Sequence record: ON286972.1 | Strand: one strand, 5' to 3' | Length of the DNA: 64,000 nt | Position numbers and translations under genes: made by a program | Shown: one piece after another, positions 1-64,000 of the stretch | Layout: every line of letters begins with the position of its first letter | Numbering within the stretch: the first letter of the stretch is position 1 | Notes under the pieces: model-generated | What the model was told of the DNA's origin: nothing | What the model saw: only the letters and a program-made list of their open reading frames with translations | Database searches by the model: none

Positions 1-48
1 ATTTCCTCCTTTATTCATTATACTATATTTAATCAAAAAAGAAAACCC

Positions 49-77
49 TTGACACCCTTTCAGTACTGATGTACTAT
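49..77 (+). promoter_or_regulatory. sigma70-type promoter for the family A array
   Basis: TTGACA-17-TACTAT, upstream of AGGAG SD and ATG 103. Confidence 0.7.
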
Positions 78-102
78 ATAAGAAATATAAGGAGAATCGT
101 AC

Positions 103-330
103 ATGCCATATGCTCTAAAGTACTACATCAATGAACTAAATGAACTAGAGTACGCAAAGGTTCTCTCTGACCAATCGTGGCTAATTGAACTAAAAAATAA
201 GAAGAGCACTGGGTGTAACCTTATGCTTGGTAGTGCACTGAACACCCTTACTGTGAGCATTGTACACAATACACTATTAGGGGATACCCGTAAACAATTT
301 TTAAACATCTTAGTACTAGTGGCTATATGA
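103..330 (+). CDS. small paralog family A protein
   Basis: SD AGGAG; KYY N-terminal and F..IL.L C-terminal motif. Confidence 0.75.
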   Translation: MPYALKYYINELNELEYAKVLSDQSWLIELKNKKSTGCNLMLGSALNTLTVSIVHNTLLGDTRKQFLNILVLVAI

Positions 331-527
331 ACATTAACCCGTACTACATCAATGCATTGCACCCTGGGCTACAAGATGCAATGAAGAACCAAAAAACAGT
401 ACTGAAAAATGCTAAACGCACTCCAGGACTCCTGAACTCAAACAGGAATAACCTCATCTGGAATGCAATAGAAGGTAACGAAAGTATGCAGTACTATTTC
501 ATCTTAACACTACTATTGGAGTACTAA
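327..527 (+). CDS. small paralog family A protein
   Basis: Overlapping start/stop; YY..L and QYY.IL.L motifs. Confidence 0.75.
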   Translation: MNINPYYINALHPGLQDAMKNQKTVLKNAKRTPGLLNSNRNNLIWNAIEGNESMQYYFILTLLLEY

Positions 528-528
528 T

Positions 529-738
529 ATGAAAACTGAACATAAAGAATTCTACACCAAATATCTCAGCAACGAAGAACAAATGTTTCTAAGGAGTGTA
601 CCACCTGTAAGTATAGACACACCCAACACAAGGAATTGCTTTAATAATTGTATACGTAGTACTCTAGAAGCTATTGAATACAATAACAAAAATATGCAGT
701 ACTCAAGTTTAATCGGACTAATATACTTCTATGAATAA
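529..738 (+). CDS. small paralog family A protein
   Basis: HKEFY N-terminus shared with neighbours. Confidence 0.8.
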   Translation: MKTEHKEFYTKYLSNEEQMFLRSVPPVSIDTPNTRNCFNNCIRSTLEAIEYNNKNMQYSSLIGLIYFYE

Positions 739-922
739 TCATAAAGATTTCTACTGTAGTAAACTACACGAACAATACAGGGACTCATTCCCTCAAGAAC
801 CTATGAGAAAGAATAGTCCCTTTTATAATTACGATTTCAGGTTGGAGACACGTTATGCAATAGAACAACCATTTACTTCAACTAAGTACCGCTCTATCCT
901 GAACCTCATCTTTAAGTTCTAA
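731..922 (+). CDS. small paralog family A protein
   Basis: HKDFY...Y..IL.LIF. Confidence 0.8.
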   Translation: MNNHKDFYCSKLHEQYRDSFPQEPMRKNSPFYNYDFRLETRYAIEQPFTSTKYRSILNLIFKF

Positions 923-933
923 AAAGGTACTAT

Positions 934-1143
934 ATGAAAATTACAAACATTCATCAGTACTACATAGATATTCTACCTAAAGATGTACAGTTCATCCTTA
1001 AACAAGAATTCAGTACTTTTAAAAAACTAAAAAGAACCGCACCTAATGTACTCATCCAGCACCAAAAAAATGTAGTTGATAATATTCTACAAGGTGCAAC
1101 AGGGACCGAGTACTTTAATATAGTAAGGCTAATTACATTATAA
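934..1143 (+). CDS. small paralog family A protein
   Basis: HQYY...YF.IV.LI. Confidence 0.75.
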   Translation: MKITNIHQYYIDILPKDVQFILKQEFSTFKKLKRTAPNVLIQHQKNVVDNILQGATGTEYFNIVRLITL

Positions 1144-1328
1144 TGAATCATATAAGCTACTATTACCAACAACTATCCGACAGGGACAAGTACAGCCACA
1201 ACTCCCATGTATGGTACTACAAACGCGGTAGTATAAGGGACAAACAACATTACTTCTGTACTGCTATAAAAGAAGTACTAACAACTAAGTACACGTACAG
1301 AGCAGTACTTAAACTTATTGAAATGTAG
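1143..1328 (+). CDS. small paralog family A protein
   Basis: YY.QL..D.Y...KYTYRAVLKLI. Confidence 0.75.
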   Translation: MNHISYYYQQLSDRDKYSHNSHVWYYKRGSIRDKQHYFCTAIKEVLTTKYTYRAVLKLIEM

Positions 1329-1336
1329 AGAATACA

Positions 1337-1516
1337 ATGCTAGAATACTACCTAAGCGTAATTTACCCAGAAGATAGATACGGCTTCAATTACTTCTCAA
1401 TGAGCTATCATTGTAGTTCGCAAAGAAAACAAAGAAAATTACTCCTGAATTGTACTAAATTGGCACAGGACGAAATGTTCACATATAATGAAGTACTGAA
1501 ACTAATTTCTATCTAA
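1337..1516 (+). CDS. small paralog family A protein (59 aa, below ORF-track cutoff)
   Basis: Translated by hand: MLEYYLSV...TYNEVLKLISI. Confidence 0.7.
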   Translation: MLEYYLSVIYPEDRYGFNYFSMSYHCSSQRKQRKLLLNCTKLAQDEMFTYNEVLKLISI

Positions 1517-1524
1517 GGTACACT

Positions 1525-1704
1525 ATGCAAGAATTCTATATCTATAAACTCCAGAACAAAGATAGATATATCTATAATCAATTCCAAAGGTACTACACAG
1601 TAGGGAACAAAAGAGATAAAAAACGATACCTGCTATCATGTACAGTAGAAGCACAAAACGAAAAGTACACGTACAGAGAAGTACTGAAACTAATCTCTAT
1701 ATAA
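1525..1704 (+). CDS. small paralog family A protein (59 aa)
   Basis: Translated by hand: MQEFYIYKL...TYREVLKLISI. Confidence 0.7.
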   Translation: MQEFYIYKLQNKDRYIYNQFQRYYTVGNKRDKKRYLLSCTVEAQNEKYTYREVLKLISI

Positions 1705-1714
1705 GGAATAAACT

Positions 1715-1894
1715 ATGCTAGAGTACTACACCGATAATCTCAGTACTAAGGATCGTTTCATGTACGACACCTTCGTGAAGTACTACAACCTGGGAACAAA
1801 AAGTACTAAAACTATTAATCTCAATAGCTGTATTCATCACGTCCTGACAAAAAATAACCCATACAGAGAAATAATCTCGCTTGTAACAGTATAA
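1715..1894 (+). CDS. small paralog family A protein (59 aa)
   Basis: Translated by hand: MLEYYTDNL...YREIISLVTV; SD AAGGA. Confidence 0.7.
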   Translation: MLEYYTDNLSTKDRFMYDTFVKYYNLGTKSTKTINLNSCIHHVLTKNNPYREIISLVTV

Positions 1895-1913
1895 GCAATT
1901 TAAGGAGACTAAA

Positions 1914-2585
1914 ATGAAACTCAATCCACAAAGCAAACGATACCTACAGCACTTTAAGTACCTGCAATCAATCCAGGCTGAATCTACCACTAATGCATAT
2001 ACTTATCATCCTAATGTACTAAAGAACCTAAAGAAAAGTAAAAAAACCAGTACAAATGGAGTTAACGTATCAAAGAACCTTGAATTGTACATGAAGAAAA
2101 ATAATATAGCTGTTCATTATATGAATATCTATAATACTGATTTAAAAGTATTGAGTACTAATACGAGCATGAAGGTACTAAAGAACGCATCCTTCATCAT
2201 CCATATGCAGTTGGATAATACCCCGTGCACTTTAATGCTATACTTCGGGAATACATACTTCTTCGGGAATTGTAACACCTCCCACGATGTCAATACAGCA
2301 CAATTCCAAATGGGTGGCATATACAGTATGGGTTCAGAAGAAATACACGATAACATGCATTTCTTCCAACAGCAACGTACAGAAGAAACTAAATCAATTG
2401 TAGAATTCCTCAAAGAACTACAAGGCAAAGAATTATCAGAAGAAGAACTATTCATGTACAGTACTGTAATCAATAATCCTGTACTGTACAAAAACGCGTA
2501 CAATCTAACAAAACATGTACATGAACTTATCAGTACTAATAAGAAAATTCATCACCTCATTACGTATATTACAAACTATGTATAA
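1914..2585 (+). CDS. hypothetical protein with FQxS-like motif
   Basis: SD AAGGAG; ELSEEELFMYSTV. Confidence 0.8.
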   Translation: MKLNPQSKRYLQHFKYLQSIQAESTTNAYTYHPNVLKNLKKSKKTSTNGVNVSKNLELYMKKNNIAVHYMNIYNTDLKVLSTNTSMKVLKNASFIIHMQLDNTPCTLMLYFGNTYFFGNCNTSHDVNTAQFQMGGIYSMGSEEIHDNMHFFQQQRTEETKSIVEFLKELQGKELSEEELFMYSTVINNPVLYKNAYNLTKHVHELISTNKKIHHLITYITNYV

Positions 2586-2760
2586 AGAATACTACATAAG
2601 TTTTCTTAGTATTGATCTACAAAAGCTTATTCCCCAAAAACCTGTAGATTTCAAAGATAAGAGCCAAACTATATTCTACCGATATCAAACAGAATCTGCA
2701 ATAAATGAAGATGATATCTATAACCTGTACAATGTACTAACACTTATATACAGGTACTAA
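2578..2760 (+). CDS. small paralog family A protein
   Basis: MYKEYY start at 2578 rather than 2515. Confidence 0.8.
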   Translation: MYKEYYISFLSIDLQKLIPQKPVDFKDKSQTIFYRYQTESAINEDDIYNLYNVLTLIYRY

Positions 2761-2761
2761 T

Positions 2762-2950
2762 ATGCATAAAGAATACTACACAAAATATTTCCCAATGTAC
2801 CTCAGAACTAATCTATTAGATAAACCTCGCGGTATCAATACACAAAACGATAAAAAGTACTTTACTATGTGCACTAAAGCATGTATACAAGATTATGATA
2901 GCTATCATCGAGTACTGTACCACACCCTGTACCTCGCATTCGTGTACTAA
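2762..2950 (+). CDS. small paralog family A protein
   Basis: MHKEYY...LYHTLYLAF. Confidence 0.8.
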   Translation: MHKEYYTKYFPMYLRTNLLDKPRGINTQNDKKYFTMCTKACIQDYDSYHRVLYHTLYLAFVY

Positions 2951-2959
2951 GGAAATCAT

Positions 2960-3160
2960 ATGCATAAAGAATACTACATAAAAGAACTACCAAAGTTTCT
3001 ACAAGGCAATCTATTAGATGATGAACCTCGCGACATTAACTGTATATACGAAGCTGATTACTTCCGTACATGTACTGAACAAGTACTTAATGAAGAAGTT
3101 AATGAAAACAATTCTCAAGTACAACTGTACCACACTCTGTATCTCGCGTTCCAGTACTAA
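2960..3160 (+). CDS. small paralog family A protein
   Basis: MHKEYY...LYHTLYLAF, close paralog of 2762. Confidence 0.8.
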   Translation: MHKEYYIKELPKFLQGNLLDDEPRDINCIYEADYFRTCTEQVLNEEVNENNSQVQLYHTLYLAFQY

Positions 3161-3168
3161 GGACTAAT

Positions 3169-3351
3169 ATGTATAAAGAATTTTATAAAGATCATCTCCC
3201 AATGCATCTCCAACACCTTGTACCAACAGAACCAATAGGAATAAAAGATCACGCAAAGATAATGTTCCAACAATGTACTAAGTACACCCTAATATATGAT
3301 GACAATCCATATATGCTGTACTACATGGTAATGCTAACATTCAGGTACTAA
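3169..3351 (+). CDS. small paralog family A protein
   Basis: MYKEFY...LTFRY. Confidence 0.8.
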   Translation: MYKEFYKDHLPMHLQHLVPTEPIGIKDHAKIMFQQCTKYTLIYDDNPYMLYYMVMLTFRY

Positions 3352-3352
3352 T

Positions 3353-3553
3353 ATGTATAAAGAATACTATATGAGTAAACTATCAACCACCGAAAGAATC
3401 TGGTGCGGAGCCGCCGCCCCCGTTAATCCAAAAAGTGCATACGCAAAAATGTGCTTTAGGAAAGCTACAACGAACTCAATTGAAGCTCTAGAACAAGATA
3501 ACACTAAAGCACTATACTCTAACCTAATGTTGCTAGTATATATCTATGGATAA
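3353..3553 (+). CDS. small paralog family A protein
   Basis: MYKEYY motif. Confidence 0.8.
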   Translation: MYKEYYMSKLSTTERIWCGAAAPVNPKSAYAKMCFRKATTNSIEALEQDNTKALYSNLMLLVYIYG

Positions 3554-3734
3554 TTATAAAGAATTCTACTTAAGTACTCTCCCTACAGTACTATCACTTA
3601 GTGCTCAATATAAAGTTCCCCTGGATAATGCATACTCCAAGTATAACTACTCCCTAACTGTTAAACGCTGTATAGAGAATCTTAGCAGTACTAATCAGTA
3701 CTATAACATCGTACTACTTATATTCAGGTACTAA
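3546..3734 (+). CDS. small paralog family A protein
   Basis: YKEFY...LLIFRY. Confidence 0.8.
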   Translation: MDNYKEFYLSTLPTVLSLSAQYKVPLDNAYSKYNYSLTVKRCIENLSSTNQYYNIVLLIFRY

Positions 3735-3735
3735 T

Positions 3736-3921
3736 ATGTATAAAGAATACTATAAACAATTTGTTAAAGAGAACTACAAACATGCCGTCCCCGTAATCCC
3801 TTTAAATTCCCATGACCCAAGTTCTATATTCTTGTTTAAGGACGCAATACGTACAGTACTCAATACTAAAGATGAACAGGTGCAGTACGTATTCTTACTA
3901 TTACTTATATACAGACACTAA
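3736..3921 (+). CDS. small paralog family A protein
   Basis: MYKEYY...LLIYR. Confidence 0.8.
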   Translation: MYKEYYKQFVKENYKHAVPVIPLNSHDPSSIFLFKDAIRTVLNTKDEQVQYVFLLLLIYRH

Positions 3922-3938
3922 AGCACTAAGGCACTAAT

Positions 3939-4139
3939 ATGAATAAAGAACATAAAGACTTCTATATAAGAGAACTCAAAGAGAATGAACAAGTATGGAT
4001 TAAATCTCTCATAGAACTACCCTTTAATAGATATGAATTGTATAGATGTACTAATATAGCAATAGACCCTCCTCCTTTTGAAGAGAATGTAGAGTACAAA
4101 CAGTACTACTATATCTTAATGCTTATATATAGGAAGTAA
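3939..4139 (+). CDS. small paralog family A protein
   Basis: HKDFY...QYYYILMLIYR. Confidence 0.8.
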   Translation: MNKEHKDFYIRELKENEQVWIKSLIELPFNRYELYRCTNIAIDPPPFEENVEYKQYYYILMLIYRK

Positions 4140-4800
4140 TATAGCTAGGGGAAGCTCCATAGTGCAAGCATTATACAGGCTTTAACATATGTTGCATATG
4201 TTAAAATTCAGCCTGGACAAATGCGATCACTAGGATTCTCCCCAGGCTAAACCCCGTAATCATAGGTAGTCATAAGTAATCATATATAAACATTTAAGTA
4301 ATCATTTATAATCATGGTAGTGATTAGTATTGAGTACTAGAGTGTAATAGAGTACAGGAAAGTATTCAGTACTGAAGGATTACCCCTATATGATTCAGTA
4401 CTGATATCCCACTAAGTAGGCAAATGAAGTCGCCCAAAATTTACATAATTTTACAGTACTGAACAATTGCAAAACAAATCATTTCCAATCAAAAGTAATC
4501 ACGGAATGACCAGTACTGAAAACTCCCAATCACCTATTCAAAAAAGTTCAATTTACCCTTCGTCAAAAATCCCGAATACCCATTGGGGAAAATTCCGAAT
4601 ACCCCTTGAGGCTCCAGCAAAAAGTTGGTTAGTACTCCATCGTAAATCTGGATCGTAAAAATTTTGGAGTACCTATGAAATAAAAGTTGGATCTTCGAAA
4701 GTTGAAATTTACATTGGGACATATAGGATTAGTGGGATATAATGAGTTTTGAAGAGATACAGAGTATACGATTTCAGTACTGAATGGTGAAAGAAAGTTA

Positions 4801-4828
4801 TTGACTTTATGATTCAGTACTGTATAAT
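4801..4828 (+). promoter_or_regulatory. sigma70-type promoter with no ORF downstream
   Basis: TTGACT-16-TATAAT followed by the ACAT start motif of the early promoters. Confidence 0.75.
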
Positions 4829-4833
4829 GTTCT

Positions 4834-4949
4834 ACATAGAGTGATGGATTGCCGCAAACAATTCAGAGCCTTAACCCTCCTGTCGTGAGACAGTACAGAA
4901 GAGATTGAATCCTCCTATGCAGTGGTTCATCTTTGACAACCTCTTTTTT
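4834..4949 (+). ncRNA. candidate ~115-nt structured small RNA
   Basis: Strong promoter, no ORF, self-complementary ends, CUGUC-GUGA-GACAG GNRA hairpin, U-run at 3' end. Confidence 0.5.
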
Positions 4950-5202
4950 CGTAATATAAACAGTACTGTTATTAACAGAATGGTAGCAGTACTGATATTA
5001 ATCTAATATAATGTTACCATGCAATGTGGTGAATTCCCCTTAACAGTATTCAGTACTACATGATAGTCTTCATCCTCCTAGGGTAACATAGTGAGGGCTA
5101 TGATGGCAGTACTGAATACTCCCTTCTTAAAGATAGATCTATGGTATAGTACTGACGGATTTTGGGCGTAGTAACCCTGGGTGGATTTTGGACGTAGAGA
5201 TG

Positions 5203-5352
5203 TCTAGACCTCCAGATGGCTGGAAGTAAAGATGGCTATCCCTCTAGACGGCTAGACGGCTGGATGGCTAGATTTCTAGATGGCTGTACTGCTAGACGTT
5301 TGGACGGCTAAACGGCTAGATGGTTACACGTCTGGATGTATAGACGGCTAAA
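5203..5352. repeat. degenerate 8-bp tandem repeat (CTAGAYGG)n
   Basis: ctagacgg ctagacgg ctggatgg ctagat...ctagatgg...ctaaacgg ctagatgg. Confidence 0.8.
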
Positions 5353-5530
5353 TCAAAATTTTATACTGTTTTTTTCCATTAGTTCCCCTACCGCGTGGGG
5401 ATGGTTTCCCCGCAGTATCTGGAGTTAGATTTTTCTGAATCTGGAATCATTATCTAATAAACTGGGGGCAATGTCAACCGCCTGGATGAATATTTTTAAA
5501 AAATAATCTAGTACTGAATTTTGGGCGTAA

Positions 5531-5603
5531 CTATGCACCCGGTGGGCTAGAGTCTTTCTCGACTTGATGAAATAATTATAGCAGTACTGGAAAAATAAAG
5601 CAA
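5531..5603 (-). ncRNA. promoter + two-hairpin RCCC-ANN-GGGUGC unit, antisense
   Basis: TTGCTT-17-TATAAT on minus strand, then AGUC/GACU hairpin and CUAGCCCACCGGGUGC. Confidence 0.55.
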
Positions 5604-5636
5604 TACCCTGGATGCAAAAAGTTTTAATTAATTTGC

Positions 5637-5716
5637 TTGCCATCCTGGGGCGTACTATGGTACTATGATTCAGTACTGAGAAAGTGCTTTGACCTGCTAG
5701 GGTGCGGGAGTGTATC
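5637..5716 (+). ncRNA. promoter + two-hairpin GGGUGC unit (variant)
   Basis: TTGCCA-18-TACTAT; AGUACU/AGUGCU hairpin; GACCUGCUAGGGUGCGGGAGUGUAUC. Confidence 0.45.
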
Positions 5717-5741
5717 CTTTTTAAATTTTATGAATTTTGGA

Positions 5742-5818
5742 CGGATCTTCCCACCCCCTGGGGTATCCGCTTTCTCGCGTCTATGTAGTAATTATACGCT
5801 TTTTTAGTACTGAGTCAA
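5742..5818 (-). ncRNA. promoter + two-hairpin unit (variant), antisense
   Basis: TTGACT-16-TATAAT on minus strand; CGC-GAGAAA-GCG; ACCCCAGGGGGU. Confidence 0.45.
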
Positions 5819-6137
5819 TAGCTAAAAACAAAATAATTGAAAATAATTTAACGCGTTTAAACGGCCCGTAAAGCCCTGGATTGGTGGGAGTGGTGCAAAT
5901 GTATAGCTTAGGTGTATTAATGCGTTAGAACGCGATTGAGGCCGTTTTAATGGTATAGTACTGAATAATTGTACTCACTGGATTGATTCAGTACTGAATG
6001 ATAGTACTCCTATATAGAAAGAAAACTATTTTAAAAGTATTTGTAGAAAGTACTTGCATACTATGTTTAACGGCGTATAATGTTTTACATCGAGACGGGG
6101 GAAACGCTCCTAACTCACTTTAATAGGAATTAAAACG

Positions 6138-6500
6138 ATGGCGACTCAAATCACTAAAATCATTGCTAACCTGGTTAACTTTCGCGAAGAGATGAAAGAT
6201 CTTCCGGCTGAGACTGTAAAGATTCATATTTCAGCTTATCGGGAATTGATTGCAATGTTGCCGCTTAAGCGTGAACAATACGCCGCTACTGTGATGCTTG
6301 ATGCGATGATCCACAAGATGATTGCCAGTGATTTAACGATGGCTTATCAGTACATGGGCGAACTATTTGCGGTGTATAGTAAACCAGTGCCTGGGATGGA
6401 AAGTACCGAAGTATTGCACGGCTTAAACTTAAAACAAGATGCATGGGATAATATGCCTCGTTTCCTGGTATGGGCTGACAGTGGCAAGATTTACGAATAA
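6138..6500 (+). CDS. early hypothetical protein
   Basis: Own promoter and SD. Confidence 0.85.
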   Translation: MATQITKIIANLVNFREEMKDLPAETVKIHISAYRELIAMLPLKREQYAATVMLDAMIHKMIASDLTMAYQYMGELFAVYSKPVPGMESTEVLHGLNLKQDAWDNMPRFLVWADSGKIYE

Positions 6501-6594
6501 GTTTTAAAAAGTACTTGCATACTAAGTTTAAAAGCGTATAATACTTTCTATCAGGTGGGGAATAGTTCCCCACTATAATTAAGAGATTAATTTT

Positions 6595-6828
6595 ATGAGT
6601 ACTATCTTAACTGTTTCTCAATCCGTTGCACTGGCTGAATTGATGGAAGCTCTGAGCCGTTGCACTGAGGTTGGCTTGTTTGATGTGGTTGACGTTGCAC
6701 CGGACGTTATTAATCATTTTTGTGATGCAATGGAAGAGTGCAAGGAAGATGATAGCCGTATGATGGCGGCCACCTTTGAGGAAGTACAGCCAGGTGAGAT
6801 CAAAGGTTTACCAGTACTGAAAAAATAG
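6595..6828 (+). CDS. early hypothetical protein (acidic)
   Basis: Own promoter/hairpin cassette. Confidence 0.8.
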   Translation: MSTILTVSQSVALAELMEALSRCTEVGLFDVVDVAPDVINHFCDAMEECKEDDSRMMAATFEEVQPGEIKGLPVLKK

Positions 6829-6914
6829 TACTTGCAAACTAAGTTTAAAAGCGTATAATACTTTACATCGAGGCGGGGGAATGGTTCCCCGCTCAATCAA
6901 ACGAGGATTTAAAA

Positions 6915-7154
6915 ATGGCTAAATCAAAAATGTTCTTAGGTCACAAAAACAAAACTCAATGGAATGTAAGCCTTTGGATTAATAACGATGAATCATTATA
7001 CCGGTTGGCCCAGGACTTTATTGCCGCTAACACTAATCGCAATGATGCGGCCCGTCATATGATGCTATTTTTAGAACAGACTGGACAAGATAAAACGCCG
7101 GACGGATTCAAGTACAGTACTACGGCGATCCGTGCGGCGATGGTTGGAATGTAA
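6915..7154 (+). CDS. early conserved phage protein (WNVSLWINND...TPDG motif)
   Basis: Motif recognised from a widespread phage hypothetical family; SD GAGG. Confidence 0.85.
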   Translation: MAKSKMFLGHKNKTQWNVSLWINNDESLYRLAQDFIAANTNRNDAARHMMLFLEQTGQDKTPDGFKYSTTAIRAAMVGM

Positions 7155-7236
7155 TAGAATAGATTTAAAGTACTATTGCACGGTGATAGTACTTTATAAT
7201 AGGATTTTATTCATACATCAACGATGGGGTAACAGC

Positions 7237-7500
7237 ATGAATATTATATACTTTGCAACGCGTGAACAAGCTCGGATCGCCGCTCGCCAGGACGGGGCAA
7301 CGTTTAAAGATATGGGCGTGCAATCGGAACGTGGTAAACGTTGGGCGGTAGTAAAGCAAAGTACAGCCAGATCCTTACAGTACTGGTTAGCGGCGTTAAA
7401 AAGTCCTGCTAGTGTATCGCGTCGAGTGGTAGAAATAAAGCACGACCGCAAGGGCAACCGTGTTACTGTGTACAGTACTAAAAAGATAGCAGTACTATAA
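7237..7500 (+). CDS. early hypothetical protein, paralog of 19204
   Basis: FATRE.AR...KDMG...RWAV and HDRKGNRVTVYS shared. Confidence 0.8.
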   Translation: MNIIYFATREQARIAARQDGATFKDMGVQSERGKRWAVVKQSTARSLQYWLAALKSPASVSRRVVEIKHDRKGNRVTVYSTKKIAVL

Positions 7501-7589
7501 AAAAAGTACTTGCAAAGTAATTAGATTAATGTATAATACTTTCTATCAGGTGGGGAATACTTCCCCACTACAATGAAGAGGATTTTAAA

Positions 7590-7820
7590 ATGGCTATTAT
7601 GTATATGACCGAAGTTAAAACCGTAAAAGATACTACCACTAATAAAACTACTTACTTACAGCGGGTATGCGGTGTATGGCAACGTATTAGTAAAGCAAAG
7701 TACTATAAATTAACTTCATATGCTAATCGTTCGGATTCATTCAGTACTGAAATAAAAGGTAATAAATTACACCAATACGGCACTTATTATTATTATAGCC
7801 TGGACGCGATTGCAGTCTAA
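7590..7820 (+). CDS. early hypothetical protein
   Basis: Own cassette, SD GAGG. Confidence 0.8.
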   Translation: MAIMYMTEVKTVKDTTTNKTTYLQRVCGVWQRISKAKYYKLTSYANRSDSFSTEIKGNKLHQYGTYYYYSLDAIAV

Positions 7821-7850
7821 GCAGTTTACAAATCTTTACAATTGCCAGTA

Positions 7851-7927
7851 TTGACTTATTTTGTCAGTACTGGCATAATGTATCTATTGAAACGAACAAT
7901 TTGGCCCACGGGGTGCGGGAGTGTATC
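7851..7927 (+). ncRNA. promoter + two-hairpin GGGUGC unit
   Basis: TTGACT-17-CATAAT; AUUG/CAAU hairpin; GGCCCACGGGGUGCGGGAGUGUAUC. Confidence 0.55.
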
Positions 7928-7961
7928 TATAGAAAAAGTAGTTTAGTACAGTTACAATTGT

Positions 7962-8023
7962 GCACCCTATGGGTTAGCTGTTGTCATGGGGTATATTATA
8001 CCAGTACTGGATAGTGCTGTCAA
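7962..8023 (-). ncRNA. promoter + GGGUGC unit, antisense and convergent with 7851
   Basis: TTGACA-17-TATAAT on minus strand; CUAACCCAUAGGGUGC. Confidence 0.55.
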
Positions 8024-8103
8024 TACCTTTTTTTTACTATTCAGTACTGAAAACTATTTTTAAAAAGTACTTGCAAACTATGTTTAAAGGCGTATAATGT
8101 TTT

Positions 8104-8180
8104 ACATCAGGACGGGGAACGAAATAAGTAACTCCCCATTAAGTAGCCCAGGAGTAAGGCACACGAAAAACTCCCCTGAT
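8104..8180 (+). ncRNA. pseudoknotted small RNA, copy 1
   Basis: Between two tandem promoters; GCC/GGC stem, loop GGAG pairs with CUCC; AUCAGG/CCUGAU closing stem. Confidence 0.65.
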
Positions 8181-8248
8181 AAAATAGTTTGAAAATTGTT
8201 TTTAAAAGCGTATAATACTTACATCAACTACTGAATGAGGGTTACAAA

Positions 8249-8860
8249 ATGAAAACTATCACTACTACTACTTTCGTTATGGATTTTTCTGAATTGAACG
8301 CAGAACAAAAAACGTCAGCTATCGAACTGGTTCGGGAACGTGAAAAAAACTCAAACGACAATTATTTTTCTGAAAGTGAAATTGAATACTATAAAGAAAC
8401 AGTACTACCGGAATATGGCATTAATGACGCTGAAATACAATTCAGTGGTTTTTGGTCCCAGGGTGACGGTGCATCAATCAGTACTGACCACGTTGACGCA
8501 GTGAAGTTTTTACGCAAGGTAAGAGCATTAACTAAGTATCGCTCAATCCGTCACCTGCTGAATGAAGATGATTTGGCGATGAGTGTAAAGCGTTCGCACT
8601 CCCACTACTCGCATGAGAATACTGTAAGCGGGTACATTGAATCGGCTTACACTGATTTAACCGCAAAACAAGAAACGTTAGTTAATGAGCTTGAGGAACT
8701 ACTCACTGAAACTATTCGTGAATTATCCCGCAAGTTGTACCGTGATTTAGAGAATGCATATGAGGATCAATTCACTACTGAAAACATTACGGCACTGATT
8801 GAGGGTAACGAATATCAATTCAATGTTATTGATGGCGTAGTAGAATCAATCGAATATTAA
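8249..8860 (+). CDS. early conserved phage protein (FSGFWSQGDG motif), acidic
   Basis: Motif of a widespread phage family; function not assigned. Confidence 0.9.
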   Translation: MKTITTTTFVMDFSELNAEQKTSAIELVREREKNSNDNYFSESEIEYYKETVLPEYGINDAEIQFSGFWSQGDGASISTDHVDAVKFLRKVRALTKYRSIRHLLNEDDLAMSVKRSHSHYSHENTVSGYIESAYTDLTAKQETLVNELEELLTETIRELSRKLYRDLENAYEDQFTTENITALIEGNEYQFNVIDGVVESIEY

Positions 8861-8950
8861 TTTAAAAAGTACTTGCATTGTAGTTAGATTAACGTATAAT
8901 ACTTTACATCGAGGCGGGGAATGGTTCCCGCCTTTACTGAGGGTTATCTA

Positions 8951-9232
8951 ATGAGCAAAGTAATTAACTATACAGTGTTAAGCAAGTCATTGTCTATTAG
9001 CCAATGTACTGATGGTTATTGGCTTTATGATGAAACGCGTGGCATGAATTTAGCTATGCAGGAGAAAACTACTGATGCGGCATATCTTAAAGCACTGGAA
9101 TACTACCAGAAGCGTTTAAAGGAAGTAGAAAACGATTATAATAACCTGAAAGCGAAAGTAGATAATTTCGTTGGTCAATTCGTTGACGATGACGAGGGGC
9201 ACTACTGCGACCGTTGCGGATCTTACAGTTAA
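8951..9232 (+). CDS. early conserved phage protein (DGYWLYDETRGMNL)
   Basis: SD GAGGG; start adjusted from 8921. Confidence 0.85.
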   Translation: MSKVINYTVLSKSLSISQCTDGYWLYDETRGMNLAMQEKTTDAAYLKALEYYQKRLKEVENDYNNLKAKVDNFVGQFVDDDEGHYCDRCGSYS

Positions 9233-9249
9233 GTACTGAGGATTATCTA

Positions 9250-9453
9250 ATGAGTGATTTAATTGAACGTATCAAAGAGCTTGAAGAAAAAGAATTGCAG
9301 TTAATCGGCTTACAGAATAAAATCTATCATGATTTGGGGAGTTTTATCAATGCTTGGGATAGTGGCGATCCTGATGCGTTACCTGCTAACCGCCAGGCGA
9401 TGATCAATGATGTGCGTAGTGTCTTTGAGTATGTTTTAAAGCAATTAAATTAA
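9250..9453 (+). CDS. early hypothetical protein
   Basis: SD GAGG; start adjusted. Confidence 0.8.
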   Translation: MSDLIERIKELEEKELQLIGLQNKIYHDLGSFINAWDSGDPDALPANRQAMINDVRSVFEYVLKQLN

Positions 9454-9541
9454 AAAAAGTACTTGCAATTAGTTTTTAGTACTGTATAATGGTTTACATA
9501 GAGGGGGGGAAATGGTTCTCCCTGGTAATGAGGAAAATACA

Positions 9542-9763
9542 ATGGCTAATATCACTACTCTTTCCCAACTGGAAGCACTGGTTAAATCTATGCGGGAACA
9601 TGCCGACAATATCGGCGTAAAAGATCCAGCCGTTTGCTTCTGCGACGAATTGAATGATGATACCCTGGTAATAGCAGAAGTCCAGGACGTTTCTAACTAT
9701 TCCTCGCGTTACACTGGCGGTGTAGCAAATAAAGGTGACTTCTGTTTATACCTTACAAAATAA
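9542..9763 (+). CDS. early hypothetical protein
   Basis: SD GAGG after leader hairpin. Confidence 0.8.
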   Translation: MANITTLSQLEALVKSMREHADNIGVKDPAVCFCDELNDDTLVIAEVQDVSNYSSRYTGGVANKGDFCLYLTK

Positions 9764-9765
9764 CA

Positions 9766-9798
9766 ACGCGGGGAGATAATAACTCCCCGTTACTTTTT
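9766..9798 (+). terminator. intrinsic terminator
   Basis: GGGGAG/CTCCCC hairpin then T-run. Confidence 0.65.
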
Positions 9799-9817
9799 CA
9801 GTACTGAATCATTTAAT

Positions 9818-9898
9818 AGACGGATCTCGGCACCCGGTGGGTTAGTGACTGTTTCGTCTTGATGTAGTAATTATGCCAGTACTGGATGCACTTGTCAA
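9818..9898 (-). ncRNA. promoter + two-hairpin GGGUGC unit, antisense
   Basis: TTGACA-17-CATAAT on minus strand; GAC-GAAACA-GUC; CUAACCCACCGGGUGC. Confidence 0.55.
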
Positions 9899-10006
9899 CA
9901 ATTATTTTTCAAATACTTTTTATTAAAATACTTGCAATTAGTTTTTAAACGCGTATAATGTTTTGCATAGGGGGAGCGGTTCCCCTGGTAACTAAGGAAT
10001 AAGAAA

Positions 10007-10243
10007 ATGGTCGAACAAATCAAATCAACGTCTTCGAATGTAACGGGAACGGTAGCACACTTTACTAGTGATGAATCGCGGGGCGTTCCCTATTGTGCTG
10101 TACATGTAAACACTGAGGGTAACTACTGGTTTACGGTTTACGGATCATATTCATTTGGACGGCCAGGGCATCAAAAAATTCTGGATAAAGTACAGCCAAC
10201 GGGTAAAAATATCACTGCTGAAATGTTTTATAAAAAATCATAA
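10007..10243 (+). CDS. early hypothetical protein
   Basis: Own cassette, SD AAGGA. Confidence 0.8.
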   Translation: MVEQIKSTSSNVTGTVAHFTSDESRGVPYCAVHVNTEGNYWFTVYGSYSFGRPGHQKILDKVQPTGKNITAEMFYKKS

Positions 10244-10328
10244 AGTACTTGATAATAGTTTTTAGTACTGTATAATATTTTACATCGCAAGGGGGGAGCG
10301 GTTCCCCCTGGTAACTAAGGATAATCAA

Positions 10329-10628
10329 ATGAAAATTGCAATCATCGCCCTGGCTTTATCTGTTTCCTCTTTCGCTGTTAATGCGTCGTTAGATGTAAGT
10401 AGTGAAAAATTCATTCAGTGCACCGTAGCAATGACAGATGAAAGTACTGGCGAGATTGTTTTAAAGGATTTAGAGATCCAGCCAGAAGCATTTAAAAACG
10501 GGCCGTTCCATGAAGAAGACGAAAAAGGTAGCACGACAATTTATTACGATGCAAGTACTAAACGCGGTTCGGTCACTGTTATGGATACTGAGAAAGTAAC
10601 TCATACTGGCGTTATTAATTGCCGTTGA
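10329..10628 (+). CDS. early exported/periplasmic protein
   Basis: Sec signal peptide MKIAIIALALSVSSFAVNA; two Cys. Confidence 0.8.
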   Translation: MKIAIIALALSVSSFAVNASLDVSSEKFIQCTVAMTDESTGEIVLKDLEIQPEAFKNGPFHEEDEKGSTTIYYDASTKRGSVTVMDTEKVTHTGVINCR

Positions 10629-10649
10629 TAGATACTACGGGGTAACATC

Positions 10650-10880
10650 ATGACTAAGCGAATTGTTTTACTTAACGAAAGCAGTACTACACAACTACTT
10701 AACGCCGTGCATTATGATATTGAAACGAGCGTTAATCTTATCAGTACTGTAGTACTGTTGGACACTGGAAAGGTCGCCAATGATAAAGCGATTGCAGGTA
10801 TACTAACGGATCTTGAGCCTGGTAGCAGTGCACCAATAACGTTAAATGGTAAAGTGTTTAACATTTTACTTACTGATTAA
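10650..10880 (+). CDS. early hypothetical protein
   Basis: SD GGGG; followed by terminator. Confidence 0.75.
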   Translation: MTKRIVLLNESSTTQLLNAVHYDIETSVNLISTVVLLDTGKVANDKAIAGILTDLEPGSSAPITLNGKVFNILLTD

Positions 10881-10886
10881 GTACAT

Positions 10887-10909
10887 AGCCCACCTGGTGG
10901 GCTTTTTTG
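10887..10909 (+). terminator. intrinsic terminator
   Basis: AGCCCAC-ctg-GTGGGCT + TTTTT. Confidence 0.8.
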
Positions 10910-10995
10910 TTTTTGTAGTATCGTAGTACTGAGATACTTTGAAAATAGTTTTAAAAAAGTAGTTGACATTACCGCAGAAAAGCGTAGAATGTATT

Positions 10996-11069
10996 ACATC
11001 AAGACGGGGAGCACTAAGTAGACCGCCAGTAAGTCGAACGAAAAACTGGACACGTCGAGAAAACTTTGA
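10996..11069 (+). ncRNA. pseudoknotted RNA, copy 3 (leader of the H-NS-like gene)
   Basis: GAC/GUC stem, loop CCAG pairs with CUGG (compensatory versus copies 1 and 2). Confidence 0.6.
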
Positions 11070-11113
11070 TACACTAATAAACGTAAACTAAACTTTAATT
11101 GAGGATTTATAAA

Positions 11114-11596
11114 ATGGCTAATGTAAAATCATTCATCAAAGCACTGGTAGCAAATGAAACTAACGTAGCGGCAGAGATCCTGGCTGAACTGGATAACGAT
11201 ACCATGAAAGCGGTACGCAATAATTTTAACATCGCTTACAGTACTGCGAAAGAACTACAAGCAAATAAAGCGGCGGCACTTGAAGCTGAGAAGGCAGCAC
11301 GCGAAGCAGAATTGCAGAAAACGATTGAAGATATTAACGCCGCCGTCGCTGGGCTTGATCTGGAAGTAGTTACCGAAATGGCACGTAAAGCCCTGGCAGC
11401 GAAATACGGGGAAGACAAGCCAGAAGTAAAAGCTAAAAAATGGATTCAAGAACGTGTGACGGTTGTACTGGATAATGGCGAGGAATACACTGTACCAGTA
11501 CGCGGTAACTGCATTGCCGTAGTACTGGATGCTATCAAAGAAAGCGGTTTGACCCGTGAGGAATGGATCGAAGCTCATCGCAAAGTTGAAGCATAA
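11114..11596 (+). CDS. H-NS-like nucleoid protein
   Basis: Coiled-coil AAALEAEKAAREAELQ...AGLDLE and C-terminal DNGEEYT...GNCIAVVLDAIKESGLTREEWI align by eye to H-NS [33 protein letters not shown]. Confidence 0.6.
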   Translation: MANVKSFIKALVANETNVAAEILAELDNDTMKAVRNNFNIAYSTAKELQANKAAALEAEKAAREAELQKTIEDINAAVAGLDLEVVTEMARKALAAKYGEDKPEVKAKKWIQERVTVVLDNGEEYTVPVRGNCIAVVLDAIKESGLTREEWIEAHRKVEA

Positions 11597-11617
11597 CAAT
11601 TAAAGTACTGAATCACT

Positions 11618-11645
11618 AGCCCACCTTAAACAGTGGGCTTTTTTG
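11618..11645 (+). terminator. intrinsic terminator
   Basis: AGCCCAC...GTGGGCT + T-run. Confidence 0.8.
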
Positions 11646-11871
11646 TGTCTATAGTATTCCAGTCCACTAGCACCGCCTAGAATCGATTCTAACGCATTAA
11701 ACTGATTATCTGATGTATCGCCCTAGCTGGTGGCGTTAAGGTCGTTAGAACGCGATTGAGGGCGATTAAAGTATTTTATAAAAACTAATAAAAAGTACTT
11801 GCACGATTAAGAGATTAGCGTATAATTAATTACATCAAGGCGAGACACCTTAACTAACTGAGGATATAAAG

Positions 11872-12024
11872 ATGAATACTTATGAACTGGATTGTTTCAC
11901 TTTACAAGTAATGTCAGTATGCAGCAAGAAAGATTGGTCATCAAAGGAATTTAAAGCAGTTATCGCGTGTGCAAAACACGGCAAGACTATCAATGAAACG
12001 GCATCAATCATTGATAAACTTTAA
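11872..12024 (+). CDS. early small protein (50 aa)
   Basis: Own promoter, SD GAGG; translated by hand. Confidence 0.7.
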   Translation: MNTYELDCFTLQVMSVCSKKDWSSKEFKAVIACAKHGKTINETASIIDKL

Positions 12025-12094
12025 AAAATAGTTTGACAATAGTTTTAAGTACTGACATAATACATACATCAACTACTGAATAGGAATCAAAACA

Positions 12095-12322
12095 ATGGCT
12101 ATCGTAATCACTCGCGTAACTGGTACTACTGGCACTGCTTCAACTGTTGCTGTAATTACTAATAAGAAAGGTGCGGAATTACATTTTGCAATGAATACCT
12201 GGGCGGTGAATGAGTTCGGTCAGTGGGCAAGTGTAGAATACATTGAAACCTATCAAGTGCCATCGATTAGCTTAACTGATTTAGGTGTAGAACGTATCCT
12301 TTGCCTGGATGAATTAAATTAA
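12095..12322 (+). CDS. early hypothetical protein
   Basis: Own promoter, SD AGGA. Confidence 0.8.
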   Translation: MAIVITRVTGTTGTASTVAVITNKKGAELHFAMNTWAVNEFGQWASVEYIETYQVPSISLTDLGVERILCLDELN

Positions 12323-12408
12323 AAAAGTACTTGCAAAGTAAATCGGATAAAGTATAATACATTACATCAAGGGGAGAAATGATTCTCCCCACTAAGAGGA
12401 AACTAAAA

Positions 12409-12552
12409 ATGAAAACTTGTCAATGTGGTAAAAAATCTATTACTGGTTTAAAGCGGGGCGTTGCTCTTTGCCAGTATCATTATAATGCTCAAGTATGGGG
12501 TAAAGAGTGGGCCGACCAGGTTGAAGCATCAAAGAAAGCAAAAAGTAAGTAA
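12409..12552 (+). CDS. early small Zn-finger-like protein (47 aa)
   Basis: MKTCQCGKK...LCQYH; SD GAGG. Confidence 0.7.
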   Translation: MKTCQCGKKSITGLKRGVALCQYHYNAQVWGKEWADQVEASKKAKSK

Positions 12553-12633
12553 AAATATTATCACAGTACTATTGACATAGTTTGATAGTACTGGCATAAT
12601 AGATTTTATCAAGACAACTAAGAGGAAACAAAA

Positions 12634-12846
12634 ATGGCTATCATTACTAAAATCAAAGTAAACAAAACACTGGTTAAGCTGGAACAAGTGAAAGCAGGTT
12701 ATAAAGTATCTTGGTGCGGTATGTATCGGACGTTCGCAGAGGTTGACGATGCAATCAAGTACTACACTGATACGGTTGCTAACTTTGTTCGTGCTGATGT
12801 AGTAATGGCAGTGGCAACACATAAAGCAGCGAAAGAAAGTAAGTAA
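12634..12846 (+). CDS. early hypothetical protein, paralog of 16221
   Basis: Own promoter, SD GAGG. Confidence 0.8.
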   Translation: MAIITKIKVNKTLVKLEQVKAGYKVSWCGMYRTFAEVDDAIKYYTDTVANFVRADVVMAVATHKAAKESK

Positions 12847-12937
12847 AATTATTATCACAGTACTATTGACATAGATTGATAGTACTGGCATAATAGATTT
12901 TATCAAAACAACACATATTAATTTAAGGAATACTAAA

Positions 12938-13282
12938 ATGGCTAACATCAACACTATCGCATCACAAAATATCAACCTGTCTTCTGTTGAAGTTGTACAT
13001 ATTGCCGCTCGGCGTTGGTTCCAGGCTTCATATGGTAACACTTATTTCTCTTTAAGTGTAGACGTTGAAATTGATGGTAATTTTATTGAAGTAGTAAACG
13101 TGCCGTTCCAATATGGATACGGGGATCACTTTGACACTGTAGCAATGGAAGAATTTAGCAAGGTTATTAATATGGAAGGTAAAGAGTTTTTACGCGGTTC
13201 TTATCTTTCCCGTTTTTGCCGTGACAATAATATCACTGTTTACAGTTCGGTAACTGATGTTAAACGCAAAAAAGATCTTTAA
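12938..13282 (+). CDS. early conserved phage protein (RW...GNTY...YGYG), paralog of 18785
   Basis: Shared motifs and DVKRKKD C-terminus. Confidence 0.85.
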   Translation: MANINTIASQNINLSSVEVVHIAARRWFQASYGNTYFSLSVDVEIDGNFIEVVNVPFQYGYGDHFDTVAMEEFSKVINMEGKEFLRGSYLSRFCRDNNITVYSSVTDVKRKKDL

Positions 13283-13362
13283 TTAGCTTTACTTTATGCA
13301 GATACTTTGATATAGTGTCTGCATAGGGGAAAGAAATTAAATTAACTTAAGAGGATAGTATA

Positions 13363-13632
13363 ATGAAAAATATCAGTACTTTAATCGATGCAGGTACGCA
13401 TGTTCGTCGGTCTATGGTTGCAACCAGCACTACAAAACAAGTAGCAAGCGGTTATCTTGTATTTGTACACGATGGAAAACTCCTGGAACGTTCAATCAAT
13501 TTTGATGTTAAGAACAATTGTCGTTTTATTATCTTTAAGCGTGAGCAATATAAAATTGATTTACCAGCGAAGCCCATTAGCGGGGCGTACAACGTGCAAT
13601 CATTGTTTGAGCGTCAACCATACACCTATTAA
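13363..13632 (+). CDS. early hypothetical protein
   Basis: SD GAGG. Confidence 0.75.
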   Translation: MKNISTLIDAGTHVRRSMVATSTTKQVASGYLVFVHDGKLLERSINFDVKNNCRFIIFKREQYKIDLPAKPISGAYNVQSLFERQPYTY

Positions 13633-13683
13633 TCAAAACAACGTTAGCGGTTGATTTGGGCCGCTAATTTTGAGGATAATACT

Positions 13684-13854
13684 ATGAATGTTAATCAAGT
13701 ACTAAATGAAGTTGAAAGCATCATTAAACCAATGAAACGTATTGATGCTATTCCTACGCCGGAAGAATGCAGACTATACGAACAATACAGCGTAGAACAA
13801 GCCCAGGCGATGGCCCGTATCCGTCCGGTTGCTAGTACTGATAAGGCGGCGTAA
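13684..13854 (+). CDS. early hypothetical protein
   Basis: SD GAGG; start adjusted. Confidence 0.7.
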   Translation: MNVNQVLNEVESIIKPMKRIDAIPTPEECRLYEQYSVEQAQAMARIRPVASTDKAA

Positions 13855-13897
13855 TATTCTTACTGTACAGGATAAGATCGACATCTTAAAGGTTAAT

Positions 13898-14065
13898 ATG
13901 TATGTGATTGATGCCGTACCTGGTAAAGTATTTGCATACGATGATTCTAATCGCAGTCCTTTCTATTGTAGTCATGTAGTTGGATACGTGCCGTTAGCGT
14001 ATGTTATTGAAAGAGTGGTTGATGCAGCATACAATCATTTTTTAGAAAATAATACTTGCAATTAG
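13898..14065 (+). CDS. early hypothetical protein
   Basis: SD AAGG; start adjusted from 13829. Confidence 0.6.
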   Translation: MYVIDAVPGKVFAYDDSNRSPFYCSHVVGYVPLAYVIERVVDAAYNHFLENNTCN

Positions 14066-14137
14066 TTTTTAGTACTGTATAATGTTTTACATCGAGGGGG
14101 GGGGAAATGGTTCTCCCCACTAATTAAGGAATATGAA

Positions 14138-14284
14138 ATGAAAGCATCAAAAAAGAGTAATACTAAGAAAGCATGTTCACCTTTCGCTGGGGTATTCCCT
14201 TTACGTTTCGTTGATGAAGTGGTTTCCTACCCGCCGGGCCTTACTCCTGAGATGGTAGAAAGTTTGCGTAAATCTAAAAAATAG
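14138..14284 (+). CDS. early small protein (48 aa)
   Basis: Own cassette, SD AAGGA; translated by hand. Confidence 0.65.
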   Translation: MKASKKSNTKKACSPFAGVFPLRFVDEVVSYPPGLTPEMVESLRKSKK

Positions 14285-14369
14285 TACTTGCAATTAGTTT
14301 TTAGTACTGTATAATGTTTTACATCGAGTGCGGGAACTATTCCCGCCTAACTCAAAGAGAGAAAATATA

Positions 14370-14612
14370 ATGGAAACCATTTTAATCAAAGACACTGCTA
14401 CTACTGTAACTTATGATAATGATTGTATTATCCCTGGCACTGATTACGGCGAACGTGTACCCGTTCAAGTCGAGATTGATACTACATACATTGACCAGGC
14501 TGAAAAGTGTATCACTATTGTTATTGGTGAATATCGTTTTCTACCAGAAGAGATCCAAAAATGGCAGTATATGATTGACCGTGCGAAATTAGTCGCACAA
14601 AGTTTAAAATAA
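14370..14612 (+). CDS. early hypothetical protein
   Basis: Own cassette; start adjusted. Confidence 0.8.
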   Translation: METILIKDTATTVTYDNDCIIPGTDYGERVPVQVEIDTTYIDQAEKCITIVIGEYRFLPEEIQKWQYMIDRAKLVAQSLK

Positions 14613-14693
14613 TACTTGCAATTAGTTTTCAGTACTGTATAATGTTTTACATAGAGGGGGGAAATGGTTCTCCCCGATACTAGGAGAATCAAA

Positions 14694-14846
14694 ATGAAAC
14701 AATATAATGCTCGGTTTGATGTTACTATCGGCAACGGCAAAGGTCAATTTTCTTTCAGTACTCGCCGCAGTTATACAGAAAACTTCCTGCGTAATTGTGC
14801 ATTGACCGCCGCACAAATTAAACATTACTTCCAGGCTAAAAAATGA
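14694..14846 (+). CDS. early small protein
   Basis: SD AGGAG; start adjusted. Confidence 0.7.
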   Translation: MKQYNARFDVTIGNGKGQFSFSTRRSYTENFLRNCALTAAQIKHYFQAKK

Positions 14847-14932
14847 AATCATTGGCTTATTACAGTTCGGCGGTGATCGGTGCATTGATCGCGGCATTGT
14901 TAGTAACCTATCTATTCTTTATGGTGATTTAA

Positions 14933-15070
14933 ATGAATCCTAACGGTTTAATTTACAGTACTCCTAAAACGAAAGCAGATAAAGCGAAAGCACGTAAAGC
15001 GAAAGTAAAGGAGTACATCAAGCAAGGCATGACGCGAAAAGCAGCAGTACTAAAAGCTAAAAATAAATGA
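14933..15070 (+). CDS. early small basic protein (45 aa)
   Basis: SD GGTG; Lys/Ala-rich; translated by hand. Confidence 0.65.
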   Translation: MNPNGLIYSTPKTKADKAKARKAKVKEYIKQGMTRKAAVLKAKNK

Positions 15071-15075
15071 AAAAA

Positions 15076-15155
15076 GTGGTTGACTTCGGTCAGCCATTTT
15101 GCTATTATATATTCATTGAGAGATAGCTCACTAGCCCACAGGGTGCGGAAGTGTA
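15076..15155 (+). ncRNA. hairpin-embedded promoter + two-hairpin GGGUGC unit
   Basis: GTGGTTGAC-TTCG-GTCAGCCAT; TATTAT; GAG/CUC hairpin; CUAGCCCACAGGGUGC. Confidence 0.55.
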
Positions 15156-15189
15156 AATAAAATATATCAATCTAATAAGGAGTACTACA

Positions 15190-15372
15190 ATGTTTAAACC
15201 AATCGAACTAGCGGCATCACATATCATCGGTAAACCTGCCGTTATCATACGCCAGGAAGACGTAAACCTATGGATCATCTATCTAGACATGAAAGAGATT
15301 GAGCGTCACGATGATTTCAAATCAGCGTCAATTGCGTATGATATGGCGTTATGTGAGTATCAAAGAGATTAA
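15190..15372 (+). CDS. early hypothetical protein
   Basis: SD AAGGAG. Confidence 0.8.
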   Translation: MFKPIELAASHIIGKPAVIIRQEDVNLWIIYLDMKEIERHDDFKSASIAYDMALCEYQRD

Positions 15373-15472
15373 AAGTATTTTGCAAAAAGTACTTGCATTG
15401 TACTTAGAATCAAGTATAATGTTTTACATAGCAAGGGGAAACGGTTTCCCCTGGTAACTAAGGAAACATATC

Positions 15473-15814
15473 ATGACTATTGCAATTGCTCAATCTAACT
15501 TTGAAAACGAATTCATCGCTCAGGCACTGCGTTTAAATGATGGTCGGGCCGAAATCAATTACGGTTTCAATTCAGGCGGTTGTGAAAACTATCAGTACTT
15601 TATAACTGCTGATGGCGGTGTCCTGGGTATCAATACAGTTATTGTAAACATTCAGAAAATTAATTTCAATGATCCAGACGATAGCCAGTTTTACATTGTA
15701 GGCGTTGACGTGAACTATGAGGATGACTCACTAACTGATGATTGCACTGGAGAGAAGTTAGAAAGTGCATACGGTGAAGATGATTATCAGTCCGGTCCAG
15801 AAGATTTCGAATAA
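15473..15814 (+). CDS. early conserved acidic phage protein (YFITADGG...ESAYGE)
   Basis: Own cassette; motif of a widespread phage family. Confidence 0.85.
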   Translation: MTIAIAQSNFENEFIAQALRLNDGRAEINYGFNSGGCENYQYFITADGGVLGINTVIVNIQKINFNDPDDSQFYIVGVDVNYEDDSLTDDCTGEKLESAYGEDDYQSGPEDFE

Positions 15815-15916
15815 TATTAAAAAATAGTTTGACAATAGATTATAGTACTGTATAATAGTTTACATCAAGGCACGGGAAGTACCAGTACTTCCCTACTAAC
15901 AAAGAGAGAAAACAAA

Positions 15917-16129
15917 ATGGCTAATATCCGCACTGTACTGAAAAATGCAAAACAAGTTTTATTTTCTGATCATGAAAATTTCAACAAGGATATCACAGGC
16001 GTTCGGAATATCAAAGATGTAAAAAATGTTATGGGTATCTATTGCAATATGAAACGTGTTGGTACTTTCGGCGACAAGGTACTATACCAGGCAGGGGATT
16101 ACAATTTTACACTGACTATCATTAACTAA
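15917..16129 (+). CDS. early hypothetical protein
   Basis: Own cassette. Confidence 0.8.
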   Translation: MANIRTVLKNAKQVLFSDHENFNKDITGVRNIKDVKNVMGIYCNMKRVGTFGDKVLYQAGDYNFTLTIIN

Positions 16130-16220
16130 AAATATTATCACAGTACTATTGACAAAGATTGATAGTACTGACATAATAACTTTTATCAAGACAACGCATA
16201 TTAACTTAAGGAATACTAAA

Positions 16221-16400
16221 ATGGCTATTATCGCAAAAACTGAAATCATCGGTCTGGATTCTATCATCATGACGTTTGAAGAACAAAAAGGTATGTATGT
16301 AGTTTCCTATGGTGATTATGTTCGGGAGTATGAAACGGTAGACGAAGCCTTTGAAAGTTACATTCGCCAGGTGAATAAAGCATACGACGACTACCGCTAA
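16221..16400 (+). CDS. early hypothetical protein, paralog of 12634
   Basis: SD AAGGA; start adjusted. Confidence 0.8.
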   Translation: MAIIAKTEIIGLDSIIMTFEEQKGMYVVSYGDYVREYETVDEAFESYIRQVNKAYDDYR

Positions 16401-16499
16401 AATATATTACCAGTACTATTAAAGATATTGACAACGTTTGATAGTACTGTATAATAAGTTTTATAAACAGTAGTTAACTTAACCTAAGAGAGAAACAAA

Positions 16500-16643
16500 A
16501 TGATCGCACTGGATTCATTCATCGACGCAGTACTGGCAAAAACTGGCGAAGATCTGACCGCAGAACAATACGCAATGATCGAACAATGCCAGCAAGACGG
16601 TAAATCGGTGAAAGATACTGTTAAGATTATCCGCAAGATGTAA
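16500..16643 (+). CDS. early small protein (47 aa)
   Basis: Own promoter; followed by terminator. Confidence 0.7.
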   Translation: MIALDSFIDAVLAKTGEDLTAEQYAMIEQCQQDGKSVKDTVKIIRKM

Positions 16644-16649
16644 GATTAT

Positions 16650-16679
16650 AGCCCACTGGTTAACGCTGGTGGGCTTTTT
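16650..16679 (+). terminator. intrinsic terminator
   Basis: AGCCCAC...GTGGGCT + TTTT. Confidence 0.75.
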
Positions 16680-16840
16680 AGTATATACCTATCCGATAGT
16701 ACTACAAAATAGATTAGCTCGTTAGAATGCGATTGAGAGCGTTTAAATAAGTACTAAAAAGTATTGACAGTACTGAAAGATAGTGTATAATGTTTTATAT
16801 CAAGGGGAGGATAACCCTTCCCAGTACTGAGGAAAACAAA

Positions 16841-17029
16841 ATGGAACAATTATCAAGTATTTTAGTACAAGATGAATACGGCAATCCAGGAAGTGCTATC
16901 ATTGTTCGGGGTAATAAGGCAACATTTGTTATTGCTGGTGGACCTGTACAGCGTAGCATTAAAAACAATGCCGTTACTATTAATAATGTACGCTATCGTT
17001 TAGATAAAGAATTAATTCATAAACTTTAA
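16841..17029 (+). CDS. early hypothetical protein
   Basis: SD GAGG; start adjusted. Confidence 0.8.
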   Translation: MEQLSSILVQDEYGNPGSAIIVRGNKATFVIAGGPVQRSIKNNAVTINNVRYRLDKELIHKL

Positions 17030-17115
17030 AAAAGTACTGGACAATAGATTATAGTACTGTATAATAGTTTACATGAAGGGGAGAAATGATTCTCCCCAGT
17101 ACTGAGGAAAGAAAA

Positions 17116-17328
17116 ATGCAAGGTCAACTAATCGTTCGTAAATGGTCTGATACTAACGAAAAACCGTGGGATGTACAATACATCGCCCCCAATGGTGAAT
17201 CCAGATATCAACCTGGCGTAACGCATAGTACTGAGCAATTCGCCGCTGCTCACCGTGAACGCCTGTTACAATCCATGCAGCAAGGCTTCGGTGAAAAATT
17301 CATCCAAGATCATTGGCTGAAAGATTAA
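17116..17328 (+). CDS. early hypothetical protein
   Basis: SD GAGG; start adjusted. Confidence 0.8.
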   Translation: MQGQLIVRKWSDTNEKPWDVQYIAPNGESRYQPGVTHSTEQFAAAHRERLLQSMQQGFGEKFIQDHWLKD

Positions 17329-17415
17329 AAAAGTATTTGACAAAGTATCACAGTACTGTATAATTAATTACATCAAGGGGAGAAGTTTTCTCCCCACCAT
17401 ATAAGGGTAACAGTT

Positions 17416-17505
17416 ATGCACATGAATCCGTTCATAGTAGTAATTGCAATCATTATGGCAGTACAGGCCGTATTAGTTTACTTAAGCAAAGCAGGAGTTA
17501 TCTAA
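17416..17505 (+). CDS. early single-TM peptide (29 aa)
   Basis: MHMNPFIVVIAIIMAVQAVLVYLSKAGVI after own cassette. Confidence 0.55.
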   Translation: MHMNPFIVVIAIIMAVQAVLVYLSKAGVI

Positions 17506-17506
17506 A

Positions 17507-17680
17507 ATGATCCATGTAGAATTGTCAGTACTGAAAGATCTGTTTTATCGGATGGGTACTACTGGCGAATATCCGAAGGGTGATACCGCAAAACTTTTTG
17601 TATCACTCGACTTATGGCAACGCGAACAATTAGTAACGTCCTGGCGTAAAGGTAAAGCCGACAAGGGGGTCGTAGCATGA
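17507..17680 (+). CDS. early small protein (57 aa)
   Basis: SD AGGAG; translated by hand. Confidence 0.65.
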   Translation: MIHVELSVLKDLFYRMGTTGEYPKGDTAKLFVSLDLWQREQLVTSWRKGKADKGVVA

Positions 17681-17826
17681 AAGAATACATTTTCGAAGTT
17701 ACGTTTTTGGGTAAAGGTATGCATCAACTGATACGGTCCAGCGGATACAGTGTTAACCAGGCGTGGAATAACTTAAAACAAATGTACCCGAACGCTATCA
17801 CATATCGCAACCCTCGCGAGGCATAA
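17677..17826 (+). CDS. early small protein (49 aa)
   Basis: ATGA overlap with upstream stop. Confidence 0.65.
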   Translation: MKEYIFEVTFLGKGMHQLIRSSGYSVNQAWNNLKQMYPNAITYRNPREA

Positions 17827-17840
17827 AATAAATTGAAAAA

Positions 17841-17918
17841 AGGGATTGACTCCGGTCAGTCCCTTTGCTATTATATACGCATAGACAAAAACTAGCCCAC
17901 CGGGTGCATAAATGTATC
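17841..17918 (+). ncRNA. hairpin-embedded promoter + GGGUGC unit
   Basis: GGGATTGAC-TCCG-GTCAGTCCC; CUAGCCCACCGGGUGC; no ORF before next promoter. Confidence 0.55.
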
Positions 17919-18007
17919 TATTGTTTGCTGGTGGCCTGTATTGTCTAGTACTGAAAACTATTTTAAAAAAGTACTTGCATTGTACTTAGAATCAAGTATA
18001 ATGTTTT

Positions 18008-18082
18008 ACATCAGGACGGGGAATGAAACAAGTAACCCCGTTAAGTAGTCCAGGAGTAAGACATACGAAAACCTCCCCTGAT
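18008..18082 (+). ncRNA. pseudoknotted small RNA, copy 2
   Basis: Between tandem promoters; ACGGGG/CCCCGU, GUC/GAC, GGAG/CUCC, AUCAGG/CCUGAU. Confidence 0.65.
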
Positions 18083-18150
18083 AAAATAGTTTGACAATAG
18101 AAAGTAAACGAGTATAATACTTACATCAACCACTGATAAGGAAACATAAA

Positions 18151-18426
18151 ATGCGGATTCTACTGACAGCTAACGAAATCGAACAAGTACTGACTACTAA
18201 CCTGCAAGACTGGAAACGTGAAGCAGATATCCAGGCGGTTCAATGGCTTAACGATAAGTTAACGCCGGATGACTTAAGCAAGATTGTAGATCCTCAATTC
18301 TACGAAGATATTCACGACACCGCGTTAAGCGTCGAGGATGTACTTGATAAGCACTACATTGATACTGATTTACAGGTTTACGGTCGTAAAAACTTTATCA
18401 CTATTCACGACATTTACAATACTTAA
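18151..18426 (+). CDS. early hypothetical protein (acidic)
   Basis: SD AAGGA. Confidence 0.85.
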   Translation: MRILLTANEIEQVLTTNLQDWKREADIQAVQWLNDKLTPDDLSKIVDPQFYEDIHDTALSVEDVLDKHYIDTDLQVYGRKNFITIHDIYNT

Positions 18427-18513
18427 GTATTGACAAAGTATCTTAGTACTGTATAATAGTTTACATCAAGGCGGGGAAATGGTTCCCCTCCTAACTAAAA
18501 GAGAGAAATTAAA

Positions 18514-18696
18514 ATGGCTAAGTGCACTATCTGTAAGAAAGAAATCGTATTAGTTCCAAGTGCCCGTGAACGTGCCGCTCGGTTCGGTGGCAAAGCGTCA
18601 GACTATACAAAAATGTTTACTGCCCATGCAGATTGCCAGGTAGCAAAACGTTCACAAGAAAGCGTAGAATTAATGCGTAAACTTTCCAAAAAATAA
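18514..18696 (+). CDS. early Zn-finger-like protein
   Basis: CTIC...H..C; own cassette. Confidence 0.8.
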   Translation: MAKCTICKKEIVLVPSARERAARFGGKASDYTKMFTAHADCQVAKRSQESVELMRKLSKK

Positions 18697-18784
18697 GTAT
18701 TGACAAAGTATCTTAGTACTGTATAATAGTTTACATCGAGTGAGGGGAAACGGTTCCCCTCCTAACAAAGAGAGAGAAATAAAA

Positions 18785-19108
18785 ATGGCTATGATCCTTA
18801 CCCAGAAAGTAGAACTGAAAATTGTAACCTCCTTTGACATTAAAGTTAATCGGTGGACTGATTCACACGGCAATACTTACCACTCTTGCTACGTGTCTGC
18901 TTTGATTGGTGATCGCTGGGAGGATTTAGGACATGAAACCTTTACTTACGGTTACGGCACACAAGGCGAATACACGGGCTTGGAGATCATTAAAGAAACG
19001 GTTATAGGTTTCAACCCGAAAGAAAAAGTTATTCATCAAATAGAAAAAGAGATCAACAAAGAAATAACAGTTCGCTACAACGATGTAAAACGTAAGAAAG
19101 ATATGTAA
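18785..19108 (+). CDS. early conserved phage protein, paralog of 12938
   Basis: RWTDSHGNTY...TYGYG...DVKRKKD. Confidence 0.85.
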   Translation: MAMILTQKVELKIVTSFDIKVNRWTDSHGNTYHSCYVSALIGDRWEDLGHETFTYGYGTQGEYTGLEIIKETVIGFNPKEKVIHQIEKEINKEITVRYNDVKRKKDM

Positions 19109-19203
19109 TAGAATCCATTTAAAGTACTATTTGACATTGCCCAGATAGTACTTTATAATAGACTCTCGCTTGTAGTACTAACTTAACTAATAGGATGTAT
19201 ACC

Positions 19204-19599
19204 ATGATTACTAAATTCTACGCTACCCGTGAAGCTGCCCGTATTGTTGCACGCGAGGAAGGAGCAGCATTTAAAGACATGGGCACGACCGCACCGAAAG
19301 GTCAACGCTGGGCCGTACAGTTCAAAGAAATCTCTGATATTGTGAATTCACCTGAGCCAGTACTGACAGCAGCAGAACAGAAGAAAGCTGATGAACTGTC
19401 AGCAGTACTTAACGCTCAAGATGAATTTATCGCTGGTTCTGATATTAAAGTACAGGTAAATTCGAATGCATGGACTCACGCGGATCACCTGGCTAACCTG
19501 AAGCGTCCAAGTGAACTGATTCGCAACAAACGAGAGATCCGTCATGACCGCAAGGGAAACCGTGTTACCGTATACAGTAAACGCCGCCAGGTTATCTAA
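19204..19599 (+). CDS. early hypothetical protein, paralog of 7237
   Basis: Shared N- and C-terminal motifs with an internal insertion. Confidence 0.85.
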   Translation: MITKFYATREAARIVAREEGAAFKDMGTTAPKGQRWAVQFKEISDIVNSPEPVLTAAEQKKADELSAVLNAQDEFIAGSDIKVQVNSNAWTHADHLANLKRPSELIRNKREIRHDRKGNRVTVYSKRRQVI

Positions 19600-19621
19600 T
19601 AACTTGCAGTACTAACAACAC

Positions 19622-19646
19622 GGCGGGATCAGTTCCCGCCTTTTTT
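19622..19646 (+). terminator. intrinsic terminator
   Basis: GGCGGGA-tcagt-TCCCGCC + TTTTT. Confidence 0.75.
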
Positions 19647-19661
19647 ATAGGATAAACTAAA

Positions 19662-19916
19662 ATGATTAAGGTACAACTATCTAAAGATAATATCTTGCGG
19701 GTACACTATAAAGCCCCACAGAGAATCATCACAAAGGCCGTACAGCTTGCTAATGAGTTTATTAATGGTAATCTATTACCGAGGAAGTTAAGCAACGGAA
19801 AACTGCGTGTAATCGACGTGGACACCAACAACAGAATAGTAATCGAGAATACCGGAAAGATAAACCTATATGAACACCAACAATATAATAAGAAAATAAA
19901 ACTAATATCACGTTGA
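19662..19916 (+). CDS. ParE/RelE-like small toxin-fold protein (tentative)
   Basis: P..I..KAV.....F.....P.KL..G....V....R.....G.......H..YN pattern as recalled for enterobacterial ParE-like proteins. Confidence 0.5.
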   Translation: MIKVQLSKDNILRVHYKAPQRIITKAVQLANEFINGNLLPRKLSNGKLRVIDVDTNNRIVIENTGKINLYEHQQYNKKIKLISR

Positions 19917-19970
19917 CAGTACTCAAATGTTTTAGTACTATGTATCTATACCAACACGGGGAGTAACAAA

Positions 19971-20189
19971 ATGAATTTATCTAAAGTCGAAAAGAAAACT
20001 ATTGATGTAGCTATCCAACATGGTTACACCTTTCGTAATGATTCACATTTTACCAATTTTCAACAAGGCCAACGAACTATTAAAAAACTAATTGACAAAG
20101 GTTTATTAGTTAAAGTAGATAACGGTAACGGCGTGGAGTATCAGCCAACACAAGACGCATTATCTTTAAAGAAATATGCAATTATCTAA
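19971..20189 (+). CDS. early hypothetical protein (possible winged helix)
   Basis: Own promoter; TIKKLIDKGLL. Confidence 0.75.
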   Translation: MNLSKVEKKTIDVAIQHGYTFRNDSHFTNFQQGQRTIKKLIDKGLLVKVDNGNGVEYQPTQDALSLKKYAII

Positions 20190-20254
20190 TTGACAGTACT
20201 CAAATGTTTTAGTACTATATGTACATACCAACACGGAATAACTGGAGAAACAAA

Positions 20255-20482
20255 ATGATTAATATCTTAGAACGCATCAAAGAAACTACTACGCTGGTGG
20301 ATCTACTCAATGTACTGACTTTTAAAGTAACTCGGTTTAGTACTCCTGAATTTATCAACCTCATTGATAGTAAAGGTGAATACCGCATCACTATTGAAAA
20401 TGGTCGTGCTAATGTATTCAGTACTAAATCAGGTAAAACCGCAATTCATTCAGTAATTGCAAATAAAACTGTTGCAATCTAA
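20255..20482 (+). CDS. early hypothetical protein
   Basis: SD GGAG; start adjusted. Confidence 0.8.
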   Translation: MINILERIKETTTLVDLLNVLTFKVTRFSTPEFINLIDSKGEYRITIENGRANVFSTKSGKTAIHSVIANKTVAI

Positions 20483-20551
20483 TTAGTACTAACATATAAT
20501 AGTCACATCAAGGCAGGGAATACCTCCCTGCTATCTTAAAGAGTAAATGCA

Positions 20552-21136
20552 ATGCGTAATTATACTAAATTCATCCGTACACTGGGAGAAATGGAAACTA
20601 ACAAAGAGATCCTTACAGCTTGTCGGTTGGCTGGTCTGGAGATCATCGGGGCCGGATCATCCCGTATCGTATTCGCTTTAAATGATCGGTTAGTGATTAA
20701 GGTCGCTAATTGTGACGCTGGCGTAGAACAAAATGAAACAGAATGTAAGGTATGGAATTTTTTAGATTATGACCGCCCTCACCTTAAACAGTACTTTGCA
20801 AAGGTGCATATGCATTTATGCGATCCTGATAATATGTTTATCGTTATGGATCGGTTGAGTACTGCAAGTAAAGGCAGTGTAAAGCACGTAAACGCGTGCA
20901 ATGAATTAAAGTACAATATTAAACGTAATGCCATTGAACGCCAGCACCGCTTTGCTGATGCACTACAACACGTTGATGATACATTATCAACACTAACGAT
21001 AAGAGATATCAGAAAACAGAATATCGGCCAGGATCGTAATGGCCTTATTAAAGTACTTGATTACGGTTTAACCCGCAATATCTGGAATCAGTACTATAAA
21101 AAGCGTGATGTAGAAGCAAGTAAGGTAACACGATAA
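20552..21136 (+). CDS. minimal Ser/Thr-type protein kinase
   Basis: GAGSSRIVF P-loop, VIKV catalytic Lys, EQNETE helix C, RDIRKQN (DxxxxN), DYG. Confidence 0.85.
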   Translation: MRNYTKFIRTLGEMETNKEILTACRLAGLEIIGAGSSRIVFALNDRLVIKVANCDAGVEQNETECKVWNFLDYDRPHLKQYFAKVHMHLCDPDNMFIVMDRLSTASKGSVKHVNACNELKYNIKRNAIERQHRFADALQHVDDTLSTLTIRDIRKQNIGQDRNGLIKVLDYGLTRNIWNQYYKKRDVEASKVTR

Positions 21137-21149
21137 AAAAGATTAAAAA

Positions 21150-21233
21150 AGGGATTGACTCCGGTCAGTCCCTTTGCTATTATATATTCATTGAGAGATA
21201 ACTCACTGACCCATAGGGTGCGGAAGTGTATCT
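21150..21233 (+). ncRNA. hairpin-embedded promoter + two-hairpin GGGUGC unit
   Basis: Same hairpin promoter as 17841; GACCCAUAGGGUGCGGAAGUGUAUC. Confidence 0.55.
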
Positions 21234-21359
21234 ATTATATAAGTATTCAGTACTGAAAACTATTTGATAAAAAGTACTTGCATTGTACTTAGAATCAAGT
21301 ATAATGTTTTATATCGAGAGGGGGAAATGGTTCTCCCTGGTACATTAAGGAATAAAATC

Positions 21360-21581
21360 ATGACTACAATGACTTGCATTCACGCTTCAAACCTGCTTAA
21401 TGATGCGGCCTTTAATGTTGATTCAGAATATCAATGTTATCGGGATGAAAATAAAAAAGTTTTTGTAGTTGATAATAATGGTTTCCATATTGAATTACAA
21501 TCCGGTTTCACTGGTGTTGATGGTAAATCAGTGTGGGGCGTACAGGATGATAAAGGCACATATCATTTTAAACGTAATTAA
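21360..21581 (+). CDS. early hypothetical protein
   Basis: SD AAGGA; start adjusted. Confidence 0.8.
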   Translation: MTTMTCIHASNLLNDAAFNVDSEYQCYRDENKKVFVVDNNGFHIELQSGFTGVDGKSVWGVQDDKGTYHFKRN

Positions 21582-21667
21582 GTATTGACAAAGTATATCA
21601 TCAGTACTGTATAATAGTTTACATCAAGGGGAGAATAGTTCTCCCCAATACAATAAGGAATAAAATC

Positions 21668-22075
21668 ATGTCTACTACTACTAATCTCGCTCGGAACATC
21701 ACTAACGATAAAAATCATGCTGCAATGGTTGTAGCTTACATTGAAGCTATGCAATTCAGTACTGTACATAATGATAACGGCGATTACCTGGAAGATTATG
21801 AGTTATCTGATGAAGCACGTCAAGCGGCGGTGATTGCATGTTCTCGCTTCATTGAGAAACACGGTAATGATCTGGAAGTAGTTCGCGGTATGTTTATTGA
21901 TTACGGTTATGAGCAAGCTGGTCATGATCTGTTCCTTACCCGCGAAGGTCACGGAACTGGTTTTTGGGATCGTGGTTTAGGTCACTATGGCGATGTATTC
22001 ACGAAGTACTGCGAAGAAATCAACGTTTGCGATCCCTATGTAGGCGATGATAACTTAATCTATATGGGCGAATAA
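21668..22075 (+). CDS. early conserved phage protein (AGHDLFLTREGHGTGFWDR)
   Basis: Motif of a widespread phage family. Confidence 0.9.
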   Translation: MSTTTNLARNITNDKNHAAMVVAYIEAMQFSTVHNDNGDYLEDYELSDEARQAAVIACSRFIEKHGNDLEVVRGMFIDYGYEQAGHDLFLTREGHGTGFWDRGLGHYGDVFTKYCEEINVCDPYVGDDNLIYMGE

Positions 22076-22164
22076 AAGTATTTGACAAAGTATATCAGTA
22101 CTGTATAATAGTTTACATCAAGGGGAGAATAGTTCTCCCCACACCAATAAAAGGAAACAAAATT

Positions 22165-22437
22165 ATGTCCAGCTACTCCGCTACTATGATCATTAAAGAT
22201 ATGAACGGTAATCCTACTTCTGCTGGTGGATCATTTGGAAACATTAATTTAGATGGTCGGTTATCCATGCAATCAGCCATCGATGCAGCGAAAGAAGTTT
22301 TTAAGAATGAATGTACTGTTAGTAAGCTGGATTATATGGGATTCGCTATCGAGAAAACTAATCGTTTTGTGAACTACAAAAATCCACTGATGATTGATAC
22401 TAACCTGAAAGCTAACGAAGTGGGGTACTTATTATGA
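22165..22437 (+). CDS. early hypothetical protein (LDGRLS motif)
   Basis: Own cassette. Confidence 0.85.
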   Translation: MSSYSATMIIKDMNGNPTSAGGSFGNINLDGRLSMQSAIDAAKEVFKNECTVSKLDYMGFAIEKTNRFVNYKNPLMIDTNLKANEVGYLL

Positions 22438-22625
22438 CAGTAGAAGAAGTTAAAAAAGTACTGGCAGTACTACGCTATCATAATCATTGCAAGGTGAAGA
22501 ATGATCCTGATTATGTTGATTCATCCCTGGAGGAAGACACATTAAACGCAATAAGCCATATGCAAACATTAGCAAAGCGTATGACCGAAAAGAATAGACC
22601 GGACTATATCGGAAATAAAATTTAA
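22434..22625 (+). CDS. early hypothetical protein
   Basis: ATGA overlap. Confidence 0.75.
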   Translation: MTVEEVKKVLAVLRYHNHCKVKNDPDYVDSSLEEDTLNAISHMQTLAKRMTEKNRPDYIGNKI

Positions 22626-22711
22626 AAAGTACTTGCATTGTAGTTAGATTAACGTATAATGTTTTACATAGAGCGGGGGAATAGTTCTCCCGCCAGTCCA
22701 GGAGATACACC

Positions 22712-22975
22712 ATGAACACTATCGAAATCACTATCAATGCACACGTATACGACAACGTAGCACTGCAAACTACTATGACCGCTAATGATACCAGTACTTT
22801 GCGGAATACTGTTATTAGTGCCGTATGTGCTGCAATCGGTGATGTCGCCCTGGAAAATGCAAAACACGTAAACGATGGTTTCACTATGTGCAAACGTGAT
22901 AACGCAAAACATATCATCGTGGAAGGTTACGGCGGTGTAGAATTTAATGTTTATATGAAAAAAGTACTTGCATAA
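22712..22975 (+). CDS. early hypothetical protein
   Basis: SD AGGAG. Confidence 0.8.
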   Translation: MNTIEITINAHVYDNVALQTTMTANDTSTLRNTVISAVCAAIGDVALENAKHVNDGFTMCKRDNAKHIIVEGYGGVEFNVYMKKVLA

Positions 22976-23042
22976 TAACTAAAACAAAGTATAATGTTTT
23001 GCATAGGGGGAGATATCCTCCCCCACTAAAAGGAGTAATAAA

Positions 23043-23267
23043 ATGGCTAACTTTGATGAACTGATGCGGGAAGTAGCTAACCTGGCAGAAGAGAAGAAAT
23101 CATTCGATTCTATCTATAACACCGCTCACCGTGATTCAGTACTGGCATGTAACCAGGATCAAAAAGATGAACTAATCGCCACCTATCATGAAGCATGGAA
23201 GTACTACCGACAATGGGAGAAAGAAGAAAGAGAGTCTACCATTGACGGCCTCAATAATCTAATCTAA
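23043..23267 (+). CDS. early hypothetical protein
   Basis: SD AGGAG. Confidence 0.8.
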   Translation: MANFDELMREVANLAEEKKSFDSIYNTAHRDSVLACNQDQKDELIATYHEAWKYYRQWEKEERESTIDGLNNLI

Positions 23268-23343
23268 AAGTTTTATTTCAGTACTATTGACATAGCTTGA
23301 TAGTACTGATGTAATAACTTTACTAACTACAAGGGGAAACATA

Positions 23344-23601
23344 ATGGATCAATTCACACAATATCGGGTAAATCCTCAAGCTATGGCCTACGTAGAAGAC
23401 CATAAAACGTTACCAGTACTGCAACCAGTTAAAGGCCATATCTATCGTGCAATGTCGTGGAGTGCGGCCCAGGATGGCTATAAAACCGTAGCCGTGGGTA
23501 TGTATTGCGGTAATGGTGAATGGTTTGATCCAAATAATCCGGTAGCCATTGACAGTACTGAAAAAATGAAATGGGCCGACTACATCGAAGATATTTCATA
23601 A
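23344..23601 (+). CDS. early hypothetical protein
   Basis: SD AGGGG. Confidence 0.8.
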   Translation: MDQFTQYRVNPQAMAYVEDHKTLPVLQPVKGHIYRAMSWSAAQDGYKTVAVGMYCGNGEWFDPNNPVAIDSTEKMKWADYIEDIS

Positions 23602-23691
23602 AAACTATTTGACAGTACTACAAGATAATGTATAATGTTTTACATAGAGCGGGGGAATAGTTCTCCCGCCAATAGTTTGGAGTTAAACATT

Positions 23692-23892
23692 ATGTCTATC
23701 GCTATCGCCCTGGTTGAAGTACTGAAAGAAGCTAAAGCCAACCTTATCGATGTACAGATTAAGGAATTGCAAAACGGCTTAATCGGCTGTACTTGTACCG
23801 CTGGTGGAGCGGCAGACTATCGAGAACACGAATCACTCGAATCACTGGTTCGGTATCTTACCATGATCGTTGATGATTGGAGAATCATCTAA
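23692..23892 (+). CDS. early hypothetical protein
   Basis: SD GGAG; start adjusted. Confidence 0.8.
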   Translation: MSIAIALVEVLKEAKANLIDVQIKELQNGLIGCTCTAGGAADYREHESLESLVRYLTMIVDDWRII

Positions 23893-23908
23893 CAAAAAAG
23901 AATAAAAA

Positions 23909-23986
23909 AGGGATTGACTCCGGTCAGTCCCTTTGCTATTATATACGCATAGACAAAAACTAGCCCACAGGGTGCATAGGTGTATC
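23909..23986 (+). ncRNA. hairpin-embedded promoter + GGGUGC unit
   Basis: Near-identical to 17841; CUAGCCCACAGGGUGCAUAGGUGUAUC. Confidence 0.55.
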
Positions 23987-24137
23987 CAAAATATATAGTT
24001 AATAACGGTGAGTAACTATCTGCTGGTGGGGTGAAAACTATTAATAAAAAAAGTATTGACAAAGTATATCAGTACTGCAATAATGTATCTCGTAGGGCGG
24101 CAATGGTGCGACGGCCCACAAAGTTAGGAGATTCAAA

Positions 24138-24470
24138 ATGACTACTTCAATCGCTATCGTTAAAGCTTTCATCCGTACTAATGTTTCCTCTGTATTCATC
24201 GACGGCCTCGACCGTAACGTAGAATACTCAATCATTATCGCACAAACGGCAAACGGTTCTCGGTACATCCTGAATGATAGTGAAGCAAATCACTACTACT
24301 TCACTAAAGCCACTGGCTTTAAACGCATCGATGCTGATGTAGTATACGCTAAGATGAATAAGCTGGTAGATAAGATTAACGCTAAAGGTACTATAGATTT
24401 ACAGTACTGGACCGAAACCGATCCAGAATATGGATCTCACCGCTACCTGAATCCAGGTGTTAAAATGTAA
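24138..24470 (+). CDS. early conserved phage protein (IDL..W...P.YGS)
   Basis: SD AGGAG. Confidence 0.85.
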   Translation: MTTSIAIVKAFIRTNVSSVFIDGLDRNVEYSIIIAQTANGSRYILNDSEANHYYFTKATGFKRIDADVVYAKMNKLVDKINAKGTIDLQYWTETDPEYGSHRYLNPGVKM

Positions 24471-24559
24471 AAAGTACTTGCATAGTACTTAGATTCAAGT
24501 ATAATGTTTTTCATAGAGAGGGGGAAATGGTTCTCCCTCCTAAATTAAGGAGTTTTATC

Positions 24560-24961
24560 ATGACCTTCTCAATCACTTCCTTCGCTGACGTTTTAGTACT
24601 GGCTCGGACTTTTGGTAAAGATGCACTGGAGTACGCTGTAAGTAATGGCACTATCCAACCGGAACAGTGCCGCATCATTGGAAACTGCAAACGTTGGGCG
24701 GTATCCAATACTATTGCACTGGAAAACTTCAACGATGGTAACAATGAGTATTCAGTTGATGCAGTATTCGAAGCCGTTGATCTTGGCGGTATCTATAACA
24801 CTAACCTAAATGATGTGCGTATCGTTCGCACGGGGTTCGGTGCTTATGATGTATCTATCCGTGAAGCTATGAACACCGGATACATTAGTAAGGACTTACT
24901 TGCTCACATCATGCAGCTATGGACGGAACGTAACGAAGCACGCACTATCTTAGGGCTGTAA
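24560..24961 (+). CDS. early hypothetical protein
   Basis: SD AAGGAG; start adjusted. Confidence 0.85.
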   Translation: MTFSITSFADVLVLARTFGKDALEYAVSNGTIQPEQCRIIGNCKRWAVSNTIALENFNDGNNEYSVDAVFEAVDLGGIYNTNLNDVRIVRTGFGAYDVSIREAMNTGYISKDLLAHIMQLWTERNEARTILGL

Positions 24962-25029
24962 GCAATACACATCACCAAACATCATAGGCCGCTCTCTAGC
25001 GGCCTTAACTATATCAGGAGTACACACAC

Positions 25030-25239
25030 ATGATCTATACAGTATACAGCGTTCTAGGTACTATTGCAGGCGTACACGATAACGTCGATGATGCTATGCG
25101 TACAGTACTGCAACAGGTTCCACTAAAGCCTAAGACTATTAAGCAGATGACAGCACGACTAACCAGGGCAAAGGCTGGCGGTGAAGTCTGGCAGGACTAC
25201 GCGGATACGCAGATTATCATTGCAGTAAGTAATGATTAA
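25030..25239 (+). CDS. early hypothetical protein
   Basis: SD AGGAG. Confidence 0.8.
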   Translation: MIYTVYSVLGTIAGVHDNVDDAMRTVLQQVPLKPKTIKQMTARLTRAKAGGEVWQDYADTQIIIAVSND

Positions 25240-25279
25240 TGAATTAAATGATTCAGTACTAAAACTATTAGTCAGAAAA

Positions 25280-25310
25280 TAATTGAGTCAAAAAATAATT
25301 GACTCAATTA
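25280..25310. repeat. perfect 12-bp inverted repeat
   Basis: TAATTGAGTCAA-7nt-TTGACTCAATTA. Confidence 0.85.
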
Positions 25311-25479
25311 AAAAATGAACCAATACCTTATAACCCCAGTGATAATAACGACCTGTTATTATAACTTAGGGCAACTAGGGGCGGGTAATTGCTTAGCTCG
25401 TGTGAAGGGGTTCGTGGGTGGGACAAAAATGTTTCGTATGCTATAATCATATCGAATATGAACATAGCTAGGAGACACT

Positions 25480-26298
25480 ATGCAGATTACCCGTTGTGGA
25501 AGAACCTTCCACTACATGGAGCCTAAAGATGTACAGATGATATACACTGTTCATAATAAGAAAACTCCAAACTTTTATATAAATGAAATTAAGAATAAAC
25601 ATAAAGATTTAAAAATATACGGTTATAACATAACATCATCTAATGAGTTCAACGGTAACAAAACACTTGTTCTTTATGAATTAAAAGGTGTATTACTTAC
25701 AGCTTCAGCAAATCAATTGATGAAGTCAAAGGATATATCAAGAATTCGTTACCGAGATGATGATATCGTTTACGTCACTAATTGTATATTGTTAAACGAA
25801 GGAAAAAATATTAGGTGTACTGGTTTTACACCAGGAAAACAAACTAAAAATACAACATATGGAAATCATGAATGTCATTTGGTGTGTGATGATTGTAATA
25901 GGGAATGGTCAAAACTTATTACAAATATTGTATCAGATGACAGAGAAACCTTTTGTTATTGTGCACAAAGAATATCTTTTAAGGGTAAATGTGCAGCTTA
26001 CTTTTATGTTAATAAATTCACTTATAATGGTGAAACTGTTTACAAATATGGAATAGCTCACAACACAATCAAAAGACGCACACTGTTCAAAAACAATAAT
26101 GGATTAGACTCTGAAGAAATCATAGCTGTACTGTTTGAAAACTCATTGGAAGCTGCTGATCTTGAAGACATGTTGAAGTATACTAATTTAATTAATCATA
26201 TGCGTCATGTTAAAATAAAAGATGGCTGTACTGAACTCACCGATGAAGCTGGACTAAAATTTATTATGGAAGAACTTACTTACATGGGTAAGCTTTAA
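25480..26298 (+). CDS. putative homing endonuclease (GIY-YIG/T5orf172-like C-terminal domain, Zn-ribbon)
   Basis: YFYV...VYKYGIA...RR...E..LE..L...DG.TE pattern; CxxC...CxC upstream. Confidence 0.65.
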   Translation: MQITRCGRTFHYMEPKDVQMIYTVHNKKTPNFYINEIKNKHKDLKIYGYNITSSNEFNGNKTLVLYELKGVLLTASANQLMKSKDISRIRYRDDDIVYVTNCILLNEGKNIRCTGFTPGKQTKNTTYGNHECHLVCDDCNREWSKLITNIVSDDRETFCYCAQRISFKGKCAAYFYVNKFTYNGETVYKYGIAHNTIKRRTLFKNNNGLDSEEIIAVLFENSLEAADLEDMLKYTNLINHMRHVKIKDGCTELTDEAGLKFIMEELTYMGKL

Positions 26299-26301
26299 CA
26301 C

Positions 26302-26330
26302 TTGACATCATGCCTCGTATGGGGTATGAT
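26302..26330 (+). promoter_or_regulatory. sigma70-type promoter
   Basis: TTGACA-17-TATGAT. Confidence 0.75.
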
Positions 26331-26364
26331 GTTTTTTCATATATGAACCTATGGAATTTGCCCT

Positions 26365-26562
26365 ATGCGTATTTTAACACAAGAAGAGCATCACGAAAGA
26401 CTTATCAATAACATGGCTATGATAATGTATAAGTCTCATAAACGTGGTAATGCCTATAAACGTGAATTAGTTATGGAACTATTCTTAGGAACTAACTTAC
26501 AAAATGAATATGTTAAACTATATGTAAAAGAGTTATGTTTAGAGATAAATGGTAAACTATGA
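26365..26562 (+). CDS. LGTNYQ family B protein
   Basis: FLGTNLQNEYV. Confidence 0.8.
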   Translation: MRILTQEEHHERLINNMAMIMYKSHKRGNAYKRELVMELFLGTNLQNEYVKLYVKELCLEINGKL

Positions 26563-26759
26563 AAATGCGTACATTAACCCAAGATGAATATCATCATATA
26601 CTACGTAAAAACACGGCAAGGATTTACCAAAGCAATGTGCATTTAGAAAGAGTTGAGTTGTACCTGTTGATTACGATGGGAACCAACTATCAGGAAGTGT
26701 GGGTAACTCACTATTTGGAATCTTTGAAAGCTGACATACGAGCGAGGTGCAAACATTGA
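26559..26759 (+). CDS. LGTNYQ family B protein
   Basis: MGTNYQE. Confidence 0.8.
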   Translation: MKMRTLTQDEYHHILRKNTARIYQSNVHLERVELYLLITMGTNYQEVWVTHYLESLKADIRARCKH

Positions 26760-26965
26760 AAATCATAACACAGACACAAGCATTTGGTCGTATATTGAAA
26801 TACCTTGATGACATGATAGATATACATAGTGACCTCCCTAAAACTGTAATCTACGCCAAAAGAGCAGAATATCGCATGATGGCTGTACTGAACACAAACT
26901 TTCAGGAAGAGTATGTAAATGATTGGATTGGATTTTTAATTGAAGATATAAAGAGTAAACTATGA
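26747..26965 (+). CDS. LGTNYQ family B protein
   Basis: LNTNFQEEYV; start uncertain. Confidence 0.75.
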   Translation: MQTLKIITQTQAFGRILKYLDDMIDIHSDLPKTVIYAKRAEYRMMAVLNTNFQEEYVNDWIGFLIEDIKSKL

Positions 26966-27174
26966 TTATATTAACACCAGAGCAATATAGGAAACGTTAC
27001 AATTCTAAGCAGATTGAAATCTTGCTGATATATGCAGACAGGGATGATGTATACTTATCAAAAGTTATGGAAAAAGAATTACTTATGGGTGTCTTCTTAG
27101 GAACTGACCACCAGAAATCTTATGTCCAAGAGTATCTAATAGCTCTTGAGAAATACATCAGGAGTAAACTATGA
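26962..27174 (+). CDS. LGTNYQ family B protein
   Basis: LGTDHQ. Confidence 0.8.
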   Translation: MIILTPEQYRKRYNSKQIEILLIYADRDDVYLSKVMEKELLMGVFLGTDHQKSYVQEYLIALEKYIRSKL

Positions 27175-27395
27175 ACTGCATTAATAACTTTGAATACGAG
27201 GCTCGCTCAAGGTGTGCATCTCAAAAAGAGAACCACATTTACTTCACTATGATGTACTTATCTTGGAATGAAATTGAAGAAATGGTTGCTGAAGTATGGC
27301 TGTTTGAATTCATGGGGACGCAGTATCAGAATAGGTTTGTGGGTGAGTATCTTAATGTTCTTATGAAACATATAGAAAGAAAGGGAATGAACTAA
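27171..27395 (+). CDS. LGTNYQ family B protein
   Basis: MGTQYQ. Confidence 0.8.
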   Translation: MNCINNFEYEARSRCASQKENHIYFTMMYLSWNEIEEMVAEVWLFEFMGTQYQNRFVGEYLNVLMKHIERKGMN

Positions 27396-27646
27396 TGAAA
27401 GTATTATCAAGCACTGAGTATCAATCTGCCCTATTCTCTTTACTAAACACCCTTCGCAAGAACAATGAACTTTATCCTTCCCCTGAGAATGATGTAGTTA
27501 ATGGTGACGTGTTTCTTCTTAAATTCATTGGAACTAATAAACAAGATACCTTTACTGATCGTTATATCAATGCACTAAGAAACCTTGTAGCGTATAAAAC
27601 CCGCCAGGCCAAAAGAGAATGGAAGAGACAATGCGATCCAGAATAA
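27395..27646 (+). CDS. LGTNYQ family B protein
   Basis: IGTNKQ. Confidence 0.8.
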   Translation: MKVLSSTEYQSALFSLLNTLRKNNELYPSPENDVVNGDVFLLKFIGTNKQDTFTDRYINALRNLVAYKTRQAKREWKRQCDPE

Positions 27647-27879
27647 ATCACATTATGTACGTTAAACTATTTCAGAAACTAATCCACAAACACTATGATA
27701 CAGTATCTGATAAACTCACTAATGATATCAGCAGACTTATACACTGTGAAGCAGAGATGCTTGTACTGATGACGGGAGACGATACACAAACAATCTCTAA
27801 GGCAATAGAGAACTATCTGGAAGCATATCAACAACATATAAGAACGGAAGTCTGGAGACGAGAGAATGAAAATCCTTAG
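27619..27879 (+). CDS. divergent family B protein
   Basis: MLVLMTGDDTQ at the motif position. Confidence 0.7.
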   Translation: MEETMRSRINHIMYVKLFQKLIHKHYDTVSDKLTNDISRLIHCEAEMLVLMTGDDTQTISKAIENYLEAYQQHIRTEVWRRENENP

Positions 27880-28081
27880 TGGGTATGAATATTACAGTCT
27901 GTTGCGAACTATACAAGCAAAAGTTTCTAGTATTTCTTTAGACAAATCTATTGCACAAGTGGACAAATGTGTTATAATAACTGAAATGAAGCTATCTATC
28001 TTCATTGGGACAAACTATCAAAGCATCTACACTGACGCATGGTTAGCAAGTCTACGTAACAAGGTGATATCCAGAGAATGA
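27866..28081 (+). CDS. LGTNYQ family B protein
   Basis: IGTNYQ. Confidence 0.8.
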   Translation: MKILSGYEYYSLLRTIQAKVSSISLDKSIAQVDKCVIITEMKLSIFIGTNYQSIYTDAWLASLRNKVISRE

Positions 28082-28296
28082 AAAAATTACAAGGTTTTGA
28101 ATATATTAAGCTTCTTCAAACCTGTGAAATCCAAAGAAGAAAGATTCAAAAGGCTAAAAGAATTACCGCAGAACGAAAGTTTACACTGATAACTGAAGTC
28201 TATGTATTAAAACTCTTAGGCACAAACCATCAACACAAGTATGTAGACCTATGGATTGATGCACTCCAGAAAGAGGTTAAAAGTAAATGCAAATGA
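28078..28296 (+). CDS. LGTNYQ family B protein
   Basis: LGTNHQ. Confidence 0.8.
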   Translation: MKKLQGFEYIKLLQTCEIQRRKIQKAKRITAERKFTLITEVYVLKLLGTNHQHKYVDLWIDALQKEVKSKCK

Positions 28297-28511
28297 TTAA
28301 TTTAAGTAAAGATGAATATTATGTACGTCTTGCAAAAACTTATTCATTACGCAAGGCCATTTATGAAAGTCACATTATTGAACAATCAAATAAGTGGATT
28401 GTAGTAAATGAGATCAAGATGCTTTCAGTCTTAGGAACAAACTATCAAGCGAGTGCTGTACTGAAGGTCATTAATGCACTTCAAAATGAGGTCCAAAGTA
28501 AATGCAAATGA
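28287..28511 (+). CDS. LGTNYQ family B protein
   Basis: LGTNYQ. Confidence 0.8.
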   Translation: MQMINLSKDEYYVRLAKTYSLRKAIYESHIIEQSNKWIVVNEIKMLSVLGTNYQASAVLKVINALQNEVQSKCK

Positions 28512-28765
28512 TTAATTTAAGTAAAGATGAATATAACGAGCGACTAGCAAAAATCTCACCTAAACGTAATGCAATCTATCACAGCCAAGAAATTCAACAC
28601 AGTAAGAAGATGATTATGTTTCGTGAGTTAAAGATGGGTGTCTTCTTAGGAACAAACTATCAAGAGACAGAAGTAAATCGCGTCATAACCGAGTTACTCA
28701 TGGAAATCAGAGGTAAGCTGTACTTTCATCAAATGACCCAACCACTGAGGTGTAATGAGAAATGA
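28502..28765 (+). CDS. LGTNYQ family B protein
   Basis: LGTNYQ; first 11 aa identical to 28287. Confidence 0.8.
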   Translation: MQMINLSKDEYNERLAKISPKRNAIYHSQEIQHSKKMIMFRELKMGVFLGTNYQETEVNRVITELLMEIRGKLYFHQMTQPLRCNEK

Positions 28766-28998
28766 ATAAAATTAATAACATCAACTTAGCAGAAAGATTT
28801 GATAGAATTGGGGAAGCTCTGAGAAGATACGATAAAGCATATGGTCATTTAAGCTTTACCATAGAAACGAGATATGCCCTTGAAGAAGAGTTTAAAATGC
28901 ATAGTCTCTTAGGCACACAGTATCAAAAACAATATGTTCAAAAATGGATTGAATGTTTAATCCAAACAATTCATGTGAGGAACATAAAATGCAAATGA
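28762..28998 (+). CDS. LGTNYQ family B protein
   Basis: LGTQYQ. Confidence 0.8.
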   Translation: MNKINNINLAERFDRIGEALRRYDKAYGHLSFTIETRYALEEEFKMHSLLGTQYQKQYVQKWIECLIQTIHVRNIKCK

Positions 28999-29243
28999 TA
29001 TACTTAACAGACGATGAAATAAAAGAAAGAATAATTAAATCCAGAAAACATACAAATCAACTTCCAAAAGACCCAAACCAAACCCCTGCTGCAAGGAGTG
29101 CAGAAGTATTATATCAACAACTCCTGTACTTTCTTGGAACTGATAGACAGGATTATTATGTTCGATCGATTCTTAGATATCTTAAAATGACTATTCAGGA
29201 AAAGATACATGACCAAATATATAAAAATCTTAACAGTCAATGA
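28989..29243 (+). CDS. LGTNYQ family B protein
   Basis: LGTDRQ; start adjusted. Confidence 0.75.
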   Translation: MQMIYLTDDEIKERIIKSRKHTNQLPKDPNQTPAARSAEVLYQQLLYFLGTDRQDYYVRSILRYLKMTIQEKIHDQIYKNLNSQ

Positions 29244-29460
29244 ATATCATAAGATTATCATGAAGACTAATAGTGCAATTTCTAAAAAATCAAACCCCAA
29301 GTACATTCTGGAACACACATTTGAAGAACGACAATTAGCTTTAGTTGAAGCAAAACTTCTTGCACTATTAGGGACTAACTATCAAGACGAGTACGTAAGA
29401 AAACTAATATACCTTTTAACTAAACACATCAGGAAAAGAAATGCTGCACTTGACAAATGA
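29209..29460 (+). CDS. LGTNYQ family B protein
   Basis: LGTNYQ. Confidence 0.8.
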   Translation: MTKYIKILTVNEYHKIIMKTNSAISKKSNPKYILEHTFEERQLALVEAKLLALLGTNYQDEYVRKLIYLLTKHIRKRNAALDK

Positions 29461-29671
29461 CGAATACGGTGTTATCATCCTTGATGTTATCAATAAAGAA
29501 TACCATAGGAAACAACGATACGCTTGTTATGAAGATAAACAGCTTTCTATAGCTGAACAACAATTAGTTCATTTATTAGGAACAAACTATCAAGAACAAT
29601 GCACTGAACGTTACCTGTACCTACTGTCGAGGAAAGCAAAAAGAGATTATGAAAATTTTAAACGAAGGTGA
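29441..29671 (+). CDS. LGTNYQ family B protein
   Basis: LGTNYQ. Confidence 0.8.
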   Translation: MLHLTNDEYGVIILDVINKEYHRKQRYACYEDKQLSIAEQQLVHLLGTNYQEQCTERYLYLLSRKAKRDYENFKRR

Positions 29672-29864
29672 TGAAGTAATATTACTTATAGAGAATTCAA
29701 GTAAATTCTTAAACATATCACTGTCTGATATAGATGAAGATGACAAAGAAGTACTGAGAGCAGATTTAAGAGTACTGTTACATCTCGGAACAAACCTACA
29801 AGAACAATTTGTTGAGGACTACATCGATGAACTTAAAGAATCAGTACTGAGAAGATGTAAATGA
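29649..29864 (+). CDS. LGTNYQ family B protein
   Basis: LGTNLQ. Confidence 0.8.
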   Translation: MKILNEGDEVILLIENSSKFLNISLSDIDEDDKEVLRADLRVLLHLGTNLQEQFVEDYIDELKESVLRRCK

Positions 29865-30103
29865 AAATGAAAATCCTTTCAAGCACAGAATACAACCAAC
29901 TATTAAGTAGTTTAATTCCAAAGTTGCATCGTAGCTGGTCAGCAGAATTATCACAGGATGAAAAAAATATTCTAATAAGTGAAATCTATGTTCTAGCTAC
30001 TATAGGAACTAACTATCAAGAACACATCATAGTGGATTATATTAATACACTCAAAAGGGTAATACAATTAAAATGCACAGACAGCACATACACAAACCCC
30101 TAG
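29861..30103 (+). CDS. LGTNYQ family B protein
   Basis: IGTNYQ. Confidence 0.8.
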   Translation: MKMKILSSTEYNQLLSSLIPKLHRSWSAELSQDEKNILISEIYVLATIGTNYQEHIIVDYINTLKRVIQLKCTDSTYTNP

Positions 30104-30303
30104 GAACAGCAGAATACATTGAACTAATGGCAGCAAACTTCTCATCCTTTCAGAAACTGAGGCAAGAATCAAATAATGATTTAGAATATCATATCAAAAG
30201 TTCAGATTTAAGATTGTTACTCACTCTAGGAACAGACAGTCAGTACAAATTCGTACAGGAGCATATTAGAGCACTTTTAAATGGCATCAGGAATAAACTA
30301 TGA
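30073..30303 (+). CDS. LGTNYQ family B protein
   Basis: LGTDSQ. Confidence 0.75.
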   Translation: MHRQHIHKPLGTAEYIELMAANFSSFQKLRQESNNDLEYHIKSSDLRLLLTLGTDSQYKFVQEHIRALLNGIRNKL

Positions 30304-30515
30304 AGGAAATATCAAACCAAGAGTACTTAGAACTATTCAGAAAAAATAAGAACGAATATATGGCACTTGATACAAGAACTGATATAGGGGAACTTGAAAA
30401 AAATCTTTTGCGTTCAGAGATGATAGTACTGACACTCTTAGGAACACAGCACCAAGAGAGAACTGTTAATTCACACATAGAAATACTTAAGAAGCTTATA
30501 CAGGAAAAGATATGA
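30300..30515 (+). CDS. LGTNYQ family B protein
   Basis: LGTQHQ. Confidence 0.8.
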   Translation: MKEISNQEYLELFRKNKNEYMALDTRTDIGELEKNLLRSEMIVLTLLGTQHQERTVNSHIEILKKLIQEKI

Positions 30516-30733
30516 GAATCATAACACAACAAGATATTCTTAAGTTCACAAGGGTTCATGCATCTGAATTTGATGCTATATTATCAAAAAGTTACAACAA
30601 CCCTTATACAGAAGATGTACACTACAGTGAATTATGGGTGTATATACTTTTAGGTACAGATCATCAAGAGCAAGCAGTACAGAAGTATTTGTTAGCTTTA
30701 CGTGATGCTACTGCTAATGGAGTAGGTGTTTAA
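30512..30733 (+). CDS. LGTNYQ family B protein
   Basis: LGTDHQ. Confidence 0.8.
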   Translation: MRIITQQDILKFTRVHASEFDAILSKSYNNPYTEDVHYSELWVYILLGTDHQEQAVQKYLLALRDATANGVGV

Positions 30734-30735
30734 AA

Positions 30736-31077
30736 ATGAAAACTAATATTCAACTCAAGGTATACATATCGTATGAAAATATATACATCAAAAGTAGTCT
30801 ATGTAAAGATGTAATGGACTACAAAGGTAAGCCATTCACAGTTACTTACAGTTCTACAGGAGGTTTATATATATCTTTTGCTAATTACGAAAATAATATG
30901 TACGAACACATTGACATTGAAGATTTAAGTACTTTATCAGAAGAGGAATACTTTCAGGAATCATTAGTCTGGGATTTAGAGTTTCCTATGCCATTAGTAC
31001 ATAAAATGATAGTACTAATAAAAGAAACTAAACAGGAGCCTCGTGATAATTATGAAGAACACATTATTGAGTATTAA
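30736..31077 (+). CDS. FQxS family C protein
   Basis: LSEEEYFQESLVWD. Confidence 0.8.
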   Translation: MKTNIQLKVYISYENIYIKSSLCKDVMDYKGKPFTVTYSSTGGLYISFANYENNMYEHIDIEDLSTLSEEEYFQESLVWDLEFPMPLVHKMIVLIKETKQEPRDNYEEHIIEY

Positions 31078-31089
31078 GAGTACTGAACC

Positions 31090-31320
31090 ATGAAAAGATT
31101 ATCATTCGAAGAGTACTGCAAGCTTATTAATACTTTACAACCACAAATACAACAAATAAATTCTCTTCCTATACCCCAAGAAGAACGTGCAGTACTGAAA
31201 GATGAGTTAATTTTAAAATGCACAGTAGGTACTAACTATCAAGCTGATAGTGTTCGTTATCTAATTTGGGGTTTAATGTGCATAATAGAGAACAAAGCAG
31301 TTGACAGTACTCTAATGTAG
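31090..31320 (+). CDS. LGTNYQ family B protein
   Basis: VGTNYQ. Confidence 0.8.
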   Translation: MKRLSFEEYCKLINTLQPQIQQINSLPIPQEERAVLKDELILKCTVGTNYQADSVRYLIWGLMCIIENKAVDSTLM

Positions 31321-31329
31321 TGCTATAGT
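31301..31329 (+). promoter_or_regulatory. sigma70-type promoter at the start of the ACT-free block
   Basis: TTGACA-17-TATAGT with TGn extension. Confidence 0.75.
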
Positions 31330-31359
31330 ACTTCTACGTTCTAATATAGGGTACAGATT

Positions 31360-31605
31360 ATGTTAAAATTTTTAAATTTCCTTATCGTCTTGTGTATTGT
31401 TCTTGGGATTGCACCGTTTGTATTAGCGTATCTGGATTCAGATGAAATGCACAAGATGAATTGCACAAAGACAGGACAGAGTAGAAAAGAGACGGTTATG
31501 ATGCCCGTAACGGTTATTGTGAATAATATGCCGATTACGAACATGATTCCTACCCTAACGACAACGTATCAGTACTCTTGCGATGACGGAGAGAGGTGGA
31601 GATGA
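31360..31605 (+). CDS. membrane-anchored protein with two Cys
   Basis: N-terminal TM; C.KTG...YSCDDG. Confidence 0.8.
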   Translation: MLKFLNFLIVLCIVLGIAPFVLAYLDSDEMHKMNCTKTGQSRKETVMMPVTVIVNNMPITNMIPTLTTTYQYSCDDGERWR

Positions 31606-31931
31606 CACGTAAATTCAATTGTATTGTCAGAGATAAAATCTGTTTCATTGCGTTGTCCAATTTCCAGAGCAATTCTGGGGTTAAGGTATTTGAGTACAAT
31701 AAAGTTGATAATTGTTTCTATTGGGTAGACGGTGTAAAATCCACAGGAAACAAGATTGCAGTACCGAATCTAGTTGATATCTCTGAAGAAGAAGAGTTTC
31801 AGTACAGTTTAGTACATGATGATTCTTTTGGATTTACGTTCAATGAAATGAAGGAAGTACAAAGGCAGATGATATCGTATAGTAATCTTCCAAAGCATTT
31901 CATACAAGATGTGCATAGAATTGTAATATAG
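31596..31931 (+). CDS. FQxS family C protein
   Basis: SEEEEFQYSLVHD. Confidence 0.8.
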   Translation: MEMTRKFNCIVRDKICFIALSNFQSNSGVKVFEYNKVDNCFYWVDGVKSTGNKIAVPNLVDISEEEEFQYSLVHDDSFGFTFNEMKEVQRQMISYSNLPKHFIQDVHRIVI

Positions 31932-31938
31932 GGGATAT

Positions 31939-32274
31939 ATGAAATTCAACATTCACCGAATTAATTCCGGTTGTATATTTGCTTATACGCATGAGAATTA
32001 CAAGAAGTACATGAATCATGAAGTACATTATGTTTTCGAGGACGGTAAAGAATATTTTGCTTATTTGAGTCCCAGGAGTTTAGGTAAGTACGAGTTGCTT
32101 CAGGATCTTTCTCTTATGCAGGAAGATGAATTATTTCAGTACAGTCTAATTCATGACCCTTATATGTTTGATATAGATATTATGTGCAGTTTACAGAAGA
32201 GGATGAAAGAAGTTTGGGATTCGATTAAAAGAGGTGATTGTATAGAATATGATAGTATACAAGAAGATGCCTAA
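31939..32274 (+). CDS. FQxS family C protein
   Basis: EDELFQYSLIHD. Confidence 0.8.
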   Translation: MKFNIHRINSGCIFAYTHENYKKYMNHEVHYVFEDGKEYFAYLSPRSLGKYELLQDLSLMQEDELFQYSLIHDPYMFDIDIMCSLQKRMKEVWDSIKRGDCIEYDSIQEDA

Positions 32275-32467
32275 CGGATATGAATTGAAGTACAGACATT
32301 TTATTCGAAATGTAGAATCAGATCCTTTTAATGTTAAAATGGCAGAGTTCGATTTATTATTTTATCTAGGAACGAGAGCACAGCCACAATTCGTTGATGC
32401 ATACATAAGGGCTTTACGAACAGAGATAGTATGCACACCAAAGGAGTCTAAATGTACAAAAATGTAA
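32267..32467 (+). CDS. LGTNYQ family B protein
   Basis: LGTRAQ; start adjusted. Confidence 0.75.
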   Translation: MPNGYELKYRHFIRNVESDPFNVKMAEFDLLFYLGTRAQPQFVDAYIRALRTEIVCTPKESKCTKM

Positions 32468-32709
32468 ACCATCATTTGTACGCATCAAAGTACAGGGATT
32501 TTTGTTTACAAGGGGGCGATGAAGATTTTGCTTTGCGATTATCGGAATTTAATATGTTATTTTATCTTGGTACATCAGTACAAGAAGAAATGGTACAGAA
32601 ATTTATCAAGCACCTTGAACGAAAAATTCATACGCAAATTTTGGTTGTTAAGTTACAGAATGAGATAAATGAATACAATGCAGAATCTAACAGTAGTACA
32701 GGATCTTAG
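32452..32709 (+). CDS. LGTNYQ family B protein
   Basis: LGTSVQ; SD AAGGAG. Confidence 0.8.
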   Translation: MYKNVNHHLYASKYRDFCLQGGDEDFALRLSEFNMLFYLGTSVQEEMVQKFIKHLERKIHTQILVVKLQNEINEYNAESNSSTGS

Positions 32710-33070
32710 ACCAGTAATAATGATGTTAAATGCAAGACGAGATTTATGGCACGAAATGCATAACAACAAGGATTCATTTGCACAAATCAATTTAGTCTTT
32801 CAGGAGTTAATCCAGAGTGCATTGGATGTTATAGTACCAAAATACAAAGATGGTATATTCTGTGTAAAGAATGCAGTTCGTCCTCATGCAATTCCAAGGA
32901 AAATTAAGTTAGCCAGATTAACATTTGACGAGAGGGATTTCTTCAGTTATAATCCCAGTACAGCTTTATATTTTATTCCTGATTCAGACAAATATCATCC
33001 TATCCATTACGGATGGATTATGTCGTATGTAGTGAATGAAACGGAATACCCTATTAAATGGGAAAGATGA
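32669..33070 (+). CDS. hypothetical protein
   Basis: Tiled ORF in operon. Confidence 0.75.
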   Translation: MNTMQNLTVVQDLRPVIMMLNARRDLWHEMHNNKDSFAQINLVFQELIQSALDVIVPKYKDGIFCVKNAVRPHAIPRKIKLARLTFDERDFFSYNPSTALYFIPDSDKYHPIHYGWIMSYVVNETEYPIKWER

Positions 33071-33255
33071 TGATAGATGCAAAGACATTAAATGCATTAA
33101 ATGCATTACAGGATTCATTATTAGATAGTATTAAGCTGTATTACAATATGCATTTGAGGGGTGGTATCAATGATTACAATTATTATTTGAGTGTAATTAT
33201 ATTTGAGCATCTTTCAGTACAGGATAGAATTTTACACAAGTACAAACATTATTGA
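33058..33255 (+). CDS. hypothetical protein
   Basis: Tiled ORF in operon. Confidence 0.65.
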   Translation: MGKMMIDAKTLNALNALQDSLLDSIKLYYNMHLRGGINDYNYYLSVIIFEHLSVQDRILHKYKHY

Positions 33256-33266
33256 GGAAACAAAAT

Positions 33267-33617
33267 ATGTTCAATAAAATCATGTTCATTTTAACATTTG
33301 TGTTTTTATCATTTATAAACACCGCACATACAGCACAGGCATCATCGGATGTACCGTTATATGAAACATACAAATTTGATTGCAGATTACAGAATAATGA
33401 AATAATCAATATCTTTTTACACAATACAGAAGTACCTTATTTGCAGATTGAAGCAACGAAGTACATGTATTATGGTACGAATTCAGTACAGGAATTTTTA
33501 TTCAAACACACCAATCAGGATGTAATTATATCATTGCAGTACGTTGATAGTTCATTGTCTTTAATGCATTTCAAGAATGCAGAGGGATTAGTTACAGTGC
33601 TCAAATGCTATAGGTAA
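33267..33617 (+). CDS. exported protein
   Basis: Signal peptide MFNKIMFILTFVFLSFINTAHTAQA; SD GAGG. Confidence 0.75.
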   Translation: MFNKIMFILTFVFLSFINTAHTAQASSDVPLYETYKFDCRLQNNEIINIFLHNTEVPYLQIEATKYMYYGTNSVQEFLFKHTNQDVIISLQYVDSSLSLMHFKNAEGLVTVLKCYR

Positions 33618-33623
33618 TAATAT

Positions 33624-34139
33624 ATGAATGAAATTGAATTATTAACGCACAAGATTAGTACAATAATGCTTATGCTCAAAAATAATCATCCTATACATAA
33701 GTACATTGATATAGATGAATTACGCATAGAAGATAGGCATGGTAAATTATCGTTTATGTTTCACAATGCAAATAATGCAGGGAATGTTAACGTTTGTATT
33801 GCAGCATTTACCCAAGCCAATCCAGTACAAACATCTCCTGTTGTATACGAAAATAAAGAAGGGTATTTGTGGGTAAACACAAACGATTATTTCTTTTATG
33901 ATTTGAAACAAGATGATGAAGTAGAAGAACGAATTGATTTAATTGATATTAGTACAGATTGTAGTGCTGAATTATTTCAGAAATCGTTATTATATAGTCC
34001 TCGTCAAATGCATTATCTAAAGTTATTCAGTTCATTGTACGCGAATCCTTTAATTAAGGGTTTTAAATTTTATATAAAAGTTCCTGACATTCAAGCAGTT
34101 TATGATATTTTGATGCAAGGATATAGTTATGAAGTATAA
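33624..34139 (+). CDS. FQxS family C protein
   Basis: SAELFQKSLLY. Confidence 0.8.
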   Translation: MNEIELLTHKISTIMLMLKNNHPIHKYIDIDELRIEDRHGKLSFMFHNANNAGNVNVCIAAFTQANPVQTSPVVYENKEGYLWVNTNDYFFYDLKQDDEVEERIDLIDISTDCSAELFQKSLLYSPRQMHYLKLFSSLYANPLIKGFKFYIKVPDIQAVYDILMQGYSYEV

Positions 34140-34437
34140 AATGCTTTATACAAAAGATATGATTTATGTTGAATTAGAAGGCGATGAAGACGGTTGGAAT
34201 TTGATTTATTCAAGTAGTTCAGGTTGGTACATGGCACATTTAAATGATAACGAAGTTACAGATTATTTTGTAGATTTCAATACATTATCAGACGAAGAAT
34301 TGTTTCAACAGCAATTAGTGATTGACACGGGTGGTTATGATGTGTTATTATTAAAAAAGATACAGAAAGCTGTTATGAATTTTAATGCCCAAGTATCCGA
34401 ATGGGAAAGGAAATATTATGACCTCGAAGTACAATAA
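34129..34437 (+). CDS. FQxS family C protein
   Basis: SDEELFQQQLV. Confidence 0.8.
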   Translation: MKYKMLYTKDMIYVELEGDEDGWNLIYSSSSGWYMAHLNDNEVTDYFVDFNTLSDEELFQQQLVIDTGGYDVLLLKKIQKAVMNFNAQVSEWERKYYDLEVQ

Positions 34438-34786
34438 TACATTTGATATTAATAAGTTAACAGAATGGTTTTATAATATTGAAATTGAAGCTATTCCGTA
34501 TCACAAGTACGAACAACGTGATTTGCGTAGTATAGATATTCGTGAGTTGTACGAGTATTATCAGAGTGCATTAGAGATGCATAAGATATTTTTGAGTACA
34601 GAATACATGACACGTTGTAATGATGCGTTTGATGAATTCAAGAAGAATGATAATTTAGTACAGAAATATGTAATAGCAAAGTACATGTACCTTCAGGGAA
34701 TTACAAGTATAGTGGAATTCAATACAGTTCTTGCTTTAGTTGAGATTATTTTATTATGCAAAAATGTAAAGTGGAATTTAGTTTAG
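34418..34786 (+). CDS. hypothetical protein
   Basis: Start adjusted to ATG 34418. Confidence 0.7.
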   Translation: MTSKYNNTFDINKLTEWFYNIEIEAIPYHKYEQRDLRSIDIRELYEYYQSALEMHKIFLSTEYMTRCNDAFDEFKKNDNLVQKYVIAKYMYLQGITSIVEFNTVLALVEIILLCKNVKWNLV

Positions 34787-35253
34787 AGAGTGCTGTACAG
34801 TACGTTAAGTACATTGAAGGTGTATACAATATAATGAAAGCATATGAAGGAAAAGGATATGCTTCAATAAATCACAAATATGATTACATCAACAATCAGT
34901 TAGAAGAATCAAATTCAGGTAAAGTGCTTTTTAGTTTTTTATATTTTGCTCCTGACAATGTATATCCTGATGAAGATGATCTTCGTCTGGATAGAGATGA
35001 CCTGTGGTATATGTATCCAGGACGTGATAAGCCAATGGATGATGCTTTGTTGGAAATCAAATACAGTACAGAACCATTGACACCGGAGTTGTGGTTCCAG
35101 TACAGTACAATACATGAAGAAATTGATATCTTTTTCTACGCAATATACAAGATGCTTTATGAGAATGGTGTGCTTAAGAATCATGTATATTTTTATTTCC
35201 AGCAAATGAAAAATGTATATGAGTCCTTTTACCCAACCGAGCCTGTATCGTAA
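34756..35253 (+). CDS. FQxS family C protein
   Basis: PELWFQYSTIHE. Confidence 0.8.
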   Translation: MQKCKVEFSLESAVQYVKYIEGVYNIMKAYEGKGYASINHKYDYINNQLEESNSGKVLFSFLYFAPDNVYPDEDDLRLDRDDLWYMYPGRDKPMDDALLEIKYSTEPLTPELWFQYSTIHEEIDIFFYAIYKMLYENGVLKNHVYFYFQQMKNVYESFYPTEPVS

Positions 35254-35307
35254 GATATGGGCTTTTTTCGTTTTGGTATTGACATAGAAGACCAAAGCTG
35301 TTATCAT
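35240..35307 (+). promoter_or_regulatory. terminator hairpin followed by sigma70 promoter
   Basis: GCCTGTATC-GTAA-GATATGGGC-TTTTTT; TTGACA-17-TATCAT. Confidence 0.7.
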
Positions 35308-35333
35308 GTGTATTCATTTTAAAGGAGACATTT

Positions 35334-35858
35334 ATGGCGAGTTTCATGATCCCAAGTACATACGAAGATGCATCAAGTGCAGTGTATAAGGTTCATTATA
35401 TTTTTAATTTAATTATTAGTGCATCAAAAAATAAAATGTATGCACCTCTTGTGAAATATGATAAAAATGAGGAAATTTTTGTTAGCACAGAACAAACGAT
35501 TTTTCCATATTTCAAAGAAGATAGATTGTGGTTCATGCATTCAGTCGTATTACAAAGATATAATATAACAAGGTCCAATGAGCATGATTATTTGGATATA
35601 CAATTAGATCAACCCGATATTGGAGAGGATGAATATTTTCAGTACAGCACAGTACACCACCATGAAGATATCTTTGCTGCTATGCTTATTGCTAAATTGA
35701 ACACCGTTGATTTGGAGCAGCACAAATACAATAATAAATCATGTAAGATCATAATCCCTGCATTCATTGCTCTTTATGATTACATTGTGCATAACAAAAA
35801 AGATGATACCTATGCTTTCAATGAAGAGTATTTGGATTTTTTTAAGGAGAACATATGA
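35334..35858 (+). CDS. FQxS family C protein
   Basis: EDEYFQYSTVHH; SD AAGGAG. Confidence 0.85.
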   Translation: MASFMIPSTYEDASSAVYKVHYIFNLIISASKNKMYAPLVKYDKNEEIFVSTEQTIFPYFKEDRLWFMHSVVLQRYNITRSNEHDYLDIQLDQPDIGEDEYFQYSTVHHHEDIFAAMLIAKLNTVDLEQHKYNNKSCKIIIPAFIALYDYIVHNKKDDTYAFNEEYLDFFKENI

Positions 35859-36379
35859 GCAGTTCAACAATACAGAAAGCAATGACATTCAATGAAATTG
35901 GTGCATTTAAAGATAAGATTATTGATTGTATTGAATACGCGATTTGTAGTAATATCAAAAGTATAGAGGTATTTAACAAGTCAAATCGCTCTTACCATAT
36001 GATGTACATTGCAAACAATAATGGTATCATTCCATTTGTTTCGGATAGTACAATATGGTTCGCTTGCGATGTGAAAAAATACACAATAGGTTCATATGTC
36101 TTCGGTAAACATGGTGATCTAATTATTCCTGAGCATTGTATGCAAGAAGAAGAATATTTTCAAAAGCAATGTGTACATGAACCATTAGAGATGGTTGCTT
36201 TATATATGATACCTTATATCTCTAAATGTGTTCATGAGAATAAAGCTCCGTGGAATCATGAATTTGTATCGTTGAAGTTATTGTATAATGTTTTAGTACA
36301 ATATTATGATTACAGGCACAATGGTACAATCAGTGATGTATGGGATTTCGAAAATTTAAGGGTAAGTACATATGCATAA
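35855..36379 (+). CDS. FQxS family C protein
   Basis: EEEYFQKQCVHE. Confidence 0.8.
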   Translation: MSSSTIQKAMTFNEIGAFKDKIIDCIEYAICSNIKSIEVFNKSNRSYHMMYIANNNGIIPFVSDSTIWFACDVKKYTIGSYVFGKHGDLIIPEHCMQEEEYFQKQCVHEPLEMVALYMIPYISKCVHENKAPWNHEFVSLKLLYNVLVQYYDYRHNGTISDVWDFENLRVSTYA

Positions 36380-37010
36380 TTTTCCCAGAAATGCTTCACC
36401 GTATGAGGTGATGAAGTTCATGGAGCCTCATGTTCCTTATATGTTTGAAATGCTAAAGAAGTTCAATGCTATTTTCCCTGAGAATTCAAAATTGGAGATT
36501 CCATTTGATTCCGCATCCAGATACAGTGCATCCTGTGGTAAATTAGTTTTAGTTATCGGTAGTGACAGAATTGGTTTCAGGGAAGTATTTGACACGTCAT
36601 TAGCATTTGGTATATTCGATAACAACAATAACATCACATACATTGACAAGTACATTTGCGACATAGCAGGTTCCTCTAAGCCTGATTCCTTTGTGGATTC
36701 AGTTGCAGATTATGGTGTTTCAAAAGATGGTAATGTAATAAGTACAAAGACGTTCATATCATTATCGTTAGAAGATGACATATGTTACATTGCAGGTCAA
36801 GAGTACGAGGGTGTAGAGGAAGTGCTTTTTCAAATGTCCTTAGTACAGAAGGATATGGTGGACCCTACCGAAATCCTGAAGTTGTGCAAATATGCGAATG
36901 AGTACAAGAAATTGATTGAACCTGGGTTTAGTTTCAGTGCACAGAGTCCACATTTTCAGATAAAAGTATATGAAGATTTCATTTTGAAGTTAAAAGAGAT
37001 TGTGTTATAA
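36372..37010 (+). CDS. FQxS family C protein
   Basis: EEVLFQMSLV. Confidence 0.8.
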   Translation: MHNFPRNASPYEVMKFMEPHVPYMFEMLKKFNAIFPENSKLEIPFDSASRYSASCGKLVLVIGSDRIGFREVFDTSLAFGIFDNNNNITYIDKYICDIAGSSKPDSFVDSVADYGVSKDGNVISTKTFISLSLEDDICYIAGQEYEGVEEVLFQMSLVQKDMVDPTEILKLCKYANEYKKLIEPGFSFSAQSPHFQIKVYEDFILKLKEIVL

Positions 37011-37053
37011 TACGCTATAACATGCAATAACACACAATACAACAAAGACGGGA

Positions 37054-37599
37054 GTGATTGATATGATCCAGCACAAACATTTTGAGTACGAGTTCGCTGA
37101 CAATTTAGTAAAAATCGTACAGGCGTTTGAGGCTGGGGATTTTGACCACATCTATCCTAAGCACAAGGAAGGATGGCTTGAGCCTAAGAGCGATATTGAA
37201 CAGTATCCCTCTATTGTGTATTACAGGAGAGATACGGTAATGCACGCTGTAGGTGAGAAGATGCAGTTAGAGTATTGTCTTTTGTTCAATGCTATTACAT
37301 CGGCTACATCAGCATCTGAAGAGTTCGCTCCAGTGAATTGGATTCGTTATTTGGATATGAGCAAGAGAGAGGAAGAAACCTTTTTTGGTTTAACAAAGCA
37401 CGTTGATATTGCAACCTTAAATCCTAACATCCTGAGTCCTGAAGAATATTTTCAGGAGTCCTTAGTACAAGATCCTTATGTTTTACAGGTGCAGCAAGTA
37501 TATAATGTATTACGTGCTAATGTGAAAACGAATTTCTTTTTAGCTTTAACGTGGTACGATAGGTTAGTAAAAGATCTCAAAGAGATTAAGGGGGAGTAA
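37054..37599 (+). CDS. FQxS family C protein
   Basis: PEEYFQESLVQD; start may be 37063. Confidence 0.8.
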   Translation: MIDMIQHKHFEYEFADNLVKIVQAFEAGDFDHIYPKHKEGWLEPKSDIEQYPSIVYYRRDTVMHAVGEKMQLEYCLLFNAITSATSASEEFAPVNWIRYLDMSKREEETFFGLTKHVDIATLNPNILSPEEYFQESLVQDPYVLQVQQVYNVLRANVKTNFFLALTWYDRLVKDLKEIKGE

Positions 37600-38165
37600 T
37601 GCTGGACCTTCAGGACATAGAAAGTACATGCAAAGTGATAGAAGATGATTTAGAATACATCAAGGGGTTGTATTTAATTGTAGATAGGATTTACAAAAAT
37701 CCGAATGCGTTTCAGGAAACGTACCAGCATGATAAATTTCGTCACGATGCAATCATTACGCTTATGTCGGATTTATCGATTTACGAAAGAAAATCCAACA
37801 AATCACATAGTGTATTATTTGTGAGTACAGATAGATTTTACAGTACAACATCAATTTGTTCAGATGTATCATGTGCATGGTTCAGTTCAAATGAATATAT
37901 AACAGTTAAAAATAATGGCGAAAATGAGAAATTAAAAGTAAGTGAGCTTATTGATTTGATGCCATATAGTCCTGATGTAGTGTTTCAGTACAGTACATTG
38001 CACGATTATAATTCAATACGATATCGTTATTTTGTTAAGCATTATTATGATACCTTCGGGGAGTTAACGGAGAAGTTAACGTTGAGATTTGACAGAGATA
38101 TCGATCTCGTTGCATTGAATCAGTACCTTCAGGAAGTGTTTGATATAAACGCGGAAAAGGGGTAA
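37599..38165 (+). CDS. FQxS family C protein
   Basis: PDVVFQYSTLHD. Confidence 0.8.
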   Translation: MLDLQDIESTCKVIEDDLEYIKGLYLIVDRIYKNPNAFQETYQHDKFRHDAIITLMSDLSIYERKSNKSHSVLFVSTDRFYSTTSICSDVSCAWFSSNEYITVKNNGENEKLKVSELIDLMPYSPDVVFQYSTLHDYNSIRYRYFVKHYYDTFGELTEKLTLRFDRDIDLVALNQYLQEVFDINAEKG

Positions 38166-38240
38166 TTTTAAAATGATAAATATAGGCTTGTTTTTGGGGG
38201 CGTTTTGGGGGGTCAAAAAAATTTTCGCTGAAAAACATGT

Positions 38241-38262
38241 NNNNNNNNNNNNNNNNNNNNNN
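38241..38262. other. assembly gap (22 N) with low-complexity flanks
   Basis: N-run; homopolymer-rich flanks at 38165-38340 look like low-quality sequence. Confidence 0.95.
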
Positions 38263-38379
38263 ATTTTATATTGTGTTTTTCAGAGTACAGTTCATGTTTC
38301 CTTAAACAAAAAATACCCCCCGCCGCCGAACGTGCTCCTTATATTGGAGTTTACCTTATTAATTATAGTAGAGGTTATT

Positions 38380-38736
38380 ATGAGCAATGATTTTGCTATT
38401 CACAGTTTTTTCTACAAAAAGGTTGAGTTCTATTGTAATCTCGTTAAGGGTGATACCAATCATTCGTTGGACCAATATATTAAGTACACCTCAAATGGAT
38501 TTTCTTTTGTTGATTACGGTCGAGTTGGTGGTGGTGTTAATGAACCTATGCTGGACTATACAGAAATGGATGAGGCTACTCTATTTCAGGAATCATTAGT
38601 GTTCGATAAGAAATATATTTGTACACTAGATGAAGTTATTGGTATTCAGAATATCATGAAAGAATACTCTGCGAAGTGCATGATGGAATTAACTCAAGAT
38701 AAGCACAAGACTGTTCAGTGCTATTTCAATCTTTAG
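38380..38736 (+). CDS. FQxS family C protein
   Basis: SD GAGG at ATG 38380; DEATLFQESLVFD. Confidence 0.8.
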   Translation: MSNDFAIHSFFYKKVEFYCNLVKGDTNHSLDQYIKYTSNGFSFVDYGRVGGGVNEPMLDYTEMDEATLFQESLVFDKKYICTLDEVIGIQNIMKEYSAKCMMELTQDKHKTVQCYFNL

Positions 38737-38747
38737 GGGTCTTAACT

Positions 38748-39092
38748 ATGACATACAATGAATACCGTGAAATAGATCTTCTCCAGAATACATTATATGA
38801 AATTGAAGATTTAATGCACGGATGGACAAGTCTTTCTTTCTTTAATGAAATGTTCGAAGAAATAAAAGTAGTACTACAGAAAAAACATAATGGTACTAAA
38901 ATTAAAATAAAGACTTTCACTGGAGAAGTCTGGTGCGGAGAAATTGTGAAATACATTATAACTCGCAATAACGCATCATTCTGTTTGAATACTGGTCATT
39001 ACAGAAATCATTTCAACAATAGCAGTACTCAAGTTATTTCCGAGGAAGAATACAATGAGCACTGTAATAAACTTCTTAAGAGTAGATTCTAA
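38748..39092 (+). CDS. hypothetical protein
   Basis: SD AGGGG; start adjusted. Confidence 0.75.
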   Translation: MTYNEYREIDLLQNTLYEIEDLMHGWTSLSFFNEMFEEIKVVLQKKHNGTKIKIKTFTGEVWCGEIVKYIITRNNASFCLNTGHYRNHFNNSSTQVISEEEYNEHCNKLLKSRF

Positions 39093-39418
39093 TGAATACT
39101 AAAATATATGTTTCTTCAAGTACAATGGGAAGTGGTTTTACTTATACGTGCTTTTTTACTACATTGAATAAAACACCTATATTGATTATTCGTGATTTCA
39201 ATGAATGTAATATTGAGTACGTATCCAAAACAGATAAGCTTCCTAATTACATCGAATGTGAATACATGGAGAACTATGAAAGTTTTATATTTCAGGAATC
39301 ATTAGTATGGGATAAAGAAATCGATTTCTTTATGTACCTTGCATTACAAAAGTACTACAGAGATAACAAGGACAAAATAGTTCGTTCTTGCATTTATTCT
39401 ATTAATCTGGAGTACTGA
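39092..39418 (+). CDS. FQxS family C protein
   Basis: ESFIFQESLVWD. Confidence 0.8.
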   Translation: MNTKIYVSSSTMGSGFTYTCFFTTLNKTPILIIRDFNECNIEYVSKTDKLPNYIECEYMENYESFIFQESLVWDKEIDFFMYLALQKYYRDNKDKIVRSCIYSINLEY

Positions 39419-39588
39419 TGCTTAAAAAAGAACAAATGGAATCATTAATGAATGCAGTTATTCGTCGTTTTGTTAAAGACATTAGTCATAAAAACTGTAT
39501 TACAAATGACAGGTACGGTATAGAATTGTATATAGCTAATATTCACATGGCGTACAGAGAATATATTAAGACACGTCACAGGGGTTGA
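39418..39588 (+). CDS. small hypothetical protein (56 aa)
   Basis: TGATG overlap; translated by hand. Confidence 0.65.
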   Translation: MLKKEQMESLMNAVIRRFVKDISHKNCITNDRYGIELYIANIHMAYREYIKTRHRG

Positions 39589-39589
39589 A

Positions 39590-40072
39590 ATGAGTTTAGA
39601 AAGTGCATTGAAAGAAGCAAAGAAGATTCATGAGTACATGAATATGGCAAAAGAAGGTTCAGTTTACGGTATTTTCAAAGACACAAGTACTCAATATTAT
39701 GTCTCTGATAACCTCATTGATAATGACTTCCCAGATACAGAAACGTGCGTACTAGATACCGACCCTAATGATTATGAATGTTTCATTGATATGCATAATG
39801 AGTACATGGTCTATGTTAATGATGGAGATATTACCATCTACAGTACTGTCCACGATACCGATGACATTATAATTCCGTGTGCAGTACTGGATGGTCCTTG
39901 GGATAGTGAAGAGTATTACTTCCAACAAAGTACTGTATACAATGAAGAAGAACTTGATTGTATTGTAATTATGTGGTACTTTAAAAGTATTGGTTCTGAG
40001 AACTTCTATTTCGATTACAGATACGTAAAGAAAACTGTAGATAACGGTATTAATAAACTTCACAGGGGTTGA
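39590..40072 (+). CDS. FQxS family C, MSLESA subfamily
   Basis: VLDGPWDSEEYYFQQSTVY. Confidence 0.85.
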   Translation: MSLESALKEAKKIHEYMNMAKEGSVYGIFKDTSTQYYVSDNLIDNDFPDTETCVLDTDPNDYECFIDMHNEYMVYVNDGDITIYSTVHDTDDIIIPCAVLDGPWDSEEYYFQQSTVYNEEELDCIVIMWYFKSIGSENFYFDYRYVKKTVDNGINKLHRG

Positions 40073-40073
40073 A

Positions 40074-40544
40074 ATGAGTTTAGAAAGAGCATTAGAGATT
40101 GCGAAGTTAATTGATTTATGCAGCAAAGAAATTGTATCAAATTGTCTCAATGGATATCTATTCAAGGAAGGTAAATCATATTGTCGAATGATATACGATG
40201 ACAGTAGTGAATATATTCATATGTATGAAGAAAATTTAGATTCTTCTGAAACAACACTCATTGGATGTGATGTTAATTTGGAAGATAATTACATGTACTT
40301 CTGTCGTGATGCTGATATTTTAATCCAAGATTCATTTATTCAAACAGGTGCACCAGAGGTATATATTCCGTATTCAGTACTGGATAATGACTGGGGAAGT
40401 GAAGAGTTCTACTTCCAGCAGAATACTATCTACGAGGAAGATGTGCTTGACAAGCTTGTCATTCTGTGGTACTTTAACAACACTGATTGTCCTAGCTTCT
40501 ATATGGACTTGGATCTATTACGAGTTATAAAAGAGGATATATGA
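40074..40544 (+). CDS. FQxS family C, MSLESA subfamily
   Basis: VLDNDWGSEEFYFQQNTIY. Confidence 0.85.
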   Translation: MSLERALEIAKLIDLCSKEIVSNCLNGYLFKEGKSYCRMIYDDSSEYIHMYEENLDSSETTLIGCDVNLEDNYMYFCRDADILIQDSFIQTGAPEVYIPYSVLDNDWGSEEFYFQQNTIYEEDVLDKLVILWYFNNTDCPSFYMDLDLLRVIKEDI

Positions 40545-40984
40545 GTTTAGTAAGTGCACTTGAACTGGCACACAAAATACATCACTTCCACGATAACATA
40601 AAAAGTGGGTTCTATGGTGATAAAGTAAGTGCTTTTGGTAATGAGTATTATCTATCAGGTATAAAGACATACTCTGCTGATATTTTACTTATGGGTCATG
40701 ATAAAGACAATACTATACAGTACTCTTCATGTAGTCAATATACTAGTTTTATGGTATATATTCCAGGTACTAAGATTACTTTTGACACATCAAATTCACC
40801 TGTTGACTTCGGGGTACTTGATGGCCCGTGGGGTACTGAAGAGTATTACTTCCAACAGAGTCTCATTTTTAACCAAGAAATGCTTGATTCCTTGGTTGTG
40901 TTGTGGTACTTTAAGGAATTGAATTTTGAACCATTCTTTCTTGACTGGGGAGCATGTGAATATTTAAGTACAGGGGATTTGTAA
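40541..40984 (+). CDS. FQxS family C, MSLESA subfamily
   Basis: VLDGPWGTEEYYFQQSLIF. Confidence 0.85.
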   Translation: MSLVSALELAHKIHHFHDNIKSGFYGDKVSAFGNEYYLSGIKTYSADILLMGHDKDNTIQYSSCSQYTSFMVYIPGTKITFDTSNSPVDFGVLDGPWGTEEYYFQQSLIFNQEMLDSLVVLWYFKELNFEPFFLDWGACEYLSTGDL

Positions 40985-41439
40985 TGTCGTTACAAAGTGC
41001 ATTGAAAGAAGCAAAGAAGATTCATGAGTACATGATTAAGGTCAAAGGTGGAGAAATTCCAGGTATCTTCAAAATGTCAGAGACTGAATATTGCACGAAG
41101 AATATTGAGGATTTTGATGGTTCTGATACATTAGTACTGCAATGTGATGATTATGATCATGATAATTGTGGTTATAACCCTTTGTACTACTTTATCAATT
41201 ACTACCCAGGGTCAGATATAACCGTATACAACCCTGATTATTATGCTAAAGATTTGACAATTCCGTTTTCAGTACTGGATGGTCCGTGGGATAGTGAAGA
41301 GTATTACTTTCAGCAAAGTACTGTATATACTGAACATGAACTCGATACTCTGGTCATTATGTGGTACTTTAAAAGTATAGATTCAACATGTTTCTATATG
41401 GATTATGAATACATAGAGACACAGAAATATAAGAGGTAA
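40984..41439 (+). CDS. FQxS family C, MSLESA subfamily
   Basis: VLDGPWDSEEYYFQQSTVY. Confidence 0.85.
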   Translation: MSLQSALKEAKKIHEYMIKVKGGEIPGIFKMSETEYCTKNIEDFDGSDTLVLQCDDYDHDNCGYNPLYYFINYYPGSDITVYNPDYYAKDLTIPFSVLDGPWDSEEYYFQQSTVYTEHELDTLVIMWYFKSIDSTCFYMDYEYIETQKYKR

Positions 41440-41444
41440 TTGTA

Positions 41445-41891
41445 ATGTTTTTTTATTATTATGAAGTAAATGATAAGTTGGTTCAGGATATTGTACAAAT
41501 AATCAAGTACTTCAATGATAATCCTAACGTATTGGGTAGTGAGCTTGAATACGAGAAAGGTGGGTGTGTATATTTTACTTTCTGTGGTGGGTGCTCGGAA
41601 GAGCAATCATTTTTCAATTCTTATTCAAATTACATCTCCTATAATGCACTTGCAGACGAGTTGATTGTGGTACGTGACAGTAGTGATGACCGTACAGTGT
41701 ATACCAGAGAGACAATACAAAGTGTAGGTAATGAAGAAGGATACTTTCAATTGAGTACAGTACTGAATCATGAAGAACTACATGTATTACGTTTGTTTTA
41801 TCTTATTAGTACTATGAACTTGAAGCACGATCAGGTATACATTGATTTAGATTACTTTGAGTACTTACGTAAGATTAGTTCTAAAAAATAA
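41445..41891 (+). CDS. FQxS family C protein
   Basis: EEGYFQLSTV. Confidence 0.8.
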   Translation: MFFYYYEVNDKLVQDIVQIIKYFNDNPNVLGSELEYEKGGCVYFTFCGGCSEEQSFFNSYSNYISYNALADELIVVRDSSDDRTVYTRETIQSVGNEEGYFQLSTVLNHEELHVLRLFYLISTMNLKHDQVYIDLDYFEYLRKISSKK

Positions 41892-41901
41892 GTTCATGCT
41901 A

Positions 41902-41929
41902 TTGACAAGAGCCTGTACTGTGTTACAAT
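41902..41929 (+). promoter_or_regulatory. sigma70-type promoter
   Basis: TTGACA-16-TACAAT with TGn. Confidence 0.65.
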
Positions 41930-41963
41930 GCACAGTAATATTAATTAAAAAGGTGCACATGAA

Positions 41964-42497
41964 ATGATTATTAATGCTTACAATGCTGAGGAAATGCAGG
42001 AATTATCTCGTAAAATCAACATTATAGTTCCTTTGCTTAAGGATTGCAGTACTGGTTTGATTCCATCACGAGACATTATTAAAGAAGGATACTACCTACA
42101 GGCAGTCTATAAGGGTGGTACATTTCATCGTTGTCGTGTATTACGTGATGGCCTTCCTGCACTTACACTCATTGGTATTGGTATTGCCGTATGCGGTACG
42201 AACCGTTTGTACTTGAATGAAAAAAATCAAATCATGAATTTGTTTTATACAGGAAAAAGTACTGAATTATATTTTGGTATTCAGAACTGGTGGGATACCG
42301 TAAAGAGTAGTACTATTGAAATCCCGAAATACAATTACAACTCATTTGAAGAGCAGATGTTTCAATTGTCATGTACTGATGACATGTACATGATTCTACG
42401 TCTCTATATGGAGATGCAAATGAACTTCAGAAGTAATTTATACATTGATACTTCAACATTTGAATTCGAAGATGTATTCGTTGATGGTATATTATGA
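41964..42497 (+). CDS. FQxS family C protein
   Basis: EEQMFQLS. Confidence 0.8.
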   Translation: MIINAYNAEEMQELSRKINIIVPLLKDCSTGLIPSRDIIKEGYYLQAVYKGGTFHRCRVLRDGLPALTLIGIGIAVCGTNRLYLNEKNQIMNLFYTGKSTELYFGIQNWWDTVKSSTIEIPKYNYNSFEEQMFQLSCTDDMYMILRLYMEMQMNFRSNLYIDTSTFEFEDVFVDGIL

Positions 42498-42721
42498 AGT
42501 ATATTCCAAAACACCAGTACTACAGGATGTGTTCTGACATTTACACAAAATGGAATACATTTCATCCCCTTTTGAAGAAGAGGCGTCCATATCATGATTA
42601 TAAGTTGAATCATTTTCTTGGAACTAATTATCAAGAGGTTGTAATGAAAGATTACATTTTTAACCTTCAGAAATTAATTCAGAATAAAGTTCAAGGAAAG
42701 GGGGAGTCCACGTGGGTATAA
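42494..42721 (+). CDS. LGTNYQ family B protein
   Basis: FLGTNYQE. Confidence 0.8.
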   Translation: MKYIPKHQYYRMCSDIYTKWNTFHPLLKKRRPYHDYKLNHFLGTNYQEVVMKDYIFNLQKLIQNKVQGKGESTWV

Positions 42722-42918
42722 GACACAGAGACATGCAAGATATTCTTAACCAATACAGTGCTCAAATGTTCACTGCAATCAGGTCTTCCAATCAAAATGA
42801 CGTGTCGGAATTACAGTTACTGATGTACATAGGGACACAATACCAGGAGGCTTCAGTTGAGACGTATATTAAGTACCTATTGGGTATTATAAGGATGAAA
42901 AATGGACAATACTTTTGA
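42712..42918 (+). CDS. LGTNYQ family B protein
   Basis: IGTQYQE; GTG start. Confidence 0.75.
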   Translation: MGIRHRDMQDILNQYSAQMFTAIRSSNQNDVSELQLLMYIGTQYQEASVETYIKYLLGIIRMKNGQYF

Positions 42919-43138
42919 ACAAGCACCAGCATCGGATTTTAGTTATGGGTTTATTATAGATATATTTTCTGGTACTGAAGCATCTGATATACCTCTTTAT
43001 ATCTTTGCTAATATGCGTTATATTTTTCGTATTGCAGAGGACAGTGATAAATCTGATATGTCTTTTATGATTAAAAAAATCATATACTTATCGTGCTATG
43101 AATATATGAATGAAATGAGCGAACACTATGACCTATGA
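42902..43138 (+). CDS. hypothetical protein
   Basis: Tiled ORF. Confidence 0.7.
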   Translation: MDNTFEQAPASDFSYGFIIDIFSGTEASDIPLYIFANMRYIFRIAEDSDKSDMSFMIKKIIYLSCYEYMNEMSEHYDL

Positions 43139-43676
43139 TGAGATAATTTCTTTTGCAAATAAGTTAAGTACACTAACCAAATTGACGGAAGTAGTACTGC
43201 AAGATGAGCGTATACTTTCTAGGAGTGAGCTAATTGTTTCACAAAACGATTCCATGACGTATATGTCTTTCAGATCGTCAGGCCGAACAATTATTAAGTT
43301 CGGTTCTGTTCCTGAAACAAATGGAAAATTATCTATGTGCACACATAATAATGGGGAATTGTATGGATTAGTGTACAGAAAAGATTCGACAGTACTGAAT
43401 ACTTTCAATGCAGGTGCGAGTGCAGTTGATGTTACATCATTGAGTGATGTTGACAAATACATAGATTTACCACACCTTGAAATTAATGAAGAAAGTGTTT
43501 TTCAGTTAAGTACAGTGCACAATGATATTGAAGTGTTTGGTATTTCTTTATGGAATATCCTTCGTTTAAGGGATGATGCTCCTGTATTTGTATATGCAAA
43601 TTATGAAGACATTGATACTTGTATTGATGAAATGGAGAAATACATTGATCAATTTAAACAAAACTTCCACATTTGA
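43128..43676 (+). CDS. FQxS family C protein
   Basis: EESVFQLSTVH. Confidence 0.8.
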   Translation: MTYDEIISFANKLSTLTKLTEVVLQDERILSRSELIVSQNDSMTYMSFRSSGRTIIKFGSVPETNGKLSMCTHNNGELYGLVYRKDSTVLNTFNAGASAVDVTSLSDVDKYIDLPHLEINEESVFQLSTVHNDIEVFGISLWNILRLRDDAPVFVYANYEDIDTCIDEMEKYIDQFKQNFHI

Positions 43677-44223
43677 TATTCACGAGAAAGCTAAGCTACT
43701 TATCAGTACTGCTGAATATTATTACGATACAGTACTGAGTCAATCACCTTCTACATTTCGTGATTTAGTTAAATCATTTAATAAAACACAAAAAGATTGT
43801 GAGCTTTCATATAATGGTGTGAACTTTATGTATATTAAACCATATATGTCAAAGCGTGATTTGATTAAATGCAATGATGATTTCAAGATTGATCGTGATT
43901 TAAATCGTTTCTTCTACGATGTAAGAAGCAATCTGTATCAACTTACATTAAATTCCAGTACTTCTTTCATTATTGGATTGGGTAAGAATTTAGGTACTGG
44001 TACTTCATTTTATAATAAAGGTGAAGTACAAGATGTGGATCTCAATCCAAGTACTGATGTTGCATTCCAACAGGATTTGATTATGGATGTGGATTCAGCA
44101 GCTACATACAGTTCTAATGTTCTGTGCAAGGAATTTCAGAATTCCAAAATTCTTGAGTTATTGTACATTGCGGATTGCAATATACTGTACAAATTTTGTA
44201 CTCATCTGAAGGAGATTTTATGA
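43627..44223 (+). CDS. divergent FQxS family C protein
   Basis: TDVAFQQDLI; start uncertain. Confidence 0.7.
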   Translation: MKWRNTLINLNKTSTFDIHEKAKLLISTAEYYYDTVLSQSPSTFRDLVKSFNKTQKDCELSYNGVNFMYIKPYMSKRDLIKCNDDFKIDRDLNRFFYDVRSNLYQLTLNSSTSFIIGLGKNLGTGTSFYNKGEVQDVDLNPSTDVAFQQDLIMDVDSAATYSSNVLCKEFQNSKILELLYIADCNILYKFCTHLKEIL

Positions 44224-44588
44224 AAAAAGAAATTAGAATCCAATTCGGTATGAGGAAAAAAGAGGTCATTTGCACACTGAATCATGCGGTCGTGGAAAGG
44301 TTTGATGCATTACAAAAATTCTCCCATTTTGTTCTTGTACTATATGAAAATGGGTCTTTTAAAATCTTCACTTATGATGATTCAAAAAATTATCGTAATG
44401 ATTTTGTAAATCTTACAGTACTGTCAGAAGAGGAATTCTTTCAGGAAAGTACAGTCTGGGATTTACCAGGAGCACCAATTGAATACGTCCGTGCTACACA
44501 GGCAGAAATGATCAAAGCAATGCAGAACTATCCAGAAGATCATATGACTAAGTTTCCTGAATCTATTCATGTAGAGGTTGAGTACTGA
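44220..44588 (+). CDS. FQxS family C protein
   Basis: SD AAGGAG; SEEEFFQESTVWD. Confidence 0.8.
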   Translation: MKKEIRIQFGMRKKEVICTLNHAVVERFDALQKFSHFVLVLYENGSFKIFTYDDSKNYRNDFVNLTVLSEEEFFQESTVWDLPGAPIEYVRATQAEMIKAMQNYPEDHMTKFPESIHVEVEY

Positions 44589-44926
44589 TGGATTTAGTAA
44601 AAGTTACTATAGCCAAACATCAGTACTATGTAATGATTGAGTTAGGTTATAACCACAAGAAAGAACATTTTTATTATCTTACATATGAAAAGAATATGTT
44701 CAAGATAATCACTAATAATTTAGCACGAGATGTATTTCATATTTTTGATTACAGTGATTATAGTGAGGAAGAGTTATTTCAGGAATCATTAGTATGGGAG
44801 TACAATAGAATTGTAGATATTGAAAAGTTAATTAAGTATCAACAACTAATGAAAGATATAATGAATAACTATCCATGTGAACTACAAAGAGAACTGGAAT
44901 TTATTGTCCAATACAAAGAGGTTTAA
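44588..44926 (+). CDS. FQxS family C protein
   Basis: SEEELFQESLVWE. Confidence 0.8.
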   Translation: MDLVKVTIAKHQYYVMIELGYNHKKEHFYYLTYEKNMFKIITNNLARDVFHIFDYSDYSEEELFQESLVWEYNRIVDIEKLIKYQQLMKDIMNNYPCELQRELEFIVQYKEV

Positions 44927-44928
44927 TT

Positions 44929-45465
44929 ATGTTAGATTATGACAGAATAGAGAAAGATGATTGGGACGGTACTCACCATTTAAAGGTTGACACTTTTGAA
45001 CACGCTCGCAGTACTGCTCAAGATCTTATGCAAATCCATGAGTTCATTTGTAATAACAGAGAGACTTCTATTTGGGTAAAATCTGACAGATTTATTGATT
45101 CAAGTTATGATTACTTCAGTATTCGTTCAAGAGGTCTGGATGATGACGGGTACAGTGTTGATATGTTCAATATCAACAAATTTAATGACCCTGAATATGA
45201 TCCAAAATACAGCGGTGGCTTTTTAAGTTATTCACCTGACTATGACAGAATAAAGTTCTTTTATGAAGAGGCAGACATTGTTATACCATTTATAGAAGAA
45301 GAACTTACCGAAGAACTGTTCTTTCAGATGAGTACTGTTGACGACCCGTACATAGTTGGTGTACAATTCATGTTCTCTTGGCTTAAACAGAATAACTTCC
45401 CTCCTTTTTATGTTGACCTTACTTTTTACGATCTAATTTGGAATTTTGTTCGTAATCCATCTTGA
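44929..45465 (+). CDS. FQxS family C protein
   Basis: TEELFFQMSTV. Confidence 0.8.
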   Translation: MLDYDRIEKDDWDGTHHLKVDTFEHARSTAQDLMQIHEFICNNRETSIWVKSDRFIDSSYDYFSIRSRGLDDDGYSVDMFNINKFNDPEYDPKYSGGFLSYSPDYDRIKFFYEEADIVIPFIEEELTEELFFQMSTVDDPYIVGVQFMFSWLKQNNFPPFYVDLTFYDLIWNFVRNPS

Positions 45466-45490
45466 CACCTCCTTCTGTGCATGATATAAT
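45462..45490 (+). promoter_or_regulatory. sigma70-type promoter
   Basis: TTGACA-17-TATAAT with TGn. Confidence 0.8.
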
Positions 45491-45521
45491 CTTTTTCATC
45501 TAATACGAAAAGGATCATATC

Positions 45522-46019
45522 ATGCAATTCAATCCTGAACTCTCATACAGTAATGCTATAACTTTTGCAGACAATTTAATTCGCATTCATAACTTTTTAA
45601 GAGATGTTGAAACTAATTTTGACGTTACATATGTGGACCCCAAAAGTGGAGAGATGTTTACCGATACAGTACAGGTATCCAGTATTCTGTCATTTCGTAT
45701 GCATATGCTATACAGCAAAGTTGAAGCACATAATAATGTAAGAATTCTTGGTTCGTCATTCTTTGGATTCAATGCGAAAGCGAAAGGTACACTTCGTTTT
45801 TATAAAGAATTTTTGGAGTGCGAAGAGATAGATCTCATTGATATCAATGATGAGTGTGAATACTTTCAGTACTGCACAATCTATTCAGAAGATGTGGTTT
45901 TTGCATTAACTGCAATATCTGAATTGCATAAAAAATTACCACCAGATGCCCAATTTTACTTTGACCTTAGTGATTATGATATCATGTTGGATCATATTAA
46001 TCGTGTAGGAGAATTGTAA
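45522..46019 (+). CDS. FQxS family C protein
   Basis: ECEYFQYCTIY. Confidence 0.8.
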   Translation: MQFNPELSYSNAITFADNLIRIHNFLRDVETNFDVTYVDPKSGEMFTDTVQVSSILSFRMHMLYSKVEAHNNVRILGSSFFGFNAKAKGTLRFYKEFLECEEIDLIDINDECEYFQYCTIYSEDVVFALTAISELHKKLPPDAQFYFDLSDYDIMLDHINRVGEL

Positions 46020-46522
46020 TGCCTGATATTAGCAAACTTAATTACGATGAGATTGAACAGTACGCAAAAGATATCTACGAAATCTATGATGAATTCAAGA
46101 ACAATACTACAGCATTTGGTTCAATGTATTCTCGAAAAAAGAGTCTTAACAGGGATAGGAAAAGTTGTTTAACATATACACAGAAATCAGGCGAAATGAT
46201 GGAAATCTTCTGTGAATCATTTGATGATAGTGAATATAGTGTAGGCATGAATTACCTATCTTACTCAAAAGAAGGTGAAGTTGTAGTAGATTTACGTGAT
46301 GAAAAGGGTCGTAATAAAAAGAGTAGTATCAAGGAAGAAGATGTAAAACTAATTTCTGAAGAAGATTACTTTCAGTTAAGTACTACTATGAATATGTTGG
46401 TATTGAATGTCATAACACTCTACGGTTTCCTCCGATATAAGCATGAAATTGAAACTGACTTCTATTTTGATTTGAATGATTTTGAAGTATGCAAGGGATA
46501 TCTAAATGGGAAAAGTAGTTGA
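46019..46522 (+). CDS. FQxS family C protein
   Basis: SEEDYFQLSTT. Confidence 0.8.
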   Translation: MPDISKLNYDEIEQYAKDIYEIYDEFKNNTTAFGSMYSRKKSLNRDRKSCLTYTQKSGEMMEIFCESFDDSEYSVGMNYLSYSKEGEVVVDLRDEKGRNKKSSIKEEDVKLISEEDYFQLSTTMNMLVLNVITLYGFLRYKHEIETDFYFDLNDFEVCKGYLNGKSS

Positions 46523-46844
46523 TATTGAGTACATGCACGATGGTGATGAAATTTTTATTGTCCAAAAAGAATGCAAGGCTGGACATTGGGTTATCTTCTC
46601 TGTAGAAGAGGATGAATCCATTGTATCTTTTATTTCTACTAAACATAAAGATACGAATTTGGAACTTCTTTACAATTTAAGTGAAGAAGAACTATTTCAA
46701 ATGAGCACTACATTTGAATATGATGTATACGAATTATTAGATGTACAGAATATTTTGTTGGAGTCTCTTCAGAAACTAAAACACAAAGATTTATTTCTGG
46801 TTAAATCATTTATGATGCACAAATTTACACTTGAGGTGGATTAA
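46506..46844 (+). CDS. FQxS family C protein
   Basis: SEEELFQMSTT. Confidence 0.8.
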   Translation: MGKVVDIEYMHDGDEIFIVQKECKAGHWVIFSVEEDESIVSFISTKHKDTNLELLYNLSEEELFQMSTTFEYDVYELLDVQNILLESLQKLKHKDLFLVKSFMMHKFTLEVD

Positions 46845-47275
46845 TGTATTTTGAAATTATAAAAGTTAAATCAAAGGCTTTACTTAATACAAGATTTCAA
46901 ACGTATGGTTGCACTCATAGTGTAATGCTGGATGATAATAACGAATTGTATTATTCTAAAGTAACACAACCAGTACCGGAGAATAAATTCTATATCTATT
47001 CTCACAAAGATAACTCACAATATGACATTGAGAATCTCGCTGTAATGCCACCTGACGAGCTATTTCAGTACAGCTTAGTATGTCCTTACCGTGGTGATAT
47101 TGACCTTCTCAAGAAGATTCAGGAGGGTTTAATGGACTTTGTGCCTAAGTCTAACCCTGAATATTTTTCAACTAATGTAGAGTTTTTAAAGATCGAAAGA
47201 GAAATTCCTGATTATATGCTTAGTGATGATGAGTTCTACGATAAGCATTTCCCAGGAAAAAAATGGAGAGATTAA
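46844..47275 (+). CDS. FQxS family C protein
   Basis: PDELFQYSLV. Confidence 0.8.
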   Translation: MYFEIIKVKSKALLNTRFQTYGCTHSVMLDDNNELYYSKVTQPVPENKFYIYSHKDNSQYDIENLAVMPPDELFQYSLVCPYRGDIDLLKKIQEGLMDFVPKSNPEYFSTNVEFLKIEREIPDYMLSDDEFYDKHFPGKKWRD

Positions 47276-47745
47276 TGACATTCCAGGAAGATATTGATTT
47301 TGCAAAAAAGATTTACAAAATTCATCTTATAATGGAAAGTACTGAGTTCCAAAAGCGTTCATATGTCGATAAGATTAAAAGCTGTGATAAAAGTTCATTT
47401 GTCATAAAACTACCCACATTCAAATCCAAAAGAGAGGCCATCTACGCTACGATTTATGATGATTCAGAATACAATCTAATGGATTTGTACATGACCTTTA
47501 CCCCTGGGAATACACTTGTATGTTACTTCCAATGGGAGGAAGAGACAATTGTACTTGATAATATAGGTTCTTATAAGCCTACTGAAGAGACGCACTTTCA
47601 GTTATCTTTGATCTATACAGAAGAAACAGTTCGTGCTATAATGTTGTATTCATATCTCAATAGTGTAAATGCCAGTGCTTTCTATCTGGATTTAGTACAT
47701 CTTGAACTTATTGAGGAATTACTTGCAGAGGAACTTTCTCTATGA
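47263..47745 (+). CDS. FQxS family C protein
   Basis: EETHFQLSLIY. Confidence 0.8.
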   Translation: MERLMTFQEDIDFAKKIYKIHLIMESTEFQKRSYVDKIKSCDKSSFVIKLPTFKSKREAIYATIYDDSEYNLMDLYMTFTPGNTLVCYFQWEEETIVLDNIGSYKPTEETHFQLSLIYTEETVRAIMLYSYLNSVNASAFYLDLVHLELIEELLAEELSL

Positions 47746-48212
47746 TAGAATCCGAAGAGTTAGTACTGGATGGTCACGTTATCCGATACGATTCATATGC
47801 GGCGTGTATTGATTTTGCAAAGATTTTGATGAAGATTTATCATGCTGGTAATAATGGTAAATTTGACAAAGTGTTTGGAAAATCATTTACTCATAATGCA
47901 TGGTATTACGCTGGTACTGAAGTTTTAAACATAGGGGAATCAGTGTGTGATGATGAATCATTCATGAGCTTTGATTACTATTATATTCAGTACCATTCAT
48001 ACCTTGATAAAATTTGTGTTCATGACAGTGATTTTAAAGTATTACCTTCATATATTGAAATATGTAATGAAGAGATGTACTTTCAAAACTCATTATTATA
48101 TACAAGTAATATACTTTTACTATCTGTGATTGTGACATACTTAAGAAGCGAAGGACTTAATTCCTTTTATATTGATTTGGATTTCTTTAATACATTTTTG
48201 GAACATTTATAA
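47742..48212 (+). CDS. FQxS family C protein
   Basis: EEMYFQNSLLY. Confidence 0.8.
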   Translation: MIESEELVLDGHVIRYDSYAACIDFAKILMKIYHAGNNGKFDKVFGKSFTHNAWYYAGTEVLNIGESVCDDESFMSFDYYYIQYHSYLDKICVHDSDFKVLPSYIEICNEEMYFQNSLLYTSNILLLSVIVTYLRSEGLNSFYIDLDFFNTFLEHL

Positions 48213-48221
48213 AGGTGCTAT

Positions 48222-48728
48222 ATGTCGAGGAAACTATCAGAACTAATAAAGTTCGCAAAGGATTGTCTTGATACAATAACTTATTTGTACGTTAATGAAG
48301 TTAATTTGCATAGATATTTCGCTATCCATCACAGTACTGAATCGTCTTTCAATATTCGTCACGGTGCTCATAGTATATATTTTCATACTAAAGCTGAAGA
48401 TCGTCTGGCTCATTCTATGTTTGAGAAAGGTAAAACAGACTATATTCTATTTCGTTCAGATGGTTCTGATATAAAATATATTTCACACCAAAGAGGAAAA
48501 GCACAATTTATTAATCATATACTTCCGTACATTACGGATTTAACGGATGAAAATTATTTCCAAAATTCATTAATTTACAATGACTCTGAACTTAAAGCTA
48601 TGTTTATTCTATCGTACTTTAAAAAATATAGTGAGTTTCAGAGAATTAGTTTTGAATTTGCTTCAATGAAGCACTTTATTAAACAGGTAAGGATTTTAAA
48701 AAATGCTGACAAACGAAACAATAGATAA
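48222..48728 (+). CDS. FQxS family C protein
   Basis: DENYFQNSLIY. Confidence 0.8.
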   Translation: MSRKLSELIKFAKDCLDTITYLYVNEVNLHRYFAIHHSTESSFNIRHGAHSIYFHTKAEDRLAHSMFEKGKTDYILFRSDGSDIKYISHQRGKAQFINHILPYITDLTDENYFQNSLIYNDSELKAMFILSYFKKYSEFQRISFEFASMKHFIKQVRILKNADKRNNR

Positions 48729-49317
48729 AATTAGTCAGATAAGTTTAGAACTAATTCGTATTCATGAATTTGCATGGCGTCTAACAAATCGTGTTATTTC
48801 ATTTCATACCAGTACTGAACAAAATTCTACATACAAATTTGACCGTGGTGACAAATGGTTTGATTTAATGGATGAAAATGATAAATGTATCATCTGCGTA
48901 AGAACTGAATTGACCGACCGCAACAGTGCAAGAGATTTAGATATATATATGCCCGGTTCTTATATTTGTATCTCAAGAAGCGATGGTATTTTTATTAGTT
49001 CATCTGGACTTAATTATCTTAATAAAGTCTACATTGATATGGATGAAGAAGAAGAATACTATGTTACAACACATGAACCTGAATTTCTGGATATTCCAGA
49101 TGATGATGTACTCGACGAAACATTGTTTCAGTACTCATTAATTCACAATGCCTGTGTTATTGATGCTATTAAATTTTGTAAAAATCTATCCCCTAAATTA
49201 CCATTAACAAAGTATATCAAATTAGAACCTGAAATATTCAAAGAACAGGACTGGGATGGGTTATTACTTAAATTAAAAAGTATTACTGAAGAAAACATAT
49301 GTACAATTGAGGATTAA
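48703..49317 (+). CDS. FQxS family C protein
   Basis: DETLFQYSLIH. Confidence 0.8.
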   Translation: MLTNETIDKISQISLELIRIHEFAWRLTNRVISFHTSTEQNSTYKFDRGDKWFDLMDENDKCIICVRTELTDRNSARDLDIYMPGSYICISRSDGIFISSSGLNYLNKVYIDMDEEEEYYVTTHEPEFLDIPDDDVLDETLFQYSLIHNACVIDAIKFCKNLSPKLPLTKYIKLEPEIFKEQDWDGLLLKLKSITEENICTIED

Positions 49318-49321
49318 TTGA

Positions 49322-49954
49322 ATGAGTTCAAAAAGAAAACCAATTTCAAAGTACGTTTTTCATCGCCTAGAATATAAGCACTGCATTGCGTATGCACGAG
49401 CCTTAACGGACATATTACCACGTCTGAAAGATGATAAGTTCCTTGAATGTTATGACATGCGTTTTCATAACAATGTTCTTGAGTACATAGAATCAGATGA
49501 TAGTGAGTTGAATGAAGTATGGCTTGATTTCAGTCCTAGTGGTTTAGATAAAAATAGAGTTGGTAATTTGGGACCATTTTTTACGCACTGCTTGAACTTC
49601 GATTTGTCAGATAAAACATTAGTACTGGACAGTAATGAGGTACTTAGATTAAACCTCAATGATATGGATTATTCAGAAGAATCATTCTTTCAATATAGTT
49701 TATTATATGAACCGAATGATTTATTATATACTATTGTTTTCCCATATCTACATGAGCACCTTAAAGGTACTAAAGTTCAAAGAGCAGACATTGCCTTTAG
49801 TTTAGTAAATTTATTCAAGTACAGTGATGTGTTCAAAGAAATATGTATTGAAGGTGGTTACTTCGATGACCTTGCTGATTTGAATAACATGGCGTTTGAA
49901 AATGATAATTATTTTAACGATACCTATATAGGCGGTTCGAGGATAATGAAATGA
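49322..49954 (+). CDS. FQxS family C protein
   Basis: EESFFQYSLLY. Confidence 0.8.
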   Translation: MSSKRKPISKYVFHRLEYKHCIAYARALTDILPRLKDDKFLECYDMRFHNNVLEYIESDDSELNEVWLDFSPSGLDKNRVGNLGPFFTHCLNFDLSDKTLVLDSNEVLRLNLNDMDYSEESFFQYSLLYEPNDLLYTIVFPYLHEHLKGTKVQRADIAFSLVNLFKYSDVFKEICIEGGYFDDLADLNNMAFENDNYFNDTYIGGSRIMK

Positions 49955-50502
49955 GTCTCCCATTAACAATAAACCCAGTACTAAAAGATCTATCTAAAGT
50001 TATTATGAACTTTTTTCCTATTGTACTACAAGATATAAAACCTATATCAAATCTTGGTTCATGTTATATTCGACACAGTAATAATAAAAACGGTTCTATA
50101 GGTACTTTGTACATTAGTGATAGTTCATTGTTTCTTTTGCACCCTGAGTTATCAGATGAAGAAATACAAGATGGATGCTCGGAGGCACAGAATCGTGTAC
50201 TCACACGTTATCCATATGTGTACATAAGCAGCATTAAACATAAAAATCTTGCTAATAACTTTTGCCAATGCAATCACGGTGATAACTTAATAGATTTAAA
50301 TGTTGACGATGGGGTGCTTTTCCAGTACAGTACTCTATATGATCAGTTAACAATGGATATCATTGAGTTGGATAAGTTAGTGCGTGATTACATCCCTGAT
50401 GGTTTCTATCTTACAATGGATCTTAATGTACTGAATTCCGTAATGGAACAAGGCACTCTACCAAACATTCTGAGAGACTTACGAGCATTTAAAAGACCCT
50501 GA
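49951..50502 (+). CDS. FQxS family C protein
   Basis: DGVLFQYSTLY. Confidence 0.8.
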   Translation: MSLPLTINPVLKDLSKVIMNFFPIVLQDIKPISNLGSCYIRHSNNKNGSIGTLYISDSSLFLLHPELSDEEIQDGCSEAQNRVLTRYPYVYISSIKHKNLANNFCQCNHGDNLIDLNVDDGVLFQYSTLYDQLTMDIIELDKLVRDYIPDGFYLTMDLNVLNSVMEQGTLPNILRDLRAFKRP

Positions 50503-50515
50503 TGGGTCTTTTTTC
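50493..50515 (+). terminator. intrinsic terminator
   Basis: AAGACCC-tgat-GGGTCTT + TTTT. Confidence 0.8.
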
Positions 50516-50524
50516 GTTTATAGG

Positions 50525-50553
50525 TTGACATTAGTAATGTAGAATGTTAGAAT
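50525..50553 (+). promoter_or_regulatory. sigma70-type promoter for the MCP operon
   Basis: TTGACA-17-TAGAAT with TGn. Confidence 0.8.
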
Positions 50554-50584
50554 ATTGTAACCTATTTAAAAGAGAGCGTATTTT

Positions 50585-51133
50585 ATGGACAGCATTGTAA
50601 ATATTATTGAATGCATGATTTATATTTTTAAAAACAGTCCTGATAATGAGACTGTTAATTTTGAGTTAGGTGAATTAAATATCAACCCAAAAGAATCTCC
50701 ATCAGTATATTCTAATATTACATTGTTCATTAGTGGTTTAGGTTATGTCGTAAAGATCATTAATGCAACACAACGTAGACAAGAATACAAGATGGAAATT
50801 CTACGCGGAGATAGTGAAATTCGTCTATATAATGTATCACGCTACACTAAGATACTGGTAAAACATTCTTATGAAGATGACGAGAAGTTAGCTGTAGCTA
50901 AAATTGATTCAAACACTTTCAAAGAACAAATGTTCATGGCTGCTATGTCATATGATCAATTAACTTATAATAAGCTAGAAATGGGTTATAAATTACTTAG
51001 GTTATTAGAAGATCATTATGAAATTACAATTATGGACAAATTGCTTACCAAAAGCCAAGAGGAACTAGAGAAAATGCATTTGTTATTAAAAAAATATATT
51101 GATGATAATTTAAATTATGGAGAAGTACGTTGA
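50585..51133 (+). CDS. hypothetical protein (divergent family C)
   Basis: KEQMFMAAM at the motif position. Confidence 0.8.
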
Positions 51134-52542
51134 AAAGTAATTTAGAAAATATACGCAAAAAAGCCGATAATTTAGTACTATGTTGTATAGGGGCTTTATT
51201 TGCTGTTACTTTAGTTTCCGGTGTTGTTCATGGTAGTTTTATTATTGCACTTATCGGTGCAGTTTTATTATTAGTAATGCTAACTCCTTTACTATTTGTT
51301 GAAAGTAATGCATTCACTCGAACGTTATTAAGTATAAATGTGATGTGCTGGAGTGCGTTACTAATACATCTTGGCTTAGGGATGGTGGAATGGCACTTTA
51401 CAGTTTTTGTCTTTTTAAGTTTATTGATTGTATGGCGTGACTGGCGTTGTGTATTAGCAGGTTCAGTACTGATAGCAATACATCATTTATTATTTGGATT
51501 GTTGCAGGGTGCTGGAATTCCAATATTATTCGTGTTTTCTTTTCACCATATTTCGTTATGGCACATTATAGAGCACGCAATATATGTAGTAGTACAGGCA
51601 ATAGTTCTGATGTACGTTGCGTACATTATGGAGAAAGATGCAAATGAAGCAGATGAAATTCAACGAATTGCAAGATCAGTGAATTCTGAAGACGGCAATA
51701 TTACTTTAGAAATACAAAATAATCATTTCAACTCCGAATTTGCACAGACTTTTAGTAAAACAATATCAGCTATGCGTGAGGCAATTGAACAAGTACAAAT
51801 TACAGTTCAGTCAATGAAAAGCAACTCCTATCATCTCGAAAGTAAAAGTAATGATTTAGCTTTCAGAACTGAAACACAAGGACAGGCACTCACTCAAATC
51901 GCTGCTGCTATGGAAGAATTAAGTGCTACATCTGCAAATACATCTGATAACTCCAATACTGCAAAAAGTATGGTTAAAACTACAAAAGAATCCAGTACTA
52001 ATGCAATTGAAAGTATTAATAATTGCAAAGAGCAGATGAATAGAATTAAGGAAGATTCTAATGCTATAGTTGCTATACTCAAAAATATAGAAACTATTGC
52101 TTTCCAGACTAATATTCTTTCTTTAAATGCAAGCATTGAGGCTGCTAAAGCGGGTGAACATGGACGTGGATTCTCTGTTGTTGCACAGGAAGTTCGTAAC
52201 TTAGCAATGAAATGTGATACATGTAGTAAAGAAATTAAAGAAATCGTTGATAACTCCGTAAAAAACAACAACCAAGGAATTGAACAAATCAACGAGACAG
52301 CAAGTGATATTGATTCTATTGTAAAAAATGTTGATTCTCTCTTGCAGTTCATTGATGATTTAGCTATAATGGCTGAACAACAAAGTATTGCAATCCTTCA
52401 GGTCACTGAGAGTGTTAATATGATGGACCGTTCAGTACAGCAAAATGCGGAGCATGTCAAGGACACAATGCTGATGGTAGACAATCAACAGTCTGAAGTA
52501 CATGCTTTACAAAAAGCCACTTCGATTTTTAACGTGAAATAA
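51130..52542 (+). CDS. methyl-accepting chemotaxis protein
   Basis: Multi-TM His-rich sensor (EWHF, RDWR, IHH), HAMP-like linker, canonical [37 protein letters not shown] signalling tip; TTG start. Confidence 0.95.
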
Positions 52543-52547
52543 TTTTA

Positions 52548-52587
52548 AAGCCAGGGTATTGACTCTGGCTTTTTTCTTTGCTATTAT
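52548..52587 (+). terminator. intrinsic terminator containing the -35 of the next promoter
   Basis: AGCCAGGG-tatt-GACTCTGGCT-TTTTT; TTGACT-17-TATTAT. Confidence 0.75.
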
Positions 52588-52615
52588 TTTAATATTATTT
52601 AACCGAGGATATCAT

Positions 52616-53170
52616 ATGGACAATTACCTATTAATCTTACAAATTTACAACGAACTGGGAAAACTTCTTGAAACGTGTAATTCACCGGGACGTAAATTAA
52701 GAATCGGTTTCGATTATGAAATTGAATACACAGGAGAGGGTATTGCAACGCAGCAGATGTTCACAGAAGAAAATAAAACTATTCTGTGCATTTACCCACA
52801 TGAAGGTGATGAGGAAGACTGTGTTGTTGATTTTTCATATGACAGTTCTTGGGCTTTTATTTCACGTAATCCTCGAATGAAAGAGGCAGTGGATTACAAA
52901 GAACCATCATATGATCCTATTGCGTTGTTCAGTACTGAGAATTTAGAAGAACAAAATTTCCAGAGTTCTGTAACTCACGATAAATTAATCACTGATGCAC
53001 TTACGATTGAAGCTTTAGCACGTAACTATAAATTTGATTTCAATCTCAATAATTATTATATGTCATATAGTGCAACAGCATCATTACTCACTGATGATCA
53101 ATTAGTAGTATTACTCAAGGACTTGAAAAACTACGCACAAACGAGAAAAGAACATGAAAACACTAATTGA
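52616..53170 (+). CDS. FQxS family C protein
   Basis: SD GAGG; EEQNFQSSV. Confidence 0.8.
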   Translation: MDNYLLILQIYNELGKLLETCNSPGRKLRIGFDYEIEYTGEGIATQQMFTEENKTILCIYPHEGDEEDCVVDFSYDSSWAFISRNPRMKEAVDYKEPSYDPIALFSTENLEEQNFQSSVTHDKLITDALTIEALARNYKFDFNLNNYYMSYSATASLLTDDQLVVLLKDLKNYAQTRKEHENTN

Positions 53171-53726
53171 TATTTTTAAAGTACTAGAAGAACTTACTCA
53201 TAAGTTAGATGAACAAAAAAGAACTGAGAATATTTTTCATTACTTCAACAATCCAATGTACCGATTAGTTTTTGATTGCAGTACTTTGTATCGTTATGCT
53301 AATATCCAAATACAACACTGCATTCAACATAAAACCAAAAATATATGGTCAGTTGATGCTTCTTATGTGGCATCAGGCAGAGAGAGTAAATTTCTGGGTT
53401 CAGTTTCTGATTGTAGTCTTACGGTTAATAAACTTAAAGAAACTAACGAATTAATCGTCAGAAATTTGTACGATGATTATTATGATGATGAAGAATATCT
53501 TCATATTGCACCTGAGCTACAAAATCCAGAAGAGCGAGAAGCATATCTTTTCCAGTTGTCGTTGCTTCCTGGTTATGATATGATAGCTAAAGCTGATTTT
53601 GTATATCAACTATCAATGCAACTTGGTAGTGGGGAGTGTTCTGCTTTCAATAATCTATACAATGAAAGTACTGAAACACAAGAAGAATTATTGGAGGAAT
53701 TAAATGCATTTCTCAAATCTTTATAA
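53154..53726 (+). CDS. FQxS family C protein
   Basis: EAYLFQLSLL. Confidence 0.8.
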   Translation: MKTLIDIFKVLEELTHKLDEQKRTENIFHYFNNPMYRLVFDCSTLYRYANIQIQHCIQHKTKNIWSVDASYVASGRESKFLGSVSDCSLTVNKLKETNELIVRNLYDDYYDDEEYLHIAPELQNPEEREAYLFQLSLLPGYDMIAKADFVYQLSMQLGSGECSAFNNLYNESTETQEELLEELNAFLKSL

Positions 53727-54282
53727 TTACATGTCCGAAGAGTATCAATATTACACTAAGATGGTTTTGAAAGTGAATGCTATTCTTAATAGTGATTTAT
53801 GTAAAACTAAAAAGACATTTAATCTCCCATATATGCGTTTGGCGATTACTAAAGACCAGGAAGGTATGTATGATCATGCAGTAGTTTTGATGAATGATCT
53901 ACGTGTCTTTCTGATAATTAAGTACAATAAAGAAGATTTAACCAATAACGATGGGTACATTAACTACGATTATATTATTGGAGGAAATGCTGAAGTTCCA
54001 GGGACAAGTGAATTTGCAGGGATTGTTATTTCAGGTAAAAAAATTCCAAAGATTAATCTTAACAGTAGTACTATAGAAGAAGAACTATTCCAGTTAAGTA
54101 CTATGTACAGTACTAACGAATTGGATTTATTACTTTTCAGTACAATCGTCAATCATGAACTGGATAAGAAAGACAAATACTGTCCATTACAACAAATTGT
54201 TCATCGTTTTAAACGTAGTGAATTTAAAAGAATTCATGAAGGTCTGGACAGTCTTATCAACAATACTGGGGAGTTCTCATGA
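53704..54282 (+). CDS. FQxS family C protein
   Basis: EEELFQLSTMY. Confidence 0.8.
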   Translation: MHFSNLYNYMSEEYQYYTKMVLKVNAILNSDLCKTKKTFNLPYMRLAITKDQEGMYDHAVVLMNDLRVFLIIKYNKEDLTNNDGYINYDYIIGGNAEVPGTSEFAGIVISGKKIPKINLNSSTIEEELFQLSTMYSTNELDLLLFSTIVNHELDKKDKYCPLQQIVHRFKRSEFKRIHEGLDSLINNTGEFS

Positions 54283-54839
54283 AATATAGTCTTTACAGTA
54301 GAGGAAAGTTTCTTGAGAAGTTCATTGAAGATTGTGTAGCTGCACTGAGTTTAATTCGTGAAGGTGAATACATTAAAGTCAATCACACTGTACTAAGAGA
54401 TCTTAATTTTTTTCTGAGTGGTGATTTGAATAATGATATGCACTTCACAATAACGTACAACCACAAAGATATCATTGAAATCAATACACAACAACGACAC
54501 ATAAAAGAATACACCCGATTACGCAATACCAAGACAAAGCGTGTAGTAATCAAAAAAGGTGATGTAGAGTTGATGTGTAAAGATAGTACTGCAATAGATA
54601 TCAGTACTTACTTCGATAATGAAGAAGATATGGATTGTGATTGCTTCCAGAAGAGTTTAATTATTGATGATCCGTATGTACTGTACGGTGCAGTACTGGC
54701 TCCGTTCTGTCAGAAGAACTTACCAGATGGATGTACGGTTGAATTGAACTTGACAGAACTCATGAATGATGATATATTTGAGTACATGAGTACTAACTCC
54801 AAGGCAATGATTGAACATATTAAGGCAATCCAATGTTAA
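54279..54839 (+). CDS. FQxS family C protein
   Basis: DCDCFQKSLII. Confidence 0.8.
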   Translation: MKYSLYSRGKFLEKFIEDCVAALSLIREGEYIKVNHTVLRDLNFFLSGDLNNDMHFTITYNHKDIIEINTQQRHIKEYTRLRNTKTKRVVIKKGDVELMCKDSTAIDISTYFDNEEDMDCDCFQKSLIIDDPYVLYGAVLAPFCQKNLPDGCTVELNLTELMNDDIFEYMSTNSKAMIEHIKAIQC

Positions 54840-55318
54840 ATCCAGCAGACGTTATTAAATTTTGTAAAATTCTTGAGAAGTATTCTCATAAATTTGTGCA
54901 CGAAGTACAGATAATGATTGATGGCATTCCCTTTAACTTCGTGAAAAACAACGACATTATATCTGTGTTCTGTGGCTCATGGACATTTTGTGAACTCAAC
55001 TGTCAAGAATCTCAAAATGTTATTGTGAAACGAAACATGATCCTATCAAGGGAAAGTTCAGTATTCATTGAACCAAGTGGTGAAATCATATACGAGAAAA
55101 AGAACGGCGACAGAACTTTAGATGATTTTATGGCTGAATTGAGCCTTGATAATGAGTTTCATAGAAATGCAGTTCTGATACATAGTGCTATGGTGCATGA
55201 AACTAATTTAAATTCTATATCAATTAATTTCGGTGTTTATTCTTATTACAAATTTACATTTGATATGATATTTCAAACACTTAACAAACATCCTATATTC
55301 TGGAAATGCAATGAATAA
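54833..55318 (+). CDS. hypothetical protein
   Basis: Tiled ORF. Confidence 0.75.
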   Translation: MLNPADVIKFCKILEKYSHKFVHEVQIMIDGIPFNFVKNNDIISVFCGSWTFCELNCQESQNVIVKRNMILSRESSVFIEPSGEIIYEKKNGDRTLDDFMAELSLDNEFHRNAVLIHSAMVHETNLNSISINFGVYSYYKFTFDMIFQTLNKHPIFWKCNE

Positions 55319-55769
55319 AGACGATTACGAATTACTGAAAAAGTTAATCCAGTACTGCCTCAATGAACTGGATAATGGTAAAGCTCGAAAATCAGGTTCA
55401 TGGTTTGATGTAAGCTATCCATCAGACGGCGATGATATGATGACATTATGGTCAAATGAAAGATACATTGATTATAGTGTAATGGATAATACTACTATAG
55501 ATTATGTCAATGACAATGTATGGTATTTCAATACACAGTTAATCATTGATATTAAAAGTATAGATTTAAGTACTGAGATTGATGAAGCAACCATATTTCA
55601 ATTAAGTACTTTGTATTCTGATGAAGTGATATATCCGTTATTACTTCTCCTACAGTTGAGAGCCATTGCAGCGGAACGTGGTTTCACATCCATATCATTT
55701 GCTCATGACATTGATGTACGAAGAGCAGAAATTACAAAATTAGTTGAGGGATATGATGGAACACTTTAG
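55311..55769 (+). CDS. FQxS family C protein
   Basis: EATIFQLSTLY. Confidence 0.8.
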   Translation: MNKDDYELLKKLIQYCLNELDNGKARKSGSWFDVSYPSDGDDMMTLWSNERYIDYSVMDNTTIDYVNDNVWYFNTQLIIDIKSIDLSTEIDEATIFQLSTLYSDEVIYPLLLLLQLRAIAAERGFTSISFAHDIDVRRAEITKLVEGYDGTL

Positions 55770-56247
55770 TACTAAAGACTTTGTGGAATTGCATAAAATT
55801 CTTGAAGAAAAATATATCAATGAACAATATGGTCGATTCGAACTGGCTCCAGATATTATTCTTAAAATACAAAAAGATGGTATGATCAGAGTTGTATTTG
55901 AGCAGAAAAGAGGTTTAGACCATGACATTTTCATGCTCTTTGATAGCAATAGTCCTATCTATGATGCACCAAGTTTCGATACAAGCACCATTGGTTCACA
56001 ATCCGCAGTCTTTCATCCAGGAACTACTGTTGTAAAAATCGATGGTGTAGATTGCAACATGCGACCTGTATCATTGGGTGAAATTGATGAAGTTGAATTT
56101 CAGAACAGTACTGTGAATAATTATAGTGCAATGTTCACCTACATGTGCTATCTTAACAGTACTTGTTGCAAATTTCTTATGTACACATCGTATGTAAATG
56201 AAGATGAAGTACTACACTATGTATTGAAAAAACTAAGAGAATTATGA
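55753..56247 (+). CDS. FQxS family C protein
   Basis: DEVEFQNSTV; start adjusted. Confidence 0.8.
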   Translation: MMEHFSTKDFVELHKILEEKYINEQYGRFELAPDIILKIQKDGMIRVVFEQKRGLDHDIFMLFDSNSPIYDAPSFDTSTIGSQSAVFHPGTTVVKIDGVDCNMRPVSLGEIDEVEFQNSTVNNYSAMFTYMCYLNSTCCKFLMYTSYVNEDEVLHYVLKKLREL

Positions 56248-56248
56248 T

Positions 56249-56851
56249 ATGATCATTGACATGCCTATTCTTAATAAAATGCTTAACCCTGTCATTACGT
56301 TAGCTAAAAGTATTTCTAATAATGAAAAGTTGCATCTCCCATACTCTATGTTAACGTATGCAACTGATTTTTACAGGATTGAAATCTCGGCATGTGAACA
56401 ACGAATTACACTAGCATTCAAACGCCTTGGTGCTGGACTTGCAAATGATTTTGATATTTCACTGATACTTCATGGTGAATTAGAAGATAGTAAAATTCTG
56501 TCCTATGAAAGAATTCTTCGCAGTACAAATGAAATAAAATTATTCAAAACATTTTCACATTATAATGGTTCTGATGTTTCATATTATTTTGATAAGGATT
56601 CATTTAAGAATATCAAAAGTGTTGAAGTGAAAGATTTCAGCGAAGAATGGTATTTTCAAAATACATTAATTCATTCTTTACCTTCATATGAAGAAATGAA
56701 GATGAACATTGATCTTTATGAAAAATTAAAATCAGAACTGAAATGTAATTTTCTATTATCAATGAACTACAAAAAGATCAGTACTGATGTGGTATTAGAA
56801 GATGAACTAATGAAACGAATTTGGTCTGCTATACCAGTTATTAAGGAATAA
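56249..56851 (+). CDS. FQxS family C protein
   Basis: EEWYFQNTLIH. Confidence 0.8.
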   Translation: MIIDMPILNKMLNPVITLAKSISNNEKLHLPYSMLTYATDFYRIEISACEQRITLAFKRLGAGLANDFDISLILHGELEDSKILSYERILRSTNEIKLFKTFSHYNGSDVSYYFDKDSFKNIKSVEVKDFSEEWYFQNTLIHSLPSYEEMKMNIDLYEKLKSELKCNFLLSMNYKKISTDVVLEDELMKRIWSAIPVIKE

Positions 56852-56853
56852 TA

Positions 56854-57393
56854 ATGCACATTGCAACATTATCAAATACTAAAGAATTTGAGCTATGGCC
56901 TGAGAAAGTTAACAGCTTACGTCAGCGTTATGTTAATTTCTGCCGTGGCATCAGGAAAGCCAGTAGAATGTCACATTCACTAAGCATGTCAATTGATGGT
57001 TGTGTTATGAATGCAGATAAGAACCGTTTGTACGTTGAATCATACAGTTCGCAAGCTCTGTACATTATGCTTCATGCTGGTACACAAATCCCACAGAATT
57101 CGATTGGTTGTTATTCAATTACATGGTCTGGACGAAAGTCTACTAAATTATATCCGTGCAAAAGAAACGACCAATCGTTCAGTGTTGATATTAATTACTG
57201 TGAGTACACTGAAGAAGAACACTTTCAGCACAGTACTCTTCATGATATCATTGAGTACAATGAATGCATCAATGTACTGGATAAATGTTATGATTTAGAA
57301 CATAATACTGGTATCGTTGTAGTTAATAATTGCTTTTTTGATAGTGATGTACTTGATACATTAGATTATTTTTTAGAGGGTTACAATGACTAA
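56854..57393 (+). CDS. FQxS family C protein
   Basis: EEEHFQHSTLH. Confidence 0.8.
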   Translation: MHIATLSNTKEFELWPEKVNSLRQRYVNFCRGIRKASRMSHSLSMSIDGCVMNADKNRLYVESYSSQALYIMLHAGTQIPQNSIGCYSITWSGRKSTKLYPCKRNDQSFSVDINYCEYTEEEHFQHSTLHDIIEYNECINVLDKCYDLEHNTGIVVVNNCFFDSDVLDTLDYFLEGYND

Positions 57394-58003
57394 CATTAGA
57401 ACAGAGTATGTTAAGTACGAGAAAGCACTACGTGATTTACTAAACATTGCACCGGATTTAATTAGAGCTAAACAAACACTATTTGACAAGTACGGTCCGA
57501 AAAGTGAACTCAAGCTATCAAAAAAGGGAAAACCCACACAATATACAACGCTGTATAATAGATATAGCGTTGGGATTTGTAATATCTATACAGATGAATT
57601 AGTACTGGAATTAACCCAAGACGATGATGAAGAAGCACATGATTTATTTCCTGAATTTGAAGAGTGCATGTTTAGTCCAGGTAATCCAGTGTTTTTAACC
57701 TTAAATGATGGAAGAAAAACGCTAAAAGAATCGTTCATCACATATGATGCCAAAACTAAAACACTAATGGATATTGAATCTGGGTATAAGACTGATCTGA
57801 AATCACTTGAAGATTGTAAGGGTGCATTGTTTCAGATGGGTGTAATCACAGAGGTTACCACTACACCAGAAGAATTATGGCTTATGGTTTCAGTACTGAA
57901 TGATTGGTACAAAGTGAAGAGTCTACGAAATATGTTCATTTATATCAAGCCTGATTGCATCAAGAAAGAAACACTAATTAACAATATGGTAATACCTGAA
58001 TGA
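57386..58003 (+). CDS. FQxS family C protein
   Basis: GALFQMGVI. Confidence 0.8.
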   Translation: MTNIRTEYVKYEKALRDLLNIAPDLIRAKQTLFDKYGPKSELKLSKKGKPTQYTTLYNRYSVGICNIYTDELVLELTQDDDEEAHDLFPEFEECMFSPGNPVFLTLNDGRKTLKESFITYDAKTKTLMDIESGYKTDLKSLEDCKGALFQMGVITEVTTTPEELWLMVSVLNDWYKVKSLRNMFIYIKPDCIKKETLINNMVIPE

Positions 58004-58599
58004 AAAAAGATCCCAATGAAGACTTAATCAATTCTTTAAGTACTATCAAAGATTTGTGGTTACGATATCGTGGATTGTATAGTGTTAAAGATACAGAAAA
58101 TAACATACTCCAAAGTCTTAAAATCACGATTCGAATGCAATTCAAAAATGGAATGGCAGTTGATGTTGAGATGAACAAAACTGGAGTTTATGTATATGAT
58201 GGTTCTCGAACTGCAATCTTTATGGCAGAATTCATAGATGAAGACTGTAATCTATATTGTTCATACGACATTGAAAGTGGTGATATCGAAATGTTCGCTA
58301 ATGAACCTATCCTGCTCCGTTTCACTAAATCATGGAATGAAGATTACATTATATATCAAAATGGAGGCTTCTTAAATTCCGATGAGGAACCCATCGATAA
58401 CATAGAAGAAATGGCATTCCAGAGCAGTACTGTTAACGATGATGCATTATCTTATCAAGAAATCCTTGACACAGTGAATGGTTATGATAAAATACAGGCT
58501 GCAATGAAAGAGAACGGTATCTGTTATCTTACAGTACTGGACAAACTCTTCTACGATGAACTGTGTTCGTACCTGAACTGTATTCTCACTGAGGATTGA
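58000..58599 (+). CDS. FQxS family C protein
   Basis: EEMAFQSSTV. Confidence 0.8.
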   Translation: MKKDPNEDLINSLSTIKDLWLRYRGLYSVKDTENNILQSLKITIRMQFKNGMAVDVEMNKTGVYVYDGSRTAIFMAEFIDEDCNLYCSYDIESGDIEMFANEPILLRFTKSWNEDYIIYQNGGFLNSDEEPIDNIEEMAFQSSTVNDDALSYQEILDTVNGYDKIQAAMKENGICYLTVLDKLFYDELCSYLNCILTED

Positions 58600-59015
58600 T
58601 GATGATTCTATACCATGCAAGTACTGTTAAAATTGACAACTTCTACATTCCTTATGGTGGTTTACATATGGGAGGGAAGCATAGTGCTCTTGAGGCTGCG
58701 TTACGCAAGCTGAGAAGCCCACTGAACGTTGTTGATGCTGACATGGTGTACTTGCATACCTTAGAAGTTGACGTTGATAACGTGCTTCTGTGTGAGGATA
58801 TGGGTAGTGATGACGAATGGCGTTCACTTATTGAGTATTGTGATACTGAAGGTTACGATGCAGTTCAGTACAAGAATGAATACGAGCCGGACAATGTTCC
58901 TAGTTATATGATTTGGGATACATCTAAAGTTCGTATTGTTGAAGTTGATACTATGCATATGGATGAAGCTGAAATGATTATCGAAGATTTTCTTGATGAA
59001 TATGAAGGTGTATAA
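58596..59015 (+). CDS. ADP-ribosyltransferase-like protein (tentative, ART-PolyVal-type)
   Basis: LYHAS strand 1, GLHMG, GYDAVQYKNEYE...SYMIWDTSKV. Confidence 0.5.
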   Translation: MMMILYHASTVKIDNFYIPYGGLHMGGKHSALEAALRKLRSPLNVVDADMVYLHTLEVDVDNVLLCEDMGSDDEWRSLIEYCDTEGYDAVQYKNEYEPDNVPSYMIWDTSKVRIVEVDTMHMDEAEMIIEDFLDEYEGV

Positions 59016-59539
59016 TGACTGATCCAATGACAGTACTGGTACGTACTAAGTTACTATTGAAGATTGGTGAGATTTTCACAGATCTTATGCACAATCAAAT
59101 TGATATTACAGAACTAGATATTAAGCAACCGTGGGAAATTACAAGGTTCTCGGCGTTCCACCGATTGTCATATAAAGGTGAAACTGTTCTTGATTTTAAT
59201 CACAAAGCACAATTCCTGGATTATGCCGCGTTGTACCGAAATAATTATTCAGGTTGTATAACCAATAACTTCAAAGAAATAAAAGTACAGATTGAATCAA
59301 TTGAATTTAACGAATTACTATATCCAGAATTTAAGTTAACTGAAGAATCTATGTTTCAGTACTCACTAATTCTAAAAGATCTAGAAACTCTAGAGTACTA
59401 CAGAGAGTTAGTAGATATTTTTATGAATGTTCGTCTTTCAAAAGATATTGTGATATTCTGGTATACAGAGCGTATTACAGAGGAAGTACTTGAAGAATTT
59501 CTCGTAAATATGACAGCTATTAAGGAGAATTTATGTTAG
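59015..59539 (+). CDS. FQxS family C protein
   Basis: EESMFQYSLI. Confidence 0.8.
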   Translation: MTDPMTVLVRTKLLLKIGEIFTDLMHNQIDITELDIKQPWEITRFSAFHRLSYKGETVLDFNHKAQFLDYAALYRNNYSGCITNNFKEIKVQIESIEFNELLYPEFKLTEESMFQYSLILKDLETLEYYRELVDIFMNVRLSKDIVIFWYTERITEEVLEEFLVNMTAIKENLC

Positions 59540-59997
59540 ACATTTTAGGAAACATTGATACGGTAAACTTTTTTATTCAAGACGCTATTATCAATATCAC
59601 ATCAAAGCCAATCCAAGTTAGAAGTAACTTTTATAGTGGTGATGGTTATATGGTTGATATTGTTGAAGTTAAGAAAAATGTTTTCCAAATCAATATTCTC
59701 ACCCAAACGAGAACACAGATTTCTCGTATCATCATTAATAAAGATGAAGCCGTCATTCGTTATAATTCAAAATTTATGATGTTCTTTAAAAAGAAAACTG
59801 GTATGTTCAGTACTAATCTCTTTGATGAATCATTTTATTCAACCGATGTGGAATCTACCTTCTTCACACAAAGTACATTTATCAAATTTGATAGTATTGA
59901 GTTCGATTCAAATATCATGTCAGAAACATTACAATGCCTAAAGGTATTACATAATGAATTTACCAACTTTATCGATAGCCGAAACAAGATTAACTAA
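59533..59997 (+). CDS. hypothetical protein (divergent family C)
   Basis: ESTFFTQST; SD AAGGAG. Confidence 0.75.
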   Translation: MLDILGNIDTVNFFIQDAIINITSKPIQVRSNFYSGDGYMVDIVEVKKNVFQINILTQTRTQISRIIINKDEAVIRYNSKFMMFFKKKTGMFSTNLFDESFYSTDVESTFFTQSTFIKFDSIEFDSNIMSETLQCLKVLHNEFTNFIDSRNKIN

Positions 59998-60412
59998 TAT
60001 AAATGAATTAGTTAATGCTATCTTATCATGCAAATTAAAAATTGATACCAAATGTAAGTACAATGGTATTAATTTATACAAATTAAAATATTCACGAATA
60101 CATAATTCAGTAAAATACATTTACGGTACTAGTCAAATCATCTTTGAAACGGTTACAGTGAACAGTAAATTACTTATTGATGTTTATATCAGTAATAAGA
60201 TTAAAAATTCACAAAAAGTGTTGACAGTTTCTTCTGATAATGTTACTATGTTTGATACCAACAATAAGAAGTTAGATATTGATTTAGATGTTATTCTTGA
60301 TGGTGACTTATTCCAGTACGAGTGTATTGGTCTAAATAATCCATTTGATAAATCAGTACTAGTCAATTTAATCAAACATATTAAGGGTATTTTAGATGAA
60401 ACTAACAACTGA
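59954..60412 (+). CDS. FQxS family C protein
   Basis: GDLFQYE; start uncertain. Confidence 0.7.
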   Translation: MNLPTLSIAETRLTNINELVNAILSCKLKIDTKCKYNGINLYKLKYSRIHNSVKYIYGTSQIIFETVTVNSKLLIDVYISNKIKNSQKVLTVSSDNVTMFDTNNKKLDIDLDVILDGDLFQYECIGLNNPFDKSVLVNLIKHIKGILDETNN

Positions 60413-60896
60413 TATGAAACTTTGCATTTCTTTGATTATGCGTTCATTCGATGACAAAAGGACAAGTAAAGTTACTATCACCAATGACCATTTACAATGC
60501 AGTACACTCAATAGTACTGTAGTTTTCGGATTACATAGCCTCCGTTTGACGATAGTAAATAATATTGACAATACGGCGATGTGTATTACCCCCTGCCACG
60601 TTCAGGATGAACATGGTGTTTATCTTCACCACATGGGGACTTCGTATTTCATTTTCAATGAAGAAAAGGGAGTACAAAAAGACTTTAACACGTTGTGCGT
60701 AGACGGCGGTGAATTGTTCCAGATGGGAACTTTATATCAGTGTGATTTTACTGATACATCTGAAGTACTTCCATTATTTCTTGATCTCATTAAGAATTTA
60801 GGTTCATTTACTGGTCGCTATAACAAATCATTAAAGGCACAGGCAATTCAAAATATCTCGGAAGCAATAGAATATTACGAAAACGCTGTGTCGTAA
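60396..60896 (+). CDS. FQxS family C protein
   Basis: GELFQMGTLY. Confidence 0.8.
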   Translation: MKLTTDMKLCISLIMRSFDDKRTSKVTITNDHLQCSTLNSTVVFGLHSLRLTIVNNIDNTAMCITPCHVQDEHGVYLHHMGTSYFIFNEEKGVQKDFNTLCVDGGELFQMGTLYQCDFTDTSEVLPLFLDLIKNLGSFTGRYNKSLKAQAIQNISEAIEYYENAVS

Positions 60897-60936
60897 CACC
60901 AGCACATGGATGTGCGATGACGATCAAGGATAGATC

Positions 60937-61410
60937 ATGGAGATTAAAACTGTTGAAAACGGAAAGATTGATGACATTTTAGAGTTGGACGCTTTCAAAG
61001 TGCATGATATAATGTTTAACGTAAGAGACATTATCCAATGCCTTTTCTTGTGCAGCAAGTCAATGTATGAACATTTCCATTGCCCACGTACTAATATTTT
61101 TATACTAACTATCAGTACTGAAAACTCATTTATCATGGGTATTCCAATGAATACAAATGAAGAATATATTGATTGTGTTGTTCGTAATGATCCTTCTATC
61201 ACACCACAGAGTGAAGTGCATAAGAAGAAAAATACATATACTATTAAAGACGATAAAATTATGTTGTGCGTGACCAAGGGTTTTCTACTTGACAACTTCA
61301 TAATCAAAGATAGTTATCATGACTTTAAAGTATCTGAGAAGCAAGTCAATGTAGTTCTATATGCAAGTGATATCGAGAGCCTTACAGTGAAAGATCCAGA
61401 CCTGGAGTAA
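60937..61410 (+). CDS. hypothetical protein
   Basis: SD AAGGA. Confidence 0.8.
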   Translation: MEIKTVENGKIDDILELDAFKVHDIMFNVRDIIQCLFLCSKSMYEHFHCPRTNIFILTISTENSFIMGIPMNTNEEYIDCVVRNDPSITPQSEVHKKKNTYTIKDDKIMLCVTKGFLLDNFIIKDSYHDFKVSEKQVNVVLYASDIESLTVKDPDLE

Positions 61411-61412
61411 TT

Positions 61413-61550
61413 ATGGCTAAGAAATCTAAAGTAAACAACTTTGTTGCAAAGCACTGTAATGAGTTTAATAAGGCTCAAGTGCACGTGGACCGCAAGAAAG
61501 CTGCAAAAAATGGAAAAATTAAACACCAGTCGAGATTTTATCTCGACTAA
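61413..61550 (+). CDS. small basic conserved phage protein (45 aa)
   Basis: N.VAKH...FNKA.V..DRKKA.K.G..KH motif common in large myophages; AGTCGAGA/TCTCGACT hairpin at end. Confidence 0.75.
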   Translation: MAKKSKVNNFVAKHCNEFNKAQVHVDRKKAAKNGKIKHQSRFYLD

Positions 61551-61567
61551 TTTTTTTGAGGTAAAAT

Positions 61568-62214
61568 ATGGTATTCAATTTTGGAATAAATGATTCTAAT
61601 GGTGATTCTTCAAGAAAACATAAAGATAACAATATCTATAATTCATGGTATAATATGTTAAAACGATGCTATTCACCATCATTTCACAAAATTGAACCAT
61701 CGTATATTGATATAACCGTTTGTGATGATTGGAAACATTATTCTAATTACAAACAATGGTTCAAGGAAAATTACATACAAGGATATGAAATTGACAAAGA
61801 TATAGCACATGGATATTCAAAAATATATTCACCAAGAACTTGTTTTTTTGTTCCCAAATTAATTAACAATTGTATTTTAGAAGGTACGAAAAAATATCAA
61901 AATATCCCATTGGTGTATCGTATAAAAATAAAAGTTCAAGTATGATTAATGAATACAAAAAACCATATTCTTCACATATTACACGTTATGGTAAACTAAA
62001 AAATAATGGCTATTATCATACACCTGAAGAAGCACATAAAGTTTGGCAAATGTCAAAAAAAGAATATATAGAAGAACTTATAGATATATACAAAAATGAT
62101 GTTTCTATACAAATCATATCAGGTTTACAAAACATAGTTGATATGTTAGATTATGATATACAAAATAATTTAATCACAAAATCGTTAAAATTTAATATAT
62201 GGTGTTCAAAATGA
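61568..62214 (+). pseudogene. frameshifted HNH-type homing endonuclease with AP2-like C-terminal domain
   Basis: W.NML.RCY...C..W...DKD...IYSP.TC.FVP in frame 1; KYPIGV...G.Y.TPEEAH..W in frame 2; one extra A in the A6 run at 61889-61894 restores the frame. Confidence 0.75.
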
Positions 62215-63050
62215 TGTTCTTAAACTTCAAAGAGTATTCAGTACTTGATCATATCAAGATTCTATCTGAGAATCCTGAAACATTTGGTGCAGTAAAAACA
62301 GCAAATGGAGAATCTTATGATGTTTATAACATTACAGGACATACTGTTTCTGTAAAAAACAATATCCGTCCTTCGACACTAGATATTAATATTCGTAATA
62401 ATGAAACTTATGAAACTTCACTATCATACGAATATGATTCAGATCTTAAGTCTGAAATATTCAACACACCATCAGTCCATTATTACAAGTCAGAAGATAC
62501 AATTCGTTACCGAGATACCACGATTAATGATATAGTTTTTAATCGTAGAATTAATGCCAGTGGTATAGTTTCAGTTCGTAGTACTGATAGATTTGCAAAA
62601 TATACTGTCGAAAATAATGTACGATCATTTGAAACAACTTTCCGTCTAACACAAGGTACAGAAGAAAGCAACATCACACTCCAAGAACGTTTGTCATCAG
62701 ACGGGATTATTATGCGTAGTGTTGCTTTTTTCAGATATAACACCGAAGATGGGCGTCCAGTGATGTGTGATTTGGATATCACTCGTACAGGTGATAAAAC
62801 AATCGCCACTATAACCTCTGGATACCGACATTCGTTTACATTAGAACTGGATGTACCTGATGCATCATTACTTGGTATTTTTGATCCGCTGGCAGCATTT
62901 CAAGCAGAGTTAGTGCTGAACCCTAAGCAGTACGAGATTCTTGATATCTTACGTAAAGGCATAGTTAATAAGTTGAAAACTTACCAACAGTTAGGTGGTA
63001 AGATGAGTATAGTTAATACTATTCTCGAAAATATTGAAAGAGTAAGTTAA
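62199..63050 (+). CDS. hypothetical beta-rich protein
   Basis: 283-aa ORF; DPLAAFQAELV resembles the family C motif. Confidence 0.8.
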   Translation: MVFKMMFLNFKEYSVLDHIKILSENPETFGAVKTANGESYDVYNITGHTVSVKNNIRPSTLDINIRNNETYETSLSYEYDSDLKSEIFNTPSVHYYKSEDTIRYRDTTINDIVFNRRINASGIVSVRSTDRFAKYTVENNVRSFETTFRLTQGTEESNITLQERLSSDGIIMRSVAFFRYNTEDGRPVMCDLDITRTGDKTIATITSGYRHSFTLELDVPDASLLGIFDPLAAFQAELVLNPKQYEILDILRKGIVNKLKTYQQLGGKMSIVNTILENIERVS

Positions 63051-63070
63051 TACATGGAGATAGATTTAGT

Positions 63071-63373
63071 ATGGATACTAAATTTGAAATTAAATTCTTG
63101 ACACAACCATATACTCCTAATACTGGGAAACGTTTTATTCCTGAAGGAGCAGTAGAGGTTGTTCACCCTGATGGTACTAAATTGTATTTGAATCCATGTT
63201 CATATGAGCGTGCTGTTGAAATGCTTATCATGAACTGCAAGCACAATACAAAGACAGAGGACAGTAAGTACATCAGTTATCTATATAGCGAGCACATCCT
63301 CGACTTCCAAGACGAGAATATGTTCATTCTTGCAATTCAAGACTTTGAAAATTGGATTGAAAATATTGTCTAA
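63071..63373 (+). CDS. hypothetical protein
   Basis: SD GGAG. Confidence 0.8.
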   Translation: MDTKFEIKFLTQPYTPNTGKRFIPEGAVEVVHPDGTKLYLNPCSYERAVEMLIMNCKHNTKTEDSKYISYLYSEHILDFQDENMFILAIQDFENWIENIV

Positions 63374-63439
63374 AATCATCTGGACATATGACAATTCAAT
63401 GATATAATGTTCGCATCTTTTTGATAAACGGAGATAAAG

Positions 63440-63826
63440 ATGAATACAAGTTCTATTCTAAAAGCAATTGGTGGTGTACTTCTCATCGAAGTACAAGGTG
63501 AACCAAAACTATGTTGTTTAGAAGATATGAAACAAACTAAATTCTTTGGTACTGGTCAGATTTTCAATGCAATTCGCGTTTTGAATGATAAAACAGTAGG
63601 TGACTACGGTCGTGCATGGCCTAACTATCGCAATGACGAAGGTGAAATCAGTACTGACTGGAAAACAATTGAAGCTGTTCGTCAGAATTGTGATTCAGAT
63701 TGGGATTTCATTGTTGAAGTGTGTAATCAACTTCAAGAAGAAGTACCAGAGATTGTTGAACGTAAAGAAGTACTATCACAGCTAGAGAAGTTCCGTCACG
63801 GAACACTACAATACGAAGTACTGTAA
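63440..63826 (+). CDS. hypothetical protein
   Basis: Promoter TGGACA-16-TATAAT at 63381; SD GGAG. Confidence 0.8.
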   Translation: MNTSSILKAIGGVLLIEVQGEPKLCCLEDMKQTKFFGTGQIFNAIRVLNDKTVGDYGRAWPNYRNDEGEISTDWKTIEAVRQNCDSDWDFIVEVCNQLQEEVPEIVERKEVLSQLEKFRHGTLQYEVL

Positions 63827-63880
63827 TATCTCCGATTATTAAAACAAACTAATTAAACATTATATAAAAAGGAATTTAAA

Positions 63881-64000
63881 ATGGAAGACAACGGAATGAA
63901 ATTTGATATGTTTGAAGGTGTACCAGAGTTTGATTTCAACAAGCTTGAAAATGGCGAAGAAGCAGAACTCGTAAGTGTTACCTTAAAATCGGATACTAAG
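63881..64000 (+). CDS. hypothetical protein, truncated by window end
   Basis: SD AAGGA; MEDNGMKFDMF... Confidence 0.7.
   Translation, partial: MEDNGMKFDMFEGVPEFDFNKLENGEEAELVSVTLKSDTK

Follow-up and report, generated by a model that had tools for sequence, protein, structure and literature searches.

A repeated, promoter-linked RNA motif in the inferred terminal repeat of Escherichia phage A4

Here we show that Escherichia phage A4 (ON286972.1), a 355.5-kb Rak2-like jumbo phage, carries about ten copies of a strong host-type promoter followed by the same element, predicted from comparative evidence to be a folded RNA of roughly 50 bases. The copies lie in the inferred direct terminal repeat (DTR) of about 21 kb, and the element is shared by related giant phages. 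It matches no described RNA family, and no paper describing it was found. Any function is inferred from sequence alone. The analysis started from a window comprising bases 1-64000 of the A4 genome, for which a first-pass annotation had reported ten promoter-driven copies of a two-hairpin motif, six sense and four antisense. That observation was confirmed.

In the window, CCCAYNGGGTGC occurred 8 times against 0.24 expected, and 0 of 100 shuffles reached 8. The first-pass coordinates start 2 nt earlier and agree with ours. Two further copies reported there are real but degenerate, and of these a covariance model of the element found only -5761. In the rest of the genome the only other site was a palindromic, terminator-like one. 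Every copy in the window follows a sigma70-like promoter, TTGACA/TTGACT (TTGCTT at -5546), a 16-18 nt spacer and then TATAAT/TATTAT/CATAAT. The -10 box ends 21-28 nt before CCC, which equals the 19-26 nt given earlier. The upstream hairpin, described earlier as usually present, is clear in 6 of the 10 copies, whereas the other four are a short form with at most a 3-bp stem or none. The features are listed in Table 1.

Table 1. Coordinates of the inferred terminal repeat and of the units in the 64,000-nt window. Units are named by strand and by the position of the first C of the motif.
Positions	Strand	Feature	Promoter	Upstream hairpin	Core	Downstream box	Model match	Context
4407..25390	.	Inferred DTR						Contains all units; both boundaries approximate
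5520..5603	-	Unit -5546	TTGCTT-17-TATAAT	AGUC/GACU	CCCACCGGGUGC	ACGCCC	45.2 bits	Points toward the left terminus and the 8-nt repeat array
5637..5720	+	Degenerate unit +5693		AGUACU/AGUGCU	CCTGCTAGGGTGC	GGGUGC-N6-GUAUCC, then a run of U	Not found at E<=0.01	Terminator-like site at 5699-5718; convergent with -5761
5737..5818	-	Degenerate unit -5761	TTGACT-16-TATAAT	CGC/GCG	CCCCAGGGGGTGG (CCCC-AG-GGGG variant)		21.5 bits, E 0.003	Convergent with +5693
7851..7931	+	Unit +7905	TTGACT-17-CATAAT	AUUG/CAAU	CCCACGGGGUGC	GUAUCU		Convergent with -7973; 45-nt gap between the motifs
7947..8023	-	Unit -7973, short form	TTGACA-17-TATAAT (12 of 12 matches)		CCCAUAGGGUGC	GUAACU		Convergent with +7905
9815..9898	-	Unit -9841	TTGACA-17-CATAAT	GAC/GUC	CCCACCGGGUGC	CCGUCU		Followed at 9768-9790 by the bidirectional terminator of gene A4_271
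15080..15161	+	Unit +15135		UGAG/CUCA	CCCACAGGGUGC		58.3 bits	-35 box held in a terminator-like stem-loop; 5' leader of annotated gene A4_288 (ATG at 15190)
17846..17922	+	Unit +17896, short form						-35 box inside a 12-bp terminator-like stem; Chi site at 17927
21155..21236	+	Unit +21210		UGAG/CUCA	CCCAUAGGGUGC	GUAUCU	67.7 bits (best match)	
23914..23990	+	Unit +23964, short form						Chi site at 24022

The earlier statement that nine copies have no ORF downstream is too strong for the plus strand. Besides the leader of A4_288, units +17896, +21210 and +23964 run into the next gene's own promoter 68-92 nt further on, with no convincing terminator between; the only candidate found by our scan (dG -7.9) overlaps the next promoter. 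The four minus-strand copies do run against all annotated genes, as had been claimed.

The DTR of A4 was mapped from phage fEgEco12, which has a 20,993-bp DTR confirmed by PhageTerm and restriction digests (PMC13070987). Base 54 of fEgEco12 aligned to window position 4467 and base 20865 to 25263. All copies in A4 fall inside this interval. fEgEco12 has 9 copies in each of its two confirmed repeat copies and 1 elsewhere. 121Q, RaK2, GAP32 and CBB each have one cluster of the same kind, spanning 17-20 kb in 121Q, RaK2 and GAP32, and in the CBB-sized contig the same units occur twice. The covariance model found 93 copies in 21 loci. The 12-mer is the same across phages of E. coli, Klebsiella, Cronobacter, Pectobacterium and Yersinia. 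Of 90 copies, 88 have a promoter scoring at least 9 of 12, and 80 score at least 10, as compared to 2.4% of random positions scoring 10 or more. The orientation relative to the promoter is the same in all 88, and the distance from the -10 box to CCC falls in two classes, 20-22 nt and 25-30 nt.

Comparison of the copies supported a role at the RNA level. All 4 pairs of the upstream hairpin change on both sides; one pair, for example, is CG 25, GC 23, AU 19 and UA 4, with 0 unpaired. No shuffle of 500 reached the observed score. Although these counts come from an alignment fitted to the model, more than 12 different stems were seen independently of the model. The CCC/GGG hairpin keeps its stem while its loop varies between 3 and 4 nt, and two variants read CCU...AGG. 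The GGGUG segment can instead pair with a downstream SYRUCY box. This GGGUGC/box pairing was 88.8% paired, against 34-66% when the partner was slid; box position 19 is 100% pyrimidine, position 20 is 100% purine, and variation in the box is compatible with G.U pairs. Single-sequence folding energies were unremarkable (z from +0.6 to -2.0), so the structure rests on comparison only. Conservation stops at about RNA position +50, about 27 nt after the motif starts, and what follows varies: a terminator, the next promoter, a gene or a facing unit. The restriction to the terminal repeat, the alternative GGGUG/box pairing and this end of conservation, which constrain function most, had been missed in the first-pass annotation.

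The element does not appear to belong to a described family. No Rfam 15 family matched the 64-kb window at gathering scores, and at E<=5 the region 4400-25400 gave only two unrelated weak hits, Trp_leader and IS009, neither at a unit. A search of the whole HK022 genome, which carries the put sites, with the unit model and filters off found no similarity to putL/putR; the best hit had E 0.31 at 20548-20571, not near PL or PR. The units are not intrinsic terminators, since only the degenerate +5693 copy has its GGGUGC-N6-GUAUCC followed by UUUUU, and in the family the bases after the box are AUA-rich, not U-rich. A terminator about 70-80 nt after the motif was seen for some copies, such as the RaK2 minus-strand units and -9841 of the window, while others run into a promoter, a gene or a facing unit.

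We propose that the units are a previously undescribed family of RNA elements about 50 nt long, made by the host sigma70 RNA polymerase from dedicated near-consensus promoters. In this view, each RNA would start at the A of a conserved CAU and usually form a 3-5 bp 5' hairpin with an A-rich 6-7 nt loop. A YUAR spacer would follow, and then an invariant small hairpin, (A/G)CCC, a 3-4 nt loop and GGGU, whose G strand can instead pair with the SYRUCY box across an RGARNU loop. The units exist only in the roughly 21-kb direct terminal repeat of Rak2-like jumbo phages, at 8-11 copies per repeat and in both orientations. The 5' domain would itself be the product, an immediate-early, multi-copy RNA that needs no translation and acts in trans by binding a very conserved partner, either host core machinery or a host defence or RNA-binding protein, and what lies 3' of it would not matter. 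The end of conservation, the varied downstream sequences and the sameness of the 12-mer across hosts are consistent with this. The sequence family, its promoter linkage, the RNA-type covariation and the restriction to the terminal repeat are established by our analysis, whereas transcription of the units, action in trans and the existence of a partner are inferences. We are confident that this is a real RNA-level family, but the decoy or binder mechanism remains tentative (probability about 0.35). There is no transcript evidence, the only public runs being assembled contigs, probably DNA, from relatives. A trans-acting RNA would usually have a defined 3' end, and only some copies have a nearby terminator. 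No partner or target was found, and E. coli K-12 has only the 4 copies of the 12-mer expected by chance. Moreover, the spacing every 2-3 kb, the bias toward minus-strand copies on the left and plus-strand copies on the right, and the exact 45-nt gap of the convergent pairs across genera all look positional, which fits a role in cis or on DNA better than a need for RNA dosage.

The first-pass interpretation was supported in part. Its core inference of promoter-linked elements acting at the RNA level is borne out by the compensatory changes, the G.U-compatible box and the fixed orientation and position relative to the promoter, but none of the four functions it listed without choosing (put/boxB-like nascent RNA, R-loop primers, RNA polymerase traps and decoy sRNAs) could be confirmed. 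A put-like element, which would stay bound to the polymerase that made it and change pausing or termination so that transcription crosses the many terminators of the repeat in both directions, is the strongest alternative but still unlikely. The element lies within the first 50 nt or so of the predicted transcript, it has two small hairpins, any cargo would do as downstream sequence is not conserved, and the 12-mer is invariant across hosts whose RNA polymerase is nearly identical. Positions G7, G8, U17 and G18 fit the elemental pause consensus G-11 G-10 ... Y-1 G+1, and plus-strand units sit directly after strong terminator-like stems. However, besides the negative search of HK022, minus-strand units have no sense cargo, genes downstream of plus-strand units have their own consensus promoters, and facing pairs of terminator-proof polymerases would simply collide. 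Promoter-proximal pause or roadblock units, or insulators, in which parked or colliding polymerases isolate neighbouring gene cassettes and the short RNA is a by-product, are less likely still. In their favour, convergent pairs with the fixed gap recur in several genera, only 10 strong minus-strand promoters exist in the whole genome and 4 of them are the units, a small hairpin lies about 10 nt upstream of the conserved U17/G18, and plus-strand units combine a terminator and a promoter. But ordinary hairpin terminators are available and are used elsewhere in the repeat, and this idea does not explain the covarying 5' hairpin or the invariant 12-mer in single, unpaired units.

It is also doubtful that the units are transcription-primed sites serving replication, duplication or processing of the repeat, as R-loop primers or origins (as at T4 oriF/oriG or ColE1 RNA II) or like the ORF-less promoters near the ends of T7. 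Their restriction to the terminal repeat, ORF-less nature (overstated for plus-strand copies, as above) and occurrence in both orientations, with minus-strand copies in the left part and plus-strand copies to the right in Asteriusvirus, would fit, a G-rich segment is followed by an AT-rich stretch, unit -5546 points at an array of 13 copies of an 8-nt repeat and at the left terminus, convergent pairs flank a 21-nt AT-rich centre at a conserved spacing, and relatives have a T4-type replisome (PMC5259590). On the other hand, eight to eleven origins in 20 kb is excessive, the promoters are of the early sigma70 type, all intergenic DNA here is AT-rich, GC skew follows gene direction and marks no origin, and nothing in our analysis shows an R-loop. 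A more novel form of this idea, also unlikely but not excluded, is a bistable nascent RNA specific to the terminal repeat, which switches between the CCC/GGG and GGGUG/box hairpins and lets host RNA polymerase act on DNA rather than make a message; through R-loop priming, or polymerase anchoring in both directions, it would replicate, duplicate or protect the 21-kb repeat of a 350-kb linear genome. Least likely is a double-stranded DNA site, either an operator or a -35-like box of a nested phage-specific promoter, or a mere PeSL-like recombination linker whose 5' hairpin is the generic stabiliser seen on all early transcripts. CCC-N3-GGG is a dyad, the consensus after the box reads TATAAT at the right distance for a -10 box if the 12-mer were at -35, the promoter parts look like PeSL cassettes of T4-type phages (PMC2839356), and relatives differ by cassette-sized deletions ending in the repeated promoter regions. 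Against this, 42 of 89 copies have no TAnnnT at that place, the variable loop and the CCU...AGG variants keep the pairing, G.U pairs matter only in RNA, the orientation is fixed, and recombination would not keep 12 nt invariant while the flanks diverge.

Long terminal repeats of jumbo phages are probably the first DNA expressed after injection, yet almost nothing in them has a known function. The element marks the repeat across several genera and gives a concrete handle on it, with a 12-nt core that can be mutated, an RNA that can be pulled down and promoters that can be tested in vitro with ordinary E. coli polymerase. If it is a decoy, it would be an anti-host weapon that needs no translation; if it acts on polymerase or primes DNA synthesis, it would show how these phages handle a 21-kb repeat. 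With about 90 diverse copies and good covariation, it is a clean candidate for a new RNA family.

Among known systems, HK022 putL/putR are likewise nascent RNA elements with two stem-loops, transcribed by host RNA polymerase, for which no protein factor has to be assumed, but they are about 70 nt rather than about 50 nt and occur twice rather than 8-11 times, whereas the units run in both orientations and often have no downstream genes. Lambdoid nut sites also have a small hairpin with a purine-rich loop close to an early promoter, and the lambda boxB stem uses CCC/GGG; by inspection only, the unit loops are 6-7 nt rather than 5 nt, there is no boxA-like sequence, and no N-like protein is known in these phages. 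R-loop or primer transcripts and the T7 end promoters share with the predicted transcripts of the units promoter-driven transcription without a coding role, placed where DNA replication or end processing happens, but nothing here shows an R-loop or a primer function, and the copy number is far higher. Multi-copy sibling sRNAs and viral decoy RNAs (Qrr, LhrC; RNA anti-CRISPRs; adenovirus VA RNA) similarly involve several paralogous small RNAs with an invariant core and variable flanks, each with its own promoter, while the units have no defined common 3' end and no identified target or partner, are dispersed in a terminal repeat, and some face each other. The related jumbo phage PA5oct has two ORF-less regions, ncRNA001 and ncRNA002, inside its long terminal repeat, which RNA-seq shows to be highly transcribed throughout infection (PMC7318152). 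These are 236 and 451 nt long, single-copy and without a recognised promoter, and PA5oct has no copy of the motif. PeSL cassettes (PMC2839356, PMC4122927) are repeated consensus sigma70 promoters with an adjacent or overlapping terminator-like stem-loop, lying in plastic early regions full of small ORFans. They have no conserved transcribed 12-mer and precede ORFs. The four plus-strand units on the right (+15135, +17896, +21210 and +23964) resemble them in that a 12-bp stem contains the -35 box, a stem-loop that the other six A4 units lack. Contigs of relatives skip 7496-8061 and other cassettes, the ends of these cassette-sized deletions lying, short of exact crossover points, in the repeated promoter regions.

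Escherichia phage A4 (ON286972.1) is a 355,528-bp linear genome of the genus Asteriusvirus, isolated on E. coli LF82, and the window is its first 64 kb. All annotated genes from position 6138 onward in the window are short hypothetical proteins on the plus strand. We first checked the ten places at which the first-pass annotation had reported a promoter-linked motif, and the observation held. CCCAYNGGGTGC was present 8 times in the window against 0.24 expected, and no shuffle reached 8. In the whole A4 genome, the only other site, with one mismatch, was GCACCCTTTGGGTGC, a perfect palindrome that is the only near-match to the 12-mer of the motif outside the terminal repeat and is probably an ordinary terminator stem. 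When the ten places were lined up, a near-consensus sigma70 promoter was found before each one, with the -10 box ending 21-28 nt before CCC. Two copies, +5693 and -5761 (units are named here by strand and motif position), were degenerate. Six copies showed a clear upstream hairpin with different complementary stems, whereas the other four were a short form in which only an A-rich stretch remains.

A pattern scan of IMG/VR returned many chance hits in unrelated contigs, but also dozens of copies with the same promoter and hairpin context in contigs of 345-378 kb, which are assigned by inference to 121Q (348,532 bp), GAP32 (358,663 bp), CBB with its repeat (378,379 bp), fHe-Yen9-04 (354,378 bp) and RaK2 (345,809 bp). 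A covariance model built from 14 gapless copies found 93 copies in 21 loci. In the window, the model recovered 9 of the 10 units and nothing outside 5.5-24 kb.

All four modelled pairs of the 5' hairpin change on both sides; one pair, for example, is CG 25, GC 23, AU 19 and UA 4, with none unpaired. The covariation score was 0.45, as compared to 0.22 in shuffles (0 of 500 reached the observed score) and 0.06-0.09 when the partner was slid. Although that alignment was fitted to the model, a model-free scan had already shown more than a dozen different stems. The stem of the CCC/GGG hairpin is invariant, while its loop varies in sequence and between 3 and 4 nt, and two divergent copies read CCU...AGG. 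The G strand of this hairpin can instead pair with a box six bases downstream. GGGUGC with SYRUCY was 88.8% paired, against 34-66% when slid, and box position 19 is always a pyrimidine and position 20 always a purine, facing G and U. Such G.U-compatible variation matters only in RNA. The two pairings exclude each other, and predicted energies favour CCC/GGG in most copies. Thermodynamic analysis gave no support, since single-sequence stability was ordinary (z from +0.6 to -2.0). A long-range helix between the RNA 5' end or hairpin loop and the box appeared in several minimum-energy folds, but was rejected for want of comparative support, as the energies of own and swapped partners did not differ (-3.39 against -3.23 kcal/mol, p 0.88). 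Information content drops to background about 27 nt after the start of the motif, which is near RNA position +50, the transcription start being predicted from promoter geometry only.

Of 90 copies with the GGGTG core, 88 have a promoter scoring at least 9 of 12 and 80 score at least 10, whereas only 2.4% of random positions in the same loci score 10 or more. The -35 box is TTGACA or TTGACT in 77 copies, and the spacer is mostly 17 nt. In the whole A4 genome only 10 minus-strand sites score at least 11 of 12, and four of those are the minus-strand units. Another ORF-less promoter scoring 11 of 12 (TTGACT-16-TATAAT), with a CAU start but no unit motif, lies in the gene-free left end of the inferred terminal repeat. 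A second leader family marks the ORF-bearing early genes, wherein TATAAT and a CAU start are followed by a hairpin with a G-run, a loop close to AAAUGGUU and a C-run, and then by the Shine-Dalgarno site. With a strict pattern, 12 of 13 genome-wide hits of this second family lie in the terminal repeat. In addition, AGTACT occurs 922 times in the A4 genome against about 120 expected from base composition, with a density of 6.7 per kb in the terminal repeat and 2.3 per kb elsewhere. It often appears as CAGTACTG, overlapping the -35 box of early promoters or lying about 20 nt upstream of it, and may be a factor-binding site.

The main new fact is the location of the units. fEgEco12, another Asteriusvirus, has 20,993-bp direct terminal repeats confirmed by PhageTerm and restriction digests (PMC13070987). 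Its base 54 aligns with window position 4467 and its base 20865 with 25263, thereby placing the A4 repeat approximately as listed in the table, and all ten units fall inside that range. In fEgEco12 the motif occurs 9 times in each repeat copy and once elsewhere, while 121Q, RaK2 and GAP32 each hold a single 17-20 kb cluster and nothing outside it. In the contig assigned to CBB the same units appear twice, which fits its reported 22,456-bp repeat (PMC5259590). The two tandem repeats in the gene-free left end of the inferred A4 repeat lie about 150-950 nt from the inferred terminus, and unit -5546 points at the 8-nt array.

Positions of the units and of other features in phage A4 (window coordinates unless stated otherwise)
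Feature	Position	Strand	Detail
Block of small genes	1-4139	+	negative GC skew (-0.15)
Stretch without annotated gene	4139-6138		
Inferred direct terminal repeat	about 4407-25390		
Tandem repeat	4554-4604		2.2 copies of a 23-nt unit
ORF-less promoter without unit motif	4801-4828	+	
Tandem repeat	5244-5350		13.4 copies of an 8-nt unit (CTAGACGG)
Unit	5546	-	
Unit	5693	+	degenerate
Unit	5761	-	degenerate
Unit	7905	+	
Unit	7973	-	
Unit	9841	-	
Unit	15135	+	
Unit	17896	+	
Unit	21210	+	
Unit	23964	+	
Second leader family	6854-24500		12 sites, e.g. 6854, 9485, 14078, 18452, 24500; one more at genome position 272733
Chi sites in the window	11726, 16665, 16934, 17927, 20293, 22222, 23800, 24022		
AGTACT	whole genome		densest in window 1-20000
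Cassettes skipped in contigs of related phages	6577-6911, 7156-8913, 7496-8061, 9195-9454		
Gene A4_316	25480-26298	+	272 aa
Palindromic site	genome 110135-110149		outside the window

The sequences following the units differ. Unit +15135 leads straight into gene A4_288, whereas +17896, +21210 and +23964 are followed by the next gene's own promoter with no convincing terminator, the single weak candidate overlapping the next promoter. Unit -9841 is followed by the bidirectional terminator of the upstream gene, and the RaK2 minus-strand units have terminators about 70 nt after the motif. Two pairs, 5693/5761 and 7905/7973, face each other, and the same face-to-face arrangement, with exactly 45 nt between the motifs, recurs in 121Q, CBB, GAP32 and several metagenomic relatives. 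The four right-hand plus-strand units carry their -35 box inside a 12-bp terminator-like stem, which resembles the PeSL cassettes of T4-type phages. Contigs of related phages skip whole gene cassettes, with end points in the repeated promoter or leader regions, and one skipped cassette contains the 7905/7973 pair. This fits PeSL-like modular shuffling.

Searches for a described counterpart gave nothing. No Rfam family matched at gathering or permissive thresholds, no tRNA or tmRNA was found, no homology to put was detected, and the motif was absent from PA5oct, whose terminal-repeat ncRNAs are the nearest experimental precedent. In the literature searched on Asteriusvirus, RaK2, CBB and Sharanji, no paper mentions the motif. 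Resemblances to CRISPR repeats, type III antitoxin RNAs, the preQ1 aptamer, RfaH ops and CsrA sites were considered on general grounds only, and were dropped as they did not fit the consensus. A nested promoter with the 12-mer as a -35 box was rejected as a general feature, since 42 of 89 copies lack any TAnnnT. A three-codon mini-ORF (AUG/GUG UAU CUA stop) was also rejected, because a start codon is present in only some copies and GGAG lies directly against it. When a base-pairing target in E. coli was sought with the full-length 12-mer, the 12-mer or its complement was found 4 times in K-12, which is the chance level. Neighbouring proteins all belong to PHROG families of unknown function. 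Public sequencing runs yielded only assembled contigs of relatives, probably DNA, with no starts, ends or strand. The units are described here from sequence alone, as phage-encoded, promoter-proximal structured RNAs or multi-copy small RNAs having no homologue among described families.

The data support a real RNA-level family with high confidence. The interpretation offered in the first-pass annotation, that these are RNA elements with one of several proposed functions, was partly supported. The sequence family, its linkage to promoters, the covariation and the restriction to the repeat come from the comparison itself, whereas transcription of the units, their action and any partner are inferred. 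We tentatively favour the reading that the 5' domain of about 50 nt is itself the product and acts in trans on a very conserved partner. This would account at once for the strong dedicated promoters, the 5' position with a stabilising hairpin, the indifference to orientation and to what lies downstream, the copy number, the location in what is probably the earliest-expressed DNA, and a 12-mer that never changes across phages of five host genera while the flanks drift. In this view, facing pairs and shared terminators would simply keep ORF-less cassettes from reading into their neighbours. However, the regular spacing, the orientation bias in Asteriusvirus, the exact geometry of the pairs and the strict restriction to the repeat speak against it, as these look positional. 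They keep alive a put-like modifier acting in cis, R-loop priming or other DNA work on the repeat, and pause or insulator units, while a purely DNA-level reading is least likely.

GC skew was checked as an origin marker but was found to follow gene direction. The block of small plus-strand genes at the left end of the window has negative skew, unlike the plus-strand genes after 6 kb (+0.1), and the switch lies next to the inferred left terminus. Chi sites are strongly biased by strand and place. In the whole A4 genome, GCTGGTGG occurs 21 times on the plus strand and 2 times on the minus strand, against about 1.3 expected per strand, and eight of them lie in the terminal repeat (0.38 per kb, against 0.04 per kb elsewhere). 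Two sit just after units, and in other genera Chi lies in the promoter spacer of units. Near the right boundary of the terminal repeat, where the alignment with fEgEco12 breaks, gene A4_316 matches an endonuclease PHROG (phrog_681, E 3e-10) and may be an inserted mobile endonuclease gene.

Follow-up and report, generated by a model that had tools for sequence, protein, structure and literature searches.

Three copies of a pseudoknotted element in phage A4

We analysed a window of 64,000 nt from sequence record ON286972.1, which is Escherichia phage A4, an Asteriusvirus jumbo phage. The window carries three copies of an element of roughly 75 nt, each placed directly behind a consensus sigma-70 promoter. 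Each copy is comprised of the word UAAGUAG, a 3-bp stem (S1), a loop that pairs with a strand following ACGAAAA, and a closing helix (P1) that uses the first transcribed bases. The coordinates of the copies and of the neighbouring promoters and genes are given in Table 1. The core pattern TAAGTAG-N-AGTAAG-N-ACGAAAA matched at 8140, 11015 and 18042 on the + strand, with 0 matches in 100 shuffles, and a search of the whole A4 genome revealed only these three copies. With the covariance model built for the family (R1), copies 1, 2 and 3 score 46.7, 52.8 and 49.2 bits, respectively.

Table 1. Features of the three element copies and their surroundings in phage A4
Position	Strand	Feature	Details
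8071..8098	+	Upstream sigma-70 promoter of copy 1	-35 TTGCAA 8071-8076; -10 TATAAT 8093-8098; preceded by an A/T-rich UP-like tract; start inferred at A8104 or A8106
8104..8180	+	RNA copy 1 (predicted fold)	P1 AUCAGG 8106-8111 with CCUGAU 8175-8180; P2 hairpin GGGGA 8114-8118 with UCCCC 8133-8137; UAAGUAG 8140-8146; S1 GCC 8146-8148 with GGC 8158-8160; pseudoknot helix GGAG 8151-8154 with CUCC 8171-8174; ACGAAAA 8163-8169
8189..8216	+	Second promoter, directly after copy 1	TTGAAA, 16-bp spacer, TATAAT; 11/12; drives gene 8249-8860 (A4_268; PHROG of unknown function)
10963..10990	+	Promoter of copy 2	TTGACA, 16-bp spacer, TAGAAT; preceded by an intrinsic terminator at 10887-10903
10996..11070	+	RNA copy 2 (predicted fold)	No P2 hairpin; outer P1 AUCAAG 10998-11003 with CUUUGAU 11064-11070; inner P1 GACG 11003-11006 with CGUC 11053-11056; UAAGUAG 11015-11021; S1 GAC 11021-11023 with GUC 11033-11035; pseudoknot helix CCAG 11026-11029 with CUGG 11046-11049; ACGAAAA 11038-11044
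11114..11596	+	Gene led by copy 2	A4_275, 160 aa; followed by a terminator at 11618-11639
17975..18002	+	Upstream promoter of copy 3	-35 TTGCAT 17975-17980; -10 TATAAT 17997-18002
18008..18082	+	RNA copy 3 (predicted fold)	P1 AUCAGG 18010-18015 with CCUGAU 18077-18082; P2 CGGGG 18017-18021 with CCCCG 18036-18040; UAAGUAG 18042-18048; S1 GUC 18048-18050 with GAC 18060-18062; pseudoknot helix GGAG 18053-18056 with CUCC 18073-18076; ACGAAAA 18065-18071
18091..18118	+	Second promoter, directly after copy 3	TTGACA, 16-bp spacer, TATAAT; 12/12; drives gene 18151-18426

The sequence of copy 2 is 100% identical in 18 related phage records, and the promoter-gene unit that follows copy 3 also follows the element in phage muut. 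No conserved ORF was found in the element; the only frame that crosses it starts inside the -10 box, and in copies 2 and 3 this frame stops at UAAGUAG. An earlier note on this sequence had described the three copies, their compensatory base changes and their promoters, and its observation is confirmed by our analysis. However, its description of the gene behind copy 2 as H-NS-like was not confirmed, since no H-NS likeness was detected for the product in PHROGs, NCBIfam or a PDB sequence search.

Covariation of the three helices

The stem, loop-to-3' and closing-helix pairings were read as the earlier note had given them, the closing helix of copy 2 being AUCAA(G)/(C)UUUGAU plus the inner GACG/CGUC. 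To further verify whether these pairings are maintained, which had been set beforehand as a condition for the proposal, we analysed 27 distinct homologous cores from many phages. The results showed that all three helices covary: 97.4% of the cells pair, against 78.8% when shuffled, and the covariation score is 0.405 against 0.085, a value reached by 0 of 500 shuffles. Sliding the 3' partners by one to three columns dropped the pairing to 18-35%. RNAalifold found the loop-3' helix on its own, and the minimum free energy fold of copy 1 gave P1, P2 and the loop-3' helix (z = -2.2). The leader of phage T7 folds far better than shuffles (z = -3.75).

Distribution of the element

The element is not specific to jumbo phages. 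The same core lies at nt 551-587 of phage T7, 54 nt after the start annotated for E. coli promoter A1 and just before A2, and it was found in at least 488 T7-like records and in 55 plus 34 IMG/VR loci. It also occurs in Rak2-like jumbo phages, in Stephanstirmvirinae and Vequintavirinae-labelled phages, in muut, A7_1, LTH01 and LIMEzero, and in a variant form in T7-likes of Klebsiella, Erwinia, Dickeya, Pantoea and Vibrio. All recorded hosts are gamma-proteobacteria, namely Enterobacterales, Vibrio, Aeromonas and one record listed on Actinobacillus. Between unrelated virulent phages the cassette moves at about 90% identity. In related phages the region is annotated as direct terminal repeat, and in phages with annotated repeats the doubling gives 4 places.

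Diverged copies sit in the leftward early leaders of the Rac and e14 prophages of E. coli K-12, next to the repressor gene, between racR and ydaG in Rac and between ymfK and ymfJ in e14. Their homology to the T7-like leaders gives z = 8-10 against shuffles. The temperate phages carry one copy only, and no N-like protein follows it in Rac-type phages. BLAST found no copy in 5,426 E. coli genomes or in PLSDB plasmids. Among phages that use the host polymerase early, T5, T4, SP6, gh-1 and rV5 lack the element.

In 52 of 57 distinct loci another sigma-70 promoter follows the element at once, and its -35 often overlaps the 3' strands of the RNA. No terminator follows the element. In most lineages the 5' end is paired from +2 or +3. 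The early genes in the window are all co-oriented, and nearly every small gene of A4 has its own strong promoter; only 3 of dozens of A4 early promoters carry the element.

Comparison with known RNA families

No match to the element was found in Rfam 15, either at the gathering score or, on nine homologous loci, at E up to 10, and full-text literature searches found no description of it. ARAGORN detected no tRNA-like or tmRNA-like element in 7500-18500.

Like the HK022 putL/putR antiterminator RNAs, the element is a structured RNA of about 70 nt encoded shortly after early promoters read by the host RNA polymerase, neither can depend on a phage protein, and the prophage members lie in the leftward early leader, where putL lies. 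Put also has tertiary features, a triple helix and a bulge in stem I (PMC9378689). However, the element is not homologous to put: model R1 found nothing in HK022 beyond a 7-bit chance hit elsewhere in the genome, and no AAGUAG...CGAA word pair occurs on either strand of the nun-cI-cro region. Put is described as two stem-loops, while this element has a closing helix plus a loop-to-3' pseudoknot, and put occurs on both early operons.

The element shares its place in the early leader with lambda nut and the rrn boxA leader sites, but has no boxA or boxB itself, and no boxA word (GCUCUUUAACAA) lies within or near the A4 copies. An rrn-type boxA is present in the same leader in T7-likes, and in LIMEzero-type phages it lies only 12-25 nt after the element; thus boxA is an associate in that lineage only.

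The preQ1-I riboswitch aptamer is likewise a small H-type pseudoknot, in the order stem, short loop, second-helix strand, A-rich 3' strand and second-helix partner, but its Rfam model did not match. In the element the stem has only 3 bp, the crossing strand has 10 nt with an invariant ACGAAA, and there are an extra closing helix and the invariant UAAGUAG. Its pseudoknot 3' strand varies (CUCC, CUGG, CAGG, CUGAC, GGUUGA) and is followed in 52 of 57 loci by a promoter, not by a ribosome site or terminator. The glutamine riboswitch (glnA RNA) and other loop-E-bearing small RNAs are about 60 nt with a closing helix and a pseudoknot, and a possible AGUA/GAA loop-E module may be shared with them, but there is no Rfam match. 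ToxI and the phage pseudo-ToxI are also short pseudoknotted RNAs, with a precedent for phage mimicry. However, no sequence or model likeness to ToxI was found, Tandem Repeats Finder showed no array of the element in 7500-18500, where the copies are 2.9 and 7 kb apart, and there is no toxin partner nearby.

Interpretation of the element

The interpretation given in the earlier note is partly supported. That the element is an RNA-level, pseudoknotted, promoter-proximal structure with compensatory changes, outside the named Rfam families, is supported. Early expression is a fair inference, because the promoters are of sigma-70 type with UP-like tracts, because the region is annotated as terminal repeat in related phages, and because the T7 homologue lies behind promoter A1. 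On the contrary, its twister-like topology and ToxI likeness have no support, and a separate small RNA of about 75 nt is not shown; there is no terminator after the element, and transcripts would run on into the next unit. The decoy, ribozyme and sensor roles it proposed remain hypothetical, and the wider distribution, in the T7 A1 leader and in prophage leftward early leaders, raises a fourth role that it did not list, action in cis on the transcribing host polymerase.

We consider the three elements to be copies of a widespread phage leader RNA, which the host sigma-70 RNA polymerase would transcribe first, from strong early promoters on the DNA that enters the cell first. P1 joins the first transcribed bases, or in T7 a hairpin loop, to the strand directly following the pseudoknot, and S1 (G-N-C with G-N-C) carries the loop that pairs with the strand after ACGAAA. 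The two invariant unpaired words, AAGUAG and ACGAAA, fit the AGUA/GAA loop-E (bulged-G) signature and may build a fixed docking surface, although the loop-E pairing conflicts with the first pair of the covarying stem S1 and is unproven. What the analysis establishes is the covariation of the fold, the distribution of the family and its fixed place behind early promoters; transcription in A4, the loop-E module, binding to polymerase and any effect on elongation are inferred, as is every function considered below.

Our preferred but tentative explanation is that the nascent RNA docks on the polymerase that has just made it and stays with it, and that this polymerase then resists pausing and termination through the co-oriented early region, whereas polymerases starting at the promoter just downstream stay unmodified. 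This is the logic of put, a precedent for an RNA that acts alone on the E. coli elongation complex (PMC9378689). The fixed position behind the earliest host-type promoter in unrelated phages, the location of the temperate relatives where lambdoid phages keep nutL or putL, the boxA in T7-like leaders, the co-orientation of the early genes in the window and the place of the copies in the terminal repeat of relatives favour this view. No phage protein can be the partner, as the family crosses phage families that share no early proteins, and all recorded hosts are gamma-proteobacteria. Without a following terminator, the RNA would stay tethered to the polymerase, and the invariant unpaired bases plus three covarying helices point to a specific tertiary fold. 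However, with so many promoters in A4 read-through is not obviously needed, and since a second promoter follows in most loci many polymerases would never be modified; boxA, by contrast, lies after all three T7 promoters. The single copy in temperate phages, when put and nut occur on both early operons, the lack of a copy in HK022, the many phages without the element and its presence at only 3 of dozens of A4 early promoters also speak against it, and in T7 RNase III cuts the leader off at R0.3.

A free decoy or aptamer RNA is possible and nearly as likely. In this case the unit of promoter plus about 75 nt of RNA would be a gene in its own right, and the RNA, cut out of the longer transcript in the A/U-rich spacer in A4 or by RNase III at R0.3 in T7, would accumulate within seconds of infection and bind a conserved host protein or small molecule, aiding host takeover or counter-defence before any phage protein exists. 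This would agree with the modular layout of A4, where each promoter drives one small product, with the number of copies, with both RNA ends being locked in P1 as in stable RNAs, with the movement of the cassette in the manner of accessory genes, and with the negative BLAST results in E. coli genomes and plasmids. On the other hand, there is no terminator or defined 3' end, no partner is known, placement before rather than after the extra promoters lowers the dose, and a prophage leftward early leader is an odd place for a decoy.

Two further explanations are unlikely to a similar degree. The first is a riboswitch-like sensor, in which the closed P1 plus pseudoknot would bind a metabolite or host factor and change the expression of what follows. 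The size, the P1, the pseudoknot with its A-rich strand and the invariant unpaired bases resemble small aptamers such as preQ1-I, copy 2 is a 5' UTR, and in Rac-type leaders the long-range 3' strand (CCCGGCGUU) abuts the Shine-Dalgarno sequence of the first gene, which a C-rich 5' stretch could mask. However, most members have no expression platform, the downstream gene does not depend on the element where a new promoter follows, the Shine-Dalgarno sequence in copy 2 lies about 30 nt beyond the fold, and no riboswitch model matches. The second is a passive structural leader, a very stable 5' fold that would protect the 5' end from RppH and RNase E, keep the untranslated leader free of Rho or R-loops, or help clearance of very strong promoters. 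The paired 5' end, the stability of the T7 leader and the constant location in an untranslated leader fit this, but seven plus six invariant unpaired bases and a conserved pseudoknot are more than a passive hairpin needs, and the downstream mRNA, which usually starts at its own promoter or is cut off by RNase III in T7, would not be protected.

A self-cleaving ribozyme is very unlikely, since despite the small size, the pseudoknot and the invariant core bases, and although some ribozymes contain loop-E-like modules, no twister, twister-sister, pistol, hatchet, hammerhead, hairpin or HDV model matched even at E up to 10, and classical in vitro work on T7 reportedly described intact A1-initiated transcripts and leader fragments made by RNase III, not by self-cleavage. 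A mimic of a type III antitoxin is the least likely, as beyond the general precedent the copies are dispersed single units and the family is far more widespread than any single toxin system would explain.

It is about as likely as not that the first product of infection by T7, by its relatives and by unrelated jumbo phages is a functional RNA and not a protein. This would be a portable pseudoknot of 60-110 nt that reprograms a conserved host machine within seconds of DNA entry. The target could be the transcribing RNA polymerase, giving pioneer polymerases that ignore pauses and terminators and may help pull the genome in, or a host factor that the RNA titrates. Either way, it would be a new class of factor-independent, host-directed phage RNA, shared by virulent and temperate phages and present in E. 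coli K-12 prophages.

Copies of the element in the genome of phage A4

The first 22 kb of Escherichia phage A4 (ON286972.1), an Asteriusvirus jumbo phage of 355.5 kb of which the window comprises bases 1-64000, hold about 60 small ORFs of unknown function, all on the + strand, and nearly every one of them is preceded by a near-consensus sigma-70 promoter. Many of the promoters in this dense array, about one per small ORF, are preceded by AGTACTTG and followed by an ACATCA start region, but only three are followed by the RNA element. In related phages this stretch is annotated as direct terminal repeat, and a paper on a Rak2-like relative reads such promoter clusters as the early region (PMC5259590).

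The observation made in the earlier note was confirmed, since each of the three copies it had described was found at its place and all of the pairings it had proposed are present. The core word pattern matched three times, with no match in 100 shuffles, and the whole genome holds only these three copies. Nested folding recovered the closing helix P1, the hairpin P2 and the loop-3' helix for copies 1 and 3. Copies 1 and 3 lie between two promoters, while copy 2 lies between a promoter and a gene (A4_275), and no ORF is conserved across the copies. The earlier note had called the gene after copy 2 H-NS-like; sequence comparison showed no H-NS likeness.

The loop of hairpin P2 repeats the two invariant core words in reverse order in copies 1 and 3, and the same holds in phages muut and A7_1. 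This could be an internal duplication or a second set of interacting strands, and it is unexplained. Elsewhere in the window there are three copies of a 12-bp hairpin whose 5' arm holds a -35 box (AAAGGGATTGACTCCGGTCAGTCCCTTT) and which is followed by a -10-like GCTATTATAT; it looks like a terminator-like stem fused to a promoter. The locations of these and the other features are given in the table below.

Locations of the features in the window and in homologous sequences
Feature	Sequence	Coordinates	Strand	Remark
Array of near-consensus sigma-70 promoters	Window	5000-22000	+	
Gene after copy 2 (A4_275)	Window	11114-11596		
Loop of hairpin P2, copy 1	Window	8119-8132		ACGAAAUAAGUAAC
Loop of hairpin P2, copy 3	Window	18022-18035		AUGAAACAAGUAAC
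12-bp hairpin with -35 box	Window	15073-15100	+	
12-bp hairpin with -35 box	Window	17839-17866	+	
12-bp hairpin with -35 box	Window	21148-21175	+	
E. coli promoter A1, annotated	Phage T7	nt 498		
Core of the element	Phage T7	nt 551-587		
E. coli promoter A2, annotated	Phage T7	nt 626		
Possible decayed duplicate, A2-A3 spacer	Phage T7 (locus L020)	nt 669-715 (L020 about 270-316)		
boxA word	Phage T7 (locus L020)	nt 812-823 (L020 413-424)		After A3 and before gene 0.3
boxA word	LIMEzero (locus L021)	L021 about 474-486		
Diverged member, Rac (locus L225)	E. coli K-12 NC_000913.3	1419515-1419553	-	
Diverged member, e14 (locus L224)	E. coli K-12 NC_000913.3	1202121-1202154	-	
Copy with 4-nt deletion	Phage CMSTMSU (locus L027)	L027 345-380		Record marked UNVERIFIED

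Distribution of the element in virulent phages

To see whether the element is confined to jumbo phages, we searched by BLAST and by pattern scans, and the results showed that it is not a jumbo-phage feature. The same core, AAGUAG-[G N C]-NN-(4-5 nt)-(A)UAA-[G N C]-NN-ACGAA(A/C)A-N-(partner), hereafter type A, was found in phage T7 between the annotated E. coli promoters A1 and A2, and in at least 488 T7-like GenBank records, whose recorded hosts include Escherichia, Klebsiella, Salmonella, Yersinia, Enterobacter, Citrobacter, Shigella, Serratia, Aeromonas, Hafnia, Providencia, Cedecea and Pantoea. It was also found in 55 IMG/VR loci, in Pantoea phage LIMEzero, in Rak2-like jumbo phages (K64-1, a Munch-like contig, Hallingskeid and a contig designated L040), in Stephanstirmvirinae (muut) and in Vequintavirinae-labelled phages (A7_1, LTH01). 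One copy, in phage CMSTMSU, has a 4-nt deletion in the pseudoknot loop (UAAGUAGUC-GAGUAAGAC), and it is either a decayed copy or an assembly error.

A second core type (type B) reads AAGUAG-[G N C]-A-UCAACC-G-[G N C]-NU-ACGAAAG-U-GGUUGA and lacks the UAA. It occurs in Vibrio phage ICP3, in Klebsiella, Dickeya, Erwinia and Pantoea T7-likes, and in 34 IMG/VR genomes. On the contrary, a search with our covariance model R1 found no copy in T5, T4, SP6, gh-1, rV5 or HK022.

The first pattern that we applied to IMG/VR was too narrow, and a relaxed pattern without the stem constraint gave, in a partial scan, only chance matches in coding DNA. A scan of genome contigs gave 4 hits, of which two are T7-like phage DNA inside bacterial assemblies and two are chance. 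Herbiconiux daphne scaffold150 (L082, 1,058 bp) and a MAG contig (L083, 2.7 kb) are bacterial assemblies that contain T7-like phage early-region DNA; this is most likely contamination and not a host copy of the element.

Relatives in temperate phages

BLAST against 5,426 E. coli genomes and PLSDB plasmids gave no match. When the covariance model R1 was run on the E. coli K-12 chromosome, however, two hits were obtained, which indicates that the BLAST blanks were a sensitivity limit. Both hits are diverged members in cryptic prophages and lie in the leader of the leftward early operon next to the repressor gene: one in Rac, between racR and ydaG (18.6 bits), and one in e14, between ymfK and ymfJ (20.1 bits), the latter copy being more decayed. 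In Rac a long-range helix (AACGCCGGG with CCCGGCGUU) ends right at the ribosome site of ydaG. The Rac-type leader occurs in 12 temperate phage records, with one copy per genome.

BLAST statistics at database scale for Rac against T7-like leaders found nothing, and we therefore used local alignment against shuffles instead. Alignment of the Rac, Evi and pPE4 leaders with T7-like leaders gave z = 8-10, with 0 of 300 shuffles as good, and includes a shared 14-nt block, AUACUUCGAGUUAC, upstream of the core. In these relatives the C of ACGAA varies (ACGAA, AUGAA or AAGAA).

Predicted secondary structure and covariation

To verify the predicted helices, we analyzed 27 distinct type-A cores. Stem S1 and the loop-3' helix pair in 97.4% of cells, and 4 of the 7 pairs show changes on both sides. 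The covariation score of 0.405, against 0.085, was reached by 0 of 500 shuffles, and slid controls fell to 18-35% paired. The partner sets seen for the loop-3' helix are GGAG/CUCC, CCAG/CUGG, CCUG/CAGG, CUUG/CAAG, GUCAG/CUGAC, UCAACC/GGUUGA and UCAACAA/UUGUUGA, and the S1 variants are GCC/GGC, GUC/GAC, GAC/GUC and GCU/AGC. G-U pairs place the RNA on the + strand.

The strand right after the pseudoknot pairs with an upstream strand to form the closing helix. An unconstrained search for this partner in 100 nt upstream had no statistical power per sequence, and haplotypes were counted instead. In 16 representatives there are 13 distinct complementary pairs; the 5' strand usually starts at +2 to +9 of the predicted transcript, and the 3' strand usually starts 0-1 nt after the pseudoknot. 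In T7-like type-A members the partner is instead the loop of the hairpin before UAAGUAG, and six complementary haplotypes occur: GUCAA/UUGAC, GUCAC/GUGAC, GUCGGU/ACCGAC, GUCAUC/GAUGAC, GAUUAG/CUAAUC and UCAAC/GUUGA. As read from the alignment, the stem of that hairpin covaries too, for example CCGGG/CCCGG and CCUGG/CCAGG.

The invariant words AAGUAG and (A)CGAAA are unpaired in this model. They fit the loop-E (bulged-G) signature 5'-AGUA-G with C-GAA-3', but this is our inference, which competes with the first S1 pair and is unproven.

Promoters and boxA words near the element

In 52 of 57 distinct loci a sigma-70 promoter-like site begins within about 0-46 nt after the pseudoknot, usually with a perfect TTGACA, whereas the background in phage early regions is 0.34 weaker sites per window of that size. 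In T7 the closing-helix strand is the -35 of A2, and in type B the pseudoknot 3' strand is the -35 of the next promoter. In the A2-A3 spacer of T7, CUUAAGCGCACCACGGCACAUAAGGUGAAACAAAACGG, followed by the same TTGACAACATGAAGTAA promoter, looks like a decayed duplicate of the A1-A2 element, although it lacks the pseudoknot complementarity.

An rrn-type boxA word (GCUCUUUAACAA) lies further on in the early leader of T7 and in other T7-likes, including loci L054, L179 and L182. In LIMEzero-type phages it follows the element by only 12-25 nt, but no such word lies near the A4 copies.

Comparison with known RNA families

A scan of the whole window at Rfam 15 gathering scores and E-value scans of the element and 12 homologous loci gave no match at the element, at curated or loose thresholds. 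The Methylobacterium-1 hit (E = 0.66) and the Trp_leader hits are chance, or are terminators upstream. No tRNA-like fold and no tandem array of the element were found, and HK022, the put phage, has no copy. Full-text literature searches found no description of the element, although an earlier mention of the conserved A1-A2 sequence in the older T7 literature cannot be excluded. As far as these searches reach, the family is undescribed, and in the membership tests that we ran it could not be placed in a known family. Its likely logic, a host-directed leader RNA or an RNA decoy, has precedents. One mapping of sequencing reads placed none of them on the sequence, so that it gave no evidence on the ends or the abundance of the RNA.

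Possible mechanism

The covariation of the helices, the distribution of the family and its position behind early promoters were shown by the analysis, whereas its transcription in A4, the loop-E module and any function, including an action on the polymerase, are inferred from sequence and position alone. The reading that we tentatively prefer is action in cis on the transcribing host polymerase. This best explains that the element is always the first structured RNA behind the earliest host-type promoter, that it sits at the nutL/putL position in prophages, and that it needs no phage protein. It also fits the lack of a terminator and the co-occurrence with boxA in T7-likes, and put shows that an RNA alone can do this (PMC9378689). 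However, the promoter that nearly always follows, the self-sufficient promoter array of A4 and the single copy in temperate phages weigh against it.

A free decoy or aptamer RNA is doubtful, but ranks not far behind. This best explains the modular promoter-RNA units of A4, the copy number, the locked ends, and the transfer as a cassette between unrelated virulent phages, but it does not explain the missing 3' end signal, or why the element lies before rather than after the extra promoters. A sensor and a passive stabiliser are each unlikely, and a ribozyme and a ToxI mimic are very unlikely. The interpretation offered in the earlier note was only partly supported: it had not recognised the RNA as a named family, which agrees with the Rfam searches, and of the roles it had proposed the decoy remains possible while the sensor, the ribozyme and the ToxI mimic rank lower.

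Significance of the element

T7 is among the best-studied viruses and its A1 promoter is a standard tool, yet the conserved, covarying pseudoknot in the A1-A2 spacer has no entry in Rfam. The element is of high interest because it sits in the first transcript of T7 and in prophages of E. coli K-12, and with the copies in Rac, e14 and T7 the question of its function is within reach of simple reporters in E. coli K-12. If it is functional, phages of very different kinds share a portable RNA device that acts on the host before any phage protein is made. That bears on how early transcription and genome entry are secured, on how phages take over or evade the host in the first seconds, and on whether there are more factor-independent RNA regulators of RNA polymerase beyond put.

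Follow-up and report, generated by a model that had tools for sequence, protein, structure and literature searches.

What keeps the trinucleotide ACT off one strand of a 7.2-kb block in the genome of a jumbo phage? The block lies in a 64,000-nucleotide stretch of sequence record ON286972.1 (here called the window), which comes from Escherichia phage A4, an Asteriusvirus with a genome of 355,528 bp (355.5 kb). The initial annotation of the window had noted one ACT on the + strand between 31333 and 38554, where roughly 100 were predicted, and had read this as the footprint of an ACU-specific RNase. Our analysis confirms that the ACT desert is real and, as far as it appears, without an earlier report; it also identifies the features that any explanation of the desert has to accommodate.

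A word missing from one strand

The + strand of the block carries a single ACT (at 31574) in 7,222 nt, including 22 masked letters that could hide at most one ACT or so, against 109 copies expected from the block's own base composition and 155 from the density in its flanks. The + strand of the whole window holds 1,313. The ACT-free interval from 31574 to 38555 spans 6,981 nt, the runner-up within the window being 292 nt, and a genome-wide count showed that a gap of this size is unique in the 355,528 bp, with a runner-up of 504 nt and ~1e-55 such gaps expected. Of 332 AC dinucleotides in the block, one is followed by T, versus 1,692 of 4,779 in the flanks. ACA, ACG and ACC occur at normal levels, as does the reverse complement AGT (176 copies), so that the avoidance is indeed specific to ACT and to the + strand, and equal depletion of both strands can be set aside. 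Among the other 3-mers, and the 4-mers that lack ACT, none is similarly depleted in the block, and the minor dips seen there concern neighbours of ACT (CTA, CTG, AAC and similar). No AGT desert, which would be the mirror zone on the opposite strand, is found anywhere in the 355,528-bp genome.

The avoidance also proved independent of reading frame, as originally claimed. ACT accounts for 0 of 91 Thr codons in the block versus 46% of Thr codons outside, and frames +1 and +2 and the intergenic DNA of the block are likewise empty of it. An effect of codon usage or tRNA supply was rejected because depletion extends over all frames and intergenic DNA rather than one reading frame; the tRNA-Thr encoded by the phage is UGU.

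AGTACT, whose outer half is ACT, is the top hexamer in all six genomes at ~8 times its expected frequency, and the AGTACT excess is a clade-wide trait of phages that grow on several host genera. AGTACT is a perfect palindrome whose flanks are symmetric as well (C before, G after). The window outside the block contains 272 copies and the block one, together with 46 copies of AGTACA, 6 of AGTACG and 4 of AGTACC, which bears out the reported swap to these three words in more than 40 places. The density of AGTAC itself is 7.9 per kb in the desert versus 6.3 per kb outside, and only the last T is changed. Avoidance of a Type II restriction site was rejected, as AGT is normal and AGTACT is enriched rather than avoided. 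Read as RNA, the genome outside the block is rich in ACU and even enriched in AGUACU.

Edges and gene content of the block

The block comprises 14 annotated CDS and 3 unannotated ORFs, and the following features bear on its limits and contents.

31301..31329, + strand: sigma70-type promoter TTGACA-17-TATAGT, TG-extended; predicted, not mapped
31360..31605, + strand: A4_336, the first gene, 81 aa, phrog_8826; holds the sole ACT (31574)
31602..32274, + strand: A4_337 and A4_338, two small paralogous genes, phrog_13866/15629
32249..32709, + strand: two unannotated overlapping small ORFs, 72 and 85 aa, phrog_4148
32669..35253, + strand: seven ORFs of unknown function, A4_339 to A4_344 and an unannotated ORF at 34385-34786
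32925-32953 and 34322-34351, + strand: internal sigma70-type promoters, predicted
35239..35264, + strand: intrinsic-terminator-like hairpin with a T run
35279-35307, + strand: promoter TTGACA-17-TATCAT, predicted, 3' of the hairpin
35334..38165, + strand: five ORFs of 174-212 aa, A4_345 to A4_349
36589-36616, + strand: internal promoter within the A4_345 to A4_349 stretch, predicted
38166..38379, no strand assigned: conserved intergenic region at the right edge of the desert, containing an N gap at 38241-38262
38380..38736, + strand: A4_350, phrog_15629; ACT density normal again from 38555, within the gene

The desert genes are all ORFans. The 72- and 85-aa ORFs have paralogs among the tiny genes that precede the desert, A4_345 to A4_349 have no Pfam or NCBIfam match, and the label 'DNA ligase' that the record gives to 37063-37599 is unsupported, with no match in either collection.

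On the left, ACT density is normal as far as the -10 hexamer of the promoter at 31301-31329. Two AGTACT copies overlap its -35 and -10 hexamers, and the last ACTs upstream of the desert (31309 and 31330) both lie at this promoter, which has a predicted +1 at ~31336. In agreement with the earlier claim that the desert begins at a transcription start, its left edge coincides with this predicted +1. The promoter is conserved in seven Asteriusvirus genomes and stands at the head of the desert in slurp01, 121Q, PBECO4, Ecwhy_1 and SD-15_S21 as well. We consider such promoter predictions meaningful because near-consensus promoters are strongly strand-biased genome-wide (113 on the + strand versus 10 on the - strand). 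The sole ACT at 31574 lies in a full signature context, CAGTACT, ~30 nt upstream of the A4_336 stop codon, and in relatives CAGTACT is retained at this position, as also where the following one or two genes end.

On the right, the desert adjoins a conserved, AT-rich intergenic region with a new predicted promoter, at which a new transcription unit would begin. The region at 38166-38379 matches no known RNA family and shows no significant structure; its cores TCAAAAAAATTTYCGCT and TATATTGGAGTTTA are also present in Klebsiella phage fENko-Kae01. The N gap falls in the spacer between the CDS end at 38165 and the CDS start at 38380, so no reading frame spans it, and the listed ORF 38173-38736 is an artefact of N read as X. 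Conserved anchors on either side of the gap are 24 letters apart in A4 (22 of these N), and because five relatives share this spacing, none with an ACT in the interval, the two sides look continuous and colinear when compared across genomes. The block is native DNA and not a misassembled piece of another phage, which had been raised as a possibility. Past the intergenic region, A4_350 has 175 nt without ACT and then 7 ACT in 190 nt, in line with the noted return of normal density at 38555; in relatives, ACT is back 6 nt into the first gene beyond the region.

Conservation and decay in related phages

Six other Asteriusvirus genomes retain a desert of 7.2-8.2 kb, even though just 40-50% of it can be aligned across these relatives, at 14-24% divergence, and the block diverges at the same rate as its flanks. 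At conserved AC sites in the block the third base has changed 9-15 times per phage pair, and these changes involve T in none of four pairs and once in Ecwhy_1, whereas 33-52% of the third-base changes at AC sites in the flanks involve T. These alignments, which address the ACT-to-ACN changes in orthologs that the initial annotation had proposed to test, indicate that strong, ongoing purifying selection holds ACT off the sense strand of the block. The ACT-free state has been held for millions of years through gene turnover.

The initial annotation overlooked the symmetry of AGTACT and two further observations, namely the joint decay in ph0011 and the spread to a Klebsiella phage. In ph0011 the desert is leaky (22 ACT), and the ACT ban and the genome-wide AGTACT excess have both decayed, with the primase still conserved; this joint decay suggests a single factor. 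Phage fENko-Kae01 carries a mini-desert of 2.4 kb (23.6-26.0 kb) that begins within a gene and lacks a clear promoter at its left edge, a point against a transcript-based reading. On sequence comparison the ban tracks position and not genes, because the mini-desert genes have no detectable similarity to A4 genes. The ACT-poor feature is found in phages of E. coli, Salmonella and Klebsiella aerogenes; it is absent from K64-1 and Serratia phage BF, although their AGTACT excess equals that of A4. A terminal-repeat or T5-like entering-end location was rejected, as the desert lies outside the direct terminal repeat (DTR) both in fEgEco12 (DTR 20,993 bp, desert 28.5-37.2 kb) and in fENko (DTR 1-19,736).

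What reads ACT?

Our best guess, to which we assign a probability of roughly 40%, is a factor that acts at the RNA level, probably an ACU-cutting endoribonuclease that the transcripts of the block escape. According to this model, the block would consist of co-oriented early transcription units under host-type sigma70 promoters, and the agent on the transcript would be an endoribonuclease or similar RNA-targeting enzyme with the minimal site ACU, perhaps with AGUACU as its preferred site. ACU-rich host RNAs and most phage RNAs would be cut, and ~17 uncuttable cistrons would remain translatable while the enzyme is active. That genomes avoid short RNase words is well established, as for ACA and MazF (PMC12151602). 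The model fits the left edge at the predicted +1, the right edge at a predicted new unit and the near-absolute ban, which is strand-specific, independent of frame and extends over UTRs and spacers between genes. The ongoing selection at AC sites, and a ban that tracks position and not genes, also speak for it. The near-total absence of ACT implies that a single site is harmful, which would suit cleavage of polycistronic mRNA, and the few tolerated ACT sites are located at the 5' end, which fits with a position where a cut would cost least. The original ACU-RNase reading is partly supported, by the edges at predicted promoters and by the near-absolute ban, but no such RNase was found in the literature or by domain scans of ~50 phage proteins, and the desert genes and tested candidates carry no nuclease signature. 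The model also has to assume some step of timing or neutralisation, because ACU is abundant in the remainder of the genome. We infer RNA as the target, a nuclease as the agent and temporal exemption as the purpose. Moreover, the AGTACT palindrome with its symmetric flanks points to DNA-level recognition and is left unexplained by the RNA model.

The main rival, which we consider unlikely overall, is a zone cleared of primase sites. The known DnaG-type primases recognise trinucleotides on the template, the 3' base being cryptic (T4 GTT/GCT, T7 GTC, E. coli CTG), and A4_45 is a DnaG/TOPRIM-type primase (phrog_47, E 5e-33) that adjoins a DnaB-like helicase. If its recognition word on the template were 5'-ACT-3', with a cryptic 3' T and primers beginning pppGU, AGTACT would be a five-base primer template plus cryptic base for both strands at once. 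The + strand of the desert would then have no start site and the - strand would retain strong ones (TGTACT), giving one-strand-only priming over 7 kb, which could serve control of fork start beside the AT-rich intergenic region or a long single-stranded stretch. One factor would cover the palindrome, the symmetric flanks and the strand-specific ban; AGTAC density is kept and the last T alone altered; the zone always adjoins the same conserved intergenic region; and, by our own estimate, chance alone would make the banned word the outer half of the commonest hexamer in the clade ~3-6% of the time. However, such a zone has no precedent and no clear benefit, and primases use only a minority of their sites, from which weak selection on each site would be expected rather than a near-absolute ban. 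The coincidence of the left edge with a transcription start would be accidental, there is no mirror-image zone on the opposite strand, and in K64-1 and BF the same AGTACT excess is present without any desert. The primase is also conserved in ph0011 despite the decay of both signals, a pattern that fits the loss of a dispensable factor with an essential primase kept.

An agent acting on single-stranded DNA in an ACT context, on the non-template strand exposed by transcription or R-loops, would hit the same strand over the same extent as the transcript. Candidates would be a nickase, a base modifier (ADP-ribosyltransferase or deaminase) or a strand-wise modification enzyme; enzymes of these kinds are known to act in short single-strand contexts (T4 endonuclease IV at TCA, DarT at TNTC), and some of the highest GC skew values of the window (0.16-0.20) fall in the block, which favours R-loops. 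We nevertheless regard this agent as improbable, given that other heavily promoted early regions (10-24 kb) are rich in ACT, that the ACT at 31330 is tolerated within the stretch melted at the open promoter, and that no candidate enzyme is at hand. Equally improbable is a host toxin or defence RNase cutting ACU, with the block encoding counter-measures expressed under attack. It shares the sequence logic of the RNA-level explanation, and the desert varies by lineage as an arms race would predict, but the recorded E. coli toxins cut ACA (MazF), ACA/ACG/ACU (ChpB) or GCU (MqsR), and their other words are not depleted. With desert-to-outside ratios of 1.28 for ACA, 1.03 for ACG and 1.00 for GCU, we reject targeting by these three, in keeping with the earlier remark that known interferases fit poorly. 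Furthermore, the hosts of phages with the feature include E. coli, Salmonella and Klebsiella aerogenes, and the desert is tied to AGTACT, a phage-clade trait across several host genera. Rather than a particular E. coli toxin, the factor is probably one that belongs to the phage clade itself, because AGTACT is clade-wide, both signals decayed together in ph0011 and the Klebsiella phage shows the ban over non-homologous genes.

The strength of the signal, among the cleanest cases of word avoidance known to us, nearly guarantees that an unknown sequence-specific activity on single-stranded nucleic acid exists. More tentatively, a single factor of the RaK2-like clade that reads ACT on single strands may underlie both the 8-fold AGTACT excess and the one-strand ban. 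It could be an ACU/AGUACU endoribonuclease with one exempt operon or a primase with a cleared one-strand priming zone, and either form, if true, would amount to a new design principle for phage genomes. An ACU-specific RNase would be a tool comparable to MazF in single-protein production; a primase would make this the first genome zone cleared of primase sites. The discovery of the factor would also explain the AGTACT excess of a jumbo-phage clade now proposed for therapy. Laboratory E. coli can serve as host for such phages; Sharanji, for example, grows on MG1655.

Several known systems resemble parts of this picture. A4_475 has the domain architecture of PhoH2 (PIN-PhoH), an RNase/helicase for which a preference for 5'-AC[A/U][A/U][G/C], thus beginning AC[A/U], was reported in mycobacteria; its presence does not follow the desert, since it is intact in all five genomes, including ph0011, K64-1 and BF with a leaky desert or none. 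The primases T4 gp61, T7 gp4 and E. coli DnaG likewise use a three-base, strand-specific word on single-stranded DNA, and A4 encodes a primase of this type; we know of no primase that uses ACT and of no genome with a zone cleared of primase sites. In T5 first-step-transfer DNA and in the EcoP15I site orientation of T7, escape from a nuclease has selected against a short word in one region or with a strand bias, a pattern like that of the A4 block, but these words are 5-6 bp long and read on double-stranded DNA, and unlike in T5 the A4 block is neither at the entering end nor in the terminal repeat. T4 RegB, a phage nuclease whose short target GGAG shapes the temporal programme, offers a possible analogy for AGUACU, which is densest in the early region of A4. 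RegB sites are not palindromic, unlike AGUACU, no target-free operon has to our knowledge been reported in T4, and none of ~50 phage proteins scanned against Pfam matches the RegB family. The A4 block differs from the MazF case in that its word is ACU alone, for which no enzyme is known, in that a 7-8 kb multi-gene block of a DNA phage is exempt while other genes are word-rich, and in that the word belongs to a genome-wide palindrome. In both cases, however, the sense strand lacks a short word whatever the frame, which would render RNA immune to a sequence-specific endoribonuclease, as with ACA-less mRNAs and MazF and with the under-representation of ACA in E. coli RNA phages (PMC12151602).

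An ACT desert on one strand of the A4 genome

The genome of Escherichia phage A4 (record ON286972; 355,528 bp), an Asteriusvirus with E. coli LF82 as its host, contains a long stretch from which the trinucleotide ACT is almost entirely missing. The 64-kb window covers bases 1-64000 of this record, and positions in the two are identical. The features on which the following argument turns are these:

31333-38554, + strand, the ACT desert (the block)
38166-38379, intergenic region at its right edge, which holds the N gap
38380-38736, A4_350, the CDS that follows

The + strand of the 64-kb window carries 1,313 ACT, about 23 per kb outside the block, and a single one (31574) from 31331 to 38554, where 109 would be expected from base composition and 155 from the density of the flanks. 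The resulting ACT-free gap measures 6,981 nt, against 292 nt for the runner-up in the window and 504 nt for that in the whole A4 genome, and gaps of this size are expected by chance at about 1e-55. T follows AC in 1 of 332 cases in the block compared with 35% in the flanks, and the threonine codon ACT is used in none of 91 cases inside the block compared with 46% outside it. All three frames and the intergenic DNA are affected, AGT, ACA, ACG and ACC occur in normal numbers, and no second independently avoided word was found in the block, so that the near-absence of ACT, its restriction to one strand and one word and its independence of frame, all proposed in the initial annotation, are borne out by the recount and extend to relatives. 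Nowhere else in the A4 genome did we find a comparable desert for any trinucleotide on either strand.

The N gap lies within the intergenic spacer between a CDS end at 38165 and the following CDS start at 38380, and no reading frame is involved. Its two sides look continuous, since the conserved anchors flanking it have a 24-letter spacing that matches five relatives. Right after the desert, a separate gap of 6,031 nt (38972-45003) lacks CGC on the + strand, with an expectation of about 3e-6 for gaps of that length; early regions of relatives show similar, shorter CGC, GCG or GCC gaps, and this gap may reflect merely low GC content and paralog arrays.

Conservation, selection and the edges of the block

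Deserts occupy the same place in slurp01 (8,212 nt), 121Q (7,511), PBECO4 (7,620), Ecwhy_1 (7,839), Salmonella phage SD-15_S21 (7,212) and Sharanji (7,649). Only 40-50% of the block can be aligned with A4, at 14-24% mismatch, a divergence equal to that of the flanks, and genes that have been replaced within the block are likewise ACT-poor. Where both phages of a pair keep AC, the third base of the word has changed in 9-15 cases; T is involved in none of these changes in slurp01, 121Q, PBECO4 and SD-15, in one in Ecwhy_1 and in three in ph0011, whereas in the flanks T takes part in between a third and a half of them. At conserved AC sites T is thus avoided in the block and common around it, and because third-base changes there almost never involve T, the alignments indicate that purifying selection against ACT is ongoing. 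The desert of ph0011 is leaky, with 22 ACT in ~7 kb against roughly 130-160 expected. In the distant Klebsiella phage fENko-Kae01 there is a mini-desert of 2.4 kb (23,619-26,008; 2 ACT against about 48 expected, AGT normal), whose four genes have no detectable similarity to those of A4. K64-1 and Serratia phage BF, scanned over their whole genomes, showed no desert.

Several other accounts fail. Foreign or mis-assembled DNA, which the annotation had raised against its own reading, is rejected because GC content and AGTAC density match the flanks, paralogs exist both inside and outside the block, and seven independent Asteriusvirus assemblies agree on it. Mutational bias is rejected on the sharp edges, the retention of AGTACA and the normal divergence; codon usage or tRNA supply on the involvement of every frame and of intergenic DNA, the phage tRNA-Thr being UGU; and restriction avoidance because the effect is confined to one strand.

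The desert sets in at one and the same predicted promoter (TTGACAGTACT...TATAGT) in seven clean-desert Asteriusvirus genomes, in which ACT density is normal as far as the -10 hexamer and near zero beyond. The first 750 nt retain one to three ACT, nearly all within CAGTACT and close to the ends of the first genes. Four further near-consensus promoters and one terminator are predicted inside the block, and near-consensus promoters across the A4 genome number 113 on the + strand and 10 on the - strand. A search of public RNA data gave no set that includes this phage. Upstream (28000-31320) lies a long tandem array of tiny paralogous genes of about 70-80 aa, two related copies of which sit within the desert (32249-32709), stripped of ACT.

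On its right the desert is bounded by a conserved intergenic region that carries a new predicted promoter, and ACT is back only a few bases from the following gene. A4_350 itself looks chimeric for the ACT signal, with none in its first 175 nt and seven in the next 190 nt; the gene in this position differs in relatives. The region has an AT-rich centre surrounded by G-rich and C-rich runs, and its cores TCAAAAAAATTTYCGCT and TATATTGGAGTTTA are conserved across genera, the latter occurring once in the A4 genome. Copies of the region are as follows:

38166-38379, in the window
14486-14732, in L002
25804-25966, in L016
21770-21900, in L018

Parts of it are common to fENko-Kae01 and BF, and the core is present in BF although BF has no desert. 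Nothing in Rfam matched it and no RNA fold was significant; it could serve as a special promoter or as an origin.

A location of the desert in the terminal repeat or at the entering end is rejected, since it lies outside the repeat both in fEgEco12 (repeat of 20,993 bp with ends confirmed by digests; desert at 28.5-37.2 kb) and in fENko-Kae01 (terminal repeat 1-19,736). The Sharanji record (OR545507, 1-8100) begins ~0.4 kb past the desert, which disagrees with the repeat positions determined for these two phages; its start appears not to be a true terminus, and the published 20.7-kb repeat is probably not located there.

The AGTACT palindrome

The avoided word coincides exactly with the outer half of AGTACT, the commonest hexamer in A4 and five other RaK2-like jumbo phages from four host genera (748-1,072 copies per genome against about 120 expected, about 8x). 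The palindrome occurs in every frame as well as between genes, is flanked symmetrically (CAGTACTG, 224 copies), is frequent in the spacers of predicted early sigma70-type promoters and is densest at 0-30 kb. Examples are:

12058, AGTACT
15854, AGTACT
16453, AGTACT
31306, AGTACT
31327, AGTACT

An SlmA site was rejected as its source, there being 0 full sites and unlike flanks. Our literature search found no report of AGTACT or of an ACT desert in these phages, and a function of the motif is apparently undescribed.

Inside the desert AGTAC density is maintained and 56 copies end in A, G or C, the very swap that the initial annotation had noticed. With the density kept and the last base changed, two pressures meet here: one favours the palindrome, the other acts against ACT on the + strand. 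In ph0011 (OP557969), AGTACT was lost 227 times and gained 108 times relative to slurp01, and lost 193 and gained 92 times relative to A4, while losses and gains of control palindromes are balanced. A third of the losses are changes to AGTTCT (50) or AGAACT (21), as though the motif were moving to another form rather than simply decaying; a sequencing artefact is rejected, the assembly being Illumina-based. Judged by these comparisons, both pressures are relaxing in ph0011, and this joint relaxation, together with ACT being the outer half of AGTACT, suggests one factor behind both excess and ban.

Candidate factors and mechanism

Desert ORFs gave no Pfam or NCBIfam match and nothing in the ESM Atlas; their PHROGs families have no assigned function, and the genes are ORFans. 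A phyletic screen yielded 20 genes common to desert-bearing phages and missing from K64-1 and BF, none of them nuclease-like, and what ph0011 has lost consists mainly of mobile elements, again with no nuclease-like gene. The sole gene kept in all AGTACT-rich genomes yet cleanly deleted in ph0011 is A4_163 (A4 record 311456-311884), a 142-aa ORFan with invariant polar residues, syntenic in slurp01, fENko-Kae01, K64-1 and BF; its confident AF2 model (pLDDT 82) has no fold match in the PDB, and we regard it as a lead resting on a single lineage, nothing more.

Elsewhere in the A4 record, A4_120 (292647-294545) is a C-5 cytosine DNA methyltransferase split by an intein that carries a LAGLIDADG homing endonuclease domain. 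Two 'endonuclease V' fragments, A4_222 and A4_227, lie ~3 kb apart (335978-339688), and the insert between them, carrying A4_223 to A4_226 and partly missing in ph0011, is probably a mobile insertion that has split denV. An RNA repair and processing kit (74706-77857, 99101-100540, 118284-119525, 136686-137798) comprises a T4-type RNA ligase 1, a polynucleotide kinase/phosphatase, an RlaP-family nucleotidyltransferase, a CCA-adding-type enzyme and a PIN-PhoH protein (PhoH2).

The ACU-specific RNase proposed at the outset is still the best single reading, at a probability of roughly 0.4, although it is unproven and the phyletic screens offer no nuclease-like gene for it. An enzyme would cut transcripts at ACU, perhaps best at AGUACU, and the block would be an operon exempt from cutting, which would account for its onset at a predicted transcription start and its close at a new unit, for the near-absolute ban and for the tolerated 5'-proximal sites; the parallel decay in ph0011 would follow from loss of a dispensable gene. 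Cutting of RNA leaves the symmetric, palindromic form of the favoured motif unexplained, and needs a timing step because the remaining genome is ACU-rich.

The palindrome is better served by a credible if rather unlikely DNA-level rival, in which the DnaG-type primase A4_45 would initiate at 5'-ACT-3' and AGTACT would provide five template bases for the primer and one cryptic base, usable on both strands. Such priming would also explain why sites on the minus strand are retained and why the ban concerns one strand, but no benefit of it is known, selection on each site should then be weak, the promoter match is reduced to chance and the primase invoked is conserved in ph0011. We consider it improbable that another single-strand DNA agent acts on the exposed non-template strand. 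The host toxin or defence that the initial annotation had offered as a source of ACU cutting has similarly long odds, fitting poorly with a multi-host, clade-linked pattern and with normal counts of ACA, ACG and GCU.

Among known enzymes, the E. coli toxins have words that are not depleted in the block. PhoH2, which A4 encodes and whose mycobacterial relatives reportedly prefer 5'-AC[A/U][A/U][G/C], does not co-vary with the desert: intact copies occur both in genomes that have one and in genomes that lack one.
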